Assembly: GCA_965209055.1 (NCBI GenBank)
Contig: OZ242374.1
Coordinates: 3,712,001-3,776,000 of the forward strand
Source of the DNA: Acidobacteriota bacterium
Lineage (GTDB): Bacteria; Acidobacteriota; UBA6911; RPQK01; JAJDTT01
Direction: 5' to 3'
DNA length: 64,000 nucleotides
In this document: positions 1-64,000 of the stretch, piece after piece
Layout of the letters: the number at the start of each line of letters is the position of its first letter
Position numbering within the stretch: position 1 is the stretch's first letter
Position numbers and translations under genes: made by a program
Notes under the pieces: model-generated
Database searches by the model: none
What the model was told of the DNA's origin: nothing
Seen by the model: only the letters and a program-made list of their open reading frames with translations

Positions 1-287
1 AGGTACGGGAGCACCGTCTTCACGGCGGCGTCCGAATCGTAGGATTTCACCGCCAGGAAGAGGATATCGACCGGGCCGAGGCGGTCGAGCCAGTCCGGGC
101 GAACGACCGGCGGACGATGGAGAACCGCCCCCTTCTCGTCTTCGATTCGAAGTCCCGAGTCCCGAATGGCCTGGAACTGCTCGGGCCACGGCTCGATCAG
201 CGTAACGTCGTGTCCCGCGGCGAACATCCGGGCGCCGACCTGCCCCCCGATGGCGCCGGCGCCGAAGACCGCCAGACGTTTTCCCAT
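1..287 (-). CDS. 2-dehydropantoate 2-reductase (ketopantoate reductase) family, 3' part outside window
   Basis: Not in the ORF track. Manual translation from ATG at 287 gives MGKRLAVFGAGAIGG...DILFLAVKSYD: Rossmann GxGxxG plus the KPR-type AVKSYD motif. Confidence 0.8.
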   Translation of the reverse strand, partial: MGKRLAVFGAGAIGGQVGARMFAAGHDVTLIEPWPEQFQAIRDSGLRIEDEKGAVLHRPPVVRPDWLDRLGPVDILFLAVKSYDSDAAVKTVLPY

Positions 288-291
288 TCGG

Positions 292-1452
292 TCAGAGGCG
301 GATCCGCCGCCGGATCTGCTGGTTGGCTTCCCAGTAGGTCTTCTTCAACCGGATCACATCGTCTTCGGGCGCCGGCTGGACCCGTCCACGGGCGTCGACG
401 GCTCGGGAGACCAAGGAGTGCTCGCCCGGCGCGGGATCGTTCCAGACATACGTCCAGAAGGTCCAGCAGTGGGGATGGTCCTTCCCCTCGCCCAACTCGG
501 TCTCCACCCAAGCGCCGTCGTCCAGCTTGAGCTCCACCGCCTTCAAGGGAGTCCCGTCGTTCCAGACCGCGCCCATGACCCGGACGGACCCGCCATCCAT
601 GCGGGTCACCCGGGCCACGATGGACTTGAGATTCATGCGGCCCACCGAGGTTTCGCGCCAGATGGTTTCGCCGTCCCGCTCCTCACCGCGGATCGTGACG
701 TAATCGCGCCCCATGAAGCGGCTCAGGAATTGGCGGTCATGGACCTCGACCCGCCAGAGCCACTTGACCCAGGCCACTCCATACCAACCGGGTACCACCA
801 GCCGGAGCGGAGCGCCGTGGGTCTGACTCAGCGGTTTGCCGTTCATCTCGTAAGCCAGCAGGACCCGGTCCCGAAGCGCCTCCTTGACCGAAAGACTGCG
901 ACCGAAATTCTGCTCGTACTCGTTGCCCCGGATCTCCTCCTTCCCGCGGTCCACTCCGAAGAAGACCACCTCGGTGGCCTCCGGGCTCAGACCGCATTCC
1001 TCAAGGACCGGACCCAACCGGGTCCCGCTCCAGCGGGCATTCCCGACGGCCCCCATGAATCGCTCCGAGGCGCCGTTTCCGGAGCACTCGAGGGTGGCGG
1101 TGTAGTGACTCTTGGGACGGGCCTTCAGGTCCTCCAGGGTCAACGAAAGGGGCTGGTTCACGAATCCGCCGATACTGAGCCTCCACTTCGCCATGTCCAC
1201 TTCGGGGATCCCGTAGTGCTTGACGCTGAAGAAGTCCGACTCGGGCGTGATCCAGGACTCGAGCTGTTCCCACTGGACCATGGGCCGGTCCGGATTCACC
1301 GGCTGGGGATCCAGGAAGGGCACCGCGGTTTCTCCCGCCTCCATGGGAGGCAGCACGAATCCGAGTACGGAAGGGTGAAGGAGGGAAGCGCCGGTCGCCG
1401 CCAAACCGCCGCGCAGCCACTCTCGTCGTGAAAGCGATCGTCTGTCTCTCAT
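292..1452 (-). CDS. Sulfite oxidase-family molybdopterin oxidoreductase, Tat-exported
   Basis: SRREWL Tat motif, TLECSGN Moco cysteine, HGAPLRLVVPGWYG and VKWL motifs, C-terminal dimerisation domain. Confidence 0.9.
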   Translation of the reverse strand: MRDRRSLSRREWLRGGLAATGASLLHPSVLGFVLPPMEAGETAVPFLDPQPVNPDRPMVQWEQLESWITPESDFFSVKHYGIPEVDMAKWRLSIGGFVNQPLSLTLEDLKARPKSHYTATLECSGNGASERFMGAVGNARWSGTRLGPVLEECGLSPEATEVVFFGVDRGKEEIRGNEYEQNFGRSLSVKEALRDRVLLAYEMNGKPLSQTHGAPLRLVVPGWYGVAWVKWLWRVEVHDRQFLSRFMGRDYVTIRGEERDGETIWRETSVGRMNLKSIVARVTRMDGGSVRVMGAVWNDGTPLKAVELKLDDGAWVETELGEGKDHPHCWTFWTYVWNDPAPGEHSLVSRAVDARGRVQPAPEDDVIRLKKTYWEANQQIRRRIRL

Positions 1453-1525
1453 GGCATATCTCCGTCAATTCCGAATCTTGGTGGGTTCGAACTCATGCTA
1501 GCAGCACCTCTCTCAACCCGCCACG

Positions 1526-1585
1526 CCAGGAGGGGGGACTGTTAGTCCCCCCGTGACGCGGGGGTTAACAACCCCCGCTCCTAAC
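1526..1585. repeat. REP doublet (REPIN-like): two inverted GGAG-headed palindromes
   Basis: CCAGGAG-GGGGGACT GTT AGTCCCCC on + and TAGGAG-CGGGGGTT GTT AACCCCCG on -, intergenic. Confidence 0.75.
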
Positions 1586-1587
1586 TC

Positions 1588-2904
1588 TCATCTCCTCATC
1601 TTCCCAGCCAACTCCCGGGCCTTGGCGCCGTGGAAACGGGCTTTCTCGAAGGCTCCGCTGGACTGGTAGATCTGTTCCAGCAGTTGATGGTGATTGGGAT
1701 CCTGATCGTTCAGTTCCAGCGCCTTGCGGGCCATCGGTTCGGCCTCGTCCAGCCGTTGCCGGTAGAGGAATGAGAGCGCCTTGATGAAGGGGCCCGAAGG
1801 ATTCGTGGGATCGACCCGCATGATCCGGTCGGCCAGGGCGCCGGTCTGTTCCAGGTTTCCCCGTTCCATTTCCAGCCGGGCCGCCGTGGAGAGCAGACCC
1901 GTGTCCTGGGGACAGGCGTTCAGACCCCTTGCGGCGGCGTCCCAGGCCTCCCGGTGTCGCTGGGTCCGCCGTTCGACCAATACCATCAGGAGGAACGCCT
2001 CGCAGATCCGGCCGCCCCAGTCCAGATAACGGCGAAGGTGCGTGCCGGCATCCAAGAGATTCCCCCGCCTGAAGCTGAGCTTGCCCCGGCCGAAACCGGT
2101 CAGATGGGTGTTCGGCTGCAGTCTCTCCGCGCGGGCGTAGGCATCCAGAGCCGCCCGCTCATCGCCGATTTCCAGGTTCGCGTCGCCCAGGTCGGCGAAC
2201 ACCTCCGCGCTGGCCCGCGGCGAAGCGGACATCCAGCGAAGGGTCTTGAGGCGTCCGCGCAGATGGGCTCTCCGGCGGTGGTTCCTCAGCACCGCCTGCC
2301 CTTCCGCCTCCTTGCCCTGGCGCAGGAGGCTGGTCCCCAGATTGAAGAGGATGTTCTCGTGGCCCGGATTCAGCCGCAGGACCTTTCGGAAGTTCCGTTC
2401 CGCGGCGGGGTGCCGGCCCTCCTTCAGGTCCAGTTCCCCCAGGTGGAAGAGAGCCGTCGGCTCCTCGGGCCTCAGTTGAAGCACCAGTTCCAACTCCCGG
2501 CGGGCGTCCGGGTCACGGCCCATGCGGAGGTACGCGACCCCGAGACTCAGTCTCAGCTCCCAACTGTCGAGACCCTTGTCCAGAGCCTTCCGGAAATTCC
2601 CGACAGCTTCCGGGTAGTTGCGAAGGGAGGTCTGACAGATGCCGGCCAGATAGTGGATGACCGGCGACGGGTTGGGAGCCTTCAGCAGTTGCTCGAGGTC
2701 GGCCAGCGCCCCCAGGTAGTCCTGGTGCAGCTTCATCTTCTCCATGGCGCTGTCGGGCGACGGTCCCGGCTGGCTCCGGATTCCTCCCGCGAGGCAGAAG
2801 ACGACTGCCATACAAGGGAGGAGCCTGGAGATAGCGACAGGAGGAGATGCGATCACGTCTTGCGTCTCCGGTCCAAGGAGCACCGGCACGACGCAGGATA
2901 CCAT
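1588..2904 (-). CDS. Tetratricopeptide repeat protein (start uncertain)
   Basis: Repeated TPR-like helices (ALFHLG, ILFNLG, LSLGVAY) after a hydrophobic N-terminal segment. Confidence 0.8.
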   Translation of the reverse strand: MVSCVVPVLLGPETQDVIASPPVAISRLLPCMAVVFCLAGGIRSQPGPSPDSAMEKMKLHQDYLGALADLEQLLKAPNPSPVIHYLAGICQTSLRNYPEAVGNFRKALDKGLDSWELRLSLGVAYLRMGRDPDARRELELVLQLRPEEPTALFHLGELDLKEGRHPAAERNFRKVLRLNPGHENILFNLGTSLLRQGKEAEGQAVLRNHRRRAHLRGRLKTLRWMSASPRASAEVFADLGDANLEIGDERAALDAYARAERLQPNTHLTGFGRGKLSFRRGNLLDAGTHLRRYLDWGGRICEAFLLMVLVERRTQRHREAWDAAARGLNACPQDTGLLSTAARLEMERGNLEQTGALADRIMRVDPTNPSGPFIKALSFLYRQRLDEAEPMARKALELNDQDPNHHQLLEQIYQSSGAFEKARFHGAKARELAGKMRR

Positions 2905-3010
2905 GACCGCGGGGTTCTTCCGTTTTTCTTGGGGTTCCGGATCCGGCCCCGGACGGGCGATTCTCCAGGTCTCGTAGTAGACTGACCGGGAATTACAGGA
3001 GGGAATTGAG

Positions 3011-4429
3011 ATGACATTGCAGTCTGCGACCGATCGTCGGCGGTTCTTTGCCCAGATGGGAGCCCTGTCGTTGCTCTCCCAGGGCCCCGGCGGGAGTACT
3101 CAGGCGAAGGCGGCGGCCAAGGAGTATGCCGATCTGGCCACGCGCAGATTCAGAAAACATATCGAAGGCGCCAGAAATGCCATTCTGGACGAGATCAAGC
3201 CGACCCCCGCCCAGTTGGAGCATGGCCTCGAACTCCACCGGGAATCCATCGTCTGCGATCTCTATGGAGGGTCCAATCCGGTTCATGTGACCGGGTTCTA
3301 CTCCGAGTCGATGAAGGCTTGGGCGCTCGGCGTCCTGGACCGGGAGCCGGACCCGGAGCGGAAACGGAAGCTGTTCATTTCCACCGTCCGGCCGCAGATT
3401 CAGAAATGGCGCGCGCTGGAGGTGGTTCACGATCCCGGTTTCCAGGCCAACCACCGGTTGGCGTGGGAGACTTCCCAAGTCGACCTGGGTCTCGCCGATG
3501 TGGCCTGGGCTCCCGAGGGTGAAGACGAGCGGTTCTCCCTGGAGTACCTGGCCAGCGAAGCCTACGCCTTCGACCATCTCGACTATATGGAGAAATTCCT
3601 TCGAGTCGAGGACCTGGAGGGATTCAAGAAGGAGGGAAAGCATGCCGTCATCTGGCACGTTGGCCGGCCCGACGCCTGTTTTGCCGGTCCTCACATCAAG
3701 GACCCCATCAAGAGTCTCGATTTCTACTACGCATTCGGCGTTCGGCACTGCCAGTTGACCAACAGCACCCGGAACCAGGTGGGAACCTCCCATTATCAGG
3801 AGGTGGACACGGGTCTCACCGAAATGGGGGAAGCCGTGATCCGGCGCATGAACGAGCTGGGCATGATGGTGGATCTCTCCCATTGCGGTACGCAGACGAC
3901 GTTGGACGCCATCCGCGCCTCGCAGGAGCCGGTGCTCATCAGCCACACGGCTTGCCGCGCGCTGTCCCGCGGCGGCAAGAGCCCGAACCGAAACGCCACC
4001 GACGAGGCGATTCGAAATACAGCCGGCAAAGGAGGCATGATCGGGATCATCACCGTGCCCAATCTGTTGGGCGGATTCGGGGCGGAGAGCGTCTATCGGC
4101 ACCTGGACCACGCCATCAAGCTGGTGGGGGTGGACCATGTCGGGCTGGCCTCGGATCAGGGTCCCATGGGCCGGGCCGTGCAGGCTCCGGAAATCGTCGA
4201 GATCCTGAAACCCCGAGAGTTTCTAGCCACCGGTTTCAAGGGCACGAAGACCTACTGGGAGTGGGAGACCGGGCCCCGTCCCCTGTCCTTGGTCAATGCT
4301 CCCTATCTGACTGTGGGGCTGGTGGTGCGAGGCTACTCGGACGACGATATTCGAAAGATCATAGGCGGCAATTTCCTCAGGGTGGCCGGGACCATCATGG
4401 ACAAGCAGCCCCGGGGACGATTGACCTGA
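3011..4429 (+). CDS. Membrane dipeptidase (M19) family, Tat-exported
   Basis: DRRRFF Tat motif; GLTEMG..IRRMNELGMMVDLSH, ISHT, RNATDE, HVGLASD, IIGGNFLRV motifs; good RBS. Confidence 0.88.
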   Translation: MTLQSATDRRRFFAQMGALSLLSQGPGGSTQAKAAAKEYADLATRRFRKHIEGARNAILDEIKPTPAQLEHGLELHRESIVCDLYGGSNPVHVTGFYSESMKAWALGVLDREPDPERKRKLFISTVRPQIQKWRALEVVHDPGFQANHRLAWETSQVDLGLADVAWAPEGEDERFSLEYLASEAYAFDHLDYMEKFLRVEDLEGFKKEGKHAVIWHVGRPDACFAGPHIKDPIKSLDFYYAFGVRHCQLTNSTRNQVGTSHYQEVDTGLTEMGEAVIRRMNELGMMVDLSHCGTQTTLDAIRASQEPVLISHTACRALSRGGKSPNRNATDEAIRNTAGKGGMIGIITVPNLLGGFGAESVYRHLDHAIKLVGVDHVGLASDQGPMGRAVQAPEIVEILKPREFLATGFKGTKTYWEWETGPRPLSLVNAPYLTVGLVVRGYSDDDIRKIIGGNFLRVAGTIMDKQPRGRLT

Positions 4430-4479
4430 TTCGAAATTGAGCCGCGGCCGTCCGGACGGGCTCGGCGGCATTGGGAGAA

Positions 4480-7400
4480 ATGACGATGGAGTTGAATCTG
4501 TGTCTCCGAACGGCTGGACGTTTCGTGGCGGGAGCAATCCTCATCCCGCTCCTGGGATGCGGGGGTGAAGAGGATACGCGGGATCCGCTCCGGAAGATCC
4601 TGGACATCTCCCGTGACGAAGCGGCCCTGGCCGAGTATCTCCAGCCGATCCCGCCTAAGGAGCCGCAGGAAGCCCTGGAATCGTTCGAGGCCGTCGATGG
4701 ATTCCGCATGGAGATGGTGGCCCATGAGCCTCTCGTGAACGACCCGGTAGCGGCCGCATTCGACGAGAACGGCCGCCTCTACGTGGCCGAGATGCGGGAC
4801 TACCCGTACCAGCCGGGACCGGGCGAGAAGCCCATCGGAGTGGTCCGCCTGCTGGAGGACACCGACGGCGACGGCACGCTGGACCGGAGCCACATCTTTG
4901 CCGACGAGTTGTTGTGGCCCACCGGAGTGACGGTCTGGAACGGAGGGGTCTACGTCACCGCTCCTCCCGACATCTGGTACCTCAAGGACACCGACGGCGA
5001 CAACAAGGCCGACATCCGGAAGAAGGTCTACTCGGGCTTCGGACACCAGAACGAGCAGCAGATGATGAACAACATCATCATGGGAGTGGACCATTGGATC
5101 TATGGGATCGCCTCCGGAAACGCCGGCGAGATCCGGTCTCTGGAGAATCCGGACGCTCCTCCGGTCTCCCTGGGCGCCCGGGATTACCGTTTCGATCCCG
5201 TGAGCGGCCGGTTCGAGACCACCACCCAGACCTTCCAGTTCGGGCACGCCTTCGACGAATGGTTCAACCGCTTCGTCTGCAACCAGGGGATGCCGGGACG
5301 CCACGTGGTGTTGCCGGCCCGCTACCTGGAACGGAACCCCCACCTTTTCTACGATTTGCACCGGTGGCTGGGACCGGGCGCCAACCAGGTGAAGCCCCTG
5401 GTCCAGGGGCAGACCCGCCTCTACAAGATCAGCCCCGTGGAGCGCTGGCGCACCATTCGGCAGGCTCGGCGCATCTTCGCCGGGTCGTACTCCCGAAGCG
5501 CCGGCGTCGGCCACGACTACCTGACGGCCGGCTCGGGGGTGACCATGTACACGGGCCACGCCTACCCGGAGAAGTATCGCGGCAGCTACTTCATGGGCGC
5601 CAACACGGGCAACCTGATCCACCGCCGGGTTCTCATCGACGACGGAGTCAGCTTCCGCTCCGAGCGGGGGGAGGGGGAGAACTCGGAGTTCGTCCGTTCC
5701 ACCGACACCTGGTTCCGGCCGGTCAATGCGGTCAACGCGCCGGACGGAACCGTCTACTTTCTGGACATGTCCCGGGAGCTCATCGAGGCGACCCATGTCC
5801 CCGAACGCGTGATGAAGCACCTGGATTTCACCAGCGGAAGAGACCGGGGACGCATCTATCGCCTGGCGCCCCCGGGGTTCGTGTCGCCGCCTCCGCCCCG
5901 GTTGGGCGAGGCGACGATCGAGGAGTTGGTCTCCCATCTCGAGCACGACGGGGGCTGGTGGCGGGCGACGGCCCACCGGTTGATCCGCGAGCGGGAGGAC
6001 CGGTCGGCGGCGCCCCTCCTGCGGCGGCTTCTCAGAGAAAGTTCTCGTCCCCTGGCCCGGATGCATGCTCTCTGGTCCTTGCAGGGGCTCGGCTCACTCC
6101 GGGACCGGGATCTGCTGCGGGGTCTCGGGGATGCCGAAGCCGGGGTCCGGGTCCATGCCGTCCGACTGGCCGAATCCCGTTTGAATCGTTCCCGCGCCCT
6201 GTTCCGGAAGGTGTCGGATCTGGCCCAGGACCCAGAAATCCGGGTCCGGTTCCAGGTTGCCCTGAGTCTGGGCGAGGTGAGGGGGCAGCGGTCCCTTCCC
6301 GCACTGGTCCGGATCTCGCGGATGGATACCGGCGACTTCTGGGTCCGGAATGCCGTCCTGAGTTCCTGTGCCGATTTTCCCCACCAATTGTTCGCCCGGT
6401 TGGCGAACGAGGAAACGTTTCTCGCCCAACCCGAATCGGTCCAGTGGTTGTCCCGGCTCGCGCGGGCCGTGGGTGCCCGGAACCGCGCACGGGAGTTGAG
6501 GAGGGTCCTGGGCGCCTTGGCCGCCAATCCGGTGCTGGCCGCCAGACCGTCCGCACGGCAGGAGATCATCATCGGCATGGCCGAGGGACTGGCCCATTCA
6601 GGCGGCTCGCTTTTGGGTCTGCGAAGACTCCCCGCCTCTGCCCTTTCCATGATCACTGCCCACATGGAGCGCGCGGGCAAGATCGCCGCTGACGAGGCCG
6701 CTTCTTTGGAGGACCGGCTCCAATCCATCCGGCTGCTTCGCCATGATCGGCTGAATCGGGTGAAGCCCGCACTGGCCTCCCTGGTGGATCCCCTGCAGCC
6801 CCAGGATCTCCAAATCGCGGCGATCGACGCCTTGGCGGGCTTCGACAGCCCGGAAATACCCGGCATCCTCCTCAAGGACTGGATGACGCATTCTCCCCGA
6901 ACCCGGAGCAAGATCCTGGAGACCCTCTTCGCTCGACAGGAATGGACCGAGGGCCTGCTTCAGGCGGTCTCGGAGGAGTCGGTGGCAGCCAACCAGATCG
7001 ACGCCAAGCGCCGGGAGCTCCTCCTGAACCATGAAGACGAGTCCATCCGGGAGCAGGCGGTCCGGCTCCTGGGGTCCGAGCAACTGGAGTCTCGTCAGGA
7101 AGCGCTGGCCGATTTTCAGGCCAGCTTGTCCCTGACCGGCGACCACAAACGGGGCGAGGCCGTCTACCGGCGGGAATGCATCAAGTGCCACCGGCTCTCA
7201 TCCCGCGAACATCCCATCGGACCGAACCTGATCCGCGGCACGGAGAAGGACCCCGAGTCGCTCCTGGTGAACATCCTGGATCCCAACCGTTTCGTGGAGC
7301 CCCAATACCTGCAGTACGTGGCGACGGACCTGAAGGGCGGGCTCTACACCGGCCTGCTCCGGGATGAGACGGCGACGAGCGTGACGCTGGTGGAGGGGGA

Positions 7401-7653
7401 CGACCTGAGCAACACCCTGTTGCGGAAGAACATCAAGGAGATCCGGGCCACGACCAATTCCCTCATGCCCGAGGGTCTGGAAGAAAACATCAACCACCAG
7501 GAGATGGCCGACCTGATCACCTTCATCCTCAAGTATCAGTACGAGGTCGGCACGGAGAGCGCCGGCATCGGTTACGGGGAGGAGGTCTACGAGGAGATGA
7601 TGCTCCACCCGTCACTGAGGCCGGAGAATCAGGCTCAGCAGAAGGGGGATTAG
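4480..7653 (+). CDS. PVC-type membrane-bound dehydrogenase-like protein with HEAT repeats and C-terminal c-type heme (CxxCH)
   Basis: EPLVNDPVAAAFDENGRLYVAEMRDYP propeller start, WFRPVN, HEAT-like middle, CIKCH...IGPNL and SLMPEGLE heme domain; lipobox-like LLGC. Confidence 0.88.
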   Translation: MTMELNLCLRTAGRFVAGAILIPLLGCGGEEDTRDPLRKILDISRDEAALAEYLQPIPPKEPQEALESFEAVDGFRMEMVAHEPLVNDPVAAAFDENGRLYVAEMRDYPYQPGPGEKPIGVVRLLEDTDGDGTLDRSHIFADELLWPTGVTVWNGGVYVTAPPDIWYLKDTDGDNKADIRKKVYSGFGHQNEQQMMNNIIMGVDHWIYGIASGNAGEIRSLENPDAPPVSLGARDYRFDPVSGRFETTTQTFQFGHAFDEWFNRFVCNQGMPGRHVVLPARYLERNPHLFYDLHRWLGPGANQVKPLVQGQTRLYKISPVERWRTIRQARRIFAGSYSRSAGVGHDYLTAGSGVTMYTGHAYPEKYRGSYFMGANTGNLIHRRVLIDDGVSFRSERGEGENSEFVRSTDTWFRPVNAVNAPDGTVYFLDMSRELIEATHVPERVMKHLDFTSGRDRGRIYRLAPPGFVSPPPPRLGEATIEELVSHLEHDGGWWRATAHRLIREREDRSAAPLLRRLLRESSRPLARMHALWSLQGLGSLRDRDLLRGLGDAEAGVRVHAVRLAESRLNRSRALFRKVSDLAQDPEIRVRFQVALSLGEVRGQRSLPALVRISRMDTGDFWVRNAVLSSCADFPHQLFARLANEETFLAQPESVQWLSRLARAVGARNRARELRRVLGALAANPVLAARPSARQEIIIGMAEGLAHSGGSLLGLRRLPASALSMITAHMERAGKIAADEAASLEDRLQSIRLLRHDRLNRVKPALASLVDPLQPQDLQIAAIDALAGFDSPEIPGILLKDWMTHSPRTRSKILETLFARQEWTEGLLQAVSEESVAANQIDAKRRELLLNHEDESIREQAVRLLGSEQLESRQEALADFQASLSLTGDHKRGEAVYRRECIKCHRLSSREHPIGPNLIRGTEKDPESLLVNILDPNRFVEPQYLQYVATDLKGGLYTGLLRDETATSVTLVEGDDLSNTLLRKNIKEIRATTNSLMPEGLEENINHQEMADLITFILKYQYEVGTESAGIGYGEEVYEEMMLHPSLRPENQAQQKGD

Positions 7654-7689
7654 CTGGTTTCAGTGTAGGTGTAGAAATGAATACGTGAG

Positions 7690-8259
7690 GTGAGCACGCT
7701 GTATCTTGATGGTATTCACAGCATCACAACTATCGTATTCATAGTCGATATTATCGCACTGTTTCTGCTGCTGGTCGGAATCGTCTGGTCTGTGGTTTGG
7801 CCCGACCGCCGGATCTGGCCTCCGCCGGGACGCTGGTCCTGGCAGTATGTCCTGACTTGGATCTGCTACTGCGCGGTCTCAGGGTGCAACTTGGCCCTGC
7901 TGCTTCTTGACTGGAATTCCTGGATCTTTGCGGGCGATCTCCGGTTCCTGGTCGGCATCCCTCTGGCTTTGCTGTTAGGACTGCTGGCGTTCTGGGGAGT
8001 CGTCACCATCGGCTGGAAGAACTCGTCGGGTGTGAGGCACGGCTTCATTTCCTTCGGACCCTACCGGTTTACCCGAAACCCGCAATACCTCGGCGACAAG
8101 GTGTTCTTCCAGCGCCTGAGCATCGTCGCCAACTCGGAACTTCTGTGGATCACTCATGCGCTGCTCGCCCTGGTGTTCATCATCGCGCCCCTGAGTGAGG
8201 AGGTGTGGCTGAAGGAGGAATACGAGCGGTATCGGCGAAACACGCCGCGATTCTTGTGA
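7690..8259 (+). CDS. Isoprenylcysteine carboxyl methyltransferase / PEMT-family membrane protein
   Basis: Several TM segments; GPYRFTRNPQYLG and EE..L...Y..Y...TPRF motifs. Confidence 0.75.
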   Translation: MSTLYLDGIHSITTIVFIVDIIALFLLLVGIVWSVVWPDRRIWPPPGRWSWQYVLTWICYCAVSGCNLALLLLDWNSWIFAGDLRFLVGIPLALLLGLLAFWGVVTIGWKNSSGVRHGFISFGPYRFTRNPQYLGDKVFFQRLSIVANSELLWITHALLALVFIIAPLSEEVWLKEEYERYRRNTPRFL

Positions 8260-8317
8260 GCTCGGCTGCGTCCGGTTCTTTTGGGATGACCAGGTAGGCC
8301 CAGGTTAGCTGGCTAGA

Positions 8318-8385
8318 GGCCGCGCGAGGAGGCCGCGAGGAGGCCGCGGTAGGGGACAGTCACCTCTTCTCAGCACCTCCTCTCT
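8318..8385 (+). repeat. GGGGACAG-core site A with stutter repeats
   Basis: GAGGCCGC x3 then AGGGGACAGTCACCTC at 8351-8366. Confidence 0.7.
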
Positions 8386-8394
8386 CGCGCTTCT

Positions 8395-8415
8395 TGTTAT
8401 CATGATCTGATAACA
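8395..8415. promoter_or_regulatory. Candidate operator of the TA pair
   Basis: Perfect inverted repeat TGTTATCA-N5-TGATAACA immediately upstream of the 8423 start. Confidence 0.65.
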
Positions 8416-8422
8416 TCAGTCG

Positions 8423-8785
8423 ATGACGACGCCGGACCGAGACCCCGGACTGGACACGCTGCTCGACCTTCACGGCGAGACGCTGTTTGTGAACGACACG
8501 GGGCATTGGGTGAAGTTCGTTGTAATACGGACCGAAGTAACACCCGAACGACCACACGGCCTCCGCTACTCGTTAACGCTGCACGCGCCGGATGGCGCCA
8601 GATTGGTTGGATTCGACAATGCACATCCGGTTAGGGAGCGGCCAGGCCCGGGCAGGCGTCGACGGACAGAGCGCGACCATCGGCATCGGCTGCGGAAGAT
8701 CCGGTCCTATGCATACAGAGACGCGGCAACTCTCCTGGAGGATTTCTGGAAAGAAGTGGACCAAGTTCTTGGAGAAGGAGGCTAG
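8423..8785 (+). CDS. DUF6516 / TumE-like putative toxin
   Basis: RPHGLRYSLTLH..G.RLVGFDNAH and DHRH...LLEDFW motifs, upstream of an HTH gene. Confidence 0.75.
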   Translation: MTTPDRDPGLDTLLDLHGETLFVNDTGHWVKFVVIRTEVTPERPHGLRYSLTLHAPDGARLVGFDNAHPVRERPGPGRRRRTERDHRHRLRKIRSYAYRDAATLLEDFWKEVDQVLGEGG

Positions 8786-8790
8786 ATTCC

Positions 8791-9159
8791 ATGAAGACAC
8801 TGAAGATCGGGATCGCCGGCTACGACCAGATGAAGGCGCGCACCCTGGCGATTGCTCGCGGCGACCACACGCCCGCGAAGGGTGAGCCGAAGGTGTGGTT
8901 CACCTCGATCGAGAGCTTTGCGAAGTTGCTTTCCGAGCACAACCGGCATCTTCTGGAGTTGATTGCCCGTGAGAAACCGCGTTCGCTCACGGAACTCGCT
9001 GAGATAGCCGGGCGAAGCAAGTCGAACCTTTCTCGGACCCTGAAGATGATGTCTCAATACGGGCTCGTGGAATTGAGACACGGAGAACGTGGGAGGCTGG
9101 TACCTCGGGTGCCATACGACCACGTGAGGCTCGATGTCTCGTTGACTTCCACGCGGTGA
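8791..9159 (+). CDS. HTH putative antitoxin / transcriptional regulator (HVO_A0114-like)
   Basis: WFTSIESFAKLLSEHN, SLTELAEIAGRSKSNLSRTLK HTH; 5 bp after the preceding gene. Confidence 0.8.
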   Translation: MKTLKIGIAGYDQMKARTLAIARGDHTPAKGEPKVWFTSIESFAKLLSEHNRHLLELIAREKPRSLTELAEIAGRSKSNLSRTLKMMSQYGLVELRHGERGRLVPRVPYDHVRLDVSLTSTR

Positions 9160-9172
9160 AGCACGCGCGCGC

Positions 9173-9210
9173 GGAAGGGACAGTCACCTCCATCTAGTGT
9201 CACCTCCGTC
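9173..9210 (+). repeat. GGGACAG-core site B
   Basis: GGAAGGGACAGTCACCTCC followed by a second GTCACCTCC. Confidence 0.7.
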
Positions 9211-9253
9211 TCGCCGCGCGAGTTCCCAAAGCTGCCGCGGCCACCGGTAACGG

Positions 9254-10483
9254 CTAGCTGATGGGTCCGAAATCGGGAACCTTCAGCCAGTCTCCACCCT
9301 TCAGAGCTGATTGGAAGCCGACGATTCCGGGCGCCGTATAGGCCAGGGCCTGATGGACATCGACCGACGGGGGGCGCTGCTCCAGACAGGCCGAGACGAA
9401 CTCATGAATGATGAAGGGATGGGAGCCTCCGTGCCCCTCAACGTTCCGCAGTGACGGCGGCAGCTCTGCCGAGTGGTCCGCCTGCAACAGTTCGGGTTCC
9501 GAATCGGGAAGGGTCACGTAAGCGGAGGGGCGCATGCCCTTCCACCTCTCGAACAACGACATTTCGGTCCCAAAATAGTCCGCTCCTTCACGGCCGGGAG
9601 CTGCACTCCACCAGTGGATGTTGATTCGGGAGGAGTTTCCACCCGAGGTTTTGAAGAAGAAGGTGGTGTTTATGAACGGGTTACCGTACCGGTTCTCCTT
9701 GTAGAACGGGTGGTCCAGCGGCGTTCCGACCGCCGCGACTTCAACCAGGCTCTCGCCGGTCACATAGATGACCGGACCGCTGGCGTGGGTGATATAGAGG
9801 CCTTGGGCGTTGCCATACCGCCAGGTCCGCCTGCCCTCGTGAAAGTACATCCGGTCCAGGTACTCCGGCATCTCCCCCTTCGCCAGGTAGGTGCCGTGGT
9901 CATGGATGTAATCTCCCTGGGTGAAGTAGATTCTCCCGAACTTGCCTTCCTGTCTCAGTCTGCGGGCCGTCATGGTAGCTGGATGAAAGCAACTGGTTTC
10001 GGCCATCATGTAGATCTGACCGGTTTTTTTGACGGCCTCCAGAAGCTGCTGGCACTGTTCCAGGCTGATGGCGGCCGGAACCGCACAGATGACATGCCGG
10101 CCGGACTCCATGACCTCCACGCAGTGGGGAACGTGACGGGGCGCCCCGGTGAAGATGGCAACGGCATCCACTGTGGGGTCCTTGAGCAGGGCGCGGAAGT
10201 CGGCATGGGCATTGGAGCACGCGAACCGCTCTTCCAGCCTTTTTCGGCGGTCCTCCCTGAGATCGGCGACCGCGGTCACCTTGCAGTTGGGATGCCGATG
10301 CCAGGGAAACGCGGCGCCGAATCCGCCGCCCACCACACCGATCCGCAACTGCTTGCCGGCATCGATCGGCCTGTATCGTTGTCCGAATAGCGAAGCCGTC
10401 AATGCAGTCGTACCGGCTGCCTTCGCACTTTGAAAAAACACTCGGCGGCTGATGGACGGGGATTCCGCCTCATATCTCACCAT
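9254..10483 (-). CDS. Gfo/Idh/MocA-family oxidoreductase, Tat-like N-terminus
   Basis: IGVVGGGFG, HVICAVPAA, YMMAETS, GHGGSHPFIIHEF; SRRVFF motif; start taken at ATG 10483. Confidence 0.88.
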   Translation of the reverse strand: MVRYEAESPSISRRVFFQSAKAAGTTALTASLFGQRYRPIDAGKQLRIGVVGGGFGAAFPWHRHPNCKVTAVADLREDRRKRLEERFACSNAHADFRALLKDPTVDAVAIFTGAPRHVPHCVEVMESGRHVICAVPAAISLEQCQQLLEAVKKTGQIYMMAETSCFHPATMTARRLRQEGKFGRIYFTQGDYIHDHGTYLAKGEMPEYLDRMYFHEGRRTWRYGNAQGLYITHASGPVIYVTGESLVEVAAVGTPLDHPFYKENRYGNPFINTTFFFKTSGGNSSRINIHWWSAAPGREGADYFGTEMSLFERWKGMRPSAYVTLPDSEPELLQADHSAELPPSLRNVEGHGGSHPFIIHEFVSACLEQRPPSVDVHQALAYTAPGIVGFQSALKGGDWLKVPDFGPIS

Positions 10484-10593
10484 GATGGCCGTCCTTTCCG
10501 GGGGTTGGGTATCGGGTGGATCGTAGAGGACACTGAATCGGGCGGTCAAGGCGGGGTGAATCCGGTTTGAATGGGTTAAAGACACTTGGCGGT

Positions 10594-10635
10594 GTGGAGA
10601 TGGGGACAGGTGGAGAAGGGGACAGGCGCCTCCCC
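10594..10635 (+). repeat. GGGGACAG-core site C (16-bp tandem)
   Basis: GTGGAGATGGGGACAG then GTGGAGAAGGGGACAG, followed by GCGCCTCC. Confidence 0.7.
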
Positions 10636-10661
10636 GGAGTCGGTTACCTCCCCGCCGGTGT

Positions 10662-11819
10662 CTAACCGCTCGCTACAGACTCCAGGAACTCCCGGGCGAT
10701 TTCCTCGTAACGGTGCGGGTCCATGTTCCAGGTCCTCCCGTGGGTGGCGCCGGGGACCTTCACGCACCGGACCAGATCCGGGCGGGACCGGGCGAGCAGT
10801 CGGCTGGTTCGGAGTGGAACGAGGGTGTCCGCGTCTCCATGGAAAACCAACGTGGGAGCATGCAGGTGTCCCGTGTCGCGGAGGTAGTTCAACTTCCTCC
10901 ACGGAATCCCGAAACGCGCTCGAGCCAGGGTCTTCGCCGGGTGGTAGAAGATTCCGGGATACCCTTGGTTGCGGGCGGCGAATTTCAAGGTGGCTTCCAG
11001 GTCCAGGACCGGCGAGTCCAGAATGACTCCACGGACGGATCGTGCCAAATCAGATTGCCGCAGGAAGCTCATGACCACGCACCCGCCCATGCTGTAACCG
11101 GCCAGGATTAGCTTTTCGGCCCCGGACTCCAAGGCATGGCGGGCGGCTCCTTCCAGATCCTCCCACTCCGTGAGTCCGTACCAGTGGAGACCGTCCGGGG
11201 CGGGCTCGGCCTCCGGATCGTTTCGATACGAGATGACCAGGCCGGGAAATCCCAGGTCCGCCGCCACCTTCAGCAGGGGGTAGGAACGGAGAGCGCCGCT
11301 GGGCGGCGCGGCCCGCTTTCCGTGGACGAAGATGACCCAGGTGGAGCGGGAACCGGGGACCAACCAGGCGGGGAATCGGCCGAGTGGAGAGTGGAATTGC
11401 AGCGGTTGGACCGGAAACCCGAACGCATCGCCCGGGTCGTCGGGAAAGGCGAAACCGGTGAGCCTCACGCGGGTGCCGGGCGCCAGATCTCCATGCAGAA
11501 GACGGAGGCGTCGAGTGACCTGCCGATTCCTCAGATTCAGGATCCTTCCGGCTTGGGCGTAACCTCCCGGCCAACGCAGACCCCAGAGGCCCTCCTGACG
11601 CCAGCGGCGGCTCCGGCCTGTCTCCGGCAGGACTCCCAAAGTCACGCGATCCGACTCGACCTCCAACACCTCGAGGGGGCGCGCGCCGCCCCGGGCCGCC
11701 GGCTCCAGGACCCGGCGGCGGATCCGGTTGGAAAGGTGCCATGCTCCGGCCAGCCAGACCGCGGCCAGGATGACTCCAATGACGGCCGGCCACGCCGCGT
11801 CGGTCAGTGGGGTGTCCAT
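10662..11819 (-). CDS. Membrane-anchored alpha/beta hydrolase
   Basis: N-terminal TM helix, IFVHG, GYSMGG nucleophile, HGDAD..VP, GATH; start at MDTPLT. Confidence 0.85.
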   Translation of the reverse strand: MDTPLTDAAWPAVIGVILAAVWLAGAWHLSNRIRRRVLEPAARGGARPLEVLEVESDRVTLGVLPETGRSRRWRQEGLWGLRWPGGYAQAGRILNLRNRQVTRRLRLLHGDLAPGTRVRLTGFAFPDDPGDAFGFPVQPLQFHSPLGRFPAWLVPGSRSTWVIFVHGKRAAPPSGALRSYPLLKVAADLGFPGLVISYRNDPEAEPAPDGLHWYGLTEWEDLEGAARHALESGAEKLILAGYSMGGCVVMSFLRQSDLARSVRGVILDSPVLDLEATLKFAARNQGYPGIFYHPAKTLARARFGIPWRKLNYLRDTGHLHAPTLVFHGDADTLVPLRTSRLLARSRPDLVRCVKVPGATHGRTWNMDPHRYEEIAREFLESVASG

Positions 11820-11872
11820 CCGTTTCGATGGGTCGGAAGGGGGCCGGGAACTGCGTCCCGCGTCACCGGGCG

Positions 11873-12334
11873 TTACTCCGCCAGTTCCCGGTTCAGCATC
11901 TTGCGGTGTTTGGCGGACAGGGTTCGGCGCCGGCGGCGGTTCTTCGGCCCCGGATCGGGCTCTTTCCGGCTTTTGAGGAAGACGGCGACCAACACGCCTC
12001 CGCCGGTCAGGACGACGAAGGGGAGGACCCAGGCCACAAGGTTGAATCCTTCGGGCTTGGGAGCGCCATAGATTCTGGGACCGTATTCTTTTTCGTACTC
12101 GGCAAAGACCTGCGCCTCCGTCATCCCGTTGGCCAACAGTTGCAGGATGTGGGCTCTGATCTGTGGAGCGTGGCCGCATTCGTCTCCGCAATCCTGTACC
12201 AGCTTCGGGCATTCACAGAGGCACTTCATGTTCGCCTCGATCCGCTTCAGGGTTTCCTTGTCGGAGCCCAGCGTACCTGAGACGGAAAGGGCAAGGACGG
12301 CGGGGAAAAGGAACACGGCGAACATCGATATCAT
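11873..12334 (-). CDS. ccmH: Cytochrome c-type biogenesis protein CcmH-like
   Basis: 3' end of the long ORF: signal peptide, IEANMKCLCEC, C..A..IR, YGPRIYGAP, AWVLP TM helix. Confidence 0.7.
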   Translation of the reverse strand: MISMFAVFLFPAVLALSVSGTLGSDKETLKRIEANMKCLCECPKLVQDCGDECGHAPQIRAHILQLLANGMTEAQVFAEYEKEYGPRIYGAPKPEGFNLVAWVLPFVVLTGGGVLVAVFLKSRKEPDPGPKNRRRRRTLSAKHRKMLNRELAE

Positions 12335-12433
12335 TGTATACCACGGGTTCACGAACTGCTCTCCCACCTGTGTCCAACACCATCGCCGACTTGCGCCCGC
12401 CGGCCGGTTCCGCCATCTTGGCGGCTGACGACC

Positions 12434-13387
12434 ATGCCGCGAACCGTGACCGTTGCCGCTGCCCAGTCCGGACCCGTCTCCCGCTCCGAGAGCCGGAAAG
12501 ACGTCGTCGAACGGCTGCACTCTCAGATGCGGGAGGCCACCCGCCTCGGATGCGACGTGGTGGTCTTCACCGAGGTGGCCCTGACGGCATTCTTCCCCCA
12601 CTGGTACATGGAAGACCAGGACGAGATCGACGCCTGGTTCGAGCGGGAAATGCCGGGGCCGGAGACGCAAAAGCTGTTCGACGAGGCCGTCCGGCTCGGA
12701 ATCGGGTTCCACCTGGGCTACGCGGAGTTGACCCAGGAGGAAGGGCGAGACCGCCGCTACAACACCTCGATCCTGGTGGGCAAGGACGGCCGGATCATCG
12801 GCAAGTACCGGAAGATCCACCTGCCGGGAAACGCCGAATTCCAACCCGGGGACCGCTACCAGAACCTGGAGAAATACTACTTCGATCGGGGCAACCTGGG
12901 GTTTCGGACCTGGCGGGCCTTCGGCGGGGTGGTGGGCCTGTGCACCTGCTACGATCGCCGGTGGCCCGAGACCTACCGGGTGCTGGCGCTGCGTGGCGCC
13001 GAGCTGATTCTGTTGGGATACAACACCCCGGACTCCTGGCCCGACCGTCCCGGCAAGGCGCCGCTGGCCCGGTTCCACAACCTGCTCTGCATGCAGGCGG
13101 GCGCCTACCAGAACGGCGCCTGGGTGGTGGGAGTCGCCAAGGCCGGCGTCGAAGCGGGGGTGAGCCAGATCGGCCAGAGCTGCATCATCTCGCCTGAGGG
13201 GGAGATCGTGGCCATGGCCACCACCCAGAAGGACGAACTGGTGGTGGCCGAATGCGATCTGGACCAGACCGTGAGGTACCGAAAACACGCTCTCAACTTC
13301 GAGCAGAACCGGAGCATCCGGGACTATCGCCCCATCACCGAGAGAGCGGGAGCCGTATCTCCGGGTGACTCCCTCGACACGCCCTGA
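12434..13387 (+). CDS. N-carbamoyl-D-amino acid hydrolase (nitrilase superfamily)
   Basis: FTEVALTAFFP (Glu), YRKIHLPG (Lys), CYDRRWPE (Cys), GYNTP, QAGAYQN, VAKAG. Confidence 0.9.
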   Translation: MPRTVTVAAAQSGPVSRSESRKDVVERLHSQMREATRLGCDVVVFTEVALTAFFPHWYMEDQDEIDAWFEREMPGPETQKLFDEAVRLGIGFHLGYAELTQEEGRDRRYNTSILVGKDGRIIGKYRKIHLPGNAEFQPGDRYQNLEKYYFDRGNLGFRTWRAFGGVVGLCTCYDRRWPETYRVLALRGAELILLGYNTPDSWPDRPGKAPLARFHNLLCMQAGAYQNGAWVVGVAKAGVEAGVSQIGQSCIISPEGEIVAMATTQKDELVVAECDLDQTVRYRKHALNFEQNRSIRDYRPITERAGAVSPGDSLDTP

Positions 13388-13424
13388 TGCCGGATCTGTC
13401 CTTCCGCACTGCGGAGACGACACC

Positions 13425-14528
13425 ATGAGCCCAATCCTGTTCCTGTTCTGGGGACTCTTCCTGGTCCCGGCCGAACCCGCCGCCGCGGCAAGTTCCAAAC
13501 AGGTCCGCCTGGACCGAAACGAGCTGCTCCAATACCGGGACGCCCAGGGAGTCATTCGGACAGTCGAAACCCCGGAGGATTGGGAACTTCGGCGAGCCGA
13601 GATCGTGCGGGGGATGCAGGCGGTGATGGGAAAGATGCCCGGCGAGAGTCGGCGGGTCCCCCTGGAACCCCGGGTCGAGGAGGAGGTGGATCGCGGGACC
13701 TACGTCCGGCGGCTCATCACCTACCGGTCCGAACCGGAGTCGCGCACTCCGGCCTACCTCTGCATTCCCAAGGAGGTGCTGGCGGGAAAGGGGTGGGCTC
13801 CGGCGGTGCTCTGTCTGCACGGGACCAACATGGAAGTGGGACACAAGGTGGTCGTCGAACCGGGATCCCGGCGGGGACGCGCCTATGCCAGGGAACTGGC
13901 CGAGCGGGGCTACGTCACCCTTTCGCCCGCCTATCCTCATATGGCCAACTACTGGCCGAATCTGGGAGCCCTCGGTTACGTGAGCGGCACCATGAAGGCG
14001 ATCTGGGACAATTCCCGCGGCCTGGACCTGCTGGCCTCCTTGCCCTATGTGGACTCCTCCCGGGGCTTCGCCGCCATCGGACAGTCGTTGGGAGGGCACA
14101 ACGCCATCTATACGGCGGTGTTCGACAAGCGCATCCAGGCCGTGGTCAGCAGTTGCGGGTTCGACTCCTACCTGGACTATTACGGCGGGGACCCGGCACG
14201 CTGGTACTTCGGGAAGGGCTGGTGCCAGATCCGGTACATGCCCGGGCTGTCCAACTACCGGGGACGCCTGGAGGAGATCCCCTTCGACTTCCACGAGTTG
14301 CTGGGCGCCCTGGCTCCCCGTCCCATCTTCGTCAATGCCCCGCTTGGAGACGGCAATTTCCAATGGCGAAGCGTCGACCGTTGCGTCGCCGCGGCGAAGC
14401 CGGTCTACCGCCTCCTGGGCGATGAGAAGAACCTCATCGTCCGGCATCCCGACACCGGACACGAATTCCCGGACCAGGTCCGGCACGAAGCCTTCCGGTT
14501 TATCGATTCGGTGTTGAAGGGCAAATAG
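13425..14528 (+). CDS. Secreted alpha/beta hydrolase (dienelactone hydrolase / esterase-like)
   Basis: Signal peptide, AVLCLHGT, GQSLGGHN nucleophile elbow, ALAPRP, GHEFP. Confidence 0.85.
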   Translation: MSPILFLFWGLFLVPAEPAAAASSKQVRLDRNELLQYRDAQGVIRTVETPEDWELRRAEIVRGMQAVMGKMPGESRRVPLEPRVEEEVDRGTYVRRLITYRSEPESRTPAYLCIPKEVLAGKGWAPAVLCLHGTNMEVGHKVVVEPGSRRGRAYARELAERGYVTLSPAYPHMANYWPNLGALGYVSGTMKAIWDNSRGLDLLASLPYVDSSRGFAAIGQSLGGHNAIYTAVFDKRIQAVVSSCGFDSYLDYYGGDPARWYFGKGWCQIRYMPGLSNYRGRLEEIPFDFHELLGALAPRPIFVNAPLGDGNFQWRSVDRCVAAAKPVYRLLGDEKNLIVRHPDTGHEFPDQVRHEAFRFIDSVLKGK

Positions 14529-14610
14529 ACGAGGTTGCCGCCACCGCTGGCCGGCGGTCTCCACATCATCCCGGTGTCCACGAGGAATGTGGGCAGGGAC
14601 CGGCCCACCC

Positions 14611-17382
14611 TCAATCCAGCGAGATCGCGACCCTCTTGAGGACCGGGTAGCGGTCTCCGTTGTCGGAACGAAGGGTCACCCGATACTGGAGACGGCGATC
14701 GTTTTCCGCTACTGACACCGTCCCCCCGAAGGGTCTCCAGGCGCTCCCCTGCAATGCTTCCAGTGTGGCCGCGCTCCGCACCTCAAAGTTCAGACTGGTC
14801 CCTTCCGGGGAATCGGCCTGGTACTCGAGAGTCGCATCGCCGGCGGTTCCGTTCCAAATGAACACAGACGACTCGTACGTCTGCTCCCAGCGGCGATGGG
14901 CGATGTGGCCCATGTCCTGGTCGCTCATCCAGTGGGGGCCAATGGTGGGCAGGAGCTGGACCCGGGGATCGGCGAAGCGGTTGCCGTCGTTGTAATAGAC
15001 CCGGGAATGGGCGTGGTGGTTGCCGTCCTTGGTATGGCACGACACAGCCACGTCCAGGCGTCCGTCCCGGTCGAAATCACCCGCCAGGGCGTCGTGTGCC
15101 GAATCACAGATGAGGATGGTCCGGTTCCGGGTTTCCAGACCATCGGGTCCTCCCCAGTAGAGGTAACAGGGAAGGGACTCGCGGGTGAGCTCGGCGTGGT
15201 AGTGGGGAGAGAAGACGTCCAGGTACCCGTCGCCGTCCCAGTCGGCAACGGCCAGGCCGATGGGGGTGAACCCGGGAAGCCACTGGCTGTTCCAGAATTG
15301 GAAGCCCGCTTGCGAGCCCCAGAAGATGAGGCTCCCCGTGTCGTGGTGCCCGGCCGGCTTGTCATAGTAGCTTCCCACCAGCAGGTCCAGGAAGCCGTCC
15401 TGGTTGAGGTCCGCCGTTTCCAGGCTGATGGGCATGGGGGAATCCAGGCCTCCCTGCCGTTTCACGTCGAACCCTCCGGGACCGCCCCAGAAGACCCTGA
15501 CCCGGTCCGCGAGACTGGAGTGGACGGTGACGTCGAGCCACCCGTCCCGGTTGAAATCGGCCACCAGGCATCCGGTGGACCGTCCCGGCGAGGGGATGGC
15601 GGTTCTGCGGCTGCCGTCGAACCCCCGTTTTGTCCCGTAGTGGATGACCAGTTCTTCGGAGGTCTCCGGGTCCCGGTCCTCGAAGGCGCCCAGCACCAGG
15701 TCGAGGTAGCCGTCCCGGTCCAGATCGGCGACGTTGCTGGACCCGAGGTCAATTTCCCGCAGCGTCGTCCGGCGTTCCAAGTCGAAGCCCTCGGCGCTTC
15801 CCCACAGAATGTTGGCTCCCAGAATGGGTGAGGCCAGCGCCGCCGCGCCGCCATGGCCCGAGTTCAGGACCACCAGGTCGGCGTAACCGTCGGCATTCAG
15901 GTCGGCGCCGCTGGACTCGTATCCGCTCTGAAACGGGATTTCCCAGATCGACTCGGCGTCGAAACCCTCGGGACCGCCCCAATAGACCTGAAGCGGCACC
16001 ATCTCGTCCACCGTCCCCATGCGGCTGTTGGCGAAAGCGGCATGGGCCGGGACCAAATCGTGGGCGGGGATGACGACAACGTCAGTTGCCCCCACCGTCT
16101 CGGCGCCCTGGCCGGATTTCTCCAGGGTTCGCCCCCCGTTTCCCCAATAGATCCAGGAATCGGTGGTGAAGCTCTCGTCGCCCTGGTAGCGCGCCAGCGC
16201 CAGGTCGGCGTGGCCGTCGGCGTTCAAGTCGCCGATGGCGGAAGCCGACGCGTACGGAGCCTGCAAATCCAGGCGGTCCTCCCTGGAAAAGCCGGACGGC
16301 CCGCCCCACAGCACCCGGACCAGGTTCATGTCGCGGCCGGCGCCGGCGATTTCACCACCGCCGGCCCGGGAGAGGGCCAGGTCCACCAACACCAGGTCGG
16401 GCCAATCGTCACCGTCCAGCCGTCCCGAGGCCACGTGCGTCGCGGGAAACGCCGGGATGGAGACGGCCGTCTGAAACCGGCGGCCCTGACCCGCTACCGC
16501 CAGGTAGAGCTCGTCTCTGCCCGTGCCCACCAGGAGGTCGGCGAGCGTGTCCCCGTTCACGTCGTCCGCCGCCAGGGAGATTCCTGCGGTTCCCGGAAGG
16601 GCGATCCGGGTCGATTCGGGCGCCTCCGTCCTTCCACCGGCTGCCGACCAGAACAGTTGGACGCTTCCCTTGGCCAGGACCGCCACGTCCCGGCCTCCGT
16701 CCCCGTCCAGGTCCTCGGCGACCAGGTCGATGCCGCCGGCGACCCCCAGGTCCAGCCGCCGCGCCAGCAGGTAGCCCCGATCGCTGCCCCAGAAGATGCG
16801 GACGATGTTGCCGTCCGGTTGTCCCGGAAGCCACGCCTCCCGGTTCAGGGTCACGATCTCGGGCCAGTCGTCCCGGTTCAGGTCGGCGACGGCCACGGCC
16901 TGCGCCCCGTACACCGGAAGGACGCCGTTGCTCCTGGAGGCCGGCCAGCCGTCTTCGCCTCCCCAGATGATGGTCAGCAGCCTCCGCGGATTCTGAATTC
17001 CGCCGTGGTTGGGACAGAAGACCAGGTCGGTGTGGCCGTCCCGGTTCAGATCGGCCGCGGCGATTCCCGTGCTCCCCTCCACCGCCAGCGGGGACTCGCG
17101 GAGGCTCCCGTCCGAATTCACCGAGACCAGGGTTCCCGGCAGGAATCCGGCGGTGTCGTGGGTGCTGTTGAAGACCAGGTCCAGGAACCCGTCCTGGTTC
17201 AGGTCGAAGCGGTGGATGGTGCGGATGGAGCCGTCCCGGCTCACCCACAGGTTCTGGCCGGAAGCGTCGAGCCGTCCGTCGGCGAAGTCCTCGAACGAGT
17301 CTTCGACCCAGACGGTCTTGGTCTCCGCATGCAACGGGGAGAGTGCAAGAACCAGGGGGAGGAGGAATCGGAGTGATCTCAT
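14611..17382 (-). CDS. Secreted FG-GAP/VCBS repeat protein
   Basis: Signal peptide MRSLRFLL..., many ADLNxDGxxDL and (Y/F/L)WG repeats. Confidence 0.88.
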   Translation of the reverse strand: MRSLRFLLPLVLALSPLHAETKTVWVEDSFEDFADGRLDASGQNLWVSRDGSIRTIHRFDLNQDGFLDLVFNSTHDTAGFLPGTLVSVNSDGSLRESPLAVEGSTGIAAADLNRDGHTDLVFCPNHGGIQNPRRLLTIIWGGEDGWPASRSNGVLPVYGAQAVAVADLNRDDWPEIVTLNREAWLPGQPDGNIVRIFWGSDRGYLLARRLDLGVAGGIDLVAEDLDGDGGRDVAVLAKGSVQLFWSAAGGRTEAPESTRIALPGTAGISLAADDVNGDTLADLLVGTGRDELYLAVAGQGRRFQTAVSIPAFPATHVASGRLDGDDWPDLVLVDLALSRAGGGEIAGAGRDMNLVRVLWGGPSGFSREDRLDLQAPYASASAIGDLNADGHADLALARYQGDESFTTDSWIYWGNGGRTLEKSGQGAETVGATDVVVIPAHDLVPAHAAFANSRMGTVDEMVPLQVYWGGPEGFDAESIWEIPFQSGYESSGADLNADGYADLVVLNSGHGGAAALASPILGANILWGSAEGFDLERRTTLREIDLGSSNVADLDRDGYLDLVLGAFEDRDPETSEELVIHYGTKRGFDGSRRTAIPSPGRSTGCLVADFNRDGWLDVTVHSSLADRVRVFWGGPGGFDVKRQGGLDSPMPISLETADLNQDGFLDLLVGSYYDKPAGHHDTGSLIFWGSQAGFQFWNSQWLPGFTPIGLAVADWDGDGYLDVFSPHYHAELTRESLPCYLYWGGPDGLETRNRTILICDSAHDALAGDFDRDGRLDVAVSCHTKDGNHHAHSRVYYNDGNRFADPRVQLLPTIGPHWMSDQDMGHIAHRRWEQTYESSVFIWNGTAGDATLEYQADSPEGTSLNFEVRSAATLEALQGSAWRPFGGTVSVAENDRRLQYRVTLRSDNGDRYPVLKRVAISLD

Positions 17383-17440
17383 CGCGCGAGTATAGCAACT
17401 GCGGCGGCGATCGCAGATTCGGACGCTTGGTTGATTCGCG

Positions 17441-18448
17441 TCACTTCCGTCGGTCCAGCCAAGCGCGCAGGCGCGCGGCTTCTTCGATCGCGGACGGGTC
17501 GAGTTGGGCTTGGTGGAGCCGGGAGCGAACGACGAAATGGTCCATGTCGTCCGGCGGCGTGTCCCGTTCAATGATTTCCTGTACCTTGCTTGCGAAGAAA
17601 CGGCTCCAGTCGGGCCTCCGCCCGTCGAGGTCGGTGAAGCCGTACTCCCGTGCCAGTCCCCAGCTTGAGAAGAGCCCGCCGCTCTTCTGCCCGACATGGG
17701 GGTCGGCGGCCAGAGCCGCCACCGCCCGGCCGACGAAGCACGGCGTCTCGGACTCGGCGAAGTAGGGATCTTCCTCGATTCCGTCCCGCCAGTTCGCCTC
17801 GGTGACGCCCAAGGCTTCCAGCACCGCCTCGGAACGGAGAAAGCCCGGCGTGATTGCCAGAGCAGTCACGTTATGGGCGTGCAGGTCGGCGGCCATGGCG
17901 TACGCGAGCCGGATGACGGCGTTCTTGGCCAGGTCGTAGAAGAGGTTTCCCCGGTAGCCATGCGTATCGCCGTCGGTCACCTCGACGATGAGCCCGGCAT
18001 TGCGCTCGACCATCAGCGGCGTACCGTGCCGGCTCGTGATGATGTGACTGAGGACGGCGCGCTCGAGCAACTCCACGCCCCGGGCCGTGGAGAGGGTCCA
18101 GAACGGCGATCCCCACTCCGTCAGCGCATCGCCGCCCCAGATGTCGTTGACCAGGATGTCGAGCCGGTCCTGTTCGCCGCGGATGCGGGTGAAGAGTCGC
18201 TGGACCTCGGACTCAACGGTGTGGTCGGTGCGGACGGCGATGCCCCGGCCACCCTCCGCGGTGACCATCTCCGCCGTCTCCTCGATGGTCTCGGGCCGCC
18301 CCGGGGTGGCGGGCCGGCCCCGAACGCTGCGGCCGGTGCAGTACACGGTGGCCCCCGCCGCCCCCAGCATGCGGGCGATGCCCCGGCCGGCGCCGCGCGT
18401 CGCGCCGGCGACGACTGCCACCCGGTCGAGCAGCGGCTGGTTCGGCAT
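17441..18448 (-). CDS. SDR-family oxidoreductase
   Basis: VAGATRGAGRGIA, LVNDIWGG, YDLAK, SETP.FVGRAV. Confidence 0.9.
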   Translation of the reverse strand: MPNQPLLDRVAVVAGATRGAGRGIARMLGAAGATVYCTGRSVRGRPATPGRPETIEETAEMVTAEGGRGIAVRTDHTVESEVQRLFTRIRGEQDRLDILVNDIWGGDALTEWGSPFWTLSTARGVELLERAVLSHIITSRHGTPLMVERNAGLIVEVTDGDTHGYRGNLFYDLAKNAVIRLAYAMAADLHAHNVTALAITPGFLRSEAVLEALGVTEANWRDGIEEDPYFAESETPCFVGRAVAALAADPHVGQKSGGLFSSWGLAREYGFTDLDGRRPDWSRFFASKVQEIIERDTPPDDMDHFVVRSRLHQAQLDPSAIEEAARLRAWLDRRK

Positions 18449-18462
18449 GGTCAAATTCTCGA

Positions 18463-18702
18463 TCAACCCCCGGCCATGTTGCCGACGACCATGAACGCCT
18501 CACGGACCGTCGCCACTTCTTCCGGCAACAGTGCGTCCGGCGGCTCGTGCGACCGATCCTGTCCGCAGGCAAAGAACCGGAGATAGGCCCGGCGGCGTCG
18601 CGTCGCGTGGTCCCGGATCGTGCCGCGCAGGACGGGGTAGTCTGCCTCCAGCGCGACGAGCACGGCGCGTTGAGTCGCATGCACCTCGAGATCGACCTCC
18701 AT
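18463..18702 (-). pseudogene. MoaD/ThiS-family ubiquitin-like protein, apparently 5'-damaged
   Basis: [26 protein letters not shown]-terminal AGG. The usual N-terminal strand and helix are not in frame. Confidence 0.6.
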
Positions 18703-18766
18703 CCAGTTCGTCGGTCAGTCTACGACACTGCCGAAAAGTCGGACAATCATGGCGTGAAGCCCGCAC

Positions 18767-18867
18767 GAGAGGAGGGAGAGGAGGTGACTGTCCCCTTTTC
18801 CAGAGGAGGTGACTGTCCCCTTTTCCCAGTCCCCTTTTCCCAATCCCCTTTTCCCAATCGGTCCCCT
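18767..18867 (-). repeat. GGGGACAG-core site D with tandem and decaying repeats
   Basis: 25-bp AGAGGAGGTGACTGTCCCCTTTTCC x2 (18777-18826), then two 14-bp CA(G/A)TCCCCTTTTCC partial copies. Confidence 0.85.
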
Positions 18868-18957
18868 ACAATGAAAGGCAAATTGGGAGGGGCACGATGG
18901 GTTGTCCTGACTTCATTGAATCGGCTGATCGGGTGAGTGGTTCCGGGAGGAAGAATT

Positions 18958-19077
18958 ATGGGCGTACTCTCAGTTGTCGGAATAGCAGTGGTGTGTTTCC
19001 TGCTTTACAAGATTAATGAAAGTCTGGAGAGGCTGGACGGGCGGGTGTCGAGAATTGAGGAACACCTTGTTGATTAG
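18958..19077 (+). CDS. 39-aa small membrane protein (TM helix plus short coiled coil)
   Basis: Manual translation MGVLSVVGIAVVCFLLYKINESLERLDGRVSRIEEHLVD, with GGAGG RBS upstream; below the ORF-track cutoff. Confidence 0.55.
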   Translation: MGVLSVVGIAVVCFLLYKINESLERLDGRVSRIEEHLVD

Positions 19078-19137
19078 GAAGGCCGAGCTGCGAACGTCCG
19101 ATCGCCGATGTGCATTATGGGCGGCCAGGAGGGAAGC

Positions 19138-19938
19138 ATGAGACTCAAGGACAAGGTGGCGCTGGTGACGGGGTCTTCCGGGGGACTGGGCACGGGCATC
19201 TGCCGGGCCTTCGCCGCGGAGGGCGCCGACTGCGTCGTGAACTATCACAGCGATCGGGCGGGGGGGCAGGAGACGGCCGACCTGGTGGAGAGCCTCGGCC
19301 GGAAGAGCCTGCTGGTCCAGGCCGACATCTCCCGGGAGGACCAGGTGCAGGACATGGTGGACGCGGCGCTGGAGCGCTTCGGCCGCCTGGATATCGTGGT
19401 AGCCAATGCCGGCTATGGCTTGGCCAAGCCGCTGCTGGAAACCCGGGTGGAGGAGTTCGAGAAGCTGGTGCGGACCAACCTCATCGGGACCTACCTGACC
19501 GTCCGCATCGGCGCGCAGGCCATGAAGTCGCAGGGAGGCGGCAAGATCATCACCATGTCGTCCATCCACGGACTGGGCGGGACCCACTACTGTTCCCTTT
19601 ACGAAGCCACCAAGGCGGGCATCCTCAACTTCACGCGCGGCGCCGCCTTCGATCTGGGTGACTTCGGCATCCAGATCAACTGCATCGCCCCGGGGGCCGT
19701 TCCCGTGCCCAAAGACCCGCCTCCGGACAAGGACGGTCCGCTGTATGCCGCCTGGATGCAGTACACGCCCCTCTCCCGTTTCGGAACGCCGGCGGACGTT
19801 GCGGCCGCGGCGGTCTTTCTGGCCTCGAGTGACAGCGACTGGATCACAGGGCAGGTGATCCAGGTGGACGGCGGCATTTCAGCCGGACACCTCATCCCCT
19901 CCTTCAAGTATTACGGCGCCAAGCCTCGCATGGACTGA
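19138..19938 (+). CDS. SDR-family oxidoreductase (FabG/glucose dehydrogenase-like)
   Basis: TGSSGGLG, ANAG, YEATK, ITGQVIQVDGG. Confidence 0.92.
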   Translation: MRLKDKVALVTGSSGGLGTGICRAFAAEGADCVVNYHSDRAGGQETADLVESLGRKSLLVQADISREDQVQDMVDAALERFGRLDIVVANAGYGLAKPLLETRVEEFEKLVRTNLIGTYLTVRIGAQAMKSQGGGKIITMSSIHGLGGTHYCSLYEATKAGILNFTRGAAFDLGDFGIQINCIAPGAVPVPKDPPPDKDGPLYAAWMQYTPLSRFGTPADVAAAAVFLASSDSDWITGQVIQVDGGISAGHLIPSFKYYGAKPRMD

Positions 19939-19971
19939 CCCGTTACGACTGGCGGCGCGCCGTGACGTTGC

Positions 19972-20084
19972 GGAGCGCGGTCGGCGCCTGAAAGACGCCG
20001 CTCCAATCGGCGGCAGGGATGCCGCCGCCCCTGCAGCGCGTAAAACACGGCGATCCAATCGGCGGCAGGGATGCCGCCGCTCCG
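19972..20084. repeat. REP cluster (three palindromes) between convergent genes
   Basis: CCAATCGGCGGCAGGGATGCCGCCGC x2 plus CGGCGCCTGAAAGACGCCGCTCC. Confidence 0.8.
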
Positions 20085-20086
20085 CG

Positions 20087-21223
20087 TTACGACTGGCGGC
20101 TTGCCACTACCTTGCGGACCAGCTCATCTCCCGCCACGCCGGCCAGGATGACCCCCCCGATGATGGCGAACTCCAGTTGAGTGGGAATGCCCAGGAGGTT
20201 GATGGCGTTGTAGAGGACCCGCATGACCGCGGCCCCCAGCACCACGCCCAGGATCGAACCCTCGCCTCCCCGGAGGCTGCATCCCCCCAGGACCGCCGCC
20301 GCGATGGCGTAGAGCTCGTAGAAGTTGCCGTGCCCCGACGGCTGAATGGAGTTGATGTCCAGGGCGAAGAGAATGCCTCCGATTCCCGCCATGAGGGAGC
20401 AGATCACATAGGCCAGGATCACCATGCGGTCGGTGTCGATCCCGCTGTAGCGGGCGGCCTCCCGGTTCCGGCCCAGGGCCAGGAGATAGCGGCCGTAGAT
20501 GGTGTGATTCAGGAAGAGTCCAGCCAGCAACGCCAGCGCGATCATGATCAGGAAGGGAGCCGGGATCAGGATCCGGGAGAGGGGTTGGATGTCTCCGAAC
20601 CGGACCGCGGCGCCGGCCAGAACCAGCAGGGCGCCCGCCGCCGGACCCAGCCAGAGTGACTTCGCCGCCGGGGGATCGCCCTCGGTGCGCTTCCGGATTC
20701 TTCGCACCAGGGTCCAGATCAGAACGGCCGCTCCCGCCGCGGCGGCCAGAACCGCCAGCGTGACGGGTTTGCCGGTGGCCAACAGCTTGAGTTCCTGGAA
20801 TCCGGTCCCGAATCCCTGAGTCTGGTCCGCCGTCAGGTAGCGCGCGTATCCGCGGTACAGAAGCAGGCCGCAGAGGGTGACCACGAAGGGTTGGAGCCGC
20901 AGCCGGGTGACCAGGAGTCCGTGAGCCAGGCCGACCAGAAGGCTGACGGCGAGAACCGCCCCCAGGGCCCCGGCGGCTCCCAAGCCGTGGTTGACGAGAA
21001 GCATTGGGAGCAGGCACCCCACCAGCCCCACCAGGGAGCCGATGGACAGGTCGATTCCGCCCGTGATGATGACGAAGGCCACGCCGATGCTCAGGATCCC
21101 GAACAGCGAGGTCCAACGGATGATGTTCTGCAGGTTGTAAGGCGTCAGGAAGTCGGGGTTCATCAGTGCGCTGAAGGTGCACACCGCCAGCAACAGAAGC
21201 AGGATGCCCCGCGATTTGTTCAT
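20087..21223 (-). CDS. Sugar ABC transporter permease (RbsC-like)
   Basis: GGIDLSIGS, PFVVTL, GRNREAARYSGI, YELYAIAAAVLGGCSL.GG.G. Confidence 0.93.
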   Translation of the reverse strand: MNKSRGILLLLLAVCTFSALMNPDFLTPYNLQNIIRWTSLFGILSIGVAFVIITGGIDLSIGSLVGLVGCLLPMLLVNHGLGAAGALGAVLAVSLLVGLAHGLLVTRLRLQPFVVTLCGLLLYRGYARYLTADQTQGFGTGFQELKLLATGKPVTLAVLAAAAGAAVLIWTLVRRIRKRTEGDPPAAKSLWLGPAAGALLVLAGAAVRFGDIQPLSRILIPAPFLIMIALALLAGLFLNHTIYGRYLLALGRNREAARYSGIDTDRMVILAYVICSLMAGIGGILFALDINSIQPSGHGNFYELYAIAAAVLGGCSLRGGEGSILGVVLGAAVMRVLYNAINLLGIPTQLEFAIIGGVILAGVAGDELVRKVVASRQS

Positions 21224-22722
21224 GCCGCTTCCTCCGCGGAGGTGGCCAGGCGGGCAACCGCTTCTTCCGTGAGCTCTTCCCGAGACAGCTCTCCGCTGAT
21301 CCGCCCTTCATGCATCACCAGGACCCGCCGCGAGAGTCTCAGGATCTCTTCCATCTCGCTGCTGGCGAAAAGGATGGCGGTCCCTTCCTCGGAGAGCGCT
21401 TCGAGCAGGTGATAGATCTCCTGCTTGGAGCCGACGTCGATCCCGCGGGTGGGCTCGTCCAGAAGCAGCACCTTCGGTTTCAGTGAGAGCCACTTGGCCA
21501 GGACCACCTTCTGCTGGTTTCCGCCCGAGAGGTGCTCGGTGGCGGCTTCGGCGCCGGGCGTGCGGATGCCGAGCCTGGCGATCATCGCGGCCGTCTGGCG
21601 CCTGTGAAGACGCCGGTTGATGAAGCCGCCCCGGAGCCGATGGTATCTCAGGGAGGCCAGCGAGACGTTCTCCTCCACACCCATTCGCAGGATCAGGCCT
21701 TGTTGCTTCCGGTCCTCGGGGACCAGGGCGATGCCGTTTTTGATCCCCTCGATGGGGTTGGAGATCCGGGCAGCGGCCCCGTCGATCCGAACGCTGCCGC
21801 CCAATGCCGGCTCGGTACCGAAGAGGGCGCCCAGCAGCGCGCTGCGGCCCGATCCCAATAGTCCGGCCAAGCCGACGATCTCCCCGGCTCCCACCTCCAG
21901 GTCGAGACGGTGCCCGGGATAGTCCCTGGTCCGCAGGTCCCGAACCTCCATGCGGACCGGCCCCTGCCGGCCGGGGATCCGCCCATAGAAGCTGGAGATG
22001 TCCCGGCCGACCATGAGCCGCACCATGCGGTCGTGATCGATCTCGTCTCTGGCCAGCTCGCCGGCGTTGGCGCCGTCGCGCAGCACCAGAACCCGGTCGG
22101 CCAGCTCCTTTACCTCGCCCAGCCGGTGAGAGATGTAGATCACCGCCACCCCTTCGGCACGAAGCTCCCGAACGGTTCGGAACAGGTTCCGGGTCTCGCC
22201 CTGGGAGAGGCTCGACGTCGGTTCGTCCATGATGAGGACCCGGGAGCGCGCCGCCAGCGCCCGGGCGATCTCCACCAGTTGGCGCTGGCCCATGGAGAGC
22301 CGCGCGACCTTGGTGGACGGTGAGCAGTCGAGCCCGATCCGTTCCAGAATCGGTCTCGCCGCCCGCGCCAGCCGGCGATGGTTGAGGATCCCGAAGCGAT
22401 GGGGTTCGCGGCCCAGGAAGATGTTGGCCGTCACGTCCAGATTGTCCGAGAGGTTCAGTTCCTGGTGGATAAGGATCACGCCCAGGCCGGTGGCGGTCTG
22501 GACCGACTCCATCCGGACGGAAGATTCATCCATGAAGATCCGTCCCGAGTCCGGGGATTCCTCGCCCGCCAGGATCTTGACCAGCGTGCTCTTGCCGGCT
22601 CCGTTCTCGCCCACCAGGGCCAGGATCTCTCCGGCGTGGACCTGGAGGTCCGCACGGTCCAGGGCCAGTGCGCCCGGAAATCGTTTGCTGATCTTCCGGG
22701 CTTCGAGGACCGGTGCCGCCAT
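21220..22722 (-). CDS. Sugar ABC transporter ATP-binding protein (RbsA-like)
   Basis: GENGAGKST, two ABC domains, LSGGNQQKV, DEPTRGIDVG. Confidence 0.95.
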   Translation of the reverse strand: MAAPVLEARKISKRFPGALALDRADLQVHAGEILALVGENGAGKSTLVKILAGEESPDSGRIFMDESSVRMESVQTATGLGVILIHQELNLSDNLDVTANIFLGREPHRFGILNHRRLARAARPILERIGLDCSPSTKVARLSMGQRQLVEIARALAARSRVLIMDEPTSSLSQGETRNLFRTVRELRAEGVAVIYISHRLGEVKELADRVLVLRDGANAGELARDEIDHDRMVRLMVGRDISSFYGRIPGRQGPVRMEVRDLRTRDYPGHRLDLEVGAGEIVGLAGLLGSGRSALLGALFGTEPALGGSVRIDGAAARISNPIEGIKNGIALVPEDRKQQGLILRMGVEENVSLASLRYHRLRGGFINRRLHRRQTAAMIARLGIRTPGAEAATEHLSGGNQQKVVLAKWLSLKPKVLLLDEPTRGIDVGSKQEIYHLLEALSEEGTAILFASSEMEEILRLSRRVLVMHEGRISGELSREELTEEAVARLATSAEEAA

Positions 22723-22760
22723 GGAATTGTTTCGCCGCGGGGCGGGGAATTGTGCCGGAA

Positions 22761-23777
22761 TCAGGGCGTAGCGCCCTTTGCCTCCGCCATCTTGCGGTTC
22801 AGATCGTCCCAGAACTCCCGGACGTTGTCCGCACGGATTGTCTGGGCCGGGATATCCAGAAACCCATTCTCGGGAAGGACGCTGCGGTCTCCCCGGGCCA
22901 GGCCCGCCAGGATCCGCACCGATTCGTAGCCGTACTGGTACGGCTGCTGGACCACGGTGCCGTAGACCCGGCCGTCCAGGATGCCCTGCAAGGTGGCGTC
23001 GGCCTCGTCGAAGCCCACCAGGTGGATTCCGTCCACCCCGGCCTGCTGCAGAGCCACCAGGCAGGCGGGCGGGTTGTAGGCGAAGAGTCCCACCATGCAG
23101 CCCAGATCGGGATAGCGGGCGATGGCGTCCTCGCAGTTGGCCTTGGCCTTGGCCTGGTCGAACTGGTCGGTACGGGTGTCCAAAATGGTGTAGCGCTCCC
23201 CTTTCAGAAGCTCATTCGGGGGATCGACGGCGCCCATGGTCTCTCCCGGACGGTCCAGCAACTCGTCGATGACCCCCTGCCTTCTCTGGGAGGCGTTGAG
23301 CTGTTCCAACCGGCCGACGAAAAGCATCACCGAGCCTCCCTCGGGCATGGCTTCCTTGACCAGCTTCCCCACTAGGCGGCCCGCCCGGTAGTTGTCCATC
23401 CCCACGTAGCAGAGCCGCCGGGTTCGCGGCGCGTCCGAGTCGTGGGTGATGACGGTGGTGTGGTCGCACGCTTCGTTGACCAGGTCCTCCTGGTTGTCCG
23501 GATCGATGGGGCTGATGGCCATGCCGTCGATGCCCCGGGCCAGCAGGTCCTCCACGATCCGTTTCTGGTCCAGAACCCCTTCCACCGGCATCCGCACGTC
23601 CACATCCACGTCCAGGTCCCGGCCCGCCTTGAGCGCGCCGGCTTCGGCGATGGTCCAGAAGGAGGCGACCCCGTTGGTCACGTAAGCGAGTCTGGGCTTC
23701 TGAGAGCCCGGCTCCGAGCCACTGCAACCGGCCGCCGGGAGGAGGCAGAGTATGGCGAGCAGTATCTGGTGGCGCAT
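22761..23777 (-). CDS. Sugar ABC transporter substrate-binding lipoprotein
   Basis: Lipobox AAGC, FWTIAEAG, DSDAP, GMDNY, VGFD, QQPYQYG. Confidence 0.92.
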   Translation of the reverse strand: MRHQILLAILCLLPAAGCSGSEPGSQKPRLAYVTNGVASFWTIAEAGALKAGRDLDVDVDVRMPVEGVLDQKRIVEDLLARGIDGMAISPIDPDNQEDLVNEACDHTTVITHDSDAPRTRRLCYVGMDNYRAGRLVGKLVKEAMPEGGSVMLFVGRLEQLNASQRRQGVIDELLDRPGETMGAVDPPNELLKGERYTILDTRTDQFDQAKAKANCEDAIARYPDLGCMVGLFAYNPPACLVALQQAGVDGIHLVGFDEADATLQGILDGRVYGTVVQQPYQYGYESVRILAGLARGDRSVLPENGFLDIPAQTIRADNVREFWDDLNRKMAEAKGATP

Positions 23778-23812
23778 CGGCGATTTCCCCGTTCGGGTGC
23801 GTGCCGGGCACT

Positions 23813-24988
23813 CTACTTGGAGTCGCCGGTCGAGGTCAATTGCGGCTCGACCCACGTGCCTCCGTTCCGTGCGGACCGGGCGGCGGCGTGGACGACGGCC
23901 AACGTCCGGAGCCCCTCCTCCCCGGCCGGATACCAGGTTGCGGCCGGGTGCGGGGCCCGTCCTTCGTCCCGGGCGCGAATCGTCTCTGCAAGATTCGAGT
24001 AGATGTTGGCGATGGCTCCTGGGAATCCCTCGGCGTGGCCGACGGTGATGCGCGACGCCAGCCGGGCCTCTCCGCTGAGCCGGACATCCCCTCGTTCCCG
24101 CGTCCGGGTCGGCTTCCCCAAGGGGGGCCAGTAGAGCTGGTTCGGATGCTCCTGGACCCAATGCAGCCCGCCAAGCTCCCCGAAGACACGGAGGTTCAGG
24201 CCGTGCTGCTGCCCGACCGCCACGGCACTCGTCCAGAGGCGGCCAGTGGCGCCGCCTGCGAATCGCAGCGCCAACAGGGCATCGTCCTCAAGCTCCCGGC
24301 TCTCGAAAACGGAGACGAAATCCGCGGAGACGCGAGTCACCTGTTGTCCGATGACGAAGCACGCCATGTGGAGCGCGTGCAGTCCGGCGTCGGCGAGCAC
24401 CGAACTCACGCCGGTCTGCTCCGGATCGTAGCGCCAGCGGACCCCGGGGTTGTCCGCGTCTGCGGCATCCGCATGCGACCCGTGGGAGAACTCCGCCACC
24501 ACGATCCGGATCCTTCCCAGCTTGCCGTCGCGAACCATGGACCGCGCCTGGCGTACCATGGGGTAGCCGCTGTAGCCGTAGTTCACTGCCAGGATCCGGT
24601 CGGCGTCGCGGGCGGTCCGGACTAGGTTCTCGCCCTCCGCCAGAGTCACGGTCAGCGGCTTTTCGCAGAGGACGTGGAAACCCGCCTCCAGAAACGCCTT
24701 GGAGATCTCATGGTGAGTGGAGTTCGGCGTGGCGACCGTCACCAAGTCGAGCCTGCCGTAGGTCGGGAGCCTCTTCTCCCGCCCAAGCATCTCGCGCCAG
24801 TCGCCGTAGGCGCGGTCCTCGGGGACCCCCAATCGGACCGCGAATTCACGGGCCCGGACGGGGTTGATGTCCAGAGCGCCAGCGACCAGTTCGAAGTGCC
24901 CGTCGAGCCTCGCGCCGATACGGTGGGCGCTCCCGATCTGGCGGGTCTCACCACCTCCCACCAGTCCCCAGTTGAGCTGGAGCGGCAT
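23813..24988 (-). CDS. Gfo/Idh/MocA-family oxidoreductase
   Basis: WGLVGGG..QIG.AHR, ATPNSTH, VLCEKP, NYGYSGYPM, GHAEG. Confidence 0.92.
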   Translation of the reverse strand: MPLQLNWGLVGGGETRQIGSAHRIGARLDGHFELVAGALDINPVRAREFAVRLGVPEDRAYGDWREMLGREKRLPTYGRLDLVTVATPNSTHHEISKAFLEAGFHVLCEKPLTVTLAEGENLVRTARDADRILAVNYGYSGYPMVRQARSMVRDGKLGRIRIVVAEFSHGSHADAADADNPGVRWRYDPEQTGVSSVLADAGLHALHMACFVIGQQVTRVSADFVSVFESRELEDDALLALRFAGGATGRLWTSAVAVGQQHGLNLRVFGELGGLHWVQEHPNQLYWPPLGKPTRTRERGDVRLSGEARLASRITVGHAEGFPGAIANIYSNLAETIRARDEGRAPHPAATWYPAGEEGLRTLAVVHAAARSARNGGTWVEPQLTSTGDSK

Positions 24989-25097
24989 CGCCGCGATCCT
25001 CCATTTTCGACACCCGGACCCGAGAACTGCCAGCGGATACCAAGCAGGTCTCCAGTTGGAAAACGATCATCACCGCGCCCAGCCGGACTGTCAATTT
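24852..25097 (+). repeat. ~246-bp imperfect direct repeat, copy 1
   Basis: Colinear with 27620-27865; covers the 5' end and upstream region of the Gfo/Idh/MocA gene. Confidence 0.9.
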
Positions 25098-25923
25098 TCT
25101 CTTCCGAGCGCAACATCGGTGCACCCTGGGAGGGGGACGTTCTTGGCCCTCTCTTCAACACCGATCTGTCCCCTCTTCAAAACGCCATGCATGGAGAACT
25201 TCGGATCGAAAAAAGCTGCACGTGTATCGTATAGGAAATGAGATCCGGATCGACTCGAACCAATGTCCCGTACATTTGGCCCCGTACATTACGTACAGGG
25301 CAGGTGGCCGGTAAGTTGGTGTACTTGGATCTCAACCAATGGATTGAACTAGCCAAAGCCCACTCTGGCCATCCAGACGGTAAAAAGAACACGGAGGTTC
25401 TCGATGCTTGCACCAGAGCGGTGGCAACTGGGGAAGCAATCTGTCCACTATCGTTCACGACCTTTCTGGAAATTTCCAAGATCCGATCTTACCGGCAGCG
25501 CCGAAGTCTAGGTCAAGTCATTGAAGCAATCTCACGCTATTTCGTAGTGACATCACTAAATGTGATTTGGACCCATGAAGTGGAAGCGGCACTTGATTCA
25601 ATCGTCGGTCCCAATCCTACGCCTATCCCATGGAATGATTATCTCGATTGGGGAATTTTTCGGGCAATGGGGATCAATGGTTCCGTGAGAATTTTGACGA
25701 AGGATAACAAAGATGTTACTTCTCAGTTTCGTCGATCCTATCCTGAAGGTACGGAAGCCTTTGATGAATACGTTGCTAAAGCACTCCTTAAGCTGAACAG
25801 GGAAATCATTGAGGGACCGGCGCCAAGTAAGAGAAATGAATTTCGCAAGCTTGGGTGGGACCCACACCGGACGTTCAAGGCCGTTGAACAGGCTGCGTTA
25901 GAGGAAGCTGCACAGGTTGCTAG

Positions 25924-27114
25924 GGAAGGTCTGAATAAGTCCTCATACGGGGCGAAACAGACCTTGTATCTCTGCCTTTTTCGGATCCAGGCGTTGTAAC
26001 GTGGGATTTGCAACCCTGAATTGGTCTTGACCAAGCGATTGCGAGACGGTTTCCCCAGCCTCAAACACAGCCGTGCCGCATTCCGATCAGGCGGTCACAC
26101 CGGAGCGCTCGGCGATCATCAGATTGGCGAATCCCACCAGCAGATAGATCCGTTGGGTGTTTTTCGCCAGCCCGCGGTAGCGCACCTTGGCGTAGCCGAA
26201 ATGCCGTTTCAGGTACCCGAACACATGTTCGGCCTTCGCCCGAACCGATGCCTTGCGCCGCTCGGCCAACGCCGCCTCACTCTCCGGCGACAGCTGCCAA
26301 CGCTTCCCGGGCTTCATCATCACCTGCCAATCCATCGGCCGATCTCGATTCTCCGACCGCTTCTGCACTCCCTGGTATCCGGAATCCCCCCAAACTTGCG
26401 ACTCCGAGCCGTGCAGCAATTCGGAGGCCCGCGTCACGTCATGCTCGTTGGCCGGAGCCGTCACCACCGTGTGCGCCACCCCCGTCTGGGCGTCCACCCC
26501 CAAGTGGGCCTTCATTCCGAAATACCACTGTTTTCCCTTTTTCGTCTGGTGCATCTCCGGATCCCGCGCCCGATCCTTGTTTTTCGTCGAGGAAGGCGCC
26601 GCCAGGATACTCGCGTCCACGATCGTCCCACGGCTCAGCCGCAGGCCTTGCCGCTGCAGGTGAGAACCGATCTCCTCGAACAGCGCCTCCCCCAGACCAT
26701 GCTCCTCCAGCCGATGACGGAACTTCAGAATCGTCGTCTCGTCCGGCAGCGGCCCCGTGAGCTTCAGGCCCACGAACCGCCGCACCGATTCCACCTCATA
26801 GAGCAGATCTTCCATCCCCGGATCGCTCAGGTTGTAAAACAGCTGCACGCAGTGAACCCGCAGCATCGTCGAGAGCGGGTAGGGACGCCGGCCCCGTCCC
26901 GCTTTCGGGTAAAACGGCTCAATCCGGGCTTCCAAATGCTCCCACGGAATCAACCCGTCCATGCGGGCCAGAAACTTCTCTCGACGGGTCACCCGCTTCT
27001 TGGTGTCGTATTCCAGATCTGCGAACGTCCGTTGCGACATCGTCTTTCCCCCCAACGCAGTGATGATGAAAGAATTATCGTGCAGAACGCTGACTCGACT
27101 TAATCAGACCTTCC
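25924..27114 (-). mobile_element. IS5-family insertion sequence, 1191 bp
   Basis: TIRs GGAAGGTCTGAATAAGTC / GACTTAATCAGACCTTCC (17/18 match); CTAG duplicated at 25920-25923 and 27115-27118. Confidence 0.95.
26087..27040 (-). CDS. IS5-family DDE transposase
   Basis: TRREKFL, PDETTILKFRH, IVDAS, RDPEMHQTKKGKQWYFGMKAH, GDSGY, YAKVRYRGL.KN. Confidence 0.96.
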   Translation of the reverse strand: MSQRTFADLEYDTKKRVTRREKFLARMDGLIPWEHLEARIEPFYPKAGRGRRPYPLSTMLRVHCVQLFYNLSDPGMEDLLYEVESVRRFVGLKLTGPLPDETTILKFRHRLEEHGLGEALFEEIGSHLQRQGLRLSRGTIVDASILAAPSSTKNKDRARDPEMHQTKKGKQWYFGMKAHLGVDAQTGVAHTVVTAPANEHDVTRASELLHGSESQVWGDSGYQGVQKRSENRDRPMDWQVMMKPGKRWQLSPESEAALAERRKASVRAKAEHVFGYLKRHFGYAKVRYRGLAKNTQRIYLLVGFANLMIAERSGVTA

Positions 27115-27619
27115 CTAGATTCAACCAATATCCAAGATGGCGACGTGGAAGAATCCGTGACGTGATTGCTGCCCGGGAGATAGCACACGAGATCAACGTT
27201 ATCCTTGCAAAGGCATTACACGATCGTGGCATGTCCTTGAAGGATTTGGCGCCCGATATTGAGGGTCACCGCGAGATGTTCGACGCGATGCCAAGCTTCG
27301 ATGTCTGGGTGACAATGAAAGCAGAATATCACCGTGATCCGAGTCACCAGTGGACGCGCAATGATATATGCGACATTCAGGCGATGGCGGCGACAGTGCC
27401 TTACTGTGACGTAGTTGTAACTGATAAGGAGATCGCATCGCACGCGACTCGATCTGGACTGGACCACCGATTGAATACGGTTGTGTTGAGCAATCTGGCA
27501 GACTTGCTTGAGCATTTGTGATGGTACGGGTTTCCTCAAGGCGTCAATGCATTCATCCGTCTGCGTTTCCACCATATTAAGTGCGACCCGAAAGGAGACT
27601 CGTGGCGCCCACTGACAAA

Positions 27620-27865
27620 GCCCGGCTCAGGTCGATGTTCAGAGCGCCGGCGACAAATTGGACGTGTCCGTCGAGCCTCGCGCCGATGCGGTGGGCGCTC
27701 CCGATCTGGCTCGTCTCGCCACCTCCCACCAGTCCCCAGTTGAGCTTGAGCGGCATCGCCGCGATCCTCCATTTTCGACACCTGGACCCGCAAACTGCCA
27801 GCGGGTACGAAGCAGGTCTCCAGTTGGAAATCGATCATCACCGCGCCCGGCCGGACTGTCAATTT
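27620..27865 (+). repeat. ~246-bp imperfect direct repeat, copy 2 (truncated Gfo/Idh/MocA 5' fragment on -)
   Basis: Encodes MPLKLNWGLVGGGETSQIGSAHRIGARLDGH... from ATG 27756, diverging after ~45 codons. Confidence 0.9.
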
Positions 27866-27965
27866 CCCCTCGTCCTCTCTTCTCTATTTCCTGTTTTTCT
27901 CTTTTCTCTTTTCCTTCCGCTGTGCTGTACTGACCCACAAGCAAGACGGAAGAGGAGGTTTTGCC

Positions 27966-30767
27966 ATGAGAAGACCTTTGGGATTCCTGCTTCTGGTTGC
28001 GGTCGTGGCGGCTGCACCGGCTGCGGCGGGACCGGGAGATGCGTGGGTAACCCACACGACGTTCAAGGATTTCTCGGCGGGCCGTCTGGGCAACAGCGGG
28101 GTCAACCTCTACGCGACCCGCTCCGGGACGCTCGAGATGATCCACCGTTGGGACCTGAACAACGACGGCTACCTGGACATCCTGCTGGGGCAGGACCACG
28201 ACGTTCTGGAAAACGCCGACATACTGGTTTATTGGGGCCGAACCGGGGGGCCCGAATCCATCCTTCCGGATCTGCCGGACCACCAGCCGTTGGCCCGCCT
28301 GATGCGTCAGATCCGGCTCCGGGAAAAGGGGGTGACGCGGTTGCCCAGTCCGGGCGGCGGCCGTTCCATCGTGGTGGACCTGAATCAGGACCTCTATCCC
28401 GAACTCGTCTTCTGCAACTTCATCCACAACTACTCGGAGGACATGGCGGCCCTCATCTACTGGGGCGGACCCAACGGCTACCAGCCGGAGCACCGGACCG
28501 AACTGCCCACGATTCTGGCCGCAGGTGTGGCGGCCGGGGACTTCAACGGCGACGGATTCGTTGACCTGGCCTTCTCAAATCGGGGCATCGAAGCGGGGGA
28601 GCGTTTCGGGTTCGACCGGCATCTGGAGTCGTACGTCTACTGGAACGGTCCCCGGGGGTTCGATACGTCGCGGCGCAGCGTCGTGGCGACGGTCAGCGCC
28701 GCCGACTGCGCGGCGGGAGACCTGGACGGGGACGGTTACGCGGACCTGGTCTTCGTCAACAACAATTCCCGTCACAAGAGTGTCTACCTCTACCGTGGAA
28801 CGCCGCAGGGCATCAGTGCCGAACGTGACGAGTGGATGGGGGGCGACCCCGTCGGAGCGCACTTGGCGGACCTGGACCAGGATGGCCACCTGGATCTGGC
28901 TCTGAACCACAAGGATGATCGGGTCGTTCTTCACCGGGGGAGCAAACGGGGACCGGCCCGGGAGCCGTGGATCGAACTGCCTTCCCACGGAGCCAGGCAG
29001 ACCCGGACAGGCGACCTGAACCGGGACGAACTTCCCGAGCTGGTGTTGCCCAACGGTGGAGGCGCTTCTTCCTACGTCTACTGGAACGGCCGCCAGGGGT
29101 TCTCGGCCGAGAAGCGGAGCGAGTTGCCGACGCTGGCGGCGACGGATGCGGTGTTGGCCGACTACGACCGGGACGGGTGGGTCGACCTGGTGTTCTCCAA
29201 TGAATACGGTCACGGCACCTACGATGTGAACTCCTACGTCTATTGGAACGGTCCCGACGGATTTGACGCGGCGCACCGGAAAGAACTCCAGGGATTCGGT
29301 CCCGTGAGCGCCAGTGGCGGTGACCTGAACCGGGACGGACACATGGACCTGGTGCTCATCAACCGCTCCAGCGGCACCCACGGCCCCATCGACTCCCTCA
29401 TCTACTGGGGCAACCCCAGACACCACTACTCAATCGCCTCCGTGACCGCGATCCAGGGGACGGGAGGGCTCATGGCCAAGGCCGACCTGAATCAGGACGG
29501 CTGGGTGGACCTGGTTTTTCCCAAGGGCTGGATCTACTGGGGAGGTCCCGGCGGCTACCGCACGGATCGGAGGGCGGAACTCGAGACGGGAGGCTATTCC
29601 GTCGTCACGGCGGACCTGAATCGGGACGGTCACCTGGATCTGGTGGTGGGCGTCGGATCGGCGGACGCCCACACGCCCGATTCCACTGGGCTCATTCGGT
29701 GGGGCGGGGAAGGAGGTTTCCACCCGGACCGCAGCACCCGGTTGCCGCTTCGGGTCCGGCGTCCCATGGTGAGCTCGCTGGCCGATTTCAACCGCGACGG
29801 CTTCCTGGATCTGGTCTTCACCGACGTGGACGCCCCCAACACGGAGATCTTCTGGGGCGATGAATCGGGGAACTACGACGTGGAGCGCCGCCAGCATCTG
29901 AAGGTCCACTCGGCGTCCACCGCCGAGATTGCGGATCTCAATGCCGATGGCTGGCTGGACCTGATCCTGGGAGCGGTCTACGACCCGGAGCGGTTCGGCC
30001 GGCCCATGCGCAAGACCACGCTGCTCTGGGGAGGTTCCGACGGATTCTCGAACCGGAAGTCTCTGGTGCTGGAAGCGTTCGAATCGGAAGAGCAGGCCGT
30101 GGCGGACCTGAACCGGGACGGGTATCTGGACATCGTGATTACCAACTACCACGGGTACACGACGCGCTCGCTTCCGGTCCTCATCTACTGGGGAGGTCCG
30201 GACGGAAGCTACAGCGAGTCGCGGCGGGCCACGCTTCCCGGCGAATCCACCCTGGCGCTCTCCGTGGCCGATCTGAATCGGGACGGTTGGATGGAGCTGA
30301 TCGTGGTCAACCACGTGGAGCGGGGCGATCACGCCGTGGGCACCAACATCTTCTGGGGGGGAGAGGAGGGGTATTCCTATTCCCGCCGCGACTGGATCCA
30401 GAGTTTCGGCCCCCACTTCAGCACCAGCCACGACGTGGGCAACATCTATCACCGGCGCCTGGAGGAGGAGTACTTCTCCGCGCCGCTGGAGATCCGGGAA
30501 GGAATGCGTCCCGGGCGGCTCGAGTGGACAGCCCGGACGCCGCACGGTACCGCGGTCCGCTTTCAGATCCGGAGCGCGGTTTCGGCTGAAGCCCTGGAGC
30601 AGGCGGACTGGAAGGGGACTGGCGGGCCCGAATCCTATTTCGACAAGCCGGGTTCGGAGATCGGGGTCGGAGAAGGGGACCGGTGGCTCCAGTACCGGGT
30701 GCTGTTCACCACGCCGGACGGAGGCAGCACGCCCGTTCTGGAGGAGGTTCGCCTGCTGGCGGATTAG
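27966..30767 (+). CDS. Secreted FG-GAP/VCBS repeat protein
   Basis: Signal peptide, many (A/G)DLNxDGxxDL and YWG/YWNG repeats. Confidence 0.9.
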   Translation: MRRPLGFLLLVAVVAAAPAAAGPGDAWVTHTTFKDFSAGRLGNSGVNLYATRSGTLEMIHRWDLNNDGYLDILLGQDHDVLENADILVYWGRTGGPESILPDLPDHQPLARLMRQIRLREKGVTRLPSPGGGRSIVVDLNQDLYPELVFCNFIHNYSEDMAALIYWGGPNGYQPEHRTELPTILAAGVAAGDFNGDGFVDLAFSNRGIEAGERFGFDRHLESYVYWNGPRGFDTSRRSVVATVSAADCAAGDLDGDGYADLVFVNNNSRHKSVYLYRGTPQGISAERDEWMGGDPVGAHLADLDQDGHLDLALNHKDDRVVLHRGSKRGPAREPWIELPSHGARQTRTGDLNRDELPELVLPNGGGASSYVYWNGRQGFSAEKRSELPTLAATDAVLADYDRDGWVDLVFSNEYGHGTYDVNSYVYWNGPDGFDAAHRKELQGFGPVSASGGDLNRDGHMDLVLINRSSGTHGPIDSLIYWGNPRHHYSIASVTAIQGTGGLMAKADLNQDGWVDLVFPKGWIYWGGPGGYRTDRRAELETGGYSVVTADLNRDGHLDLVVGVGSADAHTPDSTGLIRWGGEGGFHPDRSTRLPLRVRRPMVSSLADFNRDGFLDLVFTDVDAPNTEIFWGDESGNYDVERRQHLKVHSASTAEIADLNADGWLDLILGAVYDPERFGRPMRKTTLLWGGSDGFSNRKSLVLEAFESEEQAVADLNRDGYLDIVITNYHGYTTRSLPVLIYWGGPDGSYSESRRATLPGESTLALSVADLNRDGWMELIVVNHVERGDHAVGTNIFWGGEEGYSYSRRDWIQSFGPHFSTSHDVGNIYHRRLEEEYFSAPLEIREGMRPGRLEWTARTPHGTAVRFQIRSAVSAEALEQADWKGTGGPESYFDKPGSEIGVGEGDRWLQYRVLFTTPDGGSTPVLEEVRLLAD

Positions 30768-30821
30768 CGGACTGATGGGAAGACGCGATCCGGCGGCCTC
30801 GCCTCGTGTTTGGAGGCTCGC

Positions 30822-31202
30822 CTATTTGGCGCCCGACCCCTCCCGCTTGGCCGGCTTCATCGCGGACACTTTGATGTCGTCCTCGGAGAACTCCCCCGTC
30901 ACCTCGGCCCGGAAGTTCTCCCTGACCTTGGCGGCTTCCAGCAGTTTCAGGGCCTGCTCGTCTCCCGCCGGGTCGAACTTGAGGAACCGCCCTTCCAGGA
31001 TCAGGCCGAAGCCGCTGGCCTTGCAACTCTCCATCAAGGCGCAGGCCACCGTGTGTTTGGCTGTCTTCTCGGCGTTGGCCGCAACCCGGGCGCCGCAGGC
31101 CGCGTCCATGACCACTCCGGTCTTGGTCTCCGGACCGGCGAGGACCAGCATCGAGCCGGCCGCGATGAGGCAGGAAAAACGGATCAGGTGCGCTCGCTTC
31201 AT
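30822..31202 (-). CDS. Small secreted Cys/His-motif hypothetical protein
   Basis: Signal-peptide-like N-terminus; MDAAC...HTVACALMESC..SGFG; host-like codon usage. Confidence 0.65.
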   Translation of the reverse strand: MKRAHLIRFSCLIAAGSMLVLAGPETKTGVVMDAACGARVAANAEKTAKHTVACALMESCKASGFGLILEGRFLKFDPAGDEQALKLLEAAKVRENFRAEVTGEFSEDDIKVSAMKPAKREGSGAK

Positions 31203-31346
31203 ATTGGATCCCTCATGACATCGTTGGGTGTTGCTGCCTGTCCGGATATTGAAACATAGCCGCCACGGCTCTGCACGATGGTTGCCCGCCCGGGCCCGTC
31301 GCTTCATGATAGGGGCCGATTTCGGGGATGAGCCAATGAGGAAACC

Positions 31347-32882
31347 ATGTTGAGAATGCGAATTCACACTATCTTGATCGGGGGATGGATCGTTCTTTCC
31401 TTGTTCTCAGGGAACGGAGCCGCCCAGAGTCCGGGAAGCCTGGTGCTCACACCGGGAGTCCGCCACCTCTTCCTGGACGACTACCTCCTGGGGAATCTCT
31501 ACCGGGTTCGGCGCGTCATTCACCAGCCGTACCGGTACGAGGGAAGTCCCGTGGTCCGGGCGGACCAGCCCTGGGAGATCCGGCCGGGCCGATACGCCGC
31601 TCCCGGGACGACTCCGGTGGAGAGCCGGGCAATCCAGGTCACCAGCGTCCCGTCCTGGGACCCTGGCGAGAAGGTCTGGAAAATGTGGTACCACGGAGGT
31701 CCGGGAAAAACCGCGTTCGCACGCTCTCGGGAGGGCATCGTCTGGGAAAAGCCGGCGTTGGGTGTTAAGGAGTTCCGGGGCTCCCGGGAGAACAATCTGG
31801 TGGCGGTTCGGGGAGAGCCGGACGCCCTCGTCCAGCATGTCATCCTGGATCCGCAAGGGACCGGCGATCGCAGATACAAGGGGCTGCTGGGACCGAGGGA
31901 CCGCCGGCCCGTCGTCTCCGCCGACGGCTACGTGTTCACCAAGCTGGACGTGCCTCCCATTCCGAGCCAGGACACGTCCCAACTGACCTACGACGAACTG
32001 GGCAAACAATACATTCTGACCGTCAAGCATCGGGGTCCTTTCGGCCGGTCGATCTACCTCGCGCTGAGCCGGGATTTCGAGCAATGGACCGATCCCCAGC
32101 TCATTTTCCATGCCGATACCCTGGATCAGAAGCTGGGCGTAGAACGCATCCGGGAACACTTGGTCGACCCCCGGCTCTACACCCCCGAGTTCCATCAGCC
32201 GGAGAATTACAACGTCGAGATCTACAAGATGCCCATCTTCCCCTACGAGGGCGTCTACATCGGCCTGCCCAACTATTTCGAGTCCAGCGGGCTCACTCCT
32301 CCCCACCACAATAACCAGGACGGCGTCAATTCGGCCAAGCTGGCCACCAGCCGCGACCTGCTCAACTGGGTACCGGTGGGCACCCGCGAGTCTTTTCTGC
32401 CGGTCTCCAGGCTGGGTGAGGGACGGATCGACACGGCCCAGGTCCTGCCGGTGTCTCGGCCCATCATCAAGGGGGACGAGATCTGGTTCTATTACAGCGG
32501 GGTGGACGTCCGGTACCCGGCCAACGGCGCCTTTCAGGCCGCCATCCACCTGGCCCGTCTCCGCCGCGACGGTTTCGTCTCGTTCTGGGCCGACGAAAAG
32601 GGAGGGTTCGTCGAGACCCGAGCCCTGCGTTTCGGCGGGACCCGGCTCTGGCTCAATGCGGACGCCTCCGGGGGCGAAATCCGGGTGGAAGTCAGAAATC
32701 CCAAGGGCCGCAAGGCTCTGGACGGTTGGAGCCGCGATGCTTCGAAGCCGCTGACCACAGACCAGTTGAAGGTGCGGATGGAGTGGGAGGGGAAAGGCAG
32801 TCTGGAGTCCCTCAGCGGGCAGAGGATCCGCTTCCGAATCCATCTCAAGAACGCCCACCTCTATTCCTTTTGGTTTGAGTAA
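31347..32882 (+). CDS. Secreted beta-propeller glycoside-hydrolase-like protein
   Basis: HLFLDD, WKMWY, repeated SxDxxxW boxes, IWFYYSG, LRRDGFVS, C-terminal beta-sandwich. Confidence 0.7.
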   Translation: MLRMRIHTILIGGWIVLSLFSGNGAAQSPGSLVLTPGVRHLFLDDYLLGNLYRVRRVIHQPYRYEGSPVVRADQPWEIRPGRYAAPGTTPVESRAIQVTSVPSWDPGEKVWKMWYHGGPGKTAFARSREGIVWEKPALGVKEFRGSRENNLVAVRGEPDALVQHVILDPQGTGDRRYKGLLGPRDRRPVVSADGYVFTKLDVPPIPSQDTSQLTYDELGKQYILTVKHRGPFGRSIYLALSRDFEQWTDPQLIFHADTLDQKLGVERIREHLVDPRLYTPEFHQPENYNVEIYKMPIFPYEGVYIGLPNYFESSGLTPPHHNNQDGVNSAKLATSRDLLNWVPVGTRESFLPVSRLGEGRIDTAQVLPVSRPIIKGDEIWFYYSGVDVRYPANGAFQAAIHLARLRRDGFVSFWADEKGGFVETRALRFGGTRLWLNADASGGEIRVEVRNPKGRKALDGWSRDASKPLTTDQLKVRMEWEGKGSLESLSGQRIRFRIHLKNAHLYSFWFE

Positions 32883-32897
32883 GGAAGGTTCCGGGAG

Positions 32898-34166
32898 ATG
32901 ACTCCTGAGGATCGCGCCGTCGACGCGGTGGACGCCCTGGGTGAGGAGTACCTGCGGTTTCTGGCGGACTTGGTCCGATGCCCCACGCTGCTGGGGCAGG
33001 AGGCGGAATGCCAGGAATTGATCTGCCGGCGGCTCGTCGACCTGGGTCTGGAGACCCGGAAATGGGAACCGGACCCCGATTTGTTGGAGTCGCACCCCGA
33101 TTTCGTACCCGTGGAGCGTGATTATGCTGGCCGGCCCAATGTGGCCGGCGTTCTTGTTCCCACGGGAAGCGGCGGGCGGAGCCTGGTCCTGAACGGGCAC
33201 GTGGACGTGGTGCCGCTCGGACCCCTCCACTGGTGGAGCGTCGATCCCTGGGGAGCGGAGGTTCGGGACGGCCGGATGTACGGCCGCGGCGCCCTGGACA
33301 TGAAGAGCGGGCTGGTGGCGGCCCTGCTGGCGGTGGCGGCGGTCCGGGAGTCGGGCGCCCGGCTGCGGGGACCGGTCCGGGTCGAGAGCGTCATTGAGGA
33401 GGAGTGCACGGGCAACGGAATGCTGGCGAGCCGACTGGATTCGGGGCCGGTCGACGGCGCCGTCCTGACCGAGCCCACGGGGCTTCAGGTCTGGATCGCG
33501 ACACTGGGCGTGCTCTGGTTCGAGGTCTGTGTACGGGGTCGGCCGGCTTACGTGGGCGATCCGGGACGCCAGGTGAATGCGGTCGAGAAGGCGGCGTCCC
33601 TGATCCACCGGCTCAAGCCGGCAGTCGTCGAAGCATTGAATCGGGACTTCCGGCATCCGTCCTATGGTCACCGTCCCCGGCCCCTAAGCCTCAACGTCGG
33701 ACGGATCGAGGGCGGGGACTGGCCTTCCAACGTGGCTCTCGAATGCCGGTTCAACTGCCGCATGTCGTTTCCCATCCACTGGCCGCCGGAGCGGGCCCAG
33801 GAATTCGCCGAGGATCAGGTCCGCCGTGCGGCAGCGACCGATCCCTGGCTGGTTCGGAACCCGCCCCGGATCCGCTATAACGGGTTTCGAGCCCGAGGCT
33901 GGGTCGCGCCTGAAATAGCCGGGCGTGACAGTCTGGTCGACTTGTTGGAGGAGTGTCACCGGGGCGTCACCGGCAGGGAACTGGATTGGGATGGCTTTCC
34001 CGGCACTGCCGACGCCCGTTACTTCAAGGCCGCGTTGGGGGAGCAGTCCATCTACTATGGACCGAAGGGAGGAAACCTCCATGCGCCCGACGAGTACGTA
34101 GAACTGGAGTCGGTCCTGGAGGCCGCCCGCGTGCTATCGCGGCTGGTGATCAGGTGGTGTGGTTGA
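32898..34166 (+). CDS. ArgE/DapE-family M20 deacylase
   Basis: LNGHVDVVP, GRGALDMKSG, EEECTGNG, TEPT, H.PDEYV. Confidence 0.92.
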   Translation: MTPEDRAVDAVDALGEEYLRFLADLVRCPTLLGQEAECQELICRRLVDLGLETRKWEPDPDLLESHPDFVPVERDYAGRPNVAGVLVPTGSGGRSLVLNGHVDVVPLGPLHWWSVDPWGAEVRDGRMYGRGALDMKSGLVAALLAVAAVRESGARLRGPVRVESVIEEECTGNGMLASRLDSGPVDGAVLTEPTGLQVWIATLGVLWFEVCVRGRPAYVGDPGRQVNAVEKAASLIHRLKPAVVEALNRDFRHPSYGHRPRPLSLNVGRIEGGDWPSNVALECRFNCRMSFPIHWPPERAQEFAEDQVRRAAATDPWLVRNPPRIRYNGFRARGWVAPEIAGRDSLVDLLEECHRGVTGRELDWDGFPGTADARYFKAALGEQSIYYGPKGGNLHAPDEYVELESVLEAARVLSRLVIRWCG

Positions 34167-34167
34167 A

Positions 34168-34920
34168 ATGGAAGCCAATAACGAAAGCGTGGTGTTGATC
34201 ACCGGGGCCAGCCGCGGGATCGGGGTCGGATTGGCGGAAGGGTTCGCGGTCCCGGGAGCCCGCTTGGCGCTGACGGCCCGCCGGCGGACGTCGCTTCAGG
34301 AGACCTGCCACAGGGTCGAGGCTCTCGGAGCTCACGCTCTACCCCTGGCGTTGGACATGCGGCGGCTGGAGGGCATGCCGGCTGTGGTCGACCAGGTGGA
34401 GGAAGAGCTGGGTCCGATCCGGGTGCTGGTCAACAATGCCGGAGTCAACATCCCCCGTCCGGCCGAGCAGGTCACCGAGGAGCAGTGGGACGAAATTCTG
34501 GACGCCAACCTCAAGGGGGCCTTCTTTCTCTCGCAGGAGGTGGGACGCCGGATGATCCCCCGGAGACGGGGAACCATCGTCAACGTGGCTTCGGCGGCCG
34601 GGCTGGTGGCCCGCGAGGAAAGAGCGGCATACGGCTCCAGCAAGGCGGGGATGATCATGTTGACCCGGGTGCTGGCTCTGGAATGGGCCCGGCACGGCAT
34701 CACCGTCAACGCCGTCGCACCCACCTTCGTGGAAACCGACCTGGCGGCGCAGACTCTGGATCGTCCCGGCATGCGCGAGAAGATCCTGGGACAGATTCCG
34801 CTACGGCGGCTGGCGACGGTGGAAGATGTCGCCGCTTCGGTGCTCTTCCTGGCGTCACCACAGGCGAGCTTCCTGACGGGGGTGGTCATCCCCGTGGATG
34901 GTGGCGCGACGTTACGTTGA
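34168..34920 (+). CDS. SDR-family oxidoreductase
   Basis: TGASRGIG, NNAG, YGSSK, VNAVAPTF, VDGG. Confidence 0.92.
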   Translation: MEANNESVVLITGASRGIGVGLAEGFAVPGARLALTARRRTSLQETCHRVEALGAHALPLALDMRRLEGMPAVVDQVEEELGPIRVLVNNAGVNIPRPAEQVTEEQWDEILDANLKGAFFLSQEVGRRMIPRRRGTIVNVASAAGLVAREERAAYGSSKAGMIMLTRVLALEWARHGITVNAVAPTFVETDLAAQTLDRPGMREKILGQIPLRRLATVEDVAASVLFLASPQASFLTGVVIPVDGGATLR

Positions 34921-36023
34921 AGAGGGGTCGTAGGAGCGGGGGTTTTTAACCCCCGATTCCGGAGTGGCGCTGAAGAGGGGGACAGGAATGTCCCCCCTCC
35001 GGAGAGGCCCGAGATGATGGTGTCCACGTGCATGGTGAATTCCAGGGCGTTGTGGATCAGGCGGCCTCGAGTGGAAGGGCCGTCGGTGGGGGGCCAGTAG
35101 CCGTCCCGGTGCTGCTGTCGGACGAACCAGTCGCCCATGCGGTAGGTCCAGGCCTCATAACGGGGATCTCCGGTGACGAGGTAGAGCAAGGAACTGCCCC
35201 AGCCGCTCTTGCAGACCGGGTCGTAGTTGAACTGCCCGTCAGTGGCGGCCATGGAGAAGTCCTGGTAGAGGCGGGCCAATGCCAGGTATTCCGGATCGGG
35301 GTCGGCCAGATAGAGGCGGCACAGGAACCCGGCGGCGATCCCACCCACGGTCCAGCGCTGGAGCCGGGCGACGCGATTCTCCACCACGAACCAGAAGGCT
35401 TGCTCGGGGTGAAACTCGCGGTTGGGCGTTTGGCGGGCGCGGGACCAGTCGTAGTAGAAGCGGTCGGGAAGCTCGTCCTGGGCGTCGTAGATCCGGCGCA
35501 GGAAACTCGCCACCGACCGCGCCGCCGCCAGATTTCCCGTTGCCAGGCAGGCGAAGCCGCCTCCGGCAGTGTAGGGGATACTCTGATCGTCGCTCTTGGA
35601 GCCGTCCTCGCGGCGGTCGTTGGCGAAAGCGCCTGAAGCCGGGTCCTGCCAACGCAGGAGCGCCGGCATGAGACCATGGGAAAGGTCGTATTGACCCGCC
35701 ATCTGTGCGCCGACGATCAGAGCCGAGTCCCGGTAGGCCCACGCGTCGTTGATCTTTCGGCAGGGTCCGCCGATGCGGCCGTCCGGTTGGAGCATGTGCT
35801 TTCGGATCCAACCGCACAGGCGGCTCGCCGCCTCCGTCTCCCCCACCAGGCTGAAGGTCCAGGGGCCGCGGTAGAAGAAGTACCCTTCGCTCGCGTCGCC
35901 GATGGACCCGTCGGGATTCGTCTGATCCAGCAGCCACTCGGTCGCTCGCGCACGGACCTGCCGATAGAGCGCCAGGCGTTCTCCCCTTTCCGCCGCCGTC
36001 AACTCGCTTCCGGTGGACTGCAT
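34332..36023 (-). CDS. Hypothetical helical-barrel protein (prenyltransferase/squalene-oxidase-like repeats). Genuine coding part ~35003-36023; no stop until 34332.
   Basis: WLLDQTNPDGS, LLRWQDP.SG, WFVRQQHRDGYW repeats; the frame reads through the REP doublet. Confidence 0.65.
   Translation of the reverse strand: MQSTGSELTAAERGERLALYRQVRARATEWLLDQTNPDGSIGDASEGYFFYRGPWTFSLVGETEAASRLCGWIRKHMLQPDGRIGGPCRKINDAWAYRDSALIVGAQMAGQYDLSHGLMPALLRWQDPASGAFANDRREDGSKSDDQSIPYTAGGGFACLATGNLAAARSVASFLRRIYDAQDELPDRFYYDWSRARQTPNREFHPEQAFWFVVENRVARLQRWTVGGIAAGFLCRLYLADPDPEYLALARLYQDFSMAATDGQFNYDPVCKSGWGSSLLYLVTGDPRYEAWTYRMGDWFVRQQHRDGYWPPTDGPSTRGRLIHNALEFTMHVDTIISGLSGGGTFLSPSSAPLRNRGLKTPAPTTPLQRNVAPPSTGMTTPVRKLACGDARKSTEAATSSTVASRRSGICPRIFSRMPGRSRVCAARSVSTKVGATALTVMPCRAHSRASTRVNMIIPALLEPYAALSSRATSPAAEATLTMVPRLRGIIRRPTSCERKKAPLRLASRISSHCSSVTCSAGRGMLTPALLTSTRIGPSSSSTWSTTAGMPSSRRMSNARGRA
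34930..35002. repeat. REP doublet (REPIN-like)
   Basis: GTAGGAG-CGGGGGTT TTT AACCCCCG on + and GGAG-GGGGGACA TTCC TGTCCCCC on -. Confidence 0.8.
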
Positions 36024-36163
36024 TCGGTTGGCGATTCTACCAGCCGGTCCGGTCGACTGCCGGGTCCGCTCGAGCCGCGGGCAGCCGCAACAGGGAAGCA
36101 GAGCAACTCGGCGTCATGGCCGGGGAGTAGTCTTTACCGGGAACGGGGAGTCCGCCGAGACTC

Positions 36164-37813
36164 ATGAACGAAATGACGAAAAGGCTTCTGATCGTAGCGC
36201 CGGTCGCGTTGGTCATCCTCCTGTTCCTGTCGTTGTTGCCCGTGGACCAGAACTACCTGTCTTCCCGGCAGTTGGACGCAACCTGGCTGGCGTTGCTGCC
36301 GCCGCTGGTGGCCATCGTCTCGGTTCTCATCACCCGCTGGCTGGTTCCGTCCCTCATCTTCGGAATCGCCAGCGCCGCCGTGATTCATGCCTGGCCCTCG
36401 CCCGGCGCCATGGCGGAGTCGCTCTTCGTGAATTACTTCTGGGATTCGGTTCTCGATTCGTTCCACCTCTCCATCCTCGGCTTCACGGCGTCGCTGCTGG
36501 CCCTGGTCAGTGTCACCACCGCCAGCGGCGGGATCCAGGGAATGATCAACCTCATCCTGCGGCTGGCCCGGGGACGCCGCGGAGTATCGGTGGCGACGGT
36601 GGGCATGGGCTTCACTATCTTTTTCGACGACTATGCCAATACGGCGATCGTGGGGCCCACGGTCCGGCCCTTGTTCGATCGGCTGAAGCTGTCCCGCGCC
36701 AAGCTGGCATACCTCATCGACTCGACCGCGGCTCCCATCGCCGGTCTCGCGTTGGTCTCGACCTGGATCGGGACCGAGGTCTCCTACCTCCAGGGCGCGG
36801 CCCGGGACCTGGGATTGGACGCCAGTGGATACGGCCTCTTCCTCTCGGCGATGGGGTACCGGTTCTATTGCATCTTCGCCTTGTTCCTGGTGATCGTGGT
36901 GGCGGCCACGGGCCGCGACTTCGGGCCCATGCTGAAGGTGGAGAGAAAGGCGCGCCGGGTGCCCGAGCCCTCCGGCCTTCAGTCCTCGGCGGAGTCACCG
37001 GAGATCGAGCCGCGCTGGTACAACGCCGTGGTGCCCATCGGCACGGTGCTGTTTCTCATCATGATCCAGATCTACTACTGGGGAAGCCAGGGTCCGGGGA
37101 CCGACTTGACCTCCTTGTCGGGATGGAAGGATGTGTTCATCCGGGCCGCCGCGGCCCAGGACGGCGAAGCCCTCACGTTCGCCATGCTCTACGCGGGCGT
37201 CACCGGAGCCGCTCTGGCGATCCTGTTGCCGGCCCTGCAGGGCGTGATGACGGTGCGGGAGGGGCTTCTGGCGTGGGTCGGGGGTGTCCGGCATATTTCG
37301 GGGGCCCTGGTGGTGATCGTCTGCGCCTGGGCTCTTTCGGCCGGATGCCGCGACTTGGAGACGGCCCACTACGCCGTCGCCGTGTTGCGCCAGGGCGTGA
37401 GCGTCGAGTGGGTTCCGCTTGCGGTGTTCGTCACCGCCGGACTGGTCGCCTTCTCCACCGGGACCAGCTACGGGACCATGGCTATTATTATTCCCACCGC
37501 CGCCCAGTTGGGGTATGAATCGGGCGGTGAGGCGGTGATGATCCTGGCCATGGCCGCCGTCCTGGACGGCGCCATCTTCGGCGACCACTGCAGCCCCATC
37601 TCCGACACCACCGTCCTCTCTTCCATCTGCAGCGGGTGCGAACACCTGGAGCATGTGCGCACCCAGATCCCATACGCTCTTCTCGGGGCGGTGGTGGCCG
37701 CCCTGGCCGGCTATGCCCTGGTGGGCGCCTGGGGAGCCGATCTCTGGGTCGGAATGGCCGCGGGCATGACTGGGATCCTCGTCCTGATTCACGTCGCGGG
37801 CCGGCGGGCCTGA
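36164..37813 (+). CDS. Na+/H+ antiporter NhaC-family transporter
   Basis: IFFDDYAN, KLAYLIDSTAAP, FSTGTSYGTM, GAIFGDHCSPISDTT. Confidence 0.92.
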   Translation: MNEMTKRLLIVAPVALVILLFLSLLPVDQNYLSSRQLDATWLALLPPLVAIVSVLITRWLVPSLIFGIASAAVIHAWPSPGAMAESLFVNYFWDSVLDSFHLSILGFTASLLALVSVTTASGGIQGMINLILRLARGRRGVSVATVGMGFTIFFDDYANTAIVGPTVRPLFDRLKLSRAKLAYLIDSTAAPIAGLALVSTWIGTEVSYLQGAARDLGLDASGYGLFLSAMGYRFYCIFALFLVIVVAATGRDFGPMLKVERKARRVPEPSGLQSSAESPEIEPRWYNAVVPIGTVLFLIMIQIYYWGSQGPGTDLTSLSGWKDVFIRAAAAQDGEALTFAMLYAGVTGAALAILLPALQGVMTVREGLLAWVGGVRHISGALVVIVCAWALSAGCRDLETAHYAVAVLRQGVSVEWVPLAVFVTAGLVAFSTGTSYGTMAIIIPTAAQLGYESGGEAVMILAMAAVLDGAIFGDHCSPISDTTVLSSICSGCEHLEHVRTQIPYALLGAVVAALAGYALVGAWGADLWVGMAAGMTGILVLIHVAGRRA

Positions 37814-37891
37814 GTTAATTTGAAGTTTTCGTAGCAGAGTCTGCACAACCTACGATCCGGAAGGAGAGGACTATCATCCCTTTCGTGAATG

Positions 37892-37958
37892 TGGAGTAGT
37901 CTCTGGAAAGGGACAGTCTGGAGTACTCTCTGGAGTAGTCTCTGGAAAGGGACAGTCT
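37892..37958 (+). repeat. GGGACAG-core site E (28-bp duplicate)
   Basis: TGGAGTAGTCTCTGGAAAGGGACAGTCT at 37892 and 37931, with a partial GGAGTACTCTC between them. Confidence 0.85.
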
Positions 37959-38212
37959 CGATTCCCGGCGGGAAGCGAATCTACGGCATTCTCGAGTTCC
38001 GTTTCTTTACGATTGTGGGGGATCAGAGAAAGCTTGTCAGGCACGGCCGCCGGGATTGGACCACCTCGACACTATCCTCGTTCAACCCAGCTTACCCAGG
38101 TCTCCCGAACCGTCAGAAAATAAGGGAGAGTCCAGGGTCTATTCGGTGGATCCTGTGATCCGGATGGTTCGGTGCCGCAGTGGCCCAATCGGCGGCCGGC
38201 GATCAGACAAGT

Positions 38213-39148
38213 CTACGGGACCAACGCGTGCGAGCGCTGCTCCCGCAGGGAAAACAGCACTCCGCCCAGTTGGGGGATTGGGTGTCGGCGACGTCGATAC
38301 CGGCCTTGCTGCCGATACGCCTCCAGCAACTGCGCCACCTTCTCGGCTGGCCCCACGGCCAAACCGTCCGTCAGGAATCGCAAACGCCGGCGGAACGCTC
38401 CGGCTCGGGCGAATCCACGCCGCTCCTCCTGCTGGAGGATCCACTGCGGGATCGCGGCTTGGTTGTCTTTGGTGGGGACGGCTCCCCGATAGTACAAGCG
38501 AGCCCGGTAACCACCGTACACGTCGGTTCCGGGAACCGACGGAAACAGTTCCTCCAGGGGAATCAGGTCCTCGTCCTTGCCCAACCGTCGCCAGCGGGCC
38601 GAGCCCCACTTCCACTGCTCCGGCCGGTTGGCCAGTCCCGCCCGCACGGCGTTGAGTTCCACGTACAGGACGGCGTCCTGGACGGCTTCCATTCCCAAGA
38701 GTTCCGAGTTCTTGAAACGATCACTCCAAAAATGGCCTCGCCGGCCGAACTGGCGGTTGAACCACCGGGCATAGAGTCCGTTGACGTCCGCCATCAGCCT
38801 CGACACGTCGAACAGACGCCGATTGAGAGCCTCCCACTGGACGTCGGTCCAATCGGCGGTCTTCTTCTCGGCCTGCTCGCCATAGAGCTTGTGGGTGCTC
38901 TTTTTCAACTCCTTGCGGGACAACGACCGGGGCTTCTCGAAATGGACGATGAGGTGGTAGTGATTGCCCATGATCTGGAAGGCGGCCAGACGGCAGCGGT
39001 AGGCATTGACGTAAAACACCATCATGTCCAGGAATTTGCGACGGGCCTGGGGGTCTTCCAAGGGGAACCAATCGGGTCGGCCGGCGACTCGATTGGTGAG
39101 GTGATAGAAGGCGGCTTCGGTGCTCTTGTGCCGTGCGGTTCGGGGCAT
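38213..39148 (-). CDS. HUH Y1 tyrosine transposase, REP-associated (RAYT/TnpA-like)
   Basis: MPRTAR...YHLTNR, MGNHYHL (HUH), GHFWSDRFK, YVELNAVRAGL (catalytic Tyr), WKWGS; no tnpB nearby. Confidence 0.9.
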   Translation of the reverse strand: MPRTARHKSTEAAFYHLTNRVAGRPDWFPLEDPQARRKFLDMMVFYVNAYRCRLAAFQIMGNHYHLIVHFEKPRSLSRKELKKSTHKLYGEQAEKKTADWTDVQWEALNRRLFDVSRLMADVNGLYARWFNRQFGRRGHFWSDRFKNSELLGMEAVQDAVLYVELNAVRAGLANRPEQWKWGSARWRRLGKDEDLIPLEELFPSVPGTDVYGGYRARLYYRGAVPTKDNQAAIPQWILQQEERRGFARAGAFRRRLRFLTDGLAVGPAEKVAQLLEAYRQQGRYRRRRHPIPQLGGVLFSLREQRSHALVP

Positions 39149-39246
39149 GGCGGTGGTCCTAGGTCGTCCGAACTCGGAATCGGCGGAGATCGGTTCGTGC
39201 CTCTGATAACAAGAACGACTCAGAACCGGGAAAGGCGAAGGAAACT

Positions 39247-39386
39247 CAAGAAAATCAGCATACGGAGATACAGACAGCATACGGAGATACAGACTGTCCC
39301 CTTCCAGCAAGAAAATCAGCATACGGAGATACAGACCGGAGATACAGACTGTCCCCTTTCGGAACGGTCCCCTTCCGGAACGGAAT
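39247..39386 (-). repeat. GGGGACAG-core site F with nested duplications
   Basis: CAAGAAAATCAGCATACGGAGATACAGAC x2, GGAGATACAGAC x4, GACTGTCCCCTT x2, partial GTCCCCTTCCGGAACGG. Confidence 0.85.
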
Positions 39387-39524
39387 GCGCCCTTCGTTTA
39401 CTATCTGGGAGGGATTACCCTGGATCCGCACACTGACCGGCGATTCAGGCAGGCGACATTGATTTTGCGATGATGTCAGACATTCGCAATGCGGGGGTCA
39501 ATGAGAAGGAAAGAGAAGGAGCCC

Positions 39525-39962
39525 ATGCTGATCGCAACCGGGGCACTACTCGTTTTGCTGGGGAACCTCGCTTGGGCGACGGGTGAACGCGTCTCCTGCG
39601 GCGGCCAGGCGCCAGGCGCTGAGTGTTGGATGGAGGTGGCCAACCGGCCAGGATGCTACATCTGGAACGGGCACCTCATGCGTAACCAGACGGTGACTTG
39701 GACGGGCGAGTGCGCCGGGAGCTTGGCTCAAGGGGTGGGGACTCTCAAATGGGTCTGGGCGAAGGGAAAGAAAACATCCGAGGAGACTGGGCAGCTCCGG
39801 ACCGGCAGGCAACACGGGCGATGGGTTGTGCGGCTCGCGGATGGCACTGTCGCACAAGGCCCGTTCGTGGAGGGGAAGCGACACGGGCGGTGGGTCGTGC
39901 AGGATGCGAACGGAAACAGACGAGAGATCGCCTTCAAGAAAGGCAAGCGGAGTTCTCGCTAG
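39525..39962 (+). CDS. Small secreted Cys-rich protein with MORN-like repeats
   Basis: AAGGAG RBS, signal peptide, CW.E....GCYIWN, WTGEC, G..HGRWV x2. Confidence 0.75.
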   Translation: MLIATGALLVLLGNLAWATGERVSCGGQAPGAECWMEVANRPGCYIWNGHLMRNQTVTWTGECAGSLAQGVGTLKWVWAKGKKTSEETGQLRTGRQHGRWVVRLADGTVAQGPFVEGKRHGRWVVQDANGNRREIAFKKGKRSSR

Positions 39963-39999
39963 CTCTTCTCTCCCAGCGTAGAGGCGTGCGGAGAAACAT

Positions 40000-40115
40000 G
40001 CAGGGAAACAGACTGTCCCGTTCCGCGCGCGGTCCCCTTCCGCGTTCCTCGCAGAAACAGACCGCAGAAACAGACTGTCCCCTTCCGGAATGGCCGTCCC
40101 CTTCCGGAATGGCCG
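40000..40115 (-). repeat. GGG(G)ACAG-core site G with nested duplications
   Basis: GAAACAGAC x3, ACAGACTGTCCC x2, GTCCCCTTCCGGAATGGCCG x2. Confidence 0.85.
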
Positions 40116-40194
40116 GGCGCGACGGCCATTCTCATCCTGATCCACGTCGTGGGCCGTCGGGCGTGAACGGTCTCCGAGCGTGTCCGTCTTCCCG

Positions 40195-40224
40195 TTGACA
40201 GGGCCGGAAAAGCCGCTATATGCT
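40195..40224 (+). promoter_or_regulatory. Candidate sigma70 promoter of the FAH-family gene
   Basis: TTGACA at 40195 and TATGCT 18 bp downstream. Confidence 0.5.
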
Positions 40225-40266
40225 GACGCCCTTCCCGGTTAGTCATCGACGTATTGGAGGACCTGA

Positions 40267-41118
40267 ATGATGTTGCGACGGACAAGCATATTCCTTTTGC
40301 TGGCGGGGTTGGGATTCACCCAGGCCTGTCAGGCTTCGAGCCATAAGGATCAAGGGACCCGGTATCTGCGTTTCAGCGTGGACGGCCAGGAAGCGTACGG
40401 CATTCTGGAGGGGGATCAGGTCCGTCAACTGAGCGGGGACCTCTACGGCGAATGGGAAAAGACCGAAACCACCCATGCCCTCTCGGACGTCACCATTCTG
40501 GTGCCCAGCAAGAACCCCTCCAAGGTCTTGGCCCTGGCCGGAAACTACAAGTCCCACATCGGGGATTCGGAGCCGAACCCCTATCCGGAACCCTTCATCA
40601 AGCTTCCCTCCTCCTTGCTGCCCCAGGGGGGAGATATCGTCCAGCCCTCCGACACGGATCCGGTGCACTACGAGGCCGAAGTCGTCATCGTCATCGGCAA
40701 GCGGGCCCGGAACGTGTCGCTTGAGCAGGCTATGGACTATGTCCTGGGCATCACCTGCGGCAACGACATCAGCGCCCGGACCTGGCAGAGAAACGACGTC
40801 CAATGGTGGCGGGCCAAGGCCGCGGATACCTTCAGCCCCACCGGGCCCTACATCCTCTCAGGCGTGGATTTCAGCGACTTGAACATGGTGCTCAAGGTCA
40901 ATGGGGAGGTCCGCCAGGAAGCCAAGATCTCCGACATGATCCACGGCATCGCCGAGTCGGTCAGCTTCATCAGCAAGTACGTGACCTTGGAACCGGGAGA
41001 TCTGATCTTCACCGGAACCCCGGGGACCACCAAGGGCATGCAGCCCGGAGACGAGGTCACCGTGGAGATCGACGGGGTCGGAGTCCTGAAGAACAAGATC
41101 GTCGCCGCCGGTTCCTGA
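40267..41118 (+). CDS. Fumarylacetoacetate hydrolase-family protein with signal-peptide-like N-terminus
   Basis: NYKSH, HYEAE, NDISAR, KAADTF.P.GP, GDLIFTGTPG. Confidence 0.92.
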   Translation: MMLRRTSIFLLLAGLGFTQACQASSHKDQGTRYLRFSVDGQEAYGILEGDQVRQLSGDLYGEWEKTETTHALSDVTILVPSKNPSKVLALAGNYKSHIGDSEPNPYPEPFIKLPSSLLPQGGDIVQPSDTDPVHYEAEVVIVIGKRARNVSLEQAMDYVLGITCGNDISARTWQRNDVQWWRAKAADTFSPTGPYILSGVDFSDLNMVLKVNGEVRQEAKISDMIHGIAESVSFISKYVTLEPGDLIFTGTPGTTKGMQPGDEVTVEIDGVGVLKNKIVAAGS

Positions 41119-41183
41119 CGGCTCGAGAGAACAAGAATTCGGCGTCCCCCGGGGCACTCCCCAGCGGGACGCCGAAGATCCAT

Positions 41184-42377
41184 TCAGCTCTTGGAATCGT
41201 AGAGCACGGATGCGGTGAAGCTCAGCAGGTCTCCCTGGTCTTGGGACACCTCGCGGAGGCGGTCGTAGTCTCCGGAAATCTGGCAGAGCTGCGGGACCGA
41301 CAAGCACTTCAGTTCGTGAGCCGGAAAGTCCTTCAGATACTTCACCCCGACCTCGATGGCCTCGTCGTAGCGTTCGATCCTCTCCAGCAGGCGCACCAGG
41401 GCCTGGGCGGCGGCGGTCCCATCCGGGTCCGAATCCGAACCACCCAGCTTCTTCCTGAAATGCGCCACCCCCTCCGAGACCTCCCGGCCCAGTAGCGCCT
41501 TCAGGTAGAAGGAGTGGTCCGTGTAGAGATCCTCGAACGGAGGCTCGCCGGGATATTGGAACATTTCCGACAGGCACCGCCCATAGTCGGTGAGTTCCAG
41601 GGCCAGGATCAGAGAGTCTCGATCTTCCAATCGGGGACTCAATTGGACCACGGAACTGACGTGCGAGGTGTCGATGTAGTAGGTGTTGCCTTCGAAGAGC
41701 CAGTCCCGGCCGGCGATCAGCTCGCTGATGCTCCCGGTGTCCGGAGCCGTCCCGTCCCGGCGCCGGACGCTGCTTTTCAGGTTGGCTAGCAGCTCCGCGT
41801 GGAGCGTCCGCACCAGTAGCCGTCCCGACTCCTCCTGTCCGTCCGAACTCGGAAACTGGGAGAATGAGGTGATGGCCCGGCAGGTTCCGTAGCGGGCCAG
41901 GATCATCTCGAATCCCTTGCTGGGATTCGCCCCTTCGTAGAAGGCGATCTCGATGACGGCGTCCTCGGCTTCGTCGGCGGGGATGGCCTCGATCGCCCCG
42001 GCGATGGAACCGTTCTCGCCGATGGCACGGAAATAGGGCCAGGAAGCGATGATGTCGCCGTCCGCCAGGAAGTGTTCTCCCACCTCCCGGGCGGCGGCGA
42101 TGGTGGCCTGCTCGTATTCGCCCTGAGTCTCGGGATCGAGTCCGGAAGCCGATTCGGTCAGGATCAGCGGAAGCCCCAACTGATGGCGCTTCTGCATCAG
42201 TCTGGCTTCGAAGAGCAGCGGATATTTCTTCTCCGCCTTGAGGTTCGAGATCAGGGACCCGAATGCTGCTTCCGATCCCGCGGACCGGGCCGATTCCAGA
42301 ATCTCTCCGAAGGGGTCCCGAACCGGATTCACGGTCGCGGTCAGGCCTTTCAGGAACCCGCGCCGGTCATGTGCCAT
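41184..42377 (-). CDS. Hypothetical all-helical protein
   Basis: Long ORF with host codon bias filling the gap; no family recognised. Confidence 0.7.
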   Translation of the reverse strand: MAHDRRGFLKGLTATVNPVRDPFGEILESARSAGSEAAFGSLISNLKAEKKYPLLFEARLMQKRHQLGLPLILTESASGLDPETQGEYEQATIAAAREVGEHFLADGDIIASWPYFRAIGENGSIAGAIEAIPADEAEDAVIEIAFYEGANPSKGFEMILARYGTCRAITSFSQFPSSDGQEESGRLLVRTLHAELLANLKSSVRRRDGTAPDTGSISELIAGRDWLFEGNTYYIDTSHVSSVVQLSPRLEDRDSLILALELTDYGRCLSEMFQYPGEPPFEDLYTDHSFYLKALLGREVSEGVAHFRKKLGGSDSDPDGTAAAQALVRLLERIERYDEAIEVGVKYLKDFPAHELKCLSVPQLCQISGDYDRLREVSQDQGDLLSFTASVLYDSKS

Positions 42378-42503
42378 GGGTCACACTATAGCACTTCCAG
42401 ACGTGGCGGAGAGTCGGCGAACCGCCGCCGAAGCTCCTGGAATCAGGGCGGCTCAATTGACACTCCCTGGTTCAGCGCGTATACGGGTGCGACCGATCAA
42501 CCC

Positions 42504-43724
42504 GTGGCGAAAAATCAGCAAAAGATCACGTCTGAACTTTGGGGATGGAGCCGGGACTTCAAGCTGCTGGCGCTGTCCTCCGGACTCTTGAGCGCCGGGT
42601 TCGCGGTCTACATGACCACCTTCAACAACTTCATCGTCGAGGAGATCGGGATCCAGCCCCATCAATTCGGCGTCTTGGAGTCGATCCGGGAAATCCCAGG
42701 GTTCCTGACGGTGGGGTTGGTCGCCATCTCCATCCGGTTTCCGGCCGCTCGCCTCGCGGGGTTTCTGCTGATCCTGACCGGCATTGGCGTCGCCGCCTAC
42801 TTCGGCGTCCACTCCGTCGGCAGCCTGATCCTGGCCTCTCTGGTCTGGAGCGTGGGCTTTCACGGCTGGCTTCCGCAGCGGGAGACCCTGGCCCTGACCC
42901 TGTCGGACGCCCACAAAGGGAGGCGCCTGGGGCAACTCCGAAGCATCGACGAGTCGGGCTTTCTGCTGGCCATGGCCCTGACCTTCGGGTTCATCGGATT
43001 CGTGGGGTTCCGCTGGGTCTTCCTGGCGGCCGGTTTGGCGGTGATCCTGGGAGGATTCGCCATCTTTCCGGTCCGTGTCCCTGCGGCCGTCACATCCGAG
43101 GACCGGTTCGTTTTCCGCCGTGAGTACTTCATCTATTATCTCCTGACCTTCTTCCAGGGGTGCCGGCGCCAGGTCTTCGTCATTTTCGCCGTCTTCTCCA
43201 TGGTCTTCGTCCATGGCGCGACCACGGAGCACATCATCGTCCTCATGTTCGTCAGCACCCTGCTGGCGGTCCTGGCGGCGCCCACGGTCGGACGCCTGAT
43301 CGACCGGTTGGGAGAGCGCAAGATTCTCAGCGCCGCCTACTCGATGTTGATCCTGATCTTCTGGGGCTACTCCTTCATTCAGAACAAGTGGGTGCTCTAT
43401 GCCCTTTATTGCGTGGACCGCCTTCTGTTTCTGGCTTCCGTATCTTTGAGCACCTATCTCAACAGGATCGCCCGCACCGCCGACCTGCGCCCGACCATCT
43501 CACTAGGTGTGACGCTGAACCACGTGGCGGCGGTGACCCTGCCACTGGTCGGCGGATTCCTGTGGGATCGATTCGGGTACGCCCTCATCTTCCAGATCGG
43601 ATCCGTGGTGGCGGTGATCATTCTGATCATTGCCCAGTTCATCGAGCCTGCTGAAACCACGCCCTCAACTGACAGCGTTGAGGAATCGTTCAGAACAGCT
43701 CCAGCTGACGATCATCACCGATGA
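42504..43724 (+). CDS. MFS transporter
   Basis: About 12 TM segments, ESIREIPG, GRLIDRLGER; GTG start after a TTGACA-N17-TATACG candidate promoter. Confidence 0.9.
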   Translation: MAKNQQKITSELWGWSRDFKLLALSSGLLSAGFAVYMTTFNNFIVEEIGIQPHQFGVLESIREIPGFLTVGLVAISIRFPAARLAGFLLILTGIGVAAYFGVHSVGSLILASLVWSVGFHGWLPQRETLALTLSDAHKGRRLGQLRSIDESGFLLAMALTFGFIGFVGFRWVFLAAGLAVILGGFAIFPVRVPAAVTSEDRFVFRREYFIYYLLTFFQGCRRQVFVIFAVFSMVFVHGATTEHIIVLMFVSTLLAVLAAPTVGRLIDRLGERKILSAAYSMLILIFWGYSFIQNKWVLYALYCVDRLLFLASVSLSTYLNRIARTADLRPTISLGVTLNHVAAVTLPLVGGFLWDRFGYALIFQIGSVVAVIILIIAQFIEPAETTPSTDSVEESFRTAPADDHHR

Positions 43725-46005
43725 CCTTCGCGAACTTCAGGCCCAGGTGGTCCAGGACCGGTTGGGCTACCGAGCGAACCTGTTTTTGGACGTAGTGCTC
43801 ACGGTCGATGCCGGCCGTGGTCTCGCCCGCCGGTTCCGGACCGGCCAGAGTCATGAGATAGGAGATCCGGCGTCCCGGCTTCCCGGTCATCTTGCGGGCC
43901 GCGGCAACGTGCGGGGGAGTCGTGCTCCGGTATTCGTCGAGCGGTTTCCCCAGCGTCTTGCTGTAGACGAGCAGGTGGTCCAGACGGCCCGCGCGGAGGC
44001 TCGCCACGGTATCGCGCAGGTAGGGGCCGACGTCGGTTTCGGCGAAGAGCCTCCGGTACAGTTCCTTCTGGACCCTCCTGGCCAGTGCGGTCCAGTCGGT
44101 CCGGACCACCTCCATGCCGGTGAAGACCACCTCGGCATCGGGCCCGTCGCCGACGAAGCCCACGTACCGCTTGCGGGCGCCGCGCCCCCCTTGGCGGGTC
44201 GCCGGGATGAAGAATTTCCGGTAGAGCCGCTCCAGCTCCAACTCCAGGCGGCTCTTCACCCTCCACTTTTCCGAGACATGGCTCACCAGGTCCCGGTTGA
44301 GGCGCCGCGCCAATTCGTCTCCCCGGGCCTGGGCCGCGGCGGTGGTCTGCTCGCCGGAGAGTACGAAGAGGCTGTCGGTGTCTCCGTATAGGACGCGGTA
44401 ACCGTAGTGCCTGAATCGGTCCCGGGACCAGAGCAGGATCTCCCGGCCGAAGGTGGTGATGGCCGCGGCCAGTTGGGGCCGGTAGAAGCGGCAGGCCGGA
44501 GTGCCCAGGACGCCGTAGAAGGAGTTCATGAGGATCTTGATGGCGTGGCTGGCGACCTGGTTGCCTGCGGCCTTGGCGGCGTCGCGGCGCGGAAAGAGAT
44601 GGTTCAGCAGTTGTGTCAGGATGCCGGGTTCGCGCCGGAAGGCGGCCCCGTTGGGGGCCACGATGGAGTCCTGATCCGGATCGGGCCGGGCGAGGTAGCC
44701 GAGGGGATCGATCTGGAAGGTGCGGATCAGGCTGGGGTAAAGGCTCTTGAAGTCGAAGACCAGAACCTGTTCGTAGAGGCCCGGCTCGGGCTCCAGGACG
44801 TGTCCCCCCGGACTGGGGGCCGCGCTGGAGGCGGCGCCGACACTGGGCGCGGCGATGCGCCTCTTGTGGAGTTCCGTCAGGTAGCGGAAGTCGAAGGCCG
44901 CGATGGACCCGCTCACCCGGTCGATGGGGAGACCGGTCAACCGGCTTCGCTCCACGGCCAGGTCCATGACCTTCAGTTTTTCCAGGATTTCCAGGGCCAG
45001 CCGGGCGTCGGTCCGGTTGTAGAGCACGAATCGTTCCCGGTCGTTGCGGAAGCTCTCCACGATCTCGGCCGGGCGGTCGGCCCCGTGGAGCGTCTTCCCC
45101 TCTCCCAGCACCTGCCGGGCGGCGAAGTCCAGGGAGTAGCGTTCGAGCCGGACGAAGGATCCCCGGAGAAGGTGGATCCCGTCGGCCACCACCCGGCCCG
45201 GAATCCGGGCCTCCCGATTGGCCCACGGGGAGCGGGAAGGCCGCAGCCTCATGGGCTCGCGTCCGCGCCCCAACCGGAGTGGAACACCGCAGTCACGGCT
45301 CAGGCGGTCCAGGACACGAAGGTCGAAGTCCACCACGTTCCAGCCGGTGAGGACGTCCGGGTCCAGTTCCCGGATTCTCCGGCAGAAAGCCCGTAGAAAT
45401 CCCTCCTTCCGCCGGAAGCAGACGGCCCCTCCCGCCGATTCGCCCCCGTCCGGGTCCAGCAGCAGGACCTCCGACGTCCCGCAGCCGTGCAGAGCCACCG
45501 AAAACACGGTCTTGGCGCCGGGGTCGGTCTCGATATCCAGGGAAAGGGTCGAAAGCCGTGGTGTCCAGTTCGCCGGAGACAGATTGGGGTTCTGGTAGAC
45601 CCATCCCAGTCCGGGGACCCGGCGCCCCTCTCCGTCGATCTCCAGCGAACCGCGGATCCCGCGATTGATCAGGAACCGGGTGGCGAAGGGGATGTCCGCC
45701 TCATAGCAGGGGATGTGATGCTCGATGAGGCGATTGCGCAGAGCGGGAGTGTCGGACGGCATCCGGAGATTGACTCGCGCCAGAGGAGTTCCATCCATGG
45801 CGCGAAAGCGGGACGGGACCAGGGACCGCGCGTTCAGTTGCCGCGCCCGGGCCTGGTGCCGCGAAGCGATGTAGAAGTGGGGGATCTCCCGGTCGTCACG
45901 GACCAGAAACGGGTCTCCGCTCTCCAGGCGGCCGAACAGATGCACCACGGGACGCCGGGATTCGATGCGATAGGTGGCTTGCAGAATGAAACCGCGGATG
46001 GGCAT
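43690..46005 (-). CDS. polB: DNA polymerase II (family B)
   Basis: DIET exo I, GWNVVDFD exo II, FDFKSLYPS, KILMNSFYG, YGDTDS, C-terminal clamp-binding QLELF. Confidence 0.95.
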   Translation of the reverse strand: MPIRGFILQATYRIESRRPVVHLFGRLESGDPFLVRDDREIPHFYIASRHQARARQLNARSLVPSRFRAMDGTPLARVNLRMPSDTPALRNRLIEHHIPCYEADIPFATRFLINRGIRGSLEIDGEGRRVPGLGWVYQNPNLSPANWTPRLSTLSLDIETDPGAKTVFSVALHGCGTSEVLLLDPDGGESAGGAVCFRRKEGFLRAFCRRIRELDPDVLTGWNVVDFDLRVLDRLSRDCGVPLRLGRGREPMRLRPSRSPWANREARIPGRVVADGIHLLRGSFVRLERYSLDFAARQVLGEGKTLHGADRPAEIVESFRNDRERFVLYNRTDARLALEILEKLKVMDLAVERSRLTGLPIDRVSGSIAAFDFRYLTELHKRRIAAPSVGAASSAAPSPGGHVLEPEPGLYEQVLVFDFKSLYPSLIRTFQIDPLGYLARPDPDQDSIVAPNGAAFRREPGILTQLLNHLFPRRDAAKAAGNQVASHAIKILMNSFYGVLGTPACRFYRPQLAAAITTFGREILLWSRDRFRHYGYRVLYGDTDSLFVLSGEQTTAAAQARGDELARRLNRDLVSHVSEKWRVKSRLELELERLYRKFFIPATRQGGRGARKRYVGFVGDGPDAEVVFTGMEVVRTDWTALARRVQKELYRRLFAETDVGPYLRDTVASLRAGRLDHLLVYSKTLGKPLDEYRSTTPPHVAAARKMTGKPGRRISYLMTLAGPEPAGETTAGIDREHYVQKQVRSVAQPVLDHLGLKFAKVIGDDRQLELF

Positions 46006-46083
46006 CCTGGATTCCCGGGTTTCCTTCCATTTTACGCGTCCTCGGCGGAAATGCCTCACCGTGGCCGGGGACGCGGGTCACGT

Positions 46084-46165
46084 CCAGGAGCGGCGGTTTC
46101 CCAACCGCCGGACTCCGGTGTGACAACCTGGCGGCGAAGACTGGGCGATTGGAATTCGCCCCTCA
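46084..46165. repeat. REP doublet downstream of phoU
   Basis: CCAGGAG-CGGCGGTT TCCC AACCGCCG on + and GAGGGGCGAATTCCAATCGCCC on -. Confidence 0.7.
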
Positions 46166-46176
46166 TGAGGAGGCAA

Positions 46177-46866
46177 TCAATTCCGATCCGGGGGAATGGG
46201 TTTCCGGTAGTCCTTGTTCCGATGTCGGATCAGATCACCGTCCACCATGAAGACCACGTCTTCGGCAATATTGGTGCAAAGGTCCGCAATCCGCTCCAGG
46301 TTCCGGGAGGTGGACAGCAGGTGGACCGACCGCTCCACCGTGTCGGGGTCCTGTCTCATCAGTTCTTGCAGCGAGGTGAACATATCCCGGTTGATGGCAT
46401 CGATCTCGTCATCCATGCTGAGGACCGTCCGGGCCAGGTTGGTGTCCATCCGGATGAGGGCGTCCAGGCTGTCCCGTACCATCCGGCGGACGCCCGTCAC
46501 CATCTGCGCGAAGTCCAGCGAAACCTTCAGCGCCGGGTGAACGGAAAGGTAGGACGCTCGTTCGGCGATATTGACGGCCAGATCGCCCATGCGCTCCAGA
46601 TCGTTGTTGACTTTCAGCACCGTGATGATGAATCGAAGGTCTCCGGCAACCGGTTGATAGAGCGCCAAGGCCTTGAGGCAGTCCTCCTCCAGATCCACTT
46701 CCCTGATATCGATCTGGCGGTCTCCGGAAATGACCTCTTCCGCCAAGTCGTGCCGGCGGTCGAGCAACGCCAGGATGGCGTTGTTGATGGCCTCCTCGAC
46801 GATGCCTCCCAAGCCGAGGAGCTTCCGCTTCAGGTTTTCGAAGTCGCGCACCATGTGCTTGGTCAT
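46177..46866 (-). CDS. phoU: Phosphate signalling protein PhoU
   Basis: QPVAGDLR, DLERMGDLAVNIAE, LERIADLCTNIAE. Confidence 0.96.
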   Translation of the reverse strand: MTKHMVRDFENLKRKLLGLGGIVEEAINNAILALLDRRHDLAEEVISGDRQIDIREVDLEEDCLKALALYQPVAGDLRFIITVLKVNNDLERMGDLAVNIAERASYLSVHPALKVSLDFAQMVTGVRRMVRDSLDALIRMDTNLARTVLSMDDEIDAINRDMFTSLQELMRQDPDTVERSVHLLSTSRNLERIADLCTNIAEDVVFMVDGDLIRHRNKDYRKPIPPDRN

Positions 46867-46930
46867 GGTTAGCCTCGCGGACCGGGGCTGCCTGACGTCG
46901 GTATCGTCGGGTTACAGCCCGCCGATTCTC

Positions 46931-47683
<753 letters not shown>

Positions 47684-47704
47684 GGCCAACAATTCAGTCT
47701 GGAC

Positions 47705-48562
47705 TTATCTTCCCGTTTTTCTCCCCAGCCGGTGCCGGATATAGATGGCAGTCGCGTTCATCAGAAGCAAGACTACCAGCAGCACGATGATGCCGGCGGC
47801 GGCCACATAGTGGAATTCCTGCTGGGGCCGTGAAGACCAATTGAAGATCTGGATGGGAAGAGTCGTAAAAGGGGACATCGGATTCTCCGGCACGAAGGCC
47901 ACGTAGGTGAGGGCTCCGATCATGATCAGGGGAGCCGTCTCGCCGATGGCGCGGGAAACGGCCAGGATGACGCCGGTGAGGATTCCAGGGAAGGCGGACG
48001 GTAGAACATGGTGCCGCACCGTCTCCCAACGAGTCGCTCCCAGGGCGTACGAGGCGTGCCGGATGGACTGGGGCACGGCCCGGATCGCCTCCCGGGAGGC
48101 AATGACGATCACCGGCAGGATCAGCAACGCCAAGGTCAGGCTGCCGGCCAGCACGCTCCGCTCAAGGGCCATCATCCGCACGAAGATGACGAGTCCCAGG
48201 ATGCCGAAGACGATGGAGGGGACTCCCGAAAGATTGGACAGGTTGATTTCGATCCAGCGCGCCAGCCTCCCCTTCCTTGCATACTCCTCCAGGTAGATGG
48301 CGGTCGCCACCCCCAGAGGGATGGAAAAGAGGGCGGTGAAGCTGATCACCCAGCAGGTTCCCCAGAGCGCCGACTTGATGCCGGCCCGATCGGGAAAACG
48401 GGAGGGGAACGATTGGAGGAACTCCAAGTTGAGCCAACCCACTCCCTGGCGGCTGACGTGATAAAGCAGCATCGCCAGCAGCAGGACGCCGCCCCAGGTC
48501 ACCATGGCGCAGACGTGACGGAAGATGGAAGCCAGACGCCGGCGAGCGGCCAGACTCTTCAT
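47705..48562 (-). CDS. pstA: Phosphate ABC transporter permease
   Basis: [20 protein letters not shown]; operon position. Confidence 0.95.
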
Positions 48563-49458
48563 TCGTACACCTCCCGGAACCGGCGCAGGACCCGGTTGGC
48601 GACCACGTTCATGAACAAGGTGATGGCGAAAAGCAGGGCGGCGACCGCAAAGATGGTCTGGTATTCAATGGTGCCGGCCGGGGTGTCTCCGAGACTGACC
48701 TGGACGATGTAGGCCGTCATGGTCTGGATGCTCTCCGCGGGATTCAGCGTCAGCTTCGGAGTCGCTCCCGCCGCCAGGGTGACCGCCATGGTTTCTCCGA
48801 TGGCTCTCGAGATCGCGAGCACGAACGATGCCACCACACCCGATGTCGCCGACGGAAGGGTCACGCCCAAGGTGACTTCCAGCCGGGTGGCGCCCAGGGC
48901 GTAGGCCCCATACCGGAGCGACTTGGGCACGGCCCGGAAGGCGTCGTCGCAGAGAGAGGCCACCATGGGCAGCACCATGATGCCCACGACGATGGAGGCG
49001 CTGGCTGCGTTGAAGATGCGGATCTGGTCGAAGAACGTCTGCAGAACCGGCGTGACGAACGTCAGGGCAAAGTACCCGTACACGACGGTGGGGATGCCGG
49101 CAAGGATTTCCAAAACCGGTTTGACCCCCTCCCGGATCCGGTCCGAAGCGTATTCAGACAGATAAATTCCCGTGGCCAAGCCGACCGGAAGAGCGACCAG
49201 GGAAGAGCCGATCACGATGAGCAGGGTTCCGGAGAGCAAGGGCAGGACGCCGAAGGAGCGCGGTTCCAGCAGCGGCGTCCAGCGGGTGCCGAACAGGAAA
49301 TCCAGGATGGGGACTTCGCGAAAGAAGAGGGCCGATTCCGTCAGCAGAACCAGGATGATGGCCACGGTCGTGGCCACCGAGACGCAGGCGCAACCCAGCA
49401 GGAGCCAACCGATGAGCTTCTCGCGAACGTTCCCTTTCTTCCGGAGCTGGAGTGTCAT
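48559..49458 (-). CDS. pstC: Phosphate ABC transporter permease
   Basis: [20 protein letters not shown]; operon position. Confidence 0.95.
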
Positions 49459-49496
49459 TTCTGAGGTGAATTGTGCGGAGGAACTTTAGTTGGCGG

Positions 49497-50480
49497 TTAG
49501 CTGCCCACCTGGAACAGATCCAGCAATGAGACGCCTGCAGCATGCCCGCCGCCGTAGACCGTTCCCGTGATGCCGTTGGTGAAGCGGTGCAATGCCAACT
49601 CGTAGATTTCTGGCGGCAGCGCCACGTACCCCACTTCCTGAACCAGATTGGGTGCCTCCCGGAGGTAGAATTCCACGAACGCCACGACCTCCTCCCGGCG
49701 GGCCTGGTCGTTGACGTAGATGAAAACGGGCCTGGAGAGTGGCTTGTACGTGTTCTGGTTGATGGTCTCGTGCGTCGGATAAACGGGTCCGTCGCCCCCG
49801 TCGATGGGGATCAGTTTCAGGCGCGAGGCATTTTCGGCGTAATAGGCGAACCCGAAAAAGCCCAGAGCGTCCGGATCTCCCGAGATGCCTTGAACCAGGA
49901 CGTTGTCATCCTCGCTGGCAGTGAAGTCGGGACGGCAGACTTGGGACTTGCCGTTGACCGCCTCGGTGAAGTAATCGAAGGTCCCCGAATCGGGTCCGGG
50001 CCCGTACAGGTTGAGTTTCCTGTCGGGCCATTCCGCACGGATGTCGCTCCATTTGTTCACCATGCTCCCGGGCTGCCAAATCTTTCTCAACTCCTCCACG
50101 GTCAAATGGTCCAGGAAATCGTTTTCGGGATTGGCGACGACGGAAATCCCGTCGAAGGCCACGGGCAGTTCGATGAACTGGACCGAGTTCGCCTTGGCGG
50201 CCTCCTCCTCGATGGGTTTGATGGGACGGGAGGCGTCGTTGATGTCGGTTTCACCGGCACTGAACTTCTTGAATCCTCCGCCCGTCCCGGAAATCCCCAC
50301 CGTGACCTGGACCCTGCCATGGACCTTCAGAAATTCCTCGGCGACGGCCTCGGTGATGGGAAATACCGTGCTGGAACCATCGACCCTGACTCGGCCGCGC
50401 ATCCCGCCTGAATCGTCGCCACCGCCGCAAGAGGTCAGGAGAAACCCCGAAAGACACAGCCAGCGCATCATTTTCGTCAT
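49497..50480 (-). CDS. pstS: Phosphate-binding lipoprotein
   Basis: Lipobox LTSC, DGSSTVFP, SGTGGGF, SGTFDYF, SEDDN. Confidence 0.95.
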   Translation of the reverse strand: MTKMMRWLCLSGFLLTSCGGGDDSGGMRGRVRVDGSSTVFPITEAVAEEFLKVHGRVQVTVGISGTGGGFKKFSAGETDINDASRPIKPIEEEAAKANSVQFIELPVAFDGISVVANPENDFLDHLTVEELRKIWQPGSMVNKWSDIRAEWPDRKLNLYGPGPDSGTFDYFTEAVNGKSQVCRPDFTASEDDNVLVQGISGDPDALGFFGFAYYAENASRLKLIPIDGGDGPVYPTHETINQNTYKPLSRPVFIYVNDQARREEVVAFVEFYLREAPNLVQEVGYVALPPEIYELALHRFTNGITGTVYGGGHAAGVSLLDLFQVGS

Positions 50481-50510
50481 CGATCCGGTTTCCTCATCTG
50501 GTTGCAGAAA

Positions 50511-51794
50511 TTAGAAATTCAGTTGGAGCCGCGTGACCACGGCGTGGGTGGTGCCGACCTCGTACAGGTCGCCGTGGACATAGTTGAACATGACCCGGGC
50601 CACCGGATTCAGGTACCAATTCACGGCCGCCGTAACGTTGTTGAGGCGGCCTCCCTGGATGGCGCGGTCGGTCAGGTCGAGCCTGGAATACCGGAGCGCC
50701 AGCTCCCAGGCCCCAGGTCCCTCTCCCGGTGCGAAATTCTTTCGGGGCCGCAGCCGGTCGAAGAACCCCGAGGAAGCCTTGTAGTTCCGCTGCTCGCCGG
50801 TCAGGAAGACGCTGGCATAGACATAGAAGCCCCCGAAAACCGGGTCTCCGGCGATTCGCGACCGGGCCGCCGAGTGAGTGTATTCGGACTGGACCGAAAA
50901 CGGTCCGCTCACCACGGCGCCCTCCAGGACCAGCATTTGAACCCGATCGGCCGCAAAGGAACGGGTGTCCACGTAACGGTCGGTCAGGTGGAGTTCCGGG
51001 CGCTGCCGCCAACGCAGGACGCCGTCGCTGGGCCGTCTCAAACTGTAGCTGACACCCAGGTGCGCCAGCCGGTCCTTCTGCTTGTCGAGGGCCGGTACAC
51101 CCGTCAGGCGAAAGGTGCTGCCGACTCCGTTTCCCAGGCTGGTGCCGCCGTTGTCCGTATCCCGGAAGACGCCGGCGGCCCAGGTCAATCGCTGGCCCAA
51201 TTGGGAGTTGTAGAAGGTCAGTCCCACATTCCTGGAGTAGGAGAAGACGTTGGCCACCGATCGCTCCACGAACGTCATGTAGTTGCTGCTGGTGAGTTCC
51301 TCCAGGCTGAATGGTTCCTTGTAGTGGCCGACCTTGACGTTCCCGAATCCGGGGATCGACTTGAGGGCGACGAATACGTCTTTCAGCGCCGTCGACCCTC
51401 CGGCGAAGTCGAACTGGCTCTTGAAGCTCAAGTTACCGTACAGGTCGCCCGACATGTATAGGCGCGTCCTGCGGAATTCACTGCCGCTGGTTTGGTCTCC
51501 GATGGCGTCCCTCACGGCTTGATCCTCGTTGATCCACATCCAGTCGGCCTGGATTCGTCCGCCGATCTTGAGACTCACACGCTTGTCCGGAGTTTCGAGC
51601 CGGACTCCATCCTTCCAGTAGGGCCGGAGGGAGTTCGGGTCCTGAGGTCGGTCTGTCGATTCCTTTTTTCCAGGCTCGTCCTGCTGCGCCCGGGGGCCTT
51701 TCTCCTGGACAGCCGACGACAGCCCGGCGGTCAGGAAGGCACCACCAGGTTGCAGCAGAAGCGAGCTGAGGATGAGCAGACCTGTGCGCTTCAC
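50511..51794 (-). CDS. Phosphate-selective porin OprO/OprP family
   Basis: GGRIQAD, FRRTRL, KEPFSLEELTSS, GAWELALRYS, VNWYLNP, C-terminal Phe; first gene of the pst operon. Confidence 0.92.
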   Translation of the reverse strand: MKRTGLLILSSLLLQPGGAFLTAGLSSAVQEKGPRAQQDEPGKKESTDRPQDPNSLRPYWKDGVRLETPDKRVSLKIGGRIQADWMWINEDQAVRDAIGDQTSGSEFRRTRLYMSGDLYGNLSFKSQFDFAGGSTALKDVFVALKSIPGFGNVKVGHYKEPFSLEELTSSNYMTFVERSVANVFSYSRNVGLTFYNSQLGQRLTWAAGVFRDTDNGGTSLGNGVGSTFRLTGVPALDKQKDRLAHLGVSYSLRRPSDGVLRWRQRPELHLTDRYVDTRSFAADRVQMLVLEGAVVSGPFSVQSEYTHSAARSRIAGDPVFGGFYVYASVFLTGEQRNYKASSGFFDRLRPRKNFAPGEGPGAWELALRYSRLDLTDRAIQGGRLNNVTAAVNWYLNPVARVMFNYVHGDLYEVGTTHAVVTRLQLNF

Positions 51795-51828
51795 GGGGCT
51801 CTCGTTTCAGTTTCCACACTCGGAGGAT

Positions 51829-51867
51829 ACGAAAGGAATATGAAGAAAAAATGAAGAAGGCATAAAA
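51829..51867 (-). promoter_or_regulatory. Candidate Pho box array
   Basis: Half-sites TTTTAT, CTTCAT, CTTCAT, TTTCGT on - at exact 11-bp spacing (+ starts 51862, 51851, 51840, 51829), upstream of the porin gene. Confidence 0.65.
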
Positions 51868-52140
51868 AAACCGATACCTCCAACCTTGTCGAATGTCCGA
51901 TCTTGAGAGTTTCCCGCGCCTGGTCGGCAGGGCGCCTCACCGGGCTCGGCGCCGTCCAGGGCTTTCAGCGCCGACGCGCACGCCATTTATTTCGATCAGC
52001 CGGATCGCTTGGCGTACACAGGTGGAGATTATACTTGCGAAGCTGATGGCTGCAAGGCTCCGCCGGAAATATCCTCGGCAGCGCGCGGCCTCGCTAACTG
52101 GTCGAATTCCGCCTTGAATCCCGCGGTCCGGTGTGGGTTT

Positions 52141-53613
52141 TCAGTCGAAACAGTAGAGGGCGCTGACGGTGCGTAAATAGAGCTTGCCGTCAACCAGCGC
52201 CGGCGTGGCGTAGGCATCCTCACCCATTCGATTTACGGCCAGCACCTCCCATTCCGGTCCGGCCTTCAGGACCGGGACGTCGCCGTTCTCTCCGAGCAGG
52301 TAGACCTTGCCGTCGCCTCCGACCGGAGACGCGAAATACCGGCTCATAGCCTCCGTCAGCCTGGCCAGCTTCAGGACGGCTCCGGTGTCCGGATCGAGAG
52401 CAGTGACGATGCCTCCGTCCTTGATCAGGTAGATGACGCCGTCGTAAAGGAGAGGGGAGGGCACGTTGGGCAGACTCTTGTGGTATTGCCACCCCCGGGC
52501 GGTCTCGGTCACGTCGCCCGTTCCTCCGAGGCGAATCCGCTGAATGGAGTTGACCGATGCCCGGCGCATACGAAACAGCTCCCAGTCCCGTTCTCCCAGG
52601 TAGCCGTCCAGATCAAGATCCATGTTGCGCCAAGACGTGGAGAAGTTGGGCGAAATCGCTCCCTCGGCTTCTTCCTCGGAGAGTTTCCGGTCGCCGTTGC
52701 CGTCGTGTTTCTTCAGGGCTTCGTCAAAGGGGATCACGTTCTCTTGATTGCCCGGGTCGGCGGCGCCCGCCCACCCCAGGACGTAAGCGTAGTCTCCGTC
52801 CATCACCGGCGTCGGTTTCATCTGCCACGTCAGTCCTCGGCTCCACCAGATCTTCTCGCCCGTGGCCGCCGAATAGGCGACAAGTTGAAATGACCCCGGA
52901 ACCAGGACCTGGAGCTCTCCGCCACCAGGCCGGTAGAGGACCGGAGTCGAGAAGCCGCGTCTCATCAAGGGACGCTCATTTCGCCAGGCGACCCGTCCCG
53001 TCTCCCTGTCCACCGCCACCATGAACGATCCGGATTCACCGTCGCAGACCTGAACGACATGGTTGCCGGCGAGAATCGGAGAGGCGGCGATCCCGAAAGG
53101 AGTATTGTATGGCCCCAGCGAAACCCGCCAGAGTTCGTTTCCCCGGGCGTCGTAGGCGAGAAGGCCCAGATCCTGGAAAAAGACGTAGACGTTGCTTCCG
53201 TCCGTCACCGGACTGGGAGAGGCGGGGGAGTTGTCCCGGTGGAGCTTGCCCTCTCTGTTTCTGGCGACGTTCCGGGTCCACTGGATTTCTCCTGTTTTCC
53301 GATCCAGAGCCGTCGTGGAGAGGATTTCTCCTTGGAAGCCGGTCACGAAAATGCTCTCCCGGGAAAAGACGGGAGAGGAATGGCCCGGAGGAAGGGAAGT
53401 TTTCCAGTGGACATTTTCCTCGGGGCCGAAACGATGCGGCAGATCCCGGGTGGTAGAGACACCCGACCCGTTGGGACCCCGAAACTGCGTCCAGTCTCCG
53501 GCCTCCGAGACCTGCATCAGGAAGGCCAGCAGAGGGAACATCGCCAAGCGGGACCGGAGCCCGATGCAGGCGGGACGCCGCCGGGAAAAGCAAGAACGCG
53601 TTAGGGGTCTCAT
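52141..53613 (-). CDS. PQQ-like (BamB-type) beta-propeller protein with EF-hand-like insertion
   Basis: DWTQFRGPNGSG, repeated SSP/ASP and TGEI.W blades, DGNGDRKLSEEE and DLDLDGYLGERD loops. Confidence 0.85.
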   Translation of the reverse strand: MRPLTRSCFSRRRPACIGLRSRLAMFPLLAFLMQVSEAGDWTQFRGPNGSGVSTTRDLPHRFGPEENVHWKTSLPPGHSSPVFSRESIFVTGFQGEILSTTALDRKTGEIQWTRNVARNREGKLHRDNSPASPSPVTDGSNVYVFFQDLGLLAYDARGNELWRVSLGPYNTPFGIAASPILAGNHVVQVCDGESGSFMVAVDRETGRVAWRNERPLMRRGFSTPVLYRPGGGELQVLVPGSFQLVAYSAATGEKIWWSRGLTWQMKPTPVMDGDYAYVLGWAGAADPGNQENVIPFDEALKKHDGNGDRKLSEEEAEGAISPNFSTSWRNMDLDLDGYLGERDWELFRMRRASVNSIQRIRLGGTGDVTETARGWQYHKSLPNVPSPLLYDGVIYLIKDGGIVTALDPDTGAVLKLARLTEAMSRYFASPVGGDGKVYLLGENGDVPVLKAGPEWEVLAVNRMGEDAYATPALVDGKLYLRTVSALYCFD

Positions 53614-53801
53614 CCTCAATGTCTCTCCTGCCGACGGGGTTTGCGGCCTGTTGGAGTCGTGACGGAAACTATCGTCCATGGACGCTTGGAGACTAGGCTG
53701 AAACCGGGACTGAGTCAAACTCCGGACGGTTGTTCTTGGGGTGGACTTTCCGCGCTGGTGATCCATACTAAAGTCGATTTGCAGAGAAACGAGGGGAGGG
53801 C

Positions 53802-54461
53802 ATGATGGCCGAAAGCAGCAATGGACCGGGTTCGGTCAAAGAGATGATTCTGGTGCCGGGAGTGATCACCTTGGCCGTGACCATCCTGCGCCTGACCGGA
53901 GAGCTCAACGGTTGGTCTCCGGTGTTGTTCAATTCCGAAGCGGGCGGCGGCGGTGCCATTGTGGGGATCGCCTGGCTGGTGCCGGTCTTCGGGATCCACT
54001 TCGCCTTGAAGCTGGTCAGGTCGGGCAGTGCTCCCGCCTCCGCGGGCCGGGTGCTCGCCTATTCGGCGGCGGGGCTGGCGGCGGCTGTGGCCATCATTAT
54101 CGGGGGCAGCTGGCTCGTGGGCGAGAACTACCCGGTTGCCATGCTGGTTCCGGCCGCCGGCGGAATCGCCGGAATGGCCATCGCCTGCCGGGGCTGGTGC
54201 GCATTGGGCAGGGTCCTGTTCTACTACGCCCTGGCGGCCCGGATTCCGGTGATCCTCATCACGCTGCCGGCGGTTCTGGGCAACTGGGGCACCCACTACG
54301 ACGCCGCGCCTCCGGGGTTTCCGGAGATGAGCGCCATGGGGAAGTTTTTCTGGTCGGGCGTGGTTCCCCAAATGACCGTCTGGGTGGGCTACACCATGAT
54401 CGTGGGAGCTCTGTTCGGAGGAATCGCCCTCGTGGTGGCGGGCAGGAGAAGATCGGCATAG
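53802..54461 (+). CDS. Hypothetical integral membrane protein
   Basis: About 6 hydrophobic segments, GGAGG RBS, NWGTHYD motif. Confidence 0.75.
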   Translation: MMAESSNGPGSVKEMILVPGVITLAVTILRLTGELNGWSPVLFNSEAGGGGAIVGIAWLVPVFGIHFALKLVRSGSAPASAGRVLAYSAAGLAAAVAIIIGGSWLVGENYPVAMLVPAAGGIAGMAIACRGWCALGRVLFYYALAARIPVILITLPAVLGNWGTHYDAAPPGFPEMSAMGKFFWSGVVPQMTVWVGYTMIVGALFGGIALVVAGRRRSA

Positions 54462-54479
54462 GGACGCCGGAGAGATCGC

Positions 54480-54884
54480 ATGACGAAGGCCAGGCTTGGC
54501 CGGTTCGATGATTTGGTCCGGCTCTCGACCGGACCGCTGATACCCGTCGTTCATCGTCTGCGTGGAGTGATCCTGGAGATTCATCCGGATGCCTGCGAAG
54601 TGGTCCGCCTGGGCGACCGGGCCGCGACTTACGGTTGCGGGCCCCGGAAAATGATCGACGGGTACGCATACATCATGCCGTTCAAGTCCTGGGTCAATCT
54701 CGGCTTCTACCGGGGCACGAGCCTGGCGGACCCGGAGAAGCTGCTGGAAGGGACCGGCGTCAGGATGCGCCATGTCAAGATGCGGACGGTTGAAGACGTC
54801 GAACGGCCCGGCGTCCGGGGGCTGATCCGGGAGGCCTGTGCCGAGCGCGGGGCCGCGCTCGGAATCAGTCGAGCGGAAAGGTAA
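54480..54884 (+). CDS. DUF1801-domain protein
   Basis: YAYIMP..WVNLGFYRG..L.DPEKLLEGTG..MRHVK. Confidence 0.82.
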   Translation: MTKARLGRFDDLVRLSTGPLIPVVHRLRGVILEIHPDACEVVRLGDRAATYGCGPRKMIDGYAYIMPFKSWVNLGFYRGTSLADPEKLLEGTGVRMRHVKMRTVEDVERPGVRGLIREACAERGAALGISRAER

Positions 54885-56547
54885 CGGCGCCGTCCGAGGG
54901 TGAGGAGACCGTACGGGCGTACTTGGCCAGGACGCCGGTCCTGGACCGCTCCGCGGGGGGCTTCCGGTTCCGGAGGCGGACCCGGATCTCCTCGTCGCTC
55001 AAGTCCACGTTCATCACCCGTGCCTCGATGTCCAGCGTGATGATGTCGCCATCCTTCAGGGCGGCCAGGGGGCCGCCGACGGCCGCTTCGGGAGCCACGT
55101 GCCCCACCACGAAGCCCCGGGTGGCGCCCGAAAAGCGCCCGTCTGTGATCAGAGCCACCTTGTCGCCCAGGCCGGAACCCTGCACGGCTCCGGTGACCTG
55201 CAGGAGTTCTCGCATGCCCGGTCCGCCCACGGGGCCTTCGTTGCGGATCACAATGACGTCTCCCGCCTTGATCCGGCCTTGCTTGATGGCGGCGAACGCC
55301 GGTTCCTCCCGGTCGAAGACCCGGGCCGGACCCGTGTGACCGTCCCGGTCGACGCCGGAGATCTTCAGAACGCACCCTTCGGGGGCCAGGTTTCCCCGCA
55401 GGATGATGAGGCCTCCCGTCTTCTTGATGGGGGCGGACAAGGGCCGGATGACCTCTTGTCCCTCCGGCGCCCGGCCGCGGCCCAGTTCCTGGGCCAGGGT
55501 CCTGCCGGTGACAGTGGGGAGGTCGCCGTCGACAAGTCCCGCTTCCAGCAGCAGGCGGCCGACGTAGGTCATGCCGCCGGCCTGGTGCATGTCGGGGGCG
55601 GTAAAGCGCCCCGCCGGCTTCAGGTCGGCCAGAACCGGCGTTTTCCGCGAGATCAGGTCGAAGTCGTCGATGTCCAGGGGGATGTCCGACTCCCGGGCGA
55701 TGGCCAGCAGATGGAGCACCACGTTGGTGGATCCGGCGGTGGCCATGGCGCCGGTGATGGCGTTGAGGATGGCCTGCCGGTTCAGGATGTCCCGGGGCCG
55801 CAGTCCCTGCTCCAGGAGTTGCATCACCAGGCGGCCGCACTCCCGGGCCGCCTCTTCCTTCTTGAGGTCCACCGCCGGGATTCCGTTGAAGCCCATGGGG
55901 GAGATGCCCAGCATCTCGAACGCCGTGGACATGGTGTTGGCGGTGAACTGGCCGCCGCACGCCCCCGCGCCGGGACAGGCGTAGTTCTCGATGCCCCTGA
56001 GTTCCTCCCGGTCGATGCGTCCCGCATTGTAAGCCCCGATGGCTTCGTAGGCGTCCTGGACCGTGAGCTTACGCCCGTTGTATTCCCCCGGCATGATGGA
56101 ACCGCTGTAGAGAATCAGGCTGGGGATGTTGAGCCGGGTCAACGCCATGGCGGCGGCCGGGCTCGTCTTGTCGCATCCCGTGATGGCGACGAGGCCGTCG
56201 AAAAGGTGTCCCCGGCAGACCAGCTCGATGGAGTCGGCGATGACCTCCCGGCTGACCAGCGACGATTTCATGCCCTCGGTCCCCATGGCGATCCCGTCGG
56301 TCACCGAGATGCTGTTGAATTCGAGCGGAGTTCCGCCGGCGGCCCGAACCCCTTCCTTGACCTTTTCCGCCAGTCTCCGGTGGTTGAAGTTGCAGGGCGT
56401 GACCTCGATCCAGCAGTGGGCGACTCCGATGAGGGGTTTGGCCAGGTCCTGGTCGGTGAAACCGATGGCCTTGAAAAAGGATCGAGCTCCCGCCCGGTCG
56501 GGTCCGTCCAGTAGAGTTCGGCTCTGGTGTCTCATATCGAATGGCAT
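54865..56547 (-). CDS. ilvD: Dihydroxy-acid dehydratase
   Basis: TPCN, DGIAMG, GCDKT, GACGGQFTANTM, GSTN, GPGMRE, TDGRFSG, GHVAPEA. Confidence 0.96.
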   Translation of the reverse strand: MPFDMRHQSRTLLDGPDRAGARSFFKAIGFTDQDLAKPLIGVAHCWIEVTPCNFNHRRLAEKVKEGVRAAGGTPLEFNSISVTDGIAMGTEGMKSSLVSREVIADSIELVCRGHLFDGLVAITGCDKTSPAAAMALTRLNIPSLILYSGSIMPGEYNGRKLTVQDAYEAIGAYNAGRIDREELRGIENYACPGAGACGGQFTANTMSTAFEMLGISPMGFNGIPAVDLKKEEAARECGRLVMQLLEQGLRPRDILNRQAILNAITGAMATAGSTNVVLHLLAIARESDIPLDIDDFDLISRKTPVLADLKPAGRFTAPDMHQAGGMTYVGRLLLEAGLVDGDLPTVTGRTLAQELGRGRAPEGQEVIRPLSAPIKKTGGLIILRGNLAPEGCVLKISGVDRDGHTGPARVFDREEPAFAAIKQGRIKAGDVIVIRNEGPVGGPGMRELLQVTGAVQGSGLGDKVALITDGRFSGATRGFVVGHVAPEAAVGGPLAALKDGDIITLDIEARVMNVDLSDEEIRVRLRNRKPPAERSRTGVLAKYARTVSSPSDGAVTFPLD

Positions 56548-56658
56548 GATTCATCGATTATACTCCGAATATTCCTGCTTTCCTGGAAGCGGAGAGCACC
56601 GGTTCGGAAATTGCAGGCCGGGATGACGTTTTCCTGGTTCTGAATAAAGGGAGACTGC

Positions 56659-58050
56659 ATGGATTTCGAGAAGCTTCAGCGCCTGATTCGGGGGAAGATC
56701 TACCTCGACCAGGAGTCCCGCCGGGACGTGGCCACCGATTTCGGCCGGATCCTGACGAAGACTCCCAAGGCCCTTGTGGCCCCGGAATCGGTCGAGGACG
56801 TGGCCACCGTTGTGGCAACGGCTTCCCGGGCAGGCTGGCCGGTCTCGACCCGCGGAGCTTCCCATTCCCAGAGTGGCCAGTCCCTCTCCCAGGACGGGGT
56901 CCTCGTCGATCTGAGTTCGTTGAATGGGATCGGCGCCGTGGAAGGGGAGACGGTGAAGGTCCAGGCGGGCGTCCTGTGGCGCGATCTGGTGGCCTTCACT
57001 TCCGATAGGGGATTTCTTCCCCCGGTTCTCACCAACAATCTCAACGTGACCGTGGGAGGAACGCTCTCCATGGCCGGCATCGGCGTGTCTTCCCATCGGC
57101 ATGGCACGCAGGCCCACCAGGTGTTGGAACTCGAGGTCGTGACGGGGGAGGGCCACCGGGTACGCTGCTCTCCGGAGGAGAACTCCGAGCTCTTCTTCTG
57201 CACCTTGTGCGGACTGGGCCAGTTCTCGGTCATCGTAAGCGCCCGGCTCCGCCTCCGCCGGGTGGCGCCCAGGGTCCGGACCTTCTATCTCCTCTACGAT
57301 GACCTGACCGCTCTGATGGCGGACCAGAAGCATCTCGTTTCCCGGCAGCGCTTCGATTACATCGAGTCCTGGGCCTCTCCGTGCGTGCAGGGCTTGAGGC
57401 GAATGGGCGGCGTCCGGGTCCCCTTCGCCGAGTGGTTCTTTCCCATGCACCTGACCGTGGAGTGCGATGACGAGGATCCTGGGGAGGAAGAGTTGCTCGA
57501 TGGCCTGAACTTCTATCGAAAGCTGCAGGTGGAGGATTCCAGCGCTCTGGAGTTCGCCCATCGGCTGGAGCCGGTCTTCGAGTTCTGGCGGCAGAGCGGG
57601 GCATGGGGCATGTGCCACCCCTGGATGGAGACCATTCTGCCCTGGGATCAGGCCCCGGCCTACATCGGCGGCGTGCTGGCCAACTTTCCCCCGCAGCTCC
57701 TGGCCGGCGGCCACGTCCTGATTTGGCCCTGCCGCTTCCAGGGAGACCCGCTTCCCCTGTTCAGGCATCCCCGGGGCGAGTTCATCCTGGGCTTCGGGAT
57801 CCTGCCCGCGGTGCCTCGGCAGATGCTCCCCCTGGCCCGTCAGCTACTGAAGACAGCCAGCGATCTCTCGATGCGAGTCGGAGGAAAGCGCTACCTCTCG
57901 GGGTGGGTGGAATTCACTCCCGAACAGTGGAAGAGCCACTTTGGAGAAACCTGGGAAGACCTGCAACGGTGGAAGCAGTTTTACGATCCGGCGGGAATAT
58001 TGAACCCCGGCTTCATACCCTTCCCGGAGCGAACGGAGAGTCCGGATTGA
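56659..58050 (+). CDS. FAD-linked oxidase, cytokinin-dehydrogenase-like
   Basis: RGASHS.GQS, LNVTVGGTLS.AGIG, GLGQF.VI, HPW, HFGE.W, YDP.GILNPG. Confidence 0.82.
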   Translation: MDFEKLQRLIRGKIYLDQESRRDVATDFGRILTKTPKALVAPESVEDVATVVATASRAGWPVSTRGASHSQSGQSLSQDGVLVDLSSLNGIGAVEGETVKVQAGVLWRDLVAFTSDRGFLPPVLTNNLNVTVGGTLSMAGIGVSSHRHGTQAHQVLELEVVTGEGHRVRCSPEENSELFFCTLCGLGQFSVIVSARLRLRRVAPRVRTFYLLYDDLTALMADQKHLVSRQRFDYIESWASPCVQGLRRMGGVRVPFAEWFFPMHLTVECDDEDPGEEELLDGLNFYRKLQVEDSSALEFAHRLEPVFEFWRQSGAWGMCHPWMETILPWDQAPAYIGGVLANFPPQLLAGGHVLIWPCRFQGDPLPLFRHPRGEFILGFGILPAVPRQMLPLARQLLKTASDLSMRVGGKRYLSGWVEFTPEQWKSHFGETWEDLQRWKQFYDPAGILNPGFIPFPERTESPD

Positions 58051-58096
58051 AGAACTTGTGAATCTGAATTACTTCTTTAATGAAGCAAGTTAAAGA

Positions 58097-59734
58097 CTAA
58101 TCTTTTAGAAGCCGCTTCAGTATTTTCCCGATCGCGCTCTTGGGAAGCTCGTCCCGGAATTCCACGTATCTGGGGATCTTGAATCGAGCCAGCTTCCCAT
58201 GGCAGAAGCGAATCACGTCCCGTTGGGCCAGCTCGTGACCTTCCTTGAGCACGATGAAGGCCTTGGGGACCTCGCCCCGAACCTTGCTGGGGACGCCAAC
58301 CACGGCAGCATCCTGGACGCTGGGGTGCTGGTAGAGGACCTCCTCCACTTCGCGGGAATAGATGTTCATTCCGGCGCTCAGGATCAGATCCTTCTTCCGG
58401 TCGACGATGGAGAAGTACCCGTCCTTATCCATCACCGCCATGTCGCCGGTCTTGAGCCAGCCGTCCTGCAGCACGTTTGCGGTCTCTTCCGGTTTGTTCC
58501 AGTAGCCTTGCATCACCTGTGGTCCGGAGACTGAAAGCTCGCCCACCTCGCCTTGGGGCAGGACCTCCCCGGTGTCGCCGTCCACGATCCGCGCATCGGT
58601 GTCGGCGACGGGCACTCCGATGGTTCCATTCTTGCGATTGCCGAAGATCGGGTTCACGCTCACGATCGGTGAAGCCTCGGAGAGGCCGTAGCCCTCCACC
58701 AATTTTCCGCCGCTCATCTCCTCGAAGCGGGCCTGCACGTCGGATGGCAGGCCGGCTCCGCCACTGACGCAGAGGCGGATGGAGGAGAGGTCCGAACTCG
58801 TGATGCCCGTGTAATTGTTGATGGCGTTGTACATGGCCGGGACGCCGCAAAAGATGGTGGGCCGGTGCTTGCGGATTCGCTTGACCACGTCGGCCAGATC
58901 GACACGGGGAAGGAGAATCATGGTAAAGCGGCAGAGGATGGCCAGATGAAGACCGGTGGTCAGGCCGTAGCTGTGGAAGAAGGGGAGGGCGCAGAGCAGG
59001 ATCTCCTTCCTCATTTGAAGGTCCGAGAGCCACGACTTGGTCTGGTGAACGTTGCAGACCAGGTTGCGGTGGGTCAGGGTCGCCCCTTTGGAGAGCCCGG
59101 TGGTGCCTCCGGTGTAGAGCAGCATGGCGGTATCGTCCGGTGCGATCGCCGGGGCCTCCCGGGACGGGACCTTGCGCTTCATCAGCTCGCGGTACTCATA
59201 CAGTCCGGGCGCCGTTGGCGGCGGCTCGGATGACCGGTTCTTGAGTCCGTACAGAATTCCCAGGATGGCAGGCAGAAACTCCTGGATTCCGGCCGAGATG
59301 ATCCGTTTCACCGGCGTCTTTTCGCGGACCGCAAGCAGGCGCCCCATGAGCTTGTCCAGCACCACCACCGTTTCCGCCCCCGAGTCGGTGAGCTGATACT
59401 GCAGCTCGCGCTCCACGTAGAGGGGGTTGGTGGGCACCAGGACGGCCCCCAGCTTCAGAACCGCGAAATGGGCGATGGGGTACAGAGGCATGTTGGGCAG
59501 TATCAGGGCCACCCGATCCCCCTTTTTCACACCCAGGGATGCCAGGACCGTGGCAAATTGGTCCACTTTTTTCCCCAACTCGCCAAACCGCGTCCGGCGG
59601 CCGAAAAAACGAGTCGCAGTGCCGCGGGGATGATCCTCCACGGCTTGCCGAAACATGGAGTAGAGGTCGATATCCGGATAGTCAATGGTTGTGGGGACAG
59701 CCTCGTCGTAGTGTCGCAACCAGATCTTTTCCAC
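58097..59734 (-). CDS. Long-chain fatty acid-CoA ligase
   Basis: YTGGTTGLSKGA, EGYGLSE, TGD, DRKKD, PKSAIGKIL; GTG start at VEKIWL. Confidence 0.92.
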   Translation of the reverse strand: MEKIWLRHYDEAVPTTIDYPDIDLYSMFRQAVEDHPRGTATRFFGRRTRFGELGKKVDQFATVLASLGVKKGDRVALILPNMPLYPIAHFAVLKLGAVLVPTNPLYVERELQYQLTDSGAETVVVLDKLMGRLLAVREKTPVKRIISAGIQEFLPAILGILYGLKNRSSEPPPTAPGLYEYRELMKRKVPSREAPAIAPDDTAMLLYTGGTTGLSKGATLTHRNLVCNVHQTKSWLSDLQMRKEILLCALPFFHSYGLTTGLHLAILCRFTMILLPRVDLADVVKRIRKHRPTIFCGVPAMYNAINNYTGITSSDLSSIRLCVSGGAGLPSDVQARFEEMSGGKLVEGYGLSEASPIVSVNPIFGNRKNGTIGVPVADTDARIVDGDTGEVLPQGEVGELSVSGPQVMQGYWNKPEETANVLQDGWLKTGDMAVMDKDGYFSIVDRKKDLILSAGMNIYSREVEEVLYQHPSVQDAAVVGVPSKVRGEVPKAFIVLKEGHELAQRDVIRFCHGKLARFKIPRYVEFRDELPKSAIGKILKRLLKD

Positions 59735-59924
59735 GGTGTTCTCCAGGGTGAGCCGAAGGTGAATCGACCAGACTATAGCAGTTCCGGCAACGATCCCGAA
59801 ACTCCCCCTTTCCATCGGAAAGCAGCGGAGGGAAGGGTCATCGTGAACGGTGCGGTGCAGGCGTCTCCCATGCTGGAACGCGGCGCTTCCGTCGATATAC
59901 TGAGGAGCGTGGAGACGGATGCCC

Positions 59925-60950
59925 ATGAGCGAGCCGCCCTTTGACGCGCTGCTGGTTATTTCCTTCGGAGGACCCGAGGGCATGGACGAAGTGGAGCCGT
60001 TTCTCAGGAACGTTCTGCGGGGCAAGCGCGTGCCGGAGGAGAGGATCCGGGAAGTGGCTCATCATTACCGGATCTTCGATGGCGTGAGCCCCATCAATCG
60101 GCAGAACCGGGAGCTGATCGAAGACCTGCGCCGGGAACTGAGGGAGAAGGGGCCCGATCTGCCCATCTATTGGGGAAATCGAAACTGGCATCCCTTGCTT
60201 TCGCAGACTCTCAGAGAGATGGCCGCCGACGGCATCAGGAAGGCGCTGGCCTTCGTGACCTCGGCCTACAGTTCCTATTCCGGATGCCGCCAGTACCTGG
60301 AGGATATCCGGCGTTCCCAGAAGGAGACGGGGGCTCCGCCGCCGGAAATCCATAAACTCCGGGTCTTTTACAATCATCCGGGCTTCATCGAATCCAATCG
60401 GGATCGAGTTCGGGCCGCCTTGGAGCAGATTCCCGGGGACAGGAGGCCCCGGGCGCAACTGCTGTTCACCGCGCACAGCATTCCACTGGCCATGGCCCGG
60501 GGCTGCGACTACGTGGACCAGTTGCGGGAGACCTGTCGGCTGGTGGCGGAACAGGTTCCTCATTCCGCGTGGAGCCTGGCCTACCAGAGCCGCAGCGGAC
60601 CGCCTCACCAGCCCTGGTTGGAGCCGGATGCCGGCGACCATCTCCAGGTACTTGCCGGCCGGGGTGTCCGGGACGTGGTGGTTTCTCCCGTCGGCTTCAT
60701 CTCCGACCATATGGAGGTGGTCTTCGACCTGGATGTAGAGCTGATGGATCAGGCCCGCTCACTGGGACTGAATCTGGTGCGAGCCGCGACGGCGGGGACC
60801 CATGCCGCTTTCGTGAGCATGGTCGGAGAACTGATCCGGGAACGGACGGACGGAGTCCGGCGCCGGTATTCGGGTTCCCGTGAGCCTGCGCCCGATACCT
60901 GTCCGGAGGGTTGCTGTCCCTACTCGATTGCGGCTCCGGCGCGATCTTGA
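59925..60950 (+). CDS. hemH: Ferrochelatase
   Basis: SFGGPEG, GNRNWHP, FTAHSIP, YQSRSGP...WLEPD, GFISDHMEV.FDLD. Confidence 0.95.
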   Translation: MSEPPFDALLVISFGGPEGMDEVEPFLRNVLRGKRVPEERIREVAHHYRIFDGVSPINRQNRELIEDLRRELREKGPDLPIYWGNRNWHPLLSQTLREMAADGIRKALAFVTSAYSSYSGCRQYLEDIRRSQKETGAPPPEIHKLRVFYNHPGFIESNRDRVRAALEQIPGDRRPRAQLLFTAHSIPLAMARGCDYVDQLRETCRLVAEQVPHSAWSLAYQSRSGPPHQPWLEPDAGDHLQVLAGRGVRDVVVSPVGFISDHMEVVFDLDVELMDQARSLGLNLVRAATAGTHAAFVSMVGELIRERTDGVRRRYSGSREPAPDTCPEGCCPYSIAAPARS

Positions 60951-61030
60951 ACGGACGTTGTCCCTGGCCCGCGAAACGCGCCCGGAACTCGATGCTCGCG
61001 CCGAGCCGTTTGTGCTAACATCGCCGCACG

Positions 61031-61984
61031 ATGGTCAAGAAGCTGGTCCTGGCGAGTCCCCGGGGTTTCTGTGCCGGAGTGGTTCGAGCCATTGACGTCG
61101 TCCGGATTGCACTTGACGTCTGTCCCCCGCCCATCTATGTGAGAAAGCAGATCATTCACAACGCGTACGTGGTGGACGAGCTCCGCAGGGAAGGCGCCAT
61201 CTTCGTCGATTCGCTGGAACAGGTGCCCTCGGGAGGGACGGTCATCTTCAGTGCGCACGGCGTGTCTCCCGAGGTCTGGGCCGATGCCCGATCCAGATCG
61301 CTCAAGGTCATCGACGCCACCTGCCCGCTGGTCACGAAGGTGCATGTCGAGGCCATCCGGTATTCCAAGCGGGGATTCACCATCGTCCTCATCGGTCACG
61401 AGGGACACGAAGAGGTCGTCGGGACCATGGGAGAGGCTCCTGATGCCATCGTATTGGTGAGCACCACCGATGACGTCGAGAAGCTCGAGGTCAAGGATCC
61501 TGGAAAAATCGCCTACCTGACCCAGACCACACTGAGTCTCGAGGACACGAAGGGGATAATCGCGGCGTTGAGACGGCGTTTCCCCATGATCCAGGGACCA
61601 CCATCGGAAGACATCTGTTACGCGACGCAGAACCGGCAGCTTGCGGTGAAGGAACTGGCCGCGGCCACGGACCTGATTCTGGTCGTGGGATCATCCAACA
61701 GCAGCAATTCCAATCGCCTGGTCGAGGAAGCGATCGCGTCGGGTGTCCCTTCGTATCTCATCGGCGATGTGAGCAAGATCCGGCAGGAATGGCTCCTTGG
61801 CGTGGAGAACGTGGGCCTGACGTCGGGTGCATCGGCCCCCGAAGTCCTGGTCGATCAGGTTGTCCGCTACTTCGAGCGCGGCGGGGCCGTCGTCGAGGAT
61901 CTGGTGACCCGGGAGGAGAACGTCCACTTCGCCCTTCCTCCCGAGCTGAGGCAGCCGCAGAGCCAATTGCACGTGCTTTCGTAA
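61031..61984 (+). CDS. ispH: 4-hydroxy-3-methylbut-2-enyl diphosphate reductase
   Basis: PRGFCAGV, SAHG, DATCPLVTKVH, DICYATQNRQ, SSNS.RL, GASAP. Confidence 0.97.
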   Translation: MVKKLVLASPRGFCAGVVRAIDVVRIALDVCPPPIYVRKQIIHNAYVVDELRREGAIFVDSLEQVPSGGTVIFSAHGVSPEVWADARSRSLKVIDATCPLVTKVHVEAIRYSKRGFTIVLIGHEGHEEVVGTMGEAPDAIVLVSTTDDVEKLEVKDPGKIAYLTQTTLSLEDTKGIIAALRRRFPMIQGPPSEDICYATQNRQLAVKELAAATDLILVVGSSNSSNSNRLVEEAIASGVPSYLIGDVSKIRQEWLLGVENVGLTSGASAPEVLVDQVVRYFERGGAVVEDLVTREENVHFALPPELRQPQSQLHVLS

Positions 61985-62051
61985 CGGCCGCGCGACTGCC
62001 GGCGGCAACGTTCCCATCTGAAGCAAATTTCTGCGCCGGAGAGGGAGAGGC

Positions 62052-62399
62052 ATGTCGAAGCAGATTCTGGAGACCTTTCCGAACCAATATCCGGGCCGGG
62101 AGTACCAGGTCAACATCGAATGCCCCGAGTTCACGTCGTTGTGCCCCAAGACGGGACAGCCGGACTTCGGGACCATTCGGATCCGGTACGTTCCGGATCA
62201 ACACATCATCGAATTGAAGGCCCTGAAGTTCTACCTGTTCTCTTATCGGAACCAGGGAATCTTCTATGAATCGGTGGTCAACAGGATCCTGGACGACCTG
62301 GTGGCCGCGTCCCGGCCGATTCGCTGCGAAGTGATCGGGGACTTTACCGTCCGGGGAGGCATCTCCACTTCGGTTCGAGCCGTTTACGAAGGGGAGTGA
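62052..62399 (+). CDS. queF: NADPH-dependent preQ0 reductase (short type I)
   Basis: PEFTSLCPKTGQPDF, ELKALKFYL, RGGI. Confidence 0.95.
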   Translation: MSKQILETFPNQYPGREYQVNIECPEFTSLCPKTGQPDFGTIRIRYVPDQHIIELKALKFYLFSYRNQGIFYESVVNRILDDLVAASRPIRCEVIGDFTVRGGISTSVRAVYEGE

Positions 62400-62403
62400 G
62401 GCT

Positions 62404-63411
62404 TTGGTGGACCTGATCGAACTGACCCGGTCTCTGGTGAACATCCCTTCGGTGACGGGAGACGAAGGACCCGTCGGACGCTTCCTGCTGGAGTCCCTTC
62501 AGAACCGGGGATGGAACTGCCGGTCCCAGACCGTCACCGGGGACCGTATCAATGTGCTGGCCATCCGGGATGAGCCACGGATTCTGCTAACGACCCACAT
62601 GGATACGGTCCCTCCCTTCTTCGAGTTCCGCCAGGATGAGGAATTCATGTACGGGCGCGGCGTTTCGGATGCCAAAGGGCTCATCGCGGCCATGATCTGC
62701 GCCGCGGACGGACTCCTCCAGGAGGGCATCTCGGACGTGGGCCTTCTCTTCGTGGTGGGGGAGGAGACGGAAAGCGACGGCGCCTGGAAGGCCCGGGAGC
62801 TGGGTCTGCGTTGCGACTACATCATTGATGGCGAGCCCACCGACAACGAACTGGTGGTGGGACACAAGGGCATGGTCTACGCCGTCTTGAGCTGTGACGG
62901 GGTCACGGCCCATTCCGCCTATCCGGAGCAGGGCGTGTCGGCCATCGACAAGCTCGTCTCCCTGCTGGCCGGGTTGCAGACCCTGGAGTTCCCCTCCGAC
63001 GCCACACTCGGTGAGACCACCATCAACGTGGGGTTGATCCGGGGAGGCCATGCTCCGAACGTGATTCCCGATCTGGCCGAAGCCGAGATCCTTTTCCGGA
63101 CCGTAGCGGAAAGCGCGGCCTACGTGGACATCCTGAAGGAATGGGCTTCCGGGCGGGCGAATCTGGAGATCCGTGCGACCTCGGAACCTCAGGAAATGGC
63201 GTCCATCCCCGGGTTGCCCACGAAGGTCGTGGGGTACGGCACGGATGTGCCGGCTTTGAGGGCCCTGGGCCGCCCGTTACTGGTGGGGCCCGGGTCCATT
63301 CTGGTGGCCCACACGGCCGAAGAGAGGGTTTCCAAGGCCGAACTGGAGGCCGGCGTCCGCCTCTACCAGGACCTGGTGCGGAGACTCCGTGTCGAGGACC
63401 CCGGCTCGTGA
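62404..63411 (+). CDS. M20-family metallo-hydrolase (acetylornithine deacetylase-like)
   Basis: THMDTVPP, GRGVSDAKG, GEE, GEPT, AHT.EE. Confidence 0.9.
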   Translation: MVDLIELTRSLVNIPSVTGDEGPVGRFLLESLQNRGWNCRSQTVTGDRINVLAIRDEPRILLTTHMDTVPPFFEFRQDEEFMYGRGVSDAKGLIAAMICAADGLLQEGISDVGLLFVVGEETESDGAWKARELGLRCDYIIDGEPTDNELVVGHKGMVYAVLSCDGVTAHSAYPEQGVSAIDKLVSLLAGLQTLEFPSDATLGETTINVGLIRGGHAPNVIPDLAEAEILFRTVAESAAYVDILKEWASGRANLEIRATSEPQEMASIPGLPTKVVGYGTDVPALRALGRPLLVGPGSILVAHTAEERVSKAELEAGVRLYQDLVRRLRVEDPGS

Positions 63412-63430
63412 CGCGGCCGTGTCCCGCGGT

Positions 63431-64000
63431 TCAGTACGCTGCGCGCTGAATATAGTCGGAGAAGTCCCGAAAGTTGGGGATGTACTCGTCGTAGGAAAGG
63501 TCCTTCCGGGATCTGGGCGTCGAAAAACCCGGACCCAACAGAAGGACCGGAATACGATAGCGATCACAGGCTTGGTTCAGCACCCGGAACCGGTCTTTCA
63601 AATTGGCGCTCAGTCCTTTCCGGGCCAGGACGCAGGCCATGTTCACCGGCTGCTCCTCCACGATTTCGGCCATCGCCTCGAAGGGAACCCTGCTGCCAAG
63701 ATTCAGGGCGTCCCATCCTTCTTCGTTCAAGGCCCGGGAGATTCCGTTGACGAGATGGCTGCAGTAGGCGGCAGGCGCCGCGCAGAGGCCGGTCTTGCCC
63801 AGAGGTCTGCGGCGGACCACACCTGGAAAGAAATAGTACAAGGCCTCTTCGAGATTCTTTTCCACCAGCCGAGCCTGACCCAACCGCATGGAATTGGAGG
63901 AATGGTTTCCGTGGGAACGCATGAATATGGGGGTCAGCACCTCGTCGTAGAGGTCTGCCACGCTCAATCCACGAATGTAGAGCCGCTCCAGCAAATCCTT
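63431..64000 (-). CDS. Cobalamin-binding-domain-like protein (5' part outside window)
   Basis: LYDEVLTP helical cap, GWDALNLGSRVP and PVLLLGPG Rossmann strands; the frame is open to the window edge. Confidence 0.6.
   Translation of the reverse strand, partial: KDLLERLYIRGLSVADLYDEVLTPIFMRSHGNHSSNSMRLGQARLVEKNLEEALYYFFPGVVRRRPLGKTGLCAAPAAYCSHLVNGISRALNEEGWDALNLGSRVPFEAMAEIVEEQPVNMACVLARKGLSANLKDRFRVLNQACDRYRIPVLLLGPGFSTPRSRKDLSYDEYIPNFRDFSDYIQRAAY

What the first reader, a model, noticed from the sequence alone, without database searches (positions are those of the whole stretch)
7654..10635. Mini array of unrelated genes separated by three same-orientation core sites
Seen: PEMT-like gene, site A, TA pair, site B, Gfo/Idh/MocA gene, site C. 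Sites A and B share AGGG(G)ACAGTCACCTC and enclose the TA pair plus its operator with little spare DNA. The Gfo gene has its own candidate promoter (TTGACC-N18-TACGAT on -, near 10521-10550). Established: TA cassettes are typical stabilisers of integron arrays. Inference: sequentially acquired cassettes.
Basis: partly seen in the sequence, partly recalled or inferred. Interest (0 to 1): 0.7.

Follow-up and report, generated by a model that had tools for sequence, protein, structure and literature searches.

The report
Transposase-linked repeats punctuating a reshuffled array
The three short sites are copies of a genome-wide hairpin repeat that also flanks a single-strand-DNA transposase gene, and in all nine related genomes they mark many of the seams of a gene cluster whose pieces have been reordered, duplicated and cut, likely through imprecise cutting and rejoining by that transposase rather than by an integron.

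Summary
Sites A, B and a degenerate C belong to a dispersed imperfect palindrome (core GGGGACAGTCACC; 14 exact copies in the genome, 0.24 expected). It fits the GGGGWSAS motif of TIRYT Y1/HUH transposases. No integron integrase or attC box was found. The orthologous locus is a variable array in 9 of 9 genus genomes, with 59 of 60 sites co-oriented. The TumE-type toxin-antitoxin unit lies before the Gfo gene here but after a Gfo copy in 5 relatives, and one relative has the Gfo unit twice. Eleven fragments of neighbouring genes abut sites, and one low-depth metagenome contig lacks the TA unit and keeps one site. The repeat variant tracks the transposase lineage across 31 genomes. Best reading: a TIRYT acting in trans nicks near the hairpins and moves or copies adjacent DNA (inferred). 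REP transposases were already predicted to capture genes this way, and the scan noted the same repeat or class elsewhere in this and other genomes. New variant of a known kind; interest 0.5.

The parts
4471..7653 (+). Conserved left flank: DUF7133/HEAT/cytochrome c gene; fragments of its 3' part recur inside the array in two relatives
7690..8259 (+). PEMT-family methyltransferase; no site on its left; at this locus in 1 of 9 genomes, partly present or deleted in close strains
8344..8373 (+). Site A: TIR/REP-like imperfect palindrome (core 8353-8364), with short stutter repeats on both sides
   Evidence: an 11-nt stutter at 8323 is absent in strains X1 and X24
8395..8415 (.). Perfect 8-bp-arm palindrome, likely operator of the TA pair
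   Evidence: conserved in 6 of 6 TA units; function inferred
8423..8785 (+). TumE-family type II toxin
   Evidence: PF20126 E=1e-9; family described in PMC10584680
8791..9159 (+). HTH protein (HVO_A0114 family), likely cognate antitoxin
   Evidence: PF25212 E=4.7e-21; pairing inferred from position
9168..9215 (+). Site B (core 9177-9188) with a duplicated right half-site at about 9198-9213
9254..10480 (-). Gfo/Idh/MocA oxidoreductase; old resident of the array, 88-94% aa identity in 8 of 8 genus relatives
10520..10549 (-). Candidate sigma70-type promoter of the Gfo gene, inside the conserved unit
   Evidence: activity untested
10601..10640 (+). Site C (degenerate core 10619-10630) with a duplicated left half-site
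10662..11819 (-). Conserved right flank: alpha/beta hydrolase; its 3' end is duplicated into the array in three relatives
18776..18860 (-). Two further exact sites with stuttered left arms, outside the array
38213..39148 (-). TIRYT-type Y1/HUH transposase (HYH and YVELNA motifs); one of 6 intact copies in the genome; candidate enzyme acting in trans
   Evidence: (NF047646 E=4e-14, below cut-off)
37905..37965 (+). Inward-pointing GGGACAGTCT repeats downstream of the transposase gene
39285..39360 (-). Inward-pointing GGGGACAGTCT repeats upstream of the transposase gene (two more at about 40005-40085)

Best explanation
The three sites are copies of a genome-wide hairpin repeat of the TIRYT (GGGGWSAS) class, and they mark many of the seams of an array reshuffled across the genus, likely because a Y1/HUH transposase encoded elsewhere nicks single-stranded DNA near them and rejoins it imprecisely. 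Shown: repeat family, co-orientation, reordering, duplication, gene fragments at sites, co-variation of repeat and transposase. Inferred by analogy with TnpA-REP: the enzyme binds the folded top strand and cuts at variable distance on either side, possibly at CG. It would then release or copy a segment carrying a site plus adjacent DNA and insert it beside another site on the same strand. That would yield co-oriented arrays, stuttered half-sites, whole-gene units such as the TA pair, and truncated pieces of flanking genes. The array holds old residents (Gfo, probably the TA pair) and lineage-specific newcomers.
For: Repeat family: (77 distinct PWM sites; 39 of 45 neighbouring pairs under 5 kb co-oriented). 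Motif fits the published TIRYT consensus. Related repeats flank TIRYT genes pointing inward, and the exact array-type site flanks them in G023, G002 and G004. Co-variation in 31 genomes: AAGGGGACAGTCAC has 7-56 copies in the 9 genus genomes and 17 in G023 (other family, TIRYT 76% identical) and 0-1 in the other 21. AAGGGGACAGAC has 5-22 copies in the 6 sister-genus genomes and 5 in G017, whose best TIRYT is 43-57% identical, and 0-2 elsewhere. Array: 59 of 60 sites on one strand; TA order swapped; Gfo unit doubled in G007; 11 gene fragments with an end within about 65 nt of a site. Homology ends near sites: 33 of 87 left ends (3.9 expected) and 25 of 87 right ends (5.3 expected). A 697-bp site-to-site unit is tandemly triplicated in G002. 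Strain contig X23 lacks the TA unit and keeps one site; X24 has a site 30 nt before a PEMT 3' remnant. TnpA-REP cuts 5' or 3' of its repeat, also at a distance, and was predicted to sequester genes or fragments (PMC8266576, PMC3333891).
Against: No biochemical or in vivo evidence for any TIRYT was found in the papers read. No circle junction or TA-less form was seen in the four runs of the probable source sample (contigs only). No TIRYT gene was found within any of the nine arrays; the nearest is 28 kb away here. In this genome the repeats flanking TIRYT genes mostly read GGGACAGTCT or GGGACAGTCC, not GTCACC. More than half of the homology ends are not at sites, the ends are not independent, and the distance windows were chosen after seeing the data. 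The left limit of variability carries no site. The CG junction signal is weak: 15 of 41 against 20% background, p about 0.01, non-independent. Co-variation rests on few independent lineages. Sister-genus repeats cluster near the transposase in mixed orientation. The arrays also hold IS elements, a group II intron RT and a tyrosine recombinase, which could cause some rearrangements. No clear replichore bias (47 of 77).
Confidence: 0.6

Rival explanations
1. The sites are selfish miniature elements (solo TIR/REP-like) spread by the TIRYT. They pile up in dispensable regions and cause local deletions and duplications as by-products. Cargo arrives by ordinary horizontal transfer and IS activity, and the sites do not carry genes between loci.
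For: Gfo, and probably TA, are inherited vertically at one locus. The captured fragments all come from within a few kb. No array unit of a relative was found site-bounded at both ends elsewhere in G000. Many IS elements sit in the arrays. Order swap can arise by duplication then loss; G007 (Gfo-TA...Gfo) looks like the intermediate.
Against: Whole functional units with their own operator or promoter start right after a site in every copy. Strict co-orientation (59 of 60). G007's second Gfo unit is closer to G005 (93.7%) than to its own first copy (92.2%), which hints at import (weak support 0.71). TA and defence genes fill the intervals in other arrays.
Confidence: 0.25
2. An unidentified site-specific tyrosine recombinase recombines site with site, as an integron integrase does, excising and reinserting circular cassettes.
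For: Dyad-symmetric, co-oriented sites; several units run site to site (Gfo 1383-1395 bp in 5 copies; triplicated 697-bp unit). The genome has 58 PF00589 matches.
Against: No IntI (best 78.8 bits against a cut-off of 265). 0 of 60 sites lie within R''/R' boxes. A tyrosine recombinase was seen in only 1 of 8 relatives' arrays (47 of 79 called ORFs scanned), and its frame runs across a site. Fragment ends at non-site positions and the non-hybrid linker in X23 do not fit conservative recombination. The site tracks the TIRYT lineage.
Confidence: 0.08
3. Host homologous recombination or replication slippage between the short direct repeats deletes and duplicates the intervals; no dedicated enzyme is needed after the repeats have spread.
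For: Direct orientation favours deletion and duplication; the tandem triplication starts at a site arm; stutters resemble slippage.
Against: The perfect match between sites is only about 12-20 bp, short for RecA (own knowledge). It cannot join a site to the middle of a neighbouring gene that has no site, as seen for the cytochrome c and Gfo fragments.
Confidence: 0.07

Closest known systems
TIRtron/TIRYT and TIR repeat families (Di Nocera et al. 2013, PMC3733652; Quentin et al. 2018, 10.1101/279083)
   Same: Y1 transposase gene flanked by inverted repeats with GGGGWSAS; a moderately abundant dispersed family of the same repeat, partly self-complementary, in clusters.
   Different: The passages read describe repeats and transposases only, not co-oriented arrays that bound reshuffled genes. 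The protein here has YVELNA in 4 of 6 copies instead of Y---NP, is about 310 aa and multi-copy, which resembles the description of subclass 2.3 more than 2.1; no tree was made.
REP/BIME with TnpA-REP (RAYT) (Ton-Hoang et al. 2012, PMC3333891; Corneloup et al. 2021, PMC8266576)
   Same: Short imperfect hairpin with a cognate HUH enzyme acting in trans; cleavage on either side at variable distance; predicted insertion near an existing repeat and capture of genes or fragments.
   Different: No GTAG foot; sites are single and co-oriented, not inverted REP/iREP doublets; tens of copies, concentrated in accessory regions.
Integrons and CALINs (attC arrays)
   Same: Co-oriented dyad sites between genes, TA modules, order shuffling, arrays without a neighbouring enzyme gene.
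   Different: No IntI, no R''/R' boxes, sites about 25-30 bp, junctions imprecise, genes in both orientations with their own promoters, flanking core genes get captured.
IS91/ISCR and Helitron one-ended gene capture
   Same: HUH chemistry with one fixed end and one variable end, capturing adjacent DNA (named in PMC3333891).
   Different: No IS91-type transposase travels with the units; DNA from both sides of the sites is taken.

Membership tests
TIRtron/TIRYT repeat family | GGGGWSAS motif in the repeat | tested here: met
   GGGGACAG in sites A and C and in the consensus; B has one G fewer
TIRtron/TIRYT repeat family | Y1/HUH transposase gene flanked by inverted copies of the repeat | tested here: met
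   window 38213-39148 with inward-pointing repeats on both sides; both-sided in 3 of 6 G000 copies and in most relatives' loci examined
TIRtron/TIRYT repeat family | Intact HUH and catalytic Tyr motifs | tested here: met
   HYH/HFH and YVELN(A/P) in 6 of 6 copies, no stops
TIRtron/TIRYT repeat family | Assignment to TnpA-Y1 subclass 2.1 (C-terminal HTH) or 2.3 | not tested
   only descriptions compared; NF047646 hit is below its cut-off; no PDB relative by sequence
TIRtron/TIRYT repeat family | The transposase binds and cleaves the repeat | not testable with these tools
   only co-variation shown
Integron / CALIN | Integron integrase IntI in the genome | tested here: not met
   TIGR02249 best 78.8 bits, cut-off 265; a CALIN may lack it
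Integron / CALIN | attC sites with R'' (RYYYAAC) and R' (GTTRRRY) boxes 40-140 nt apart (definition recalled) | tested here: not met
   0 of 60 sites; IntegronFinder itself was not available
Integron / CALIN | Precise, conservative unit boundaries | tested here: not met
   gene fragments and arbitrary ends; non-hybrid linker in X23
Integron / CALIN | Circular cassette intermediates | tested here: inconclusive
   no such joint in 8 runs, all held as contigs
Canonical GTAG-REP/BIME/REPIN | GTAG foot and inverted doublets | tested here: not met
   consensus has no GTAG; neighbours are co-oriented in 39 of 45 pairs

The most novel reading that the evidence does not exclude
TIRYT transposases and their short hairpin sites form an integrase-free counterpart of integrons: a single-strand DNA system, acting in trans at about ten arrays per genome, that captures, stores, duplicates and reorders toxin-antitoxin, defence and metabolic genes, cutting preferentially at CG.
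Probability: 0.35. Interest if true: 0.8.

Novelty: new variant of a known kind. Interest (0 to 1): 0.5.

Why it matters
Class 2 Y1 (TnpA-REP-like) genes occur in about a quarter of bacterial species, yet in the papers read the TIRYT branch has no tested substrate or role. This locus supplies a cognate site, a lineage-specific variant pair as a specificity control, natural junctions and a small test unit (the 825-bp TA interval). If the transposase moves genes this way, it is a further route of accessory-gene and defence-island assembly, and the motif would serve as a marker for mining such genes. If the sites are only passengers, the finding is an ordinary repeat in a variable region.

Tried and rejected
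Integron/attC: rejected. Chance repeat: rejected for A and B; the 2-mismatch window count is at chance level. A locus-private att site: rejected, the motif is genome-wide. A dedicated recombinase in the arrays: none recurs among the 47 of 79 called ORFs of relatives (repeated Gfo, TA and some duplicate ORFs left out) or the 53 ORFs scanned from nine other G000 clusters; the ORF caller was my own codon model and misses some AT-rich genes. Pfam Y1_Tnp found only 1 of the 6 TIRYT copies plus one unrelated RAYT; a profile search found no further subfamily. Search for array units relocated elsewhere in G000: none site-bounded at both ends. TA unit elsewhere in G001, G004, G008: only 66-73% matches or none. 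Circle or A-B deletion joint in source-sample runs X19-X22: none, but contigs drop rare forms. Leading/lagging bias: 47 of 77, with ori and ter only estimated from GC skew, not informative. DNA folding gives weak hairpins (-3.6 to -10.3 kcal/mol), often not centred on the core for the G000 sites; no shuffle control was run. PDB sequence search of the transposase: nothing significant. Literature searches for TIRYT/RAYT-bounded gene arrays listed no such paper; only listings were seen, and most subscription papers are not covered.
Full report
Observation. Pfam names the genes as PEMT, TumE toxin, HVO_A0114-type HTH and Gfo/Idh/MocA, between a DUF7133/cytochrome c gene and an alpha/beta hydrolase. 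TumE-TumA is a validated type II TA superfamily (PMC10584680, passages read); this pair was not tested. The operator-like palindrome (8395-8415) and the promoter-like motif (10520-10549, minus strand) are present.

The site is a genome-wide repeat. The window is G000:C1:3712001-3776000. GGGGACAGTCACC occurs 14 times against 0.24 expected. A weight matrix built from 49 sites of relatives gives the consensus CGGGAGAAGGGGACAGTCACCTCCTCTCG, an imperfect palindrome. It finds 87 hits at score 14 or more against 6 in the reversed genome. These are 77 distinct sites, 60 with a neighbour within 5 kb, and 39 of 45 such neighbouring pairs are co-oriented. Nine other clusters that I fetched hold many TA pairs (HigBA, ParE, VapBC, MazEF), Fic, GmrSD, type III restriction and OLD-like genes, IS elements, and duplicates of flanking genes (53 ORFs scanned). 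I did not test this enrichment against background.

It is not an integron. The best match to the IntI model scores 78.8 bits against a cut-off of 265. None of 60 sites lies within an R''/R' box pair (box definition recalled).

Link to a Y1/HUH transposase. GGGGACAG fits the GGGGWSAS consensus of repeats flanking TIRYT genes (PMC3733652, passages read; 10.1101/279083, passages and the Class 2 section read; figures and supplements not seen). The window encodes such a protein at 38213-39148 (NF047646 E=4e-14, below cut-off), flanked by inward-pointing GGGACAGTCT repeats. G000 has 6 intact copies. Across 31 genomes the repeat variant follows the transposase. AAGGGGACAGTCAC has 7-56 copies in the 9 genus genomes and 17 in G023, a genome of another family whose transposase is 76% identical and is flanked by this exact site; the other 21 genomes have 0-1. 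AAGGGGACAGAC has 5-22 copies in the 6 sister-genus genomes and 5 in G017, whose transposases are 43-57% identical and flanked by that variant; the rest have 0-2, with reversed-pattern controls up to 3. Kin are not independent, so this amounts to a few events. In G000 itself the flanking repeats mostly differ from the array sites after GGGACAGTC.

The orthologous locus. In all 8 same-genus genomes the stretch after the cytochrome c gene is a variable array with 3-13 sites; with G000 that makes 60 sites, 59 best read on one strand and one ambiguous. G008's contig ends inside Gfo, and G005's right flank was not reached in 80 kb. Gfo is present in 9 of 9 (88-94% aa), twice in G007, and 10 of 10 full copies have a site 59-106 nt beyond the stop codon. 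The TA pair is present in 6 of 9, with a site 53-70 nt before the toxin start in 6 of 6. It follows a Gfo copy in the five relatives but precedes Gfo in G000. A scoring site follows Gfo in 7 of 9 assessable copies and TA in 3 of 6. PEMT is at the locus only in G000 and has no left site. Eleven fragments of array or flanking genes have an end within about 65 nt of a site: four of the cytochrome c gene, three of the hydrolase and four of the Gfo unit. One is a 96%-identical copy of the terminal site plus about 260 nt in G004. In G007 the antitoxin's last codons are replaced by a site arm. Homology ends fall near sites in 33 of 87 left ends (3.9 expected) and 25 of 87 right ends (5.3 expected); these ends are not independent and the windows were set after inspection. 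At another locus G002 carries a 697-bp unit three times in tandem, each copy starting at a site. Relatives' cargo includes BrnT, BREX-like ATPases, T5orf172, helicase pieces, a subtilase, IS elements and a group II intron RT (47 of 79 called ORFs scanned).

The Gfo tree matches the core-gene tree, apart from the second G007 copy, which lies nearest G005 with weak support. TA identities from G000 (89-92%) are close to core identities (89-90%). So both look like old residents that changed neighbours, not recent arrivals. No unit of a relative's array was found site-bounded at both ends elsewhere in G000.

Strain-level data. Four runs of one sample hold the stretch and show no circle or A-B deletion joint, but they are contigs. 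In other samples, one X23 contig (depth 2.65, 38 nt on the short side) joins 8258 to 9207 through 39 other letters containing a single site variant. This is a TA-less allele that is not an exact A-by-B hybrid. X24 has a site 30 nt before a PEMT 3' remnant. X1, from a sponge metagenome, keeps the G000 order; the 12 indels listed for that call (5 more not shown) all lie within about 45 nt of A, B or C. X1 also has a second contig in which other DNA is joined at site C. These are single contigs and count as supporting hints.

Mechanism. TnpA-REP binds a folded single strand, cuts at a dinucleotide 5' or 3' of the repeat, also at a distance, and performs strand transfer (PMC8266576, passages). Its authors proposed insertion near an existing repeat and capture of entire genes or fragments (PMC3333891, passages; its supplementary figure S7 not seen). 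The array shows the products such a process would leave: one strand, stuttered half-sites, whole units and fragments from both flanks. Junctions carry CG in 15 of 41 cases against 20% background (p about 0.01), a weak lead for the cut site. I put this model at 0.6, the passenger-repeat model at 0.25, a hidden recombinase at 0.08 and host recombination at 0.07. Every enzymatic step is inferred.

Novelty. The repeat class and the enzyme family are known, and gene capture was predicted for their REP cousins. Five literature searches listed no description of co-oriented TIRYT-site arrays that reorder genes. Earlier notes of this scan report the same repeat at other loci of this genome and similar cases in other genomes, some judged ordinary. 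I had reached the TIRYT reading before consulting them. Verdict: real feature, new variant of a known kind, interest 0.5.

Noticed in passing
G000 genome-wide; one copy at C1:3710529-3710984, about 1 kb before the window: 58 tyrosine-recombinase matches, about 27 of them near-equal in score and length, which suggests an expanded mobile family.
   Followed up: no
window 18776-18860: Two exact sites on the minus strand with stuttered left arms, next to a short ORF (18463-18702) and an SDR gene; G004 has an internal deletion of that SDR.
   Followed up: partly
L068:4900-8950 (G002): Array with a 697-bp HigA-like unit triplicated at over 99% identity, bracketed by two copies of another small gene.
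   Followed up: partly
L072:7223-12335 (G000:C1 about 2.06 Mb): A DUF1501 gene, a C-terminal fragment of it and a second similar ORF alternate with TA pairs between co-oriented sites: the same flank-capture pattern in this genome.
   Followed up: partly
L030:6691-7878 (G005): A tyrosine recombinase frame runs across the first site into a captured cytochrome c fragment, giving a chimeric C-terminus.
   Followed up: no
L064-L065 (G023:C1:1.45-1.49 Mb): Several clusters of co-oriented sites with little or no called cargo surround the transposase gene within 20 kb; the transposase is 76% identical to this genus's, which suggests recent transfer between families.
   Followed up: partly
L001:1308-2230 (G000:C1:1142808-1143728): A second, unrelated RAYT-like gene with different flanking repeats, adjacent to a tyrosine recombinase.
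   Followed up: no
window 7770-7948 in run X1: A 177-nt deletion inside PEMT with 8-nt microhomology in a close strain.
   Followed up: no
window 6500-12000 in runs X19-X21: Contig depth halves from left to right across the array in three of four runs of one sample, perhaps because co-occurring strains diverge here.
   Followed up: no
G000 genome-wide, e.g. C1:213943-215469: A multi-copy gene family with about 700-bp repeats; a member is fused to a cytochrome c fragment in the arrays of G005 and G007.
   Followed up: no

Follow-up and report, generated by a model that had tools for sequence, protein, structure and literature searches.

Classical REP-RAYT systems combine a GT[AG]G-tagged hairpin with a gene that is usually present in one copy and encodes a protein of 150–200 aa. 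The TnpA proteins of the IS200/IS605 family are short (about 150 aa), carry a Y-x-x-x-Q motif and perform peel-and-paste Y1 transposition. Integron cassette arrays and the rolling-circle gene capture of IS91/ISCR elements and Helitrons are further systems with which accessory-gene arrays can be compared. REP-RAYT systems, in the form of REPtrons and REPINs, were reportedly described by Nunvar in 2010, Bertels and Rainey in 2011 and Ton-Hoang in 2012. IS200/IS605 elements are generally described, in part in PMC6006769 and PMC5027513, as having co-oriented subterminal hairpins, as inserting beside a 4–5-nt target that is not duplicated, and as showing a replication strand bias.

Another related group is formed by the TIRtrons and their TIRYT genes (Di Nocera et al. 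2013, BMC Genomics 14:522; PMC3733652). According to the text of that paper, the terminal inverted repeats (TIRs) of TIRYT genes share the sequence GGGGWSAS, one group of TIRYTs, from Acidobacteria, is given separate mention, and TIR copies occur elsewhere in the genomes as singles, dimers and clusters. In the sections of Quentin et al. (2018, BMC Genomics 19:475; PMC6006769) considered here, TnpA-Y1 subclass 2.1 is equated with the TIRYTs, while subclass 2.3 is characterized by NHYH and YVDLNP motifs, a median length of 325 aa, an insertion of 55 aa that follows the HuH strand and a copy number of 3.9 per genome; it is found mainly in Chromatiales and Alteromonadales, without REP-like flanks.

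Here, we analyzed a stretch of 64,000 nt (the window) from genome G000, together with eight other genomes of the genus (G001–G008). The original prediction had considered the system possibly undescribed. The arrangement instead matches that given for TIRtrons in the text of PMC3733652, with a RAYT-like Y1 HUH gene between terminal inverted repeats that are not GTAG hairpins, GGGGWSAS in the form of GGGGACAG, and dispersed TIR copies. This kind of system is thus already described, as the TIRtron. The passages of that paper covered here make no mention of core-anchored stutters, direct repeats of 40–260 bp, co-oriented arrays or module edges, and in the TIRtron literature, as far as covered by such text, we found no description of strain-variable stutters, long direct repeats or co-oriented cores with exact module edges. 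The features of the window are listed in Table 1.

Table 1. Features of the window that carry or adjoin core units (TRF, Tandem Repeats Finder score).
Feature	Position	Strand	Evidence
Core unit, GGGGACAGTC at 8352, 11–13-nt tandem repeat on its left	8316..8369	+	20.1 bits; TRF 8316–8348, score 52
Two-gene toxin-antitoxin (TA) module: TumE-like toxin (8423–8785), HTH protein (8791–9159)	8423..9159	+	Pfam TumE E=1e-9; HVO_A0114/HTH_20 E=4.7e-21
Core unit, AGGGACAGTC at 9176, then imperfect duplication starting GTCACCTCC	9171..9214	+	17.1 bits
GFO/IDH/MocA-type oxidoreductase module	9254..10585	-	Pfam PF01408 E=2.1e-18
Two 16-nt units GTGGAGA(T/A)GGGGACAG, the second being the scoring core 10618	10594..10635	+	TRF 59; 16.2 bits
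Two full core units (18788, 18813) and three partial stutter units (GTCCCCTTTTCC); a small ORF follows downstream	18767..18865	-	TRF 100, 81; cores 31.5 bits each
Left copy of 64-nt direct repeat, the 3' end of gene 36164..37813	37750..37813	+	Alignment
Two terminal-inverted-repeat units on the downstream side of TIRYT (cores 37909, 37948)	37892..37961	+	Matrix-scored
TIRYT, 311-aa RAYT-like Y1 HUH gene	38213..39148	-	Pfam Y1_Tnp E=4.9e-9
Inverted-repeat units on the upstream side of TIRYT (cores 39294, 39349); nested duplications	39247..39385	-	TRF 78, 52, 59
ORF157, which may be a passenger gene; one set of co-oriented (-) cores on either side	39489..39962	+	ORF
Outer inverted-repeat units (cores 40012, 40075); stutters of 13 and 19 nt	39997..40115	-	TRF 52, 78
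Right copy of 64-nt direct repeat	40105..40168	+	Alignment

The core motif and its distribution

All 12 core copies that had been predicted at seven intergenic loci were found, each 1–3 nt from its predicted place. Within the window, GGGGACAG occurs 14 times against 5.06 ± 2.13 expected, a count reached in 0 of 100 shuffles; AGGGACAG alone is not enriched there (4 observed, 2.79 expected, 4 reached in 32 of 100 shuffles). The genome-wide count that had been proposed as a check gave 118 copies of GGGGACAGTC against 11–18 expected from order-3 and order-5 Markov models; 69 of these 118 lie in non-coding DNA, taken as the 16% of the genome left over by a crude ORF caller. A 23-nt scoring matrix was derived from the genome-wide copies. 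Eleven of the 12 named sites match the motif GARAAGGGGAC-A-GTCNCNTTYTC and score 16–31.5 bits, and the twelfth, at 10602, is a truncated stutter copy (-4.6 bits). The remaining seven matches to the 8-mer in the window each score at most 9.6 bits. At a threshold of at least 14 bits the matrix finds 241 matches genome-wide, compared with 8 in reversed or complement-only controls. As in TIRtrons, the sites are dispersed: 198 distinct sites of at least 14 bits are clustered in several regions and also form tandem arrays. In total, about 200 copies of the unit besides those bracketing TIRYT are spread through intergenic DNA, most densely in the flexible parts of the genome.

The core was predicted to lack a hairpin, which is correct for the non-palindromic 8-mer, yet the 8-mer sits in the middle of a 23-nt near-palindrome, in which half-sites GARAAGGNGAC surround GAC-A-GTC, so that the statement fails for the whole unit. 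Both strands reach 14 bits at 43 of the 198 distinct sites. Near-palindromy would fit an explanation in which the sites are passive REP-like elements, serving as protein binding sites or RNA stem-loops and altered by slippage and ordinary short-repeat recombination, with the transposase not acting today. We consider this quite unlikely; no base-pair covariation was found between the arms, as would be expected of an RNA or DNA hairpin under selection, and the position and orientation of the sites relative to neighbouring genes are not fixed. A separate GTAG REP family is also present in the genome.

The TIRYT gene and its inverted repeats

The densest core loci do bracket a RAYT-like gene, as predicted, identified by its Pfam Y1_Tnp match; the longest ORF extends to 39322, through the repeats. 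The protein contains the motifs GNHYH (NHYH, H63/H65) and YVELNA (Y162-x-E-L-N166), and H63, H65, Y162 and N166 are invariant among 26 homologues. The predicted structure (pLDDT 78.8) has a helical insertion at approximately residues 78–134. By fold it is closest to 4er8_A, a REP-associated transposase from E. coli (E=1.9e-5), followed by transposases of IS200/IS608/ISDra2; no PDB chains matching TIRYT by sequence were found. By published description, as far as given in PMC6006769, the protein may be a candidate for subclass 2.3, with similar motifs, length, insertion and copy number (six in G000); the taxa reported for that subclass are different, and its members are reported to lack REP-like flanks. 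Across the genus, 3–12 matches to the family were found per genome.

The locus shares with REP-RAYT systems a Y1 HUH gene between inverted short repeats that are also dispersed intergenically, and a joint spread of repeat and gene. It differs from them in its multicopy genes and its 311-aa protein. Assignment to a classical REP-RAYT system (REPtron) was rejected, as the unit consensus (82 sites) begins with GARAAG rather than GT[AG]G, the arms show no covariation and the protein scores 51.9 bits with NCBIfam REP_Tyr_transpos, under the cut-off of 80. The catalytic fold is that of IS200/IS605 transposases, and single-strand nick-and-join chemistry of their kind would underlie the mechanism proposed below. 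In contrast to IS200/IS605 elements, the unit has inverted ends and lies between long direct repeats, and the cores are not oriented in accordance with the replichores. Membership of that family was rejected on the length of 311 aa with Y-V-E-L-N, the inverted ends and direct repeats at 11 of 15 sites.

The inverted arms at 37903–37920 and 39290–39307 are 94% complementary. The predicted link between the motif and an HUH Y1 enzyme is strongly supported by the relatives, in which a core lies upstream of TIRYT in sense at 49 of 51 loci, downstream in antisense at 45 of 51, and on both flanks at 45 of 51. Inverted repeats of the form AAGGGGACAG also flank homologues of only 56–57% identity, and GGGGACAG was found beside homologues down to 56% identity. 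Co-occurrence of motif and gene clade, a further check that had been suggested, was observed as well. In all nine genomes of the genus GGGGACAGTC occurs 62–153 times, compared with 1–7 times for a control pattern, and in G023 the counts are 76 and 4; these ten genomes carry close TIRYT homologues. Seven genomes lacking the gene family (E<=1e-10) have 4–21 copies against 2–20 for the control, with no clear excess. The spread of the motif thus goes with the TIRYT gene clade, which speaks against purely passive repeats, as do the intact transposase genes with their invariant catalytic residues. In addition, three transposase-unit copies in G000 are 95–97% identical in DNA, which points to recent copying. 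On the other side, the majority of the transposase sites are ancient and have been passed on by vertical descent, as in the domesticated RAYTs described in part of PMC5581495.

Stutters and their variation between strains

Tandem duplications, termed stutters, had been predicted at every locus. Tandem Repeats Finder identified 42 arrays in the window, and all 10 scoring at least 50 are located at six of the seven core loci; the seventh, at 9176, has only an imperfect 16-nt duplication (13 of 16 matching). Genome-wide, tandem duplications were found at 68 of 198 core sites, compared with 179 of 1900 random intergenic positions. Their boundaries cluster from -4 to +5 around the core centre. A start at GTC is possible for about 7 of 15 right-hand duplication units, and GGGGAC forms the end of 5 of 19 left-hand units. 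The remaining boundaries are scattered from -7 to +8, and no single bond is common to all. The stutters could reasonably be attributed to nicking and rejoining at the core, as duplications are enriched at cores and have their boundaries near the core centre. The same scatter, spread across about 10 nt, could also be obtained by replication slippage at a palindrome and in this respect agrees with passive repeats, as does the last partial unit at 18.8 kb, which adjoins a TACAAT box upstream of the small ORF.

Stutters differ between near-identical strains in independent assemblies. In contigs from other runs, 95–99% identical to the window over 4 kb, all interpretable indels of at least 10 nt fall within the three core loci around TIRYT. 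At 37892..37961, 39 nt are missing in G008 and run X19, and run X1 carries two extra core-bearing insertions; at 39247..39385, 74 nt are skipped in runs X1 and X3 and 91 nt in X19; at 39997..40115, G008 has one unit and runs X1 and X19 also differ. G008 thus lacks some units that G000 carries. Taken together, the assembled contigs of public runs display gain and loss of units and no circle junction.

These comparisons also contradict an origin of the stutters in errors of one long-read assembly, one of the conditions under which the original prediction would have been abandoned. Such short, nested repeats are difficult to assemble, and the window belongs to a metagenome-assembled genome. However, the same loci with different unit numbers are carried by contigs of three other runs from other studies, a separate X15 contig (possibly from the same sample) spans 37000–40782 with no difference, and the same kind of structure occurs in the eight other genomes of the genus. 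An assembly artefact is therefore extremely improbable.

Flanking direct repeats and site occupancy

The TIRtron of the window is flanked by two copies of a 64-nt direct repeat with about 78% aligned identity, and the final stutter unit of the outer inverted repeats takes in the first 9 nt of the right copy. TIRtrons are present at this site in G000, G002, G003, G004 and G008. In G001, G005, G006 and G007 the direct repeat is single-copy, and a 69–91-bp or overlapping junction takes the place of the TIRtron. Direct repeats of at least 40 nt flank 24 of 55 TIRtron loci, which are not independent given the shared ancestry of the relatives (11 of 15 chromosomal sites), compared with 15 of 300 random positions. 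They measure 40–260 bp and mostly end 10–40 nt outside the outermost core. Most TIRtron sites are common across the genus (15 sites for 55 loci), and one at 5.16 Mb is occupied in all eight relatives. Since most sites are genus-wide, presence and absence at the site in the window may be due not to gain but to loss, with the flanking direct repeats recombining.

Gene modules and the hypervariable region

Variable gene modules have edges that coincide with cores. A hypervariable region separates gene 4471..7653 from the block that begins at 10663; it measures 3 kb in G000 and 6–60 kb in relatives. Core 8352 is the left edge of the TA module; homology to the TA module of G002, G003, G006 and G007 begins at this core. 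Core 9176 is the left edge of the oxidoreductase module, of which nine copies were found in eight genomes. Of 71 pairwise homology ends, 70 fall between -19 and +34 nt relative to the centre of the left core, and all copies keep one orientation relative to the core. The left edge of this module is at a core in 9 of 9 copies, whose left neighbours are unrelated; several other module ends lack a core.

The original prediction viewed the cores as an integron-like capture system. In this explanation, the Y1 enzyme would excise any DNA between two co-oriented cores in single-stranded form and paste it at another core, in an integron-like or rolling-circle manner, and the cores would act as recombination sites that build accessory-gene arrays; we find this rather unlikely. 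As in integron arrays, co-oriented sites lie between accessory genes: 47 of 49 cores of the hypervariable region (not independent, owing to shared ancestry) point in one direction across eight genomes, as do 7 of 8 in a second array in G006. Genome-wide, the co-orientation is modest, with 47 same and 28 opposite orientations among neighbours less than 10 kb apart (runs test near 0.04). As in one-ended rolling-circle capture, the site fixes one edge of the module, and the other edge varies. In four copies, no more than 36 nt separate the right end of the oxidoreductase module from the centre of the next core, which favours capture; in G000 the gap is at least 67 nt. A core is missing at 4 of the 9 right ends and likewise at the left border of the variable region. 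In a second island, all four edges of the conserved blocks are within about 60 nt of a core, and paralogous modules within a single array each end close to a core or directly at one. Part of the coincidence is trivial, however, given that cores and block ends alike are intergenic.

Gene order and content bear on the same question. The TA module is present in five of eight relatives of the genus, there after the oxidoreductase and not before it. This reversal, seen in G000 against G002, G003, G006 and G007, would suit movement of cassettes, but can be explained by inter-core deletion in a G007-like ancestor with two oxidoreductase copies. ORF157, with no Pfam match, is enclosed by co-oriented cores within the transposase unit that the direct repeats delimit, as a captured gene would be. 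It is present in the units of G000 and G008 and missing from those of G003, G002 and G004 at the same site, and paralogues of about 70% identity occur elsewhere. The orientation of gene to core is, however, not fixed as in an integron, being flipped between arrays for a 189-aa gene and the ORF157 family. Cores have also been gained without any cargo at the 18.8-kb site, where the orthologous position has no core in G003 and G006, fewer or different units in G001 and G008, and four different units in G004. In G000 no cargo segment has a second core-bounded copy, only the transposase units and an unrelated IS, and the only sizeable "cargo" in G002 is an IS3-family element that is nested there. 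Unlike integrons, IS91 elements and Helitrons, the system includes neither a tyrosine-recombinase integrase nor a Y2 Rep-helicase. The unfixed orientation, cargo-free cores, coreless module ends and lack of duplicated cargo thus weigh against integron-like capture, and any gene-capture role of the repeats is hypothetical.

Proposed mechanism

The association of gene and repeats, the differences in unit number between near-identical strains and the long outer direct repeats are observed directly. The sites are probably repeat units of a TIRtron system, which comprises a multicopy TIRYT gene bracketed by inverted near-palindromes with dispersed copies and would act by the following mechanism. 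TIRYT would bind the 23-nt near-palindrome and nick either strand near its centre (GAC/A/GTC), attaching itself to the 5' end in the manner of HUH enzymes. The 3' end thus released may be extended by 9–60 nt, sometimes by hundreds, before rejoining, and such extension and rejoining would generate tandem duplications starting or ending inside the core. Occasional strand transfer from core to core, or to a new place, may produce core-bounded deletions, duplications and insertions, which would include movement of the gene-plus-repeats unit itself.

Distribution and shape of the repeat

All 12 core sites that the original prediction had placed at seven loci were recovered in the window, offset by 1–3 nt from their predicted positions. 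GGGGACAG occurred 14 times against 5.06 ± 2.13 expected, a number reached by 0 of 100 shuffles, and GGGGACAGTC occurred 118 times in the genome against 11–18 expected from Markov models; the predicted feature is real and non-random. AGGGACAG alone was not enriched in the window (4 against 2.79 expected). Of the 118 GGGGACAGTC sites, 69 are intergenic according to a crude ORF caller, by which 16% of the genome is non-coding. From the flanks of all 186 genome copies of GGGACAGTC a longer consensus emerged, and a 23-nt matrix, GARAAGGGGAC-A-GTCNCNTTYTC, was made from 80 distinct purine-flanked copies. It gives 16–31.5 bits for 11 of the 12 predicted sites, the twelfth (10602) being a cut-down stutter copy (stutters are short tandem or nested duplications at cores), and at most 9.6 bits for the other seven 8-mer matches in the window. 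At a threshold of at least 14 bits, the genome contains 241 matches, compared with eight in reversed or complement-only controls. They represent 198 distinct sites. The ORF caller, which places false ORFs across some repeat arrays, puts 135 of these in intergenic DNA. Clusters of cores are found at 1.70–1.80, 2.0–2.1, 2.75–2.8, 3.1–3.3, 3.7–3.8 and 5.15–5.2 Mb.

The 23-nt motif is a near-palindrome centred on GAC-A-GTC, and both strands score in 43 of the 198 sites; the predicted absence of a hairpin therefore holds for the 8-mer only. No complementary covariation of the left and right arms was found at any register among 80 distinct sites. The idea of a variable stem with a conserved loop was therefore dropped, and a fixed near-palindromic consensus is preferred. 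Elsewhere in the genome, a tandem array of ~20 core units in a single orientation, with periods of 25–38 nt, lies 10 kb from a transposase copy. Runs of 13–20 co-oriented GGGGACAGTC sites, spaced 30–200 nt apart, surround the transposase copy of G023, a 3.4-Mb genome of another family.

Positions of the TIRtron, its surroundings and related elements (G000 is the genome carrying the window, C1 its contig; G002 and G023 are relatives)
Feature	Sequence	Position	Strand	Remarks
TIRYT ORF	window	38213-39148	-	N-terminus MPRTARHKS; longest ORF continues across repeats
Repeat arms	window	37903-37920, 39290-39307		94% complementary
End of upstream gene and its repeat	window	37750-37813, 40105-40168		last 64 nt of gene; ~78% identity
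ORF157	window	39489-39962	+
189-aa gene	window	7690-8259
TA module	window	8423-9159	+	TumE-like toxin gene, then HVO_A0114/HTH_20-type regulator
Oxidoreductase module	window	9199-10557
GTAG-tagged REP pair	window	34930-35010		hairpins GGGGGTTTTTAACCCCC and GGGGGACAGGAATGTCCCCCC
Canonical RAYT	G000	1142805-1143563		252 aa
Tandem core array	G000:C1	1751902-1752496
Transposase copy near array	G000:C1	1741333-1742268
1.3-kb insertion sequence	G000:C1	781341-782654, 3231540-3232853, 3902509-3903823		391-aa ORF, IS4-like DDE transposase
1.9-kb element	G000:C1	2014794-2016707, 1179910-1181819, 3009719-3011627, 5284722-5286628		100% identity
GGGGACAGTC runs	G023:C1	1427842-1489814
Transposase copy in runs	G023	1471015-1471938
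Split flanks of 5.16-Mb site	G002:C1	5091971-5097623, 1617859-1625780
Nested IS3-family element	L031 (G002)	3087-4240		HTH_Tnp_1 ORF and rve ORF

The repeats bracket a TIRYT gene

The 311-aa product of the bracketed RAYT-like gene (TIRYT) matches Pfam Y1_Tnp (E=4.9e-9) and, with 51.9 bits, the NCBIfam model for REP-associated tyrosine transposases, under the curated cut-off of 80. H63 and H65 (NHYH) and Y162-V-E-L-N166 are invariant across 26 homologues with 53–84% identity. The AlphaFold model (pLDDT 78.8) has its best fold match in 4er8_A, the E. coli REP-associated transposase (E=1.9e-5), followed by the IS200, IS608 and ISDra2 transposases; the PDB, searched by sequence with the protein itself and with a profile of 26 sequences, gave no match at E≤0.01, and the one at 0.22 was spurious. 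The family has six copies in G000, three of them with 95–97% DNA identity, and 3–12 matches in each of the eight other genomes of the genus. At E≤1e-10 it is present in 24 of 31 genomes searched, a count that takes in G000 and the unpublished G016, the latter used for this count only. In a wider protein search, 682 of 2400 candidates were relatives at E≤1e-5, named in their sources, where a name is given, ‘REP element-mobilizing transposase RayT’, ‘transposase’ or ‘hypothetical protein’.

The original prediction had tied the core to an HUH Y1 enzyme, and this is the right enzyme. Among 51 loci of relatives, GGGACAGT occurs in sense within 600 nt upstream of the gene at 49 and in antisense within 600 nt downstream at 45, while opposite orientations account for only five upstream and nine downstream sites. 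At homologues with 56–57% identity (in G009 and G017), inverted AAGGGGACAG(A/G/T) repeats lie on both sides of the gene. The motif also co-occurs with the gene clade across genomes, being far more frequent than a control pattern in the genus and near it in genomes without a family match. In the sister genus, the inverted repeats diverge after GGGGACAG at the single locus examined (G009).

Counts of GGGGACAGTC and of a control pattern per genome
Genomes	GGGGACAGTC	Control pattern
Genus of the window, 9 genomes	62-153	1-7
G023 (76% homologue)	76	4
G019	56	9
G022	41	3
Sister genus, 6 genomes	12-26	11-29
7 genomes without family match at E≤1e-10	4-21	2-20

RAYT-like genes with long terminal inverted repeats (TIRs) replacing GTAG REPs were named TIRtrons/TIRYTs by Di Nocera et al. 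(2013; PMC3733652), who describe GGGGWSAS as common to many TIRs, moderately abundant TIR families that occur singly, as dimers or in clusters, and an Acidobacteria group of TIRYTs with sharp limits. GGGGACAG fits this motif, and since the arrangement is published, the system in the window is a member of a described kind, a TIRtron, and not an undescribed one. Quentin et al. (2018; PMC6006769) assign TIRYTs to subclass 2.1; compared by description, our protein resembles subclass 2.3 in its motifs (NHYH and Y-V-[DE]-L-N), in the helical insertion that follows the HuH strand, in size (near 325 aa) and in having several copies in a genome. In the literature searched, the terms TIRYT and TIRtron were confined to these two papers.

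A classical GTAG-tagged REP pair is also present in the window, and similar 70-nt elements occur at several other places in relatives. A related hairpin, GGGGGACAGTCTTGTCCCCC, was found 17 times in G000, which also encodes a canonical RAYT. Three copies of a 1.3-kb insertion sequence with an IS4-like transposase (99.6–99.9% identity) each lie within a REP hairpin, GGGGGTTAACAACCC.

Stutters at the cores

Tandem Repeats Finder reported 42 arrays in the 64-kb window, and the ten scoring at least 50 all lie at six of the seven core loci; the 9176 locus has an imperfect 16-nt duplication only. A tandem duplication (period 8–60, at most 120 nt away) accompanies 68 of the 198 core sites, compared with 179 of 1900 random intergenic positions. 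Genome-wide, many duplicated units have a boundary inside the core. GTC is a possible start for about 7 of the 15 right-hand duplications, and GGGGAC is the end of 5 of the 19 left-hand ones; the remaining boundaries range from −7 to +8 relative to the central A. Cleavage of both strands at one bond, N^GTC, fits the window loci but was rejected on these genome-wide fractions; the candidate bond is only the commonest boundary position.

That the stutters are an assembly artefact is highly improbable. A separate contig from the public sequencing run X15, possibly of the same sample, is identical over 37000–40782. Contigs from runs of other studies (X1, X3 and X19; 95–99% alike) show whole-unit differences at 37891–37956, 39262–39367 and 40062–40091, and only single-base changes and 1–2-nt indels outside these stretches. 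Two joints in this comparison (‘skips 109/150’, sides of 22–27 nt) had unreadable content and were not counted as evidence. No circular junction appeared in these contigs, a kind of data that does not prove absence. G008, the closest genome, is without 39 nt at 37909–37947 and ~75 nt at 40011–40100. At the 18.8-kb locus, the orthologous spacer is coreless in G003 and G006; in G001, G008 and G000 it holds one to two units whose stutters differ, and in G004 four units, again different. These comparisons show that the stutters exist and are unstable. That they are passive repeats changing by slippage is in our view unlikely. At ~18697, ~1.2 kb of coding sequence carried by G008, G001 and G004 is missing from G000; the junction lies ~80–100 nt from the cores, and this deletion is therefore not core-bounded.

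Possible mobility of the TIRtron and flanking direct repeats

The flanks of the TIRtron (30000–37814 and 40105–46000) are collinear in all eight relatives. The unit is also present at this site in G002, G003, G004 and G008 (with a contig break in the last), and is replaced by a coreless junction in G001, G005, G006 and G007, seen as overlapping alignments in G001 and a 69–91-bp gap in the other three. In G000 the end of the upstream gene is repeated directly after the outermost repeat unit. Around the TIRtron of G002, ~105 nt are duplicated likewise, and in G004 this gene end recurs as a duplicate of 245 nt, with both copies on one side of the gene and a core between them. In a survey of 55 TIRtron units and their 2-kb flanks, the left and right flanks of 24 share a direct repeat of 40–264 nt, compared with 15 of 300 random positions, and the inner ends mostly lie 10–40 nt beyond the outermost core. 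These loci reduce to 15 chromosomal sites, 11 of which have a direct repeat; most copies are therefore vertically inherited. Presence and absence at the window's site may reflect gain, or loss via recombination between the flanking repeats. For the TIRtron at 5.16 Mb, occupied in all eight relatives, no unoccupied site was found. The flanks of this site lie 3.5 Mb apart in G002, with a transposase copy beside each, which looks like a rearrangement between transposase copies.

Gene modules bounded by cores

The proposed capture of gene cassettes is unproven and contradicted in part. Several observations fit it. The variable region between the gene at 4471..7653 and the block starting at 10663 measures 3 kb in G000 and 6–60 kb in relatives, and its gene content differs even in G008. 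Across eight genomes (G005 left out), 47 of 49 cores of at least 11 bits in this region are co-oriented. Nine copies of the oxidoreductase module in eight genomes have unrelated left neighbours, and their left homology end falls −19 to +34 nt from the core centre in 70 of 71 pairwise comparisons. The right end lies at most 36 nt from the centre of the next core in four copies, but falls at least 67 nt short of it in G000, and the other four copies have no nearby core. The TA module starts at a core too, and looks like a toxin-antitoxin pair moving between genomes as a single block. Within 4000–46000, cores occupy five of the six intergenic gaps whose content differs between relatives, and none of at least 14 bits occurs in gaps collinear across all of them. 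In a second island (2.003–2.023 Mb), all four conserved-block edges are within ~60 nt of a core. Of the 172 block ends overall, 37 are no more than 30 nt away from a core, compared with 3.2% of random positions, a null that is too easy because block ends and cores are both intergenic. The G000-specific part at 2.003–2.017 Mb contains one of four copies of a 1.9-kb element, presumably an active insertion sequence.

Against this, cores arise without cargo, and the left border of the variable region is usually coreless. In another array of G006, where seven of eight cores are co-oriented, the 189-aa gene and the ORF157 family face the other way with respect to the cores. Over the whole genome, cores show only modest co-orientation (47 same, 28 opposite; runs test near 0.04), and core orientation does not track the replication halves (cumulative GC skew extremes at ~1.44 and 4.32 Mb), so a replication-strand bias was rejected. 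When 90 inter-core segments were compared with the genome by BLAST, second copies were seen only for transposase units, local paralogues and unrelated IS elements, and no duplicate of a cargo segment lies between cores. The seeming cargo of the G002 unit at the window's orthologous site was rejected as such, being an IS3-family element nested between the transposase gene and the downstream inverted repeats. The differing order of the TA and oxidoreductase modules is explicable by deletion between cores. True HUH-driven mobilisation of cassettes via the cores is doubtful. Searches on Y1/HUH enzymes with gene capture or cassettes found only Helitron, IS200/IS605, integron and unrelated works.

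Proposed mechanism and significance

We consider the system to be probably a TIRtron whose enzyme drives local instability. Judging from HUH chemistry, the enzyme would nick either strand close to the middle of the near-palindrome, and the 3' end would be briefly extended and then rejoined, giving core-anchored duplications; core-to-core strand transfer could produce core-bounded deletions, duplications and perhaps insertions. More tentative is the idea that TIRYT is a working single-strand recombinase that duplicates, deletes and moves DNA between co-oriented 23-nt sites as an HUH-driven cassette array, and also inserts its own unit with 40–260-bp target duplications; we think it improbable. 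Such duplications are not reported as a transposition signature of Y1 enzymes in the literature searched. The accessible text of the literature found describes gene-flanking repeats and states no activity for TIRYT/RAYT-like enzymes of this class, and that on TIRtrons makes no mention of long flanking direct repeats. Within the reach of our searches, three observations are new: that stutters are polymorphic, that long repeats flank the TIRtrons, and that modules are bounded by cores.

Nine genomes are available for the genus, six as closed single contigs, with 3–12 gene matches and about 60–150 10-mer cores per genome. Three footprints, namely changes in unit number around GAC-A-GTC, long direct repeats just beyond the inverted repeats, and cores that coincide exactly with module edges where the genome changes fast, predict a cleavage site and supply natural before and after states, which makes the function of the enzyme testable. 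If active, the enzyme would drive local plasticity in the genomes of uncultured Acidobacteriota, which are widespread.

Follow-up and report, generated by a model that had tools for sequence, protein, structure and literature searches.

The locus described here lies in a 64,000-nucleotide stretch of Acidobacteriota DNA (the window), taken from a 6.08-Mb genome assembled as a single contig (G000), and was compared across nine genomes of the genus (G000-G008). On the left the insert is flanked by a host gene for an NhaC-family Na+/H+ antiporter (36164..37813, + strand; PF03553, 5.6e-43), with orthologues at 91-97% in all eight other genomes, and on the right by a host FAA-hydrolase gene (40267..41118, +; PF01557), which directly follows the antiporter gene in G001, G005, G006 and G007. 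Past the last 63 nt of the antiporter gene (37751-37813, +), the working copy of a repeated 3' tail, comes site cluster E (37892..37967, +), comprising stutter repeats and two right-end (R-type) sites GGAAAGGGACAGTCT (37905-37919 and 37944-37958, +) with cores GGGACAGTC at 37910 and 37949. A TIRYT-like HUH/Y1 tyrosine transposase of 311 aa, carrying H63-Y-H65 and Y162, is encoded at 38213..39148 (-; PF01797, 2.8e-09) and is followed by site cluster F (39247..39385, -), in which truncated copies accompany two left-end (L-type) sites GGGGACAGTCTGTATCTCC (39283-39301 and 39338-39356, -; cores 39292-39300 and 39347-39355). The cargo, a MORN-like and probably secreted protein of 145 aa (39525..39962, +), separates F from site cluster G (39997..40114, -), the outer end of the insert, again with truncated copies and two left-end sites, GGGACAGTCTGT (40008-40019 and 40070-40081, -; cores 40011-40019 and 40073-40081). 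Abutting G is a diverged second copy of the antiporter tail (40106..40166, +).

A preliminary description had correctly located all six sites, with their orientations, and the ORF of 311 aa; E and F do face each other across the minus-strand transposase ORF, and the gene between F and G is, as proposed, MORN-like (Atlas MORN clusters, 0.93), with a signal peptide recognized by eye and no Pfam hit. Its start is probably 39525, with AAGGAG 4 nt upstream, rather than 39489, because seven of eight sequencing runs, all but X1, carry a 2-nt deletion at 39493. The same description had noted the absence of tnpB and of an obvious IS200/IS605 subterminal hairpin: nothing tnpB-like was seen among the ORFs adjoining the transposase gene, and predicted folding of clusters E and F is no better than that of shuffled sequences (z 0 to -1), cluster G reaching z -2.2 on one strand only. 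Recurrence of the sites exceeds chance. Across the 6.08-Mb genome, GGGACAGTCTGT was counted 12 times where an order-5 Markov model predicts 0.31, and GGGACAGTCT 66 times where it predicts 10.9. Within the window, enrichment of the 7-mer GGGACAG by itself is only weak (26 against 16 expected; 3 of 100 shuffles as high).

The repetition of the antiporter tail is absent from the preliminary description. The two tails differ by 11 substitutions in 61 nt and a 2-nt gap; nine of 17 codons differ, five of them silently, and the copy at 40106-40166 is nearer to the G002, G003 and G006 alleles (7-8 differences) than to the antiporter gene of its own genome. A separate 95-nt copy of the antiporter tail, at 92.6%, was found in G002.

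Relation of the transposase to known HUH/Y1 families

H63, H65 and Y162 are invariant across 48 homologues of the transposase, and no HTH family was detected in any of these 48 members (Pfam, E 0.1). The structure model (pLDDT 87.4) finds its best fold match in TnpA-REP (4ER8), followed by IS200/IS608 transposases, and possesses extra helices at 78-111; the HUH-to-Y spacing is about 97-99, and the motif reads Y-VEL-NA. A match to NF047646 scored 52.7 bits, against a curated cut-off of 80. Six copies of the gene were identified in G000 and 3-12 matches in each genus genome, with sequence changes among copies mostly silent, and close homologues are labelled Acidobacteriota. Judged on these features, the gene encodes an intact HUH/Y1 transposase of a kind already known, the TIRYT/TIRtron, and is neither a REP-hairpin RAYT nor an IS200/IS605 element. 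The earlier label "RAYT-like" is better replaced by TIRYT/TIRtron-like given the sub-threshold NF047646 score and the lack of REP hairpins.

TIRYTs and TIRtrons are described in the accessible text of Di Nocera et al. (2013; PMC3733652) as a RAYT-like HUH/Y1 gene within inverted repeats that bear a GGGGWSAS-type motif and are not REPs. By its anatomy the present locus is a TIRtron: it combines a RAYT-like HUH motif and catalytic tyrosine (H63, H65, Y162) with inverted repeats, not REPs, flanking the gene, and the repeats of TIRtron genomes likewise occur singly or grouped elsewhere (PMC3733652, same text). Three of the six window sites (both F sites and the second G site) are exactly GGGGACAG, the other three having one G fewer. 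What sets the present system apart is that its left end differs from its right, that places recur between genomes, that cargo turns over, that alleles from elsewhere are duplicated and that a cut site can be predicted; the accessible text of PMC3733652 describes none of these and reports no biochemical test.

A long protein with an insertion between the HUH strand and the tyrosine helix, present in several diverged copies per genome and free of REP hairpins, also recalls TnpA-Y1 subclass 2.3 (Quentin et al. 2018; 10.1101/279083), for which the available portion of that work gives an insertion between beta3 and alphaC, a long C-terminal tail and a length near 325 aa (311 aa here). By this comparison of features the transposase is a candidate member; the median HUH-to-Y spacing of that subclass is 110 rather than about 97-99, its motif Y---NP contrasts with Y-VEL-NA and its gammaproteobacterial host with Acidobacteriota. 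Subclass 2.1, which includes most TIRYTs and alone occurs in 14.9% of strains according to the same portion, possesses a C-terminal HTH, whereas no Pfam HTH was found here. Group 1 RAYTs (Bertels et al. 2017; 10.1101/119735, as far as its available text extends) were compared jointly with subclasses 2.3 and 2.1.

RAYT/REPtron systems (4ER8; PMC8266576, in its accessible sections) share the fold and the HUH/Y chemistry, and the C|A and C|T nicks proposed below coincide with their known cut dinucleotides. Here, by contrast, the gene is multi-copy (six copies, not a low number), no significant fold was found at E or F and no GTAG-footed hairpin is present, the NF047646 score falls short of its cut-off, and the predicted cut lies inside a short GACWGTC palindrome. 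IS200/IS605 elements differ in size, the IS200/IS608 chains among the matches listed having 125-152 residues against 311 aa, in addition to the hairpin and the optional tnpB-like ORF that E, F and the adjoining ORFs lack.

Typed ends and a predicted cut position

From G000-G007 we collected 63 near-full-length transposase copies, the fragmented G008 giving none of full length. Sites facing the gene were found upstream of 61 of the 63 and downstream of 53, which bears out the expectation that homologous loci keep the motif. The left (L) consensus, AAGAAGGGGACAGTCTRTTTTTCC, was derived from 100 sites and the right (R) consensus, GAAAGGGACAGTCTCGATTYCC, from 117, with only about 11-12 typed sites of each kind per genome. 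By these consensuses E is a right end, and F and G are both left ends. The preliminary reading, in which enzyme, site, cassette and site follow one another, is partly supported: F and G, which share their orientation, represent the left end of the element twice over and are not special cassette sites. We also inspected 17 loci of more distant homologues, all but one at 42-58% identity; many have similar GGGACA cores beside them, among them loci labelled Planctomycetota, Myxococcota and Deltaproteobacteria.

The element ends are full of short stutter repeats, consisting of partial site copies. Among inner partial copies that keep any core base, 17 of 21 start at |GTC (two of the 17 being variant GAC-G-GTC sites), and 16 more keep none; the outer partial copies (n=29) end at GGGAC| in nine cases, at GG| in nine and at GGGACA| in four. 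The repeats break at GAC|W|GTC, which suggests C|A and C|T nicks; taken as 3'-OH ends, the boundaries would put the cut of one strand at GGGAC|A and that of the opposite strand at AGAC|T. The dinucleotides C|T and C|A are those cleaved by TnpA-REP enzymes, which leave a 3'-OH able to prime or attack (PMC8266576, accessible sections).

Comparison of closely related strains indicates that the site arrays are changing now. Strains about 98-99% identical, represented by sequencing runs from three studies, keep the transposase and cargo and differ at E, F and G: F arrays show skips of 74 nt and 91 nt, E has one copy only in X7/X8 and extra copies in X5/X6, and G gains an extra copy in X5, X6 and X15. 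In the genome G008, E has one copy and G one site. Near-identical sequence was found in sponge metagenome runs of two studies (X5, X6, X15). Run X11 contains empty joins across the insert, and no contig joint showing a circle or an inverted form was found in the eight sequencing runs.

A third site type, GGGACAGTCACC, neither L nor R, was also identified. Co-oriented GGGACAGTCACC sites at 8353 and 9177 of the window bound a TumE toxin-antitoxin pair that lies to the left of an oxidoreductase gene in G000 and to the right of it in G002, G003, G005, G006 and G007; with one query, the pair was not found in G001, G004 and G008. A profile search of G000 for a separate cognate enzyme returned the six known copies only, and one other Y1_Tnp gene, at C1:1142970, was rejected for this role, no such sites lying beside it. 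The stretch from 8353 to 10625 forms an array of co-oriented GGGACAG sites (8353, 9177, 10603 and 10619), with no transposase nearby, delimiting the TumE/HVO_A0114 pair and a GFO oxidoreductase gene, whose order and presence vary across the genus. Two more GGGACAGTCACC-type sites (-) with stutter repeats are intergenic at 18786-18819. At 24862-27865, the 5' end of a GFO oxidoreductase gene recurs as a direct repeat of 236 nt (91.5%) around a low-GC gene of 253 aa and an IS-like gene, with only a weak site at the junction.

Elsewhere in G000, approximately 20 tandem GGGACAGTC sites occupy 600 nt (C1:1751900-1752490), 9.5 kb from a transposase copy and themselves without one. A GTAG-footed palindrome family with an GGGGACAGTCTTGTCCCC stem has the site core and numbers 15 exact copies in G000 (for example at C1:348, 777492 and 953555); this family may derive from, or compete for, the same enzyme.

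Shared places, flanking duplications and cargo in the genus

At the antiporter junction, G001, G005, G006 and G007 possess neither the transposase nor the MORN-like gene. G000, G002, G003 and G004 each have a transposase here, oriented alike and at different junctions, and vertical descent of one transposase at this place was rejected, the four copies not forming one clade (four changes, 0% of bootstrap trees; midpoint-rooted tree of 71 rows, with long branches only among other genera). The MORN-like gene occurs at the junction in G000 and G008 only, G002, G003 and G004 carrying the transposase without it. In G008 a broken transposase is accompanied by E, the MORN-like cargo, a single G site and the copied tail, and in this fragmented genome the breakage and the split locus may partly be due to assembly. 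With the MORN-like gene in two of nine genomes and sites kept elsewhere, cargo varies while sites persist, as had been anticipated for the neighbouring gene. No other transposase locus fetched has the MORN-like gene, and MORN paralogues are mostly not site-bounded, one of 18 other MORN-family loci fetched having a site within about 1.5 kb.

On the G000 map, the 63 copies occupy 17 places, of which 14 recur in at least two genomes and account for 60 copies; the other three copies are at unshared places. Both transposase orientations were observed at four places, place h3 is occupied in all eight near-complete genomes, and h5 in seven of the eight. No common target motif was apparent by eye at 15 empty positions, where assorted REP-like or miniature repeats are found. 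The remnant at place h8 is old, given that it is common to four genomes. Two loci of G002 (L064, L062) and one of G003 (L074) combine left and right flanks from different places, h3 and h4, consistent with rearrangement between transposase copies. At L098 in G007, three transposase copies lie within 9 kb, and between them a single host gene end recurs in copies derived from different alleles.

When 41 loci were mapped to an empty reference, 16 displayed flank overlaps of at least 35 nt, with differing junction pairs; 19 of the 41 gave negative overlaps, mostly unalignable intergenic repeats in the reference and not scored as deletions, and three loci were unmapped. Among codons with a single change in the flanking duplications of 17 locus pairs, which are not fully independent, 94 were silent and 39 were not, against a silent share of 0.30 under neutral decay (17 of 18 pairs had a usable frame; L079, L102 and two L098 pairs, nearly duplicating loci already included, were omitted). 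This silent excess rules out neutral decay of an identical target duplication and implies that both repeat copies diverged while coding, in different lineages. Nearest-neighbour scans of the flanks revealed general mosaicism, with the foreign copy indistinct at most places. A ComEC-family gene is present, and Ku-type end joining was set aside, G000 giving no PF02735 match.

Coding sequences at least 97% identical make up 32 of 230 same-genome pairs, 4 of 100 pairs from the same place in different genomes, and 3 of 1558 other pairs. In most near-identical paralogues the match is confined to the coding sequence and 2-173 nt upstream and does not reach the ends, which points to gene conversion; near-identity from end to end in L065/L066/L080 and in L087/L088 points to real transposition. 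A distant genome possesses five similar copies (L184-L188).

Other cargo was also identified. An enolase-family gene lies behind same-type ends at h5 in G004, G006 and G007 (three of eight genomes), and G001 has a DHDPS and enolase pair behind a same-type end. Transposase-free inserts bounded by typed sites occur at shared places: one of about 7.5 kb in G006 (L261), with PD-(D/E)XK, DUF4268 and DUF5131 genes matching PADLOC candidate systems, is bounded by a left site and a left-right mini-element and accompanied by a 291-nt duplication, and one in G002 (L262) comprises an oxygenase-domain gene and an 890-nt near-identical duplication. KAP-NTPase and NACHT-LRR genes in G002 (L259) have a site on one side only, L264 of G006 is a lone left site, and many other alleles at shared places are plain empty. 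Part of the large cargo corresponds to other mobile elements, namely IS-like and integrase islands. Islands labelled integrase-like from sequence reading lie at GGGACTGTTAGTCCC-type sites in G000 (C1, about 337.5k/349.4k, 3374k/3394.8k and 3166k), several at places used by the transposase.

As a control, we surveyed local diverged repeats in G000. Of 38 unique repeats, five have a strict site at the junction and 33 do not, where 0.4% would be expected, or 1.1% in low-GC windows (P 5e-7 to 7e-5); the search missed the 61-nt repeat of the window itself. A looser site pattern gave nine of 38, four being REP hairpins or weak matches, hence the strict count. Sites often directly abut the repeat junctions. 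They mark a significant minority of such duplications, and a general duplication process exists without them.

Interpretation and rival explanations

The comparative pattern is a matter of observation across these genomes. From it and from the site anatomy we infer that the enzyme takes part in cassette turnover and moves the MORN-like cassette. The account towards which we lean, somewhat beyond even chances, is a nick-and-join cassette platform working with homologous recombination, in which a TIRtron-type element with typed ends, together with its cargo genes, turns over among related species at the 17 places. At each end the enzyme would nick inside GAC|W|GTC; the ends so freed would be joined to new DNA, with homologous recombination fixing the other side of the incoming DNA. 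Nicks at C|A and C|T on opposite strands would provide a 3'-OH that may slip back and re-prime, generating stutter repeats. DNA of a sister lineage would enter through a single ordinary homologous crossover paired with a new site junction or, alternatively, by a crossover inside two occupied alleles, either route leaving a foreign gene tail such as that at 40106-40166. A gene behind a second same-type end, as the MORN-like gene between F and G, would become cargo and could outlast the transposase. Transposase coding sequences would be homogenized within a genome by ectopic recombination, with occasional true end-to-end transposition. Several observations weigh against the platform: the outer stutter boundary is broad, with GG| as common as GGGAC| (9 of 29 each); copy-number change in tandem repeats needs no nuclease; paralogue identity short of the ends fits gene conversion at old resident loci, not fresh insertion; and duplications also arise without the element, as in the 33 G000 repeats without a strict site. 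The absence of circles or inverted forms in the eight runs, the age of the h8 remnant, the share of large cargo owed to other mobile elements and the use of the third site type GGGACAGTCACC, with no cognate enzyme found, by the toxin-antitoxin module point the same way.

In a bolder version, which we hold tentatively and rate as less than probable, the TIRYT would be an HUH-based counterpart of integrons, cutting both strands of a hairpin-free GACWGTC core and, with host recombination, loading, reordering and unloading cassettes at fixed platforms, even, through action in trans, at those from which the transposase has been lost; the genes moved would be defence, toxin-antitoxin, secreted and catabolic ones. 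Integrons combine a tyrosine-recombinase integrase with attI and with attC hairpins; here the enzyme is of the HUH/Y1 type, and the sites show no attC-like folding.

The foremost rival, unlikely in our estimate and still deserving weight, is generic insertion with long target duplication, in which DNA of relatives recombines at permissive slots with no dedicated enzyme. The TIRtron would then be a long-resident passenger, its arrays changing through replication slippage and its coding sequence homogenized by gene conversion. It is the site-free process evident in G000 (33 of 38 repeats) that keeps this explanation at the standing we give it; such insertions, free of other mobile elements, have been described for restriction-modification genes, chiefly in species with natural competence (PMC2853133, accessible text), and the near-constant occupancy of h3 (8/8) and h5 (7/8), the paralogue identity that ends short of the element ends and the mosaic, recombining nature of the genus would all be compatible with it. 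Slippage alone, however, does not predict the sharp |GTC starts (17 of 21), and enrichment of sites at repeat junctions (5 of 38), often abutting them, orientation flips at four places and order swaps of site-bounded modules between species also argue for more than permissive slots.

We consider it distinctly improbable that the locus is an ordinary IS-like unit, in which G, as outer left end, and E, as right end, would delimit a composite transposon that brought in the MORN-like gene, the shared places reflecting target preference. A multi-copy gene (3-12 matches per genus genome) with mostly silent changes, the end-to-end copies L065/L066/L080 and L087/L088 and the five similar copies L184-L188 are what such a unit would leave, but only three of 63 copies lie at unshared places, no common target motif was seen at empty places, the MORN-like gene accompanies no other fetched transposase locus, and identical target duplications under neutral decay would give no silent excess. 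Very improbable, and largely refuted by six genome copies and the missing hairpins, is a RAYT domesticated as a single copy, with REP-like repeats for sites that would serve the host in a way unconnected with the movement of cargo: the TnpA-REP structural match, the sub-threshold NF047646 match and the long-lived loci agree with it, whereas the ends have neither a hairpin at E or F nor a GTAG-footed palindrome, and a genome contains only about 11-12 each of the L and R sites.

Among known systems, long-target-duplication insertion (Furuta et al. 2010; PMC2853133) is similar in its long, variable direct repeats overlapping gene ends, and the 61-nt repeat (>30 bp) and the junction empty in four of nine genomes agree with it. 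In the accessible text of that paper such insertions are by definition without other mobile elements, and five Table 2 repeats are near-identical; here, a transposase and its ends lie inside the insert, junctions abut the transposase ends, and the repeat copies come from different lineages. ISCR1 and complex class 1 integrons join an HUH enzyme to gene capture and duplication of neighbouring segments (PMC3575428, accessible text), and the likeness extends to HUH-linked capture in ISCR1 and to site-delimited modules changing order in integrons. ISCR elements differ in having IS91-type rolling-circle enzymes, ori/ter ends and no inverted repeats, according to the same text. In its working, the platform would most resemble a hybrid of long-target-duplication insertion and ISCR-type capture.

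TIRYT-like proteins are one of the largest HUH/Y1 groups, and our search, mainly of openly accessible literature, found no functional test of them and no typed ends, shared platforms, cargo turnover or cut site for TIRYTs. The present locus offers a substrate (the typed ends), a predicted cut, and a predicted product with one homologous and one site junction, which makes the role of TIRYT enzymes directly testable. The enzyme likely cuts the ends and likely helps to swap cassettes, which would give the TIRYT family a job. If the platform reading is true, it would represent a gene-capture route separate from integrons and ISCR elements, supply the enzyme behind some of the insertions with long target duplication that lack an explanation, and define a small, site-specific and hairpin-independent nick-and-join enzyme.

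IS copies at the centre of duplications are described in the accessible text of PMC11708052. In G000, three 1.9-kb inserts were found within perfect direct repeats of 107-147 nt (C1:1179803, 3009595 and 5284576), which suggests insertion sequences with very long target duplications.
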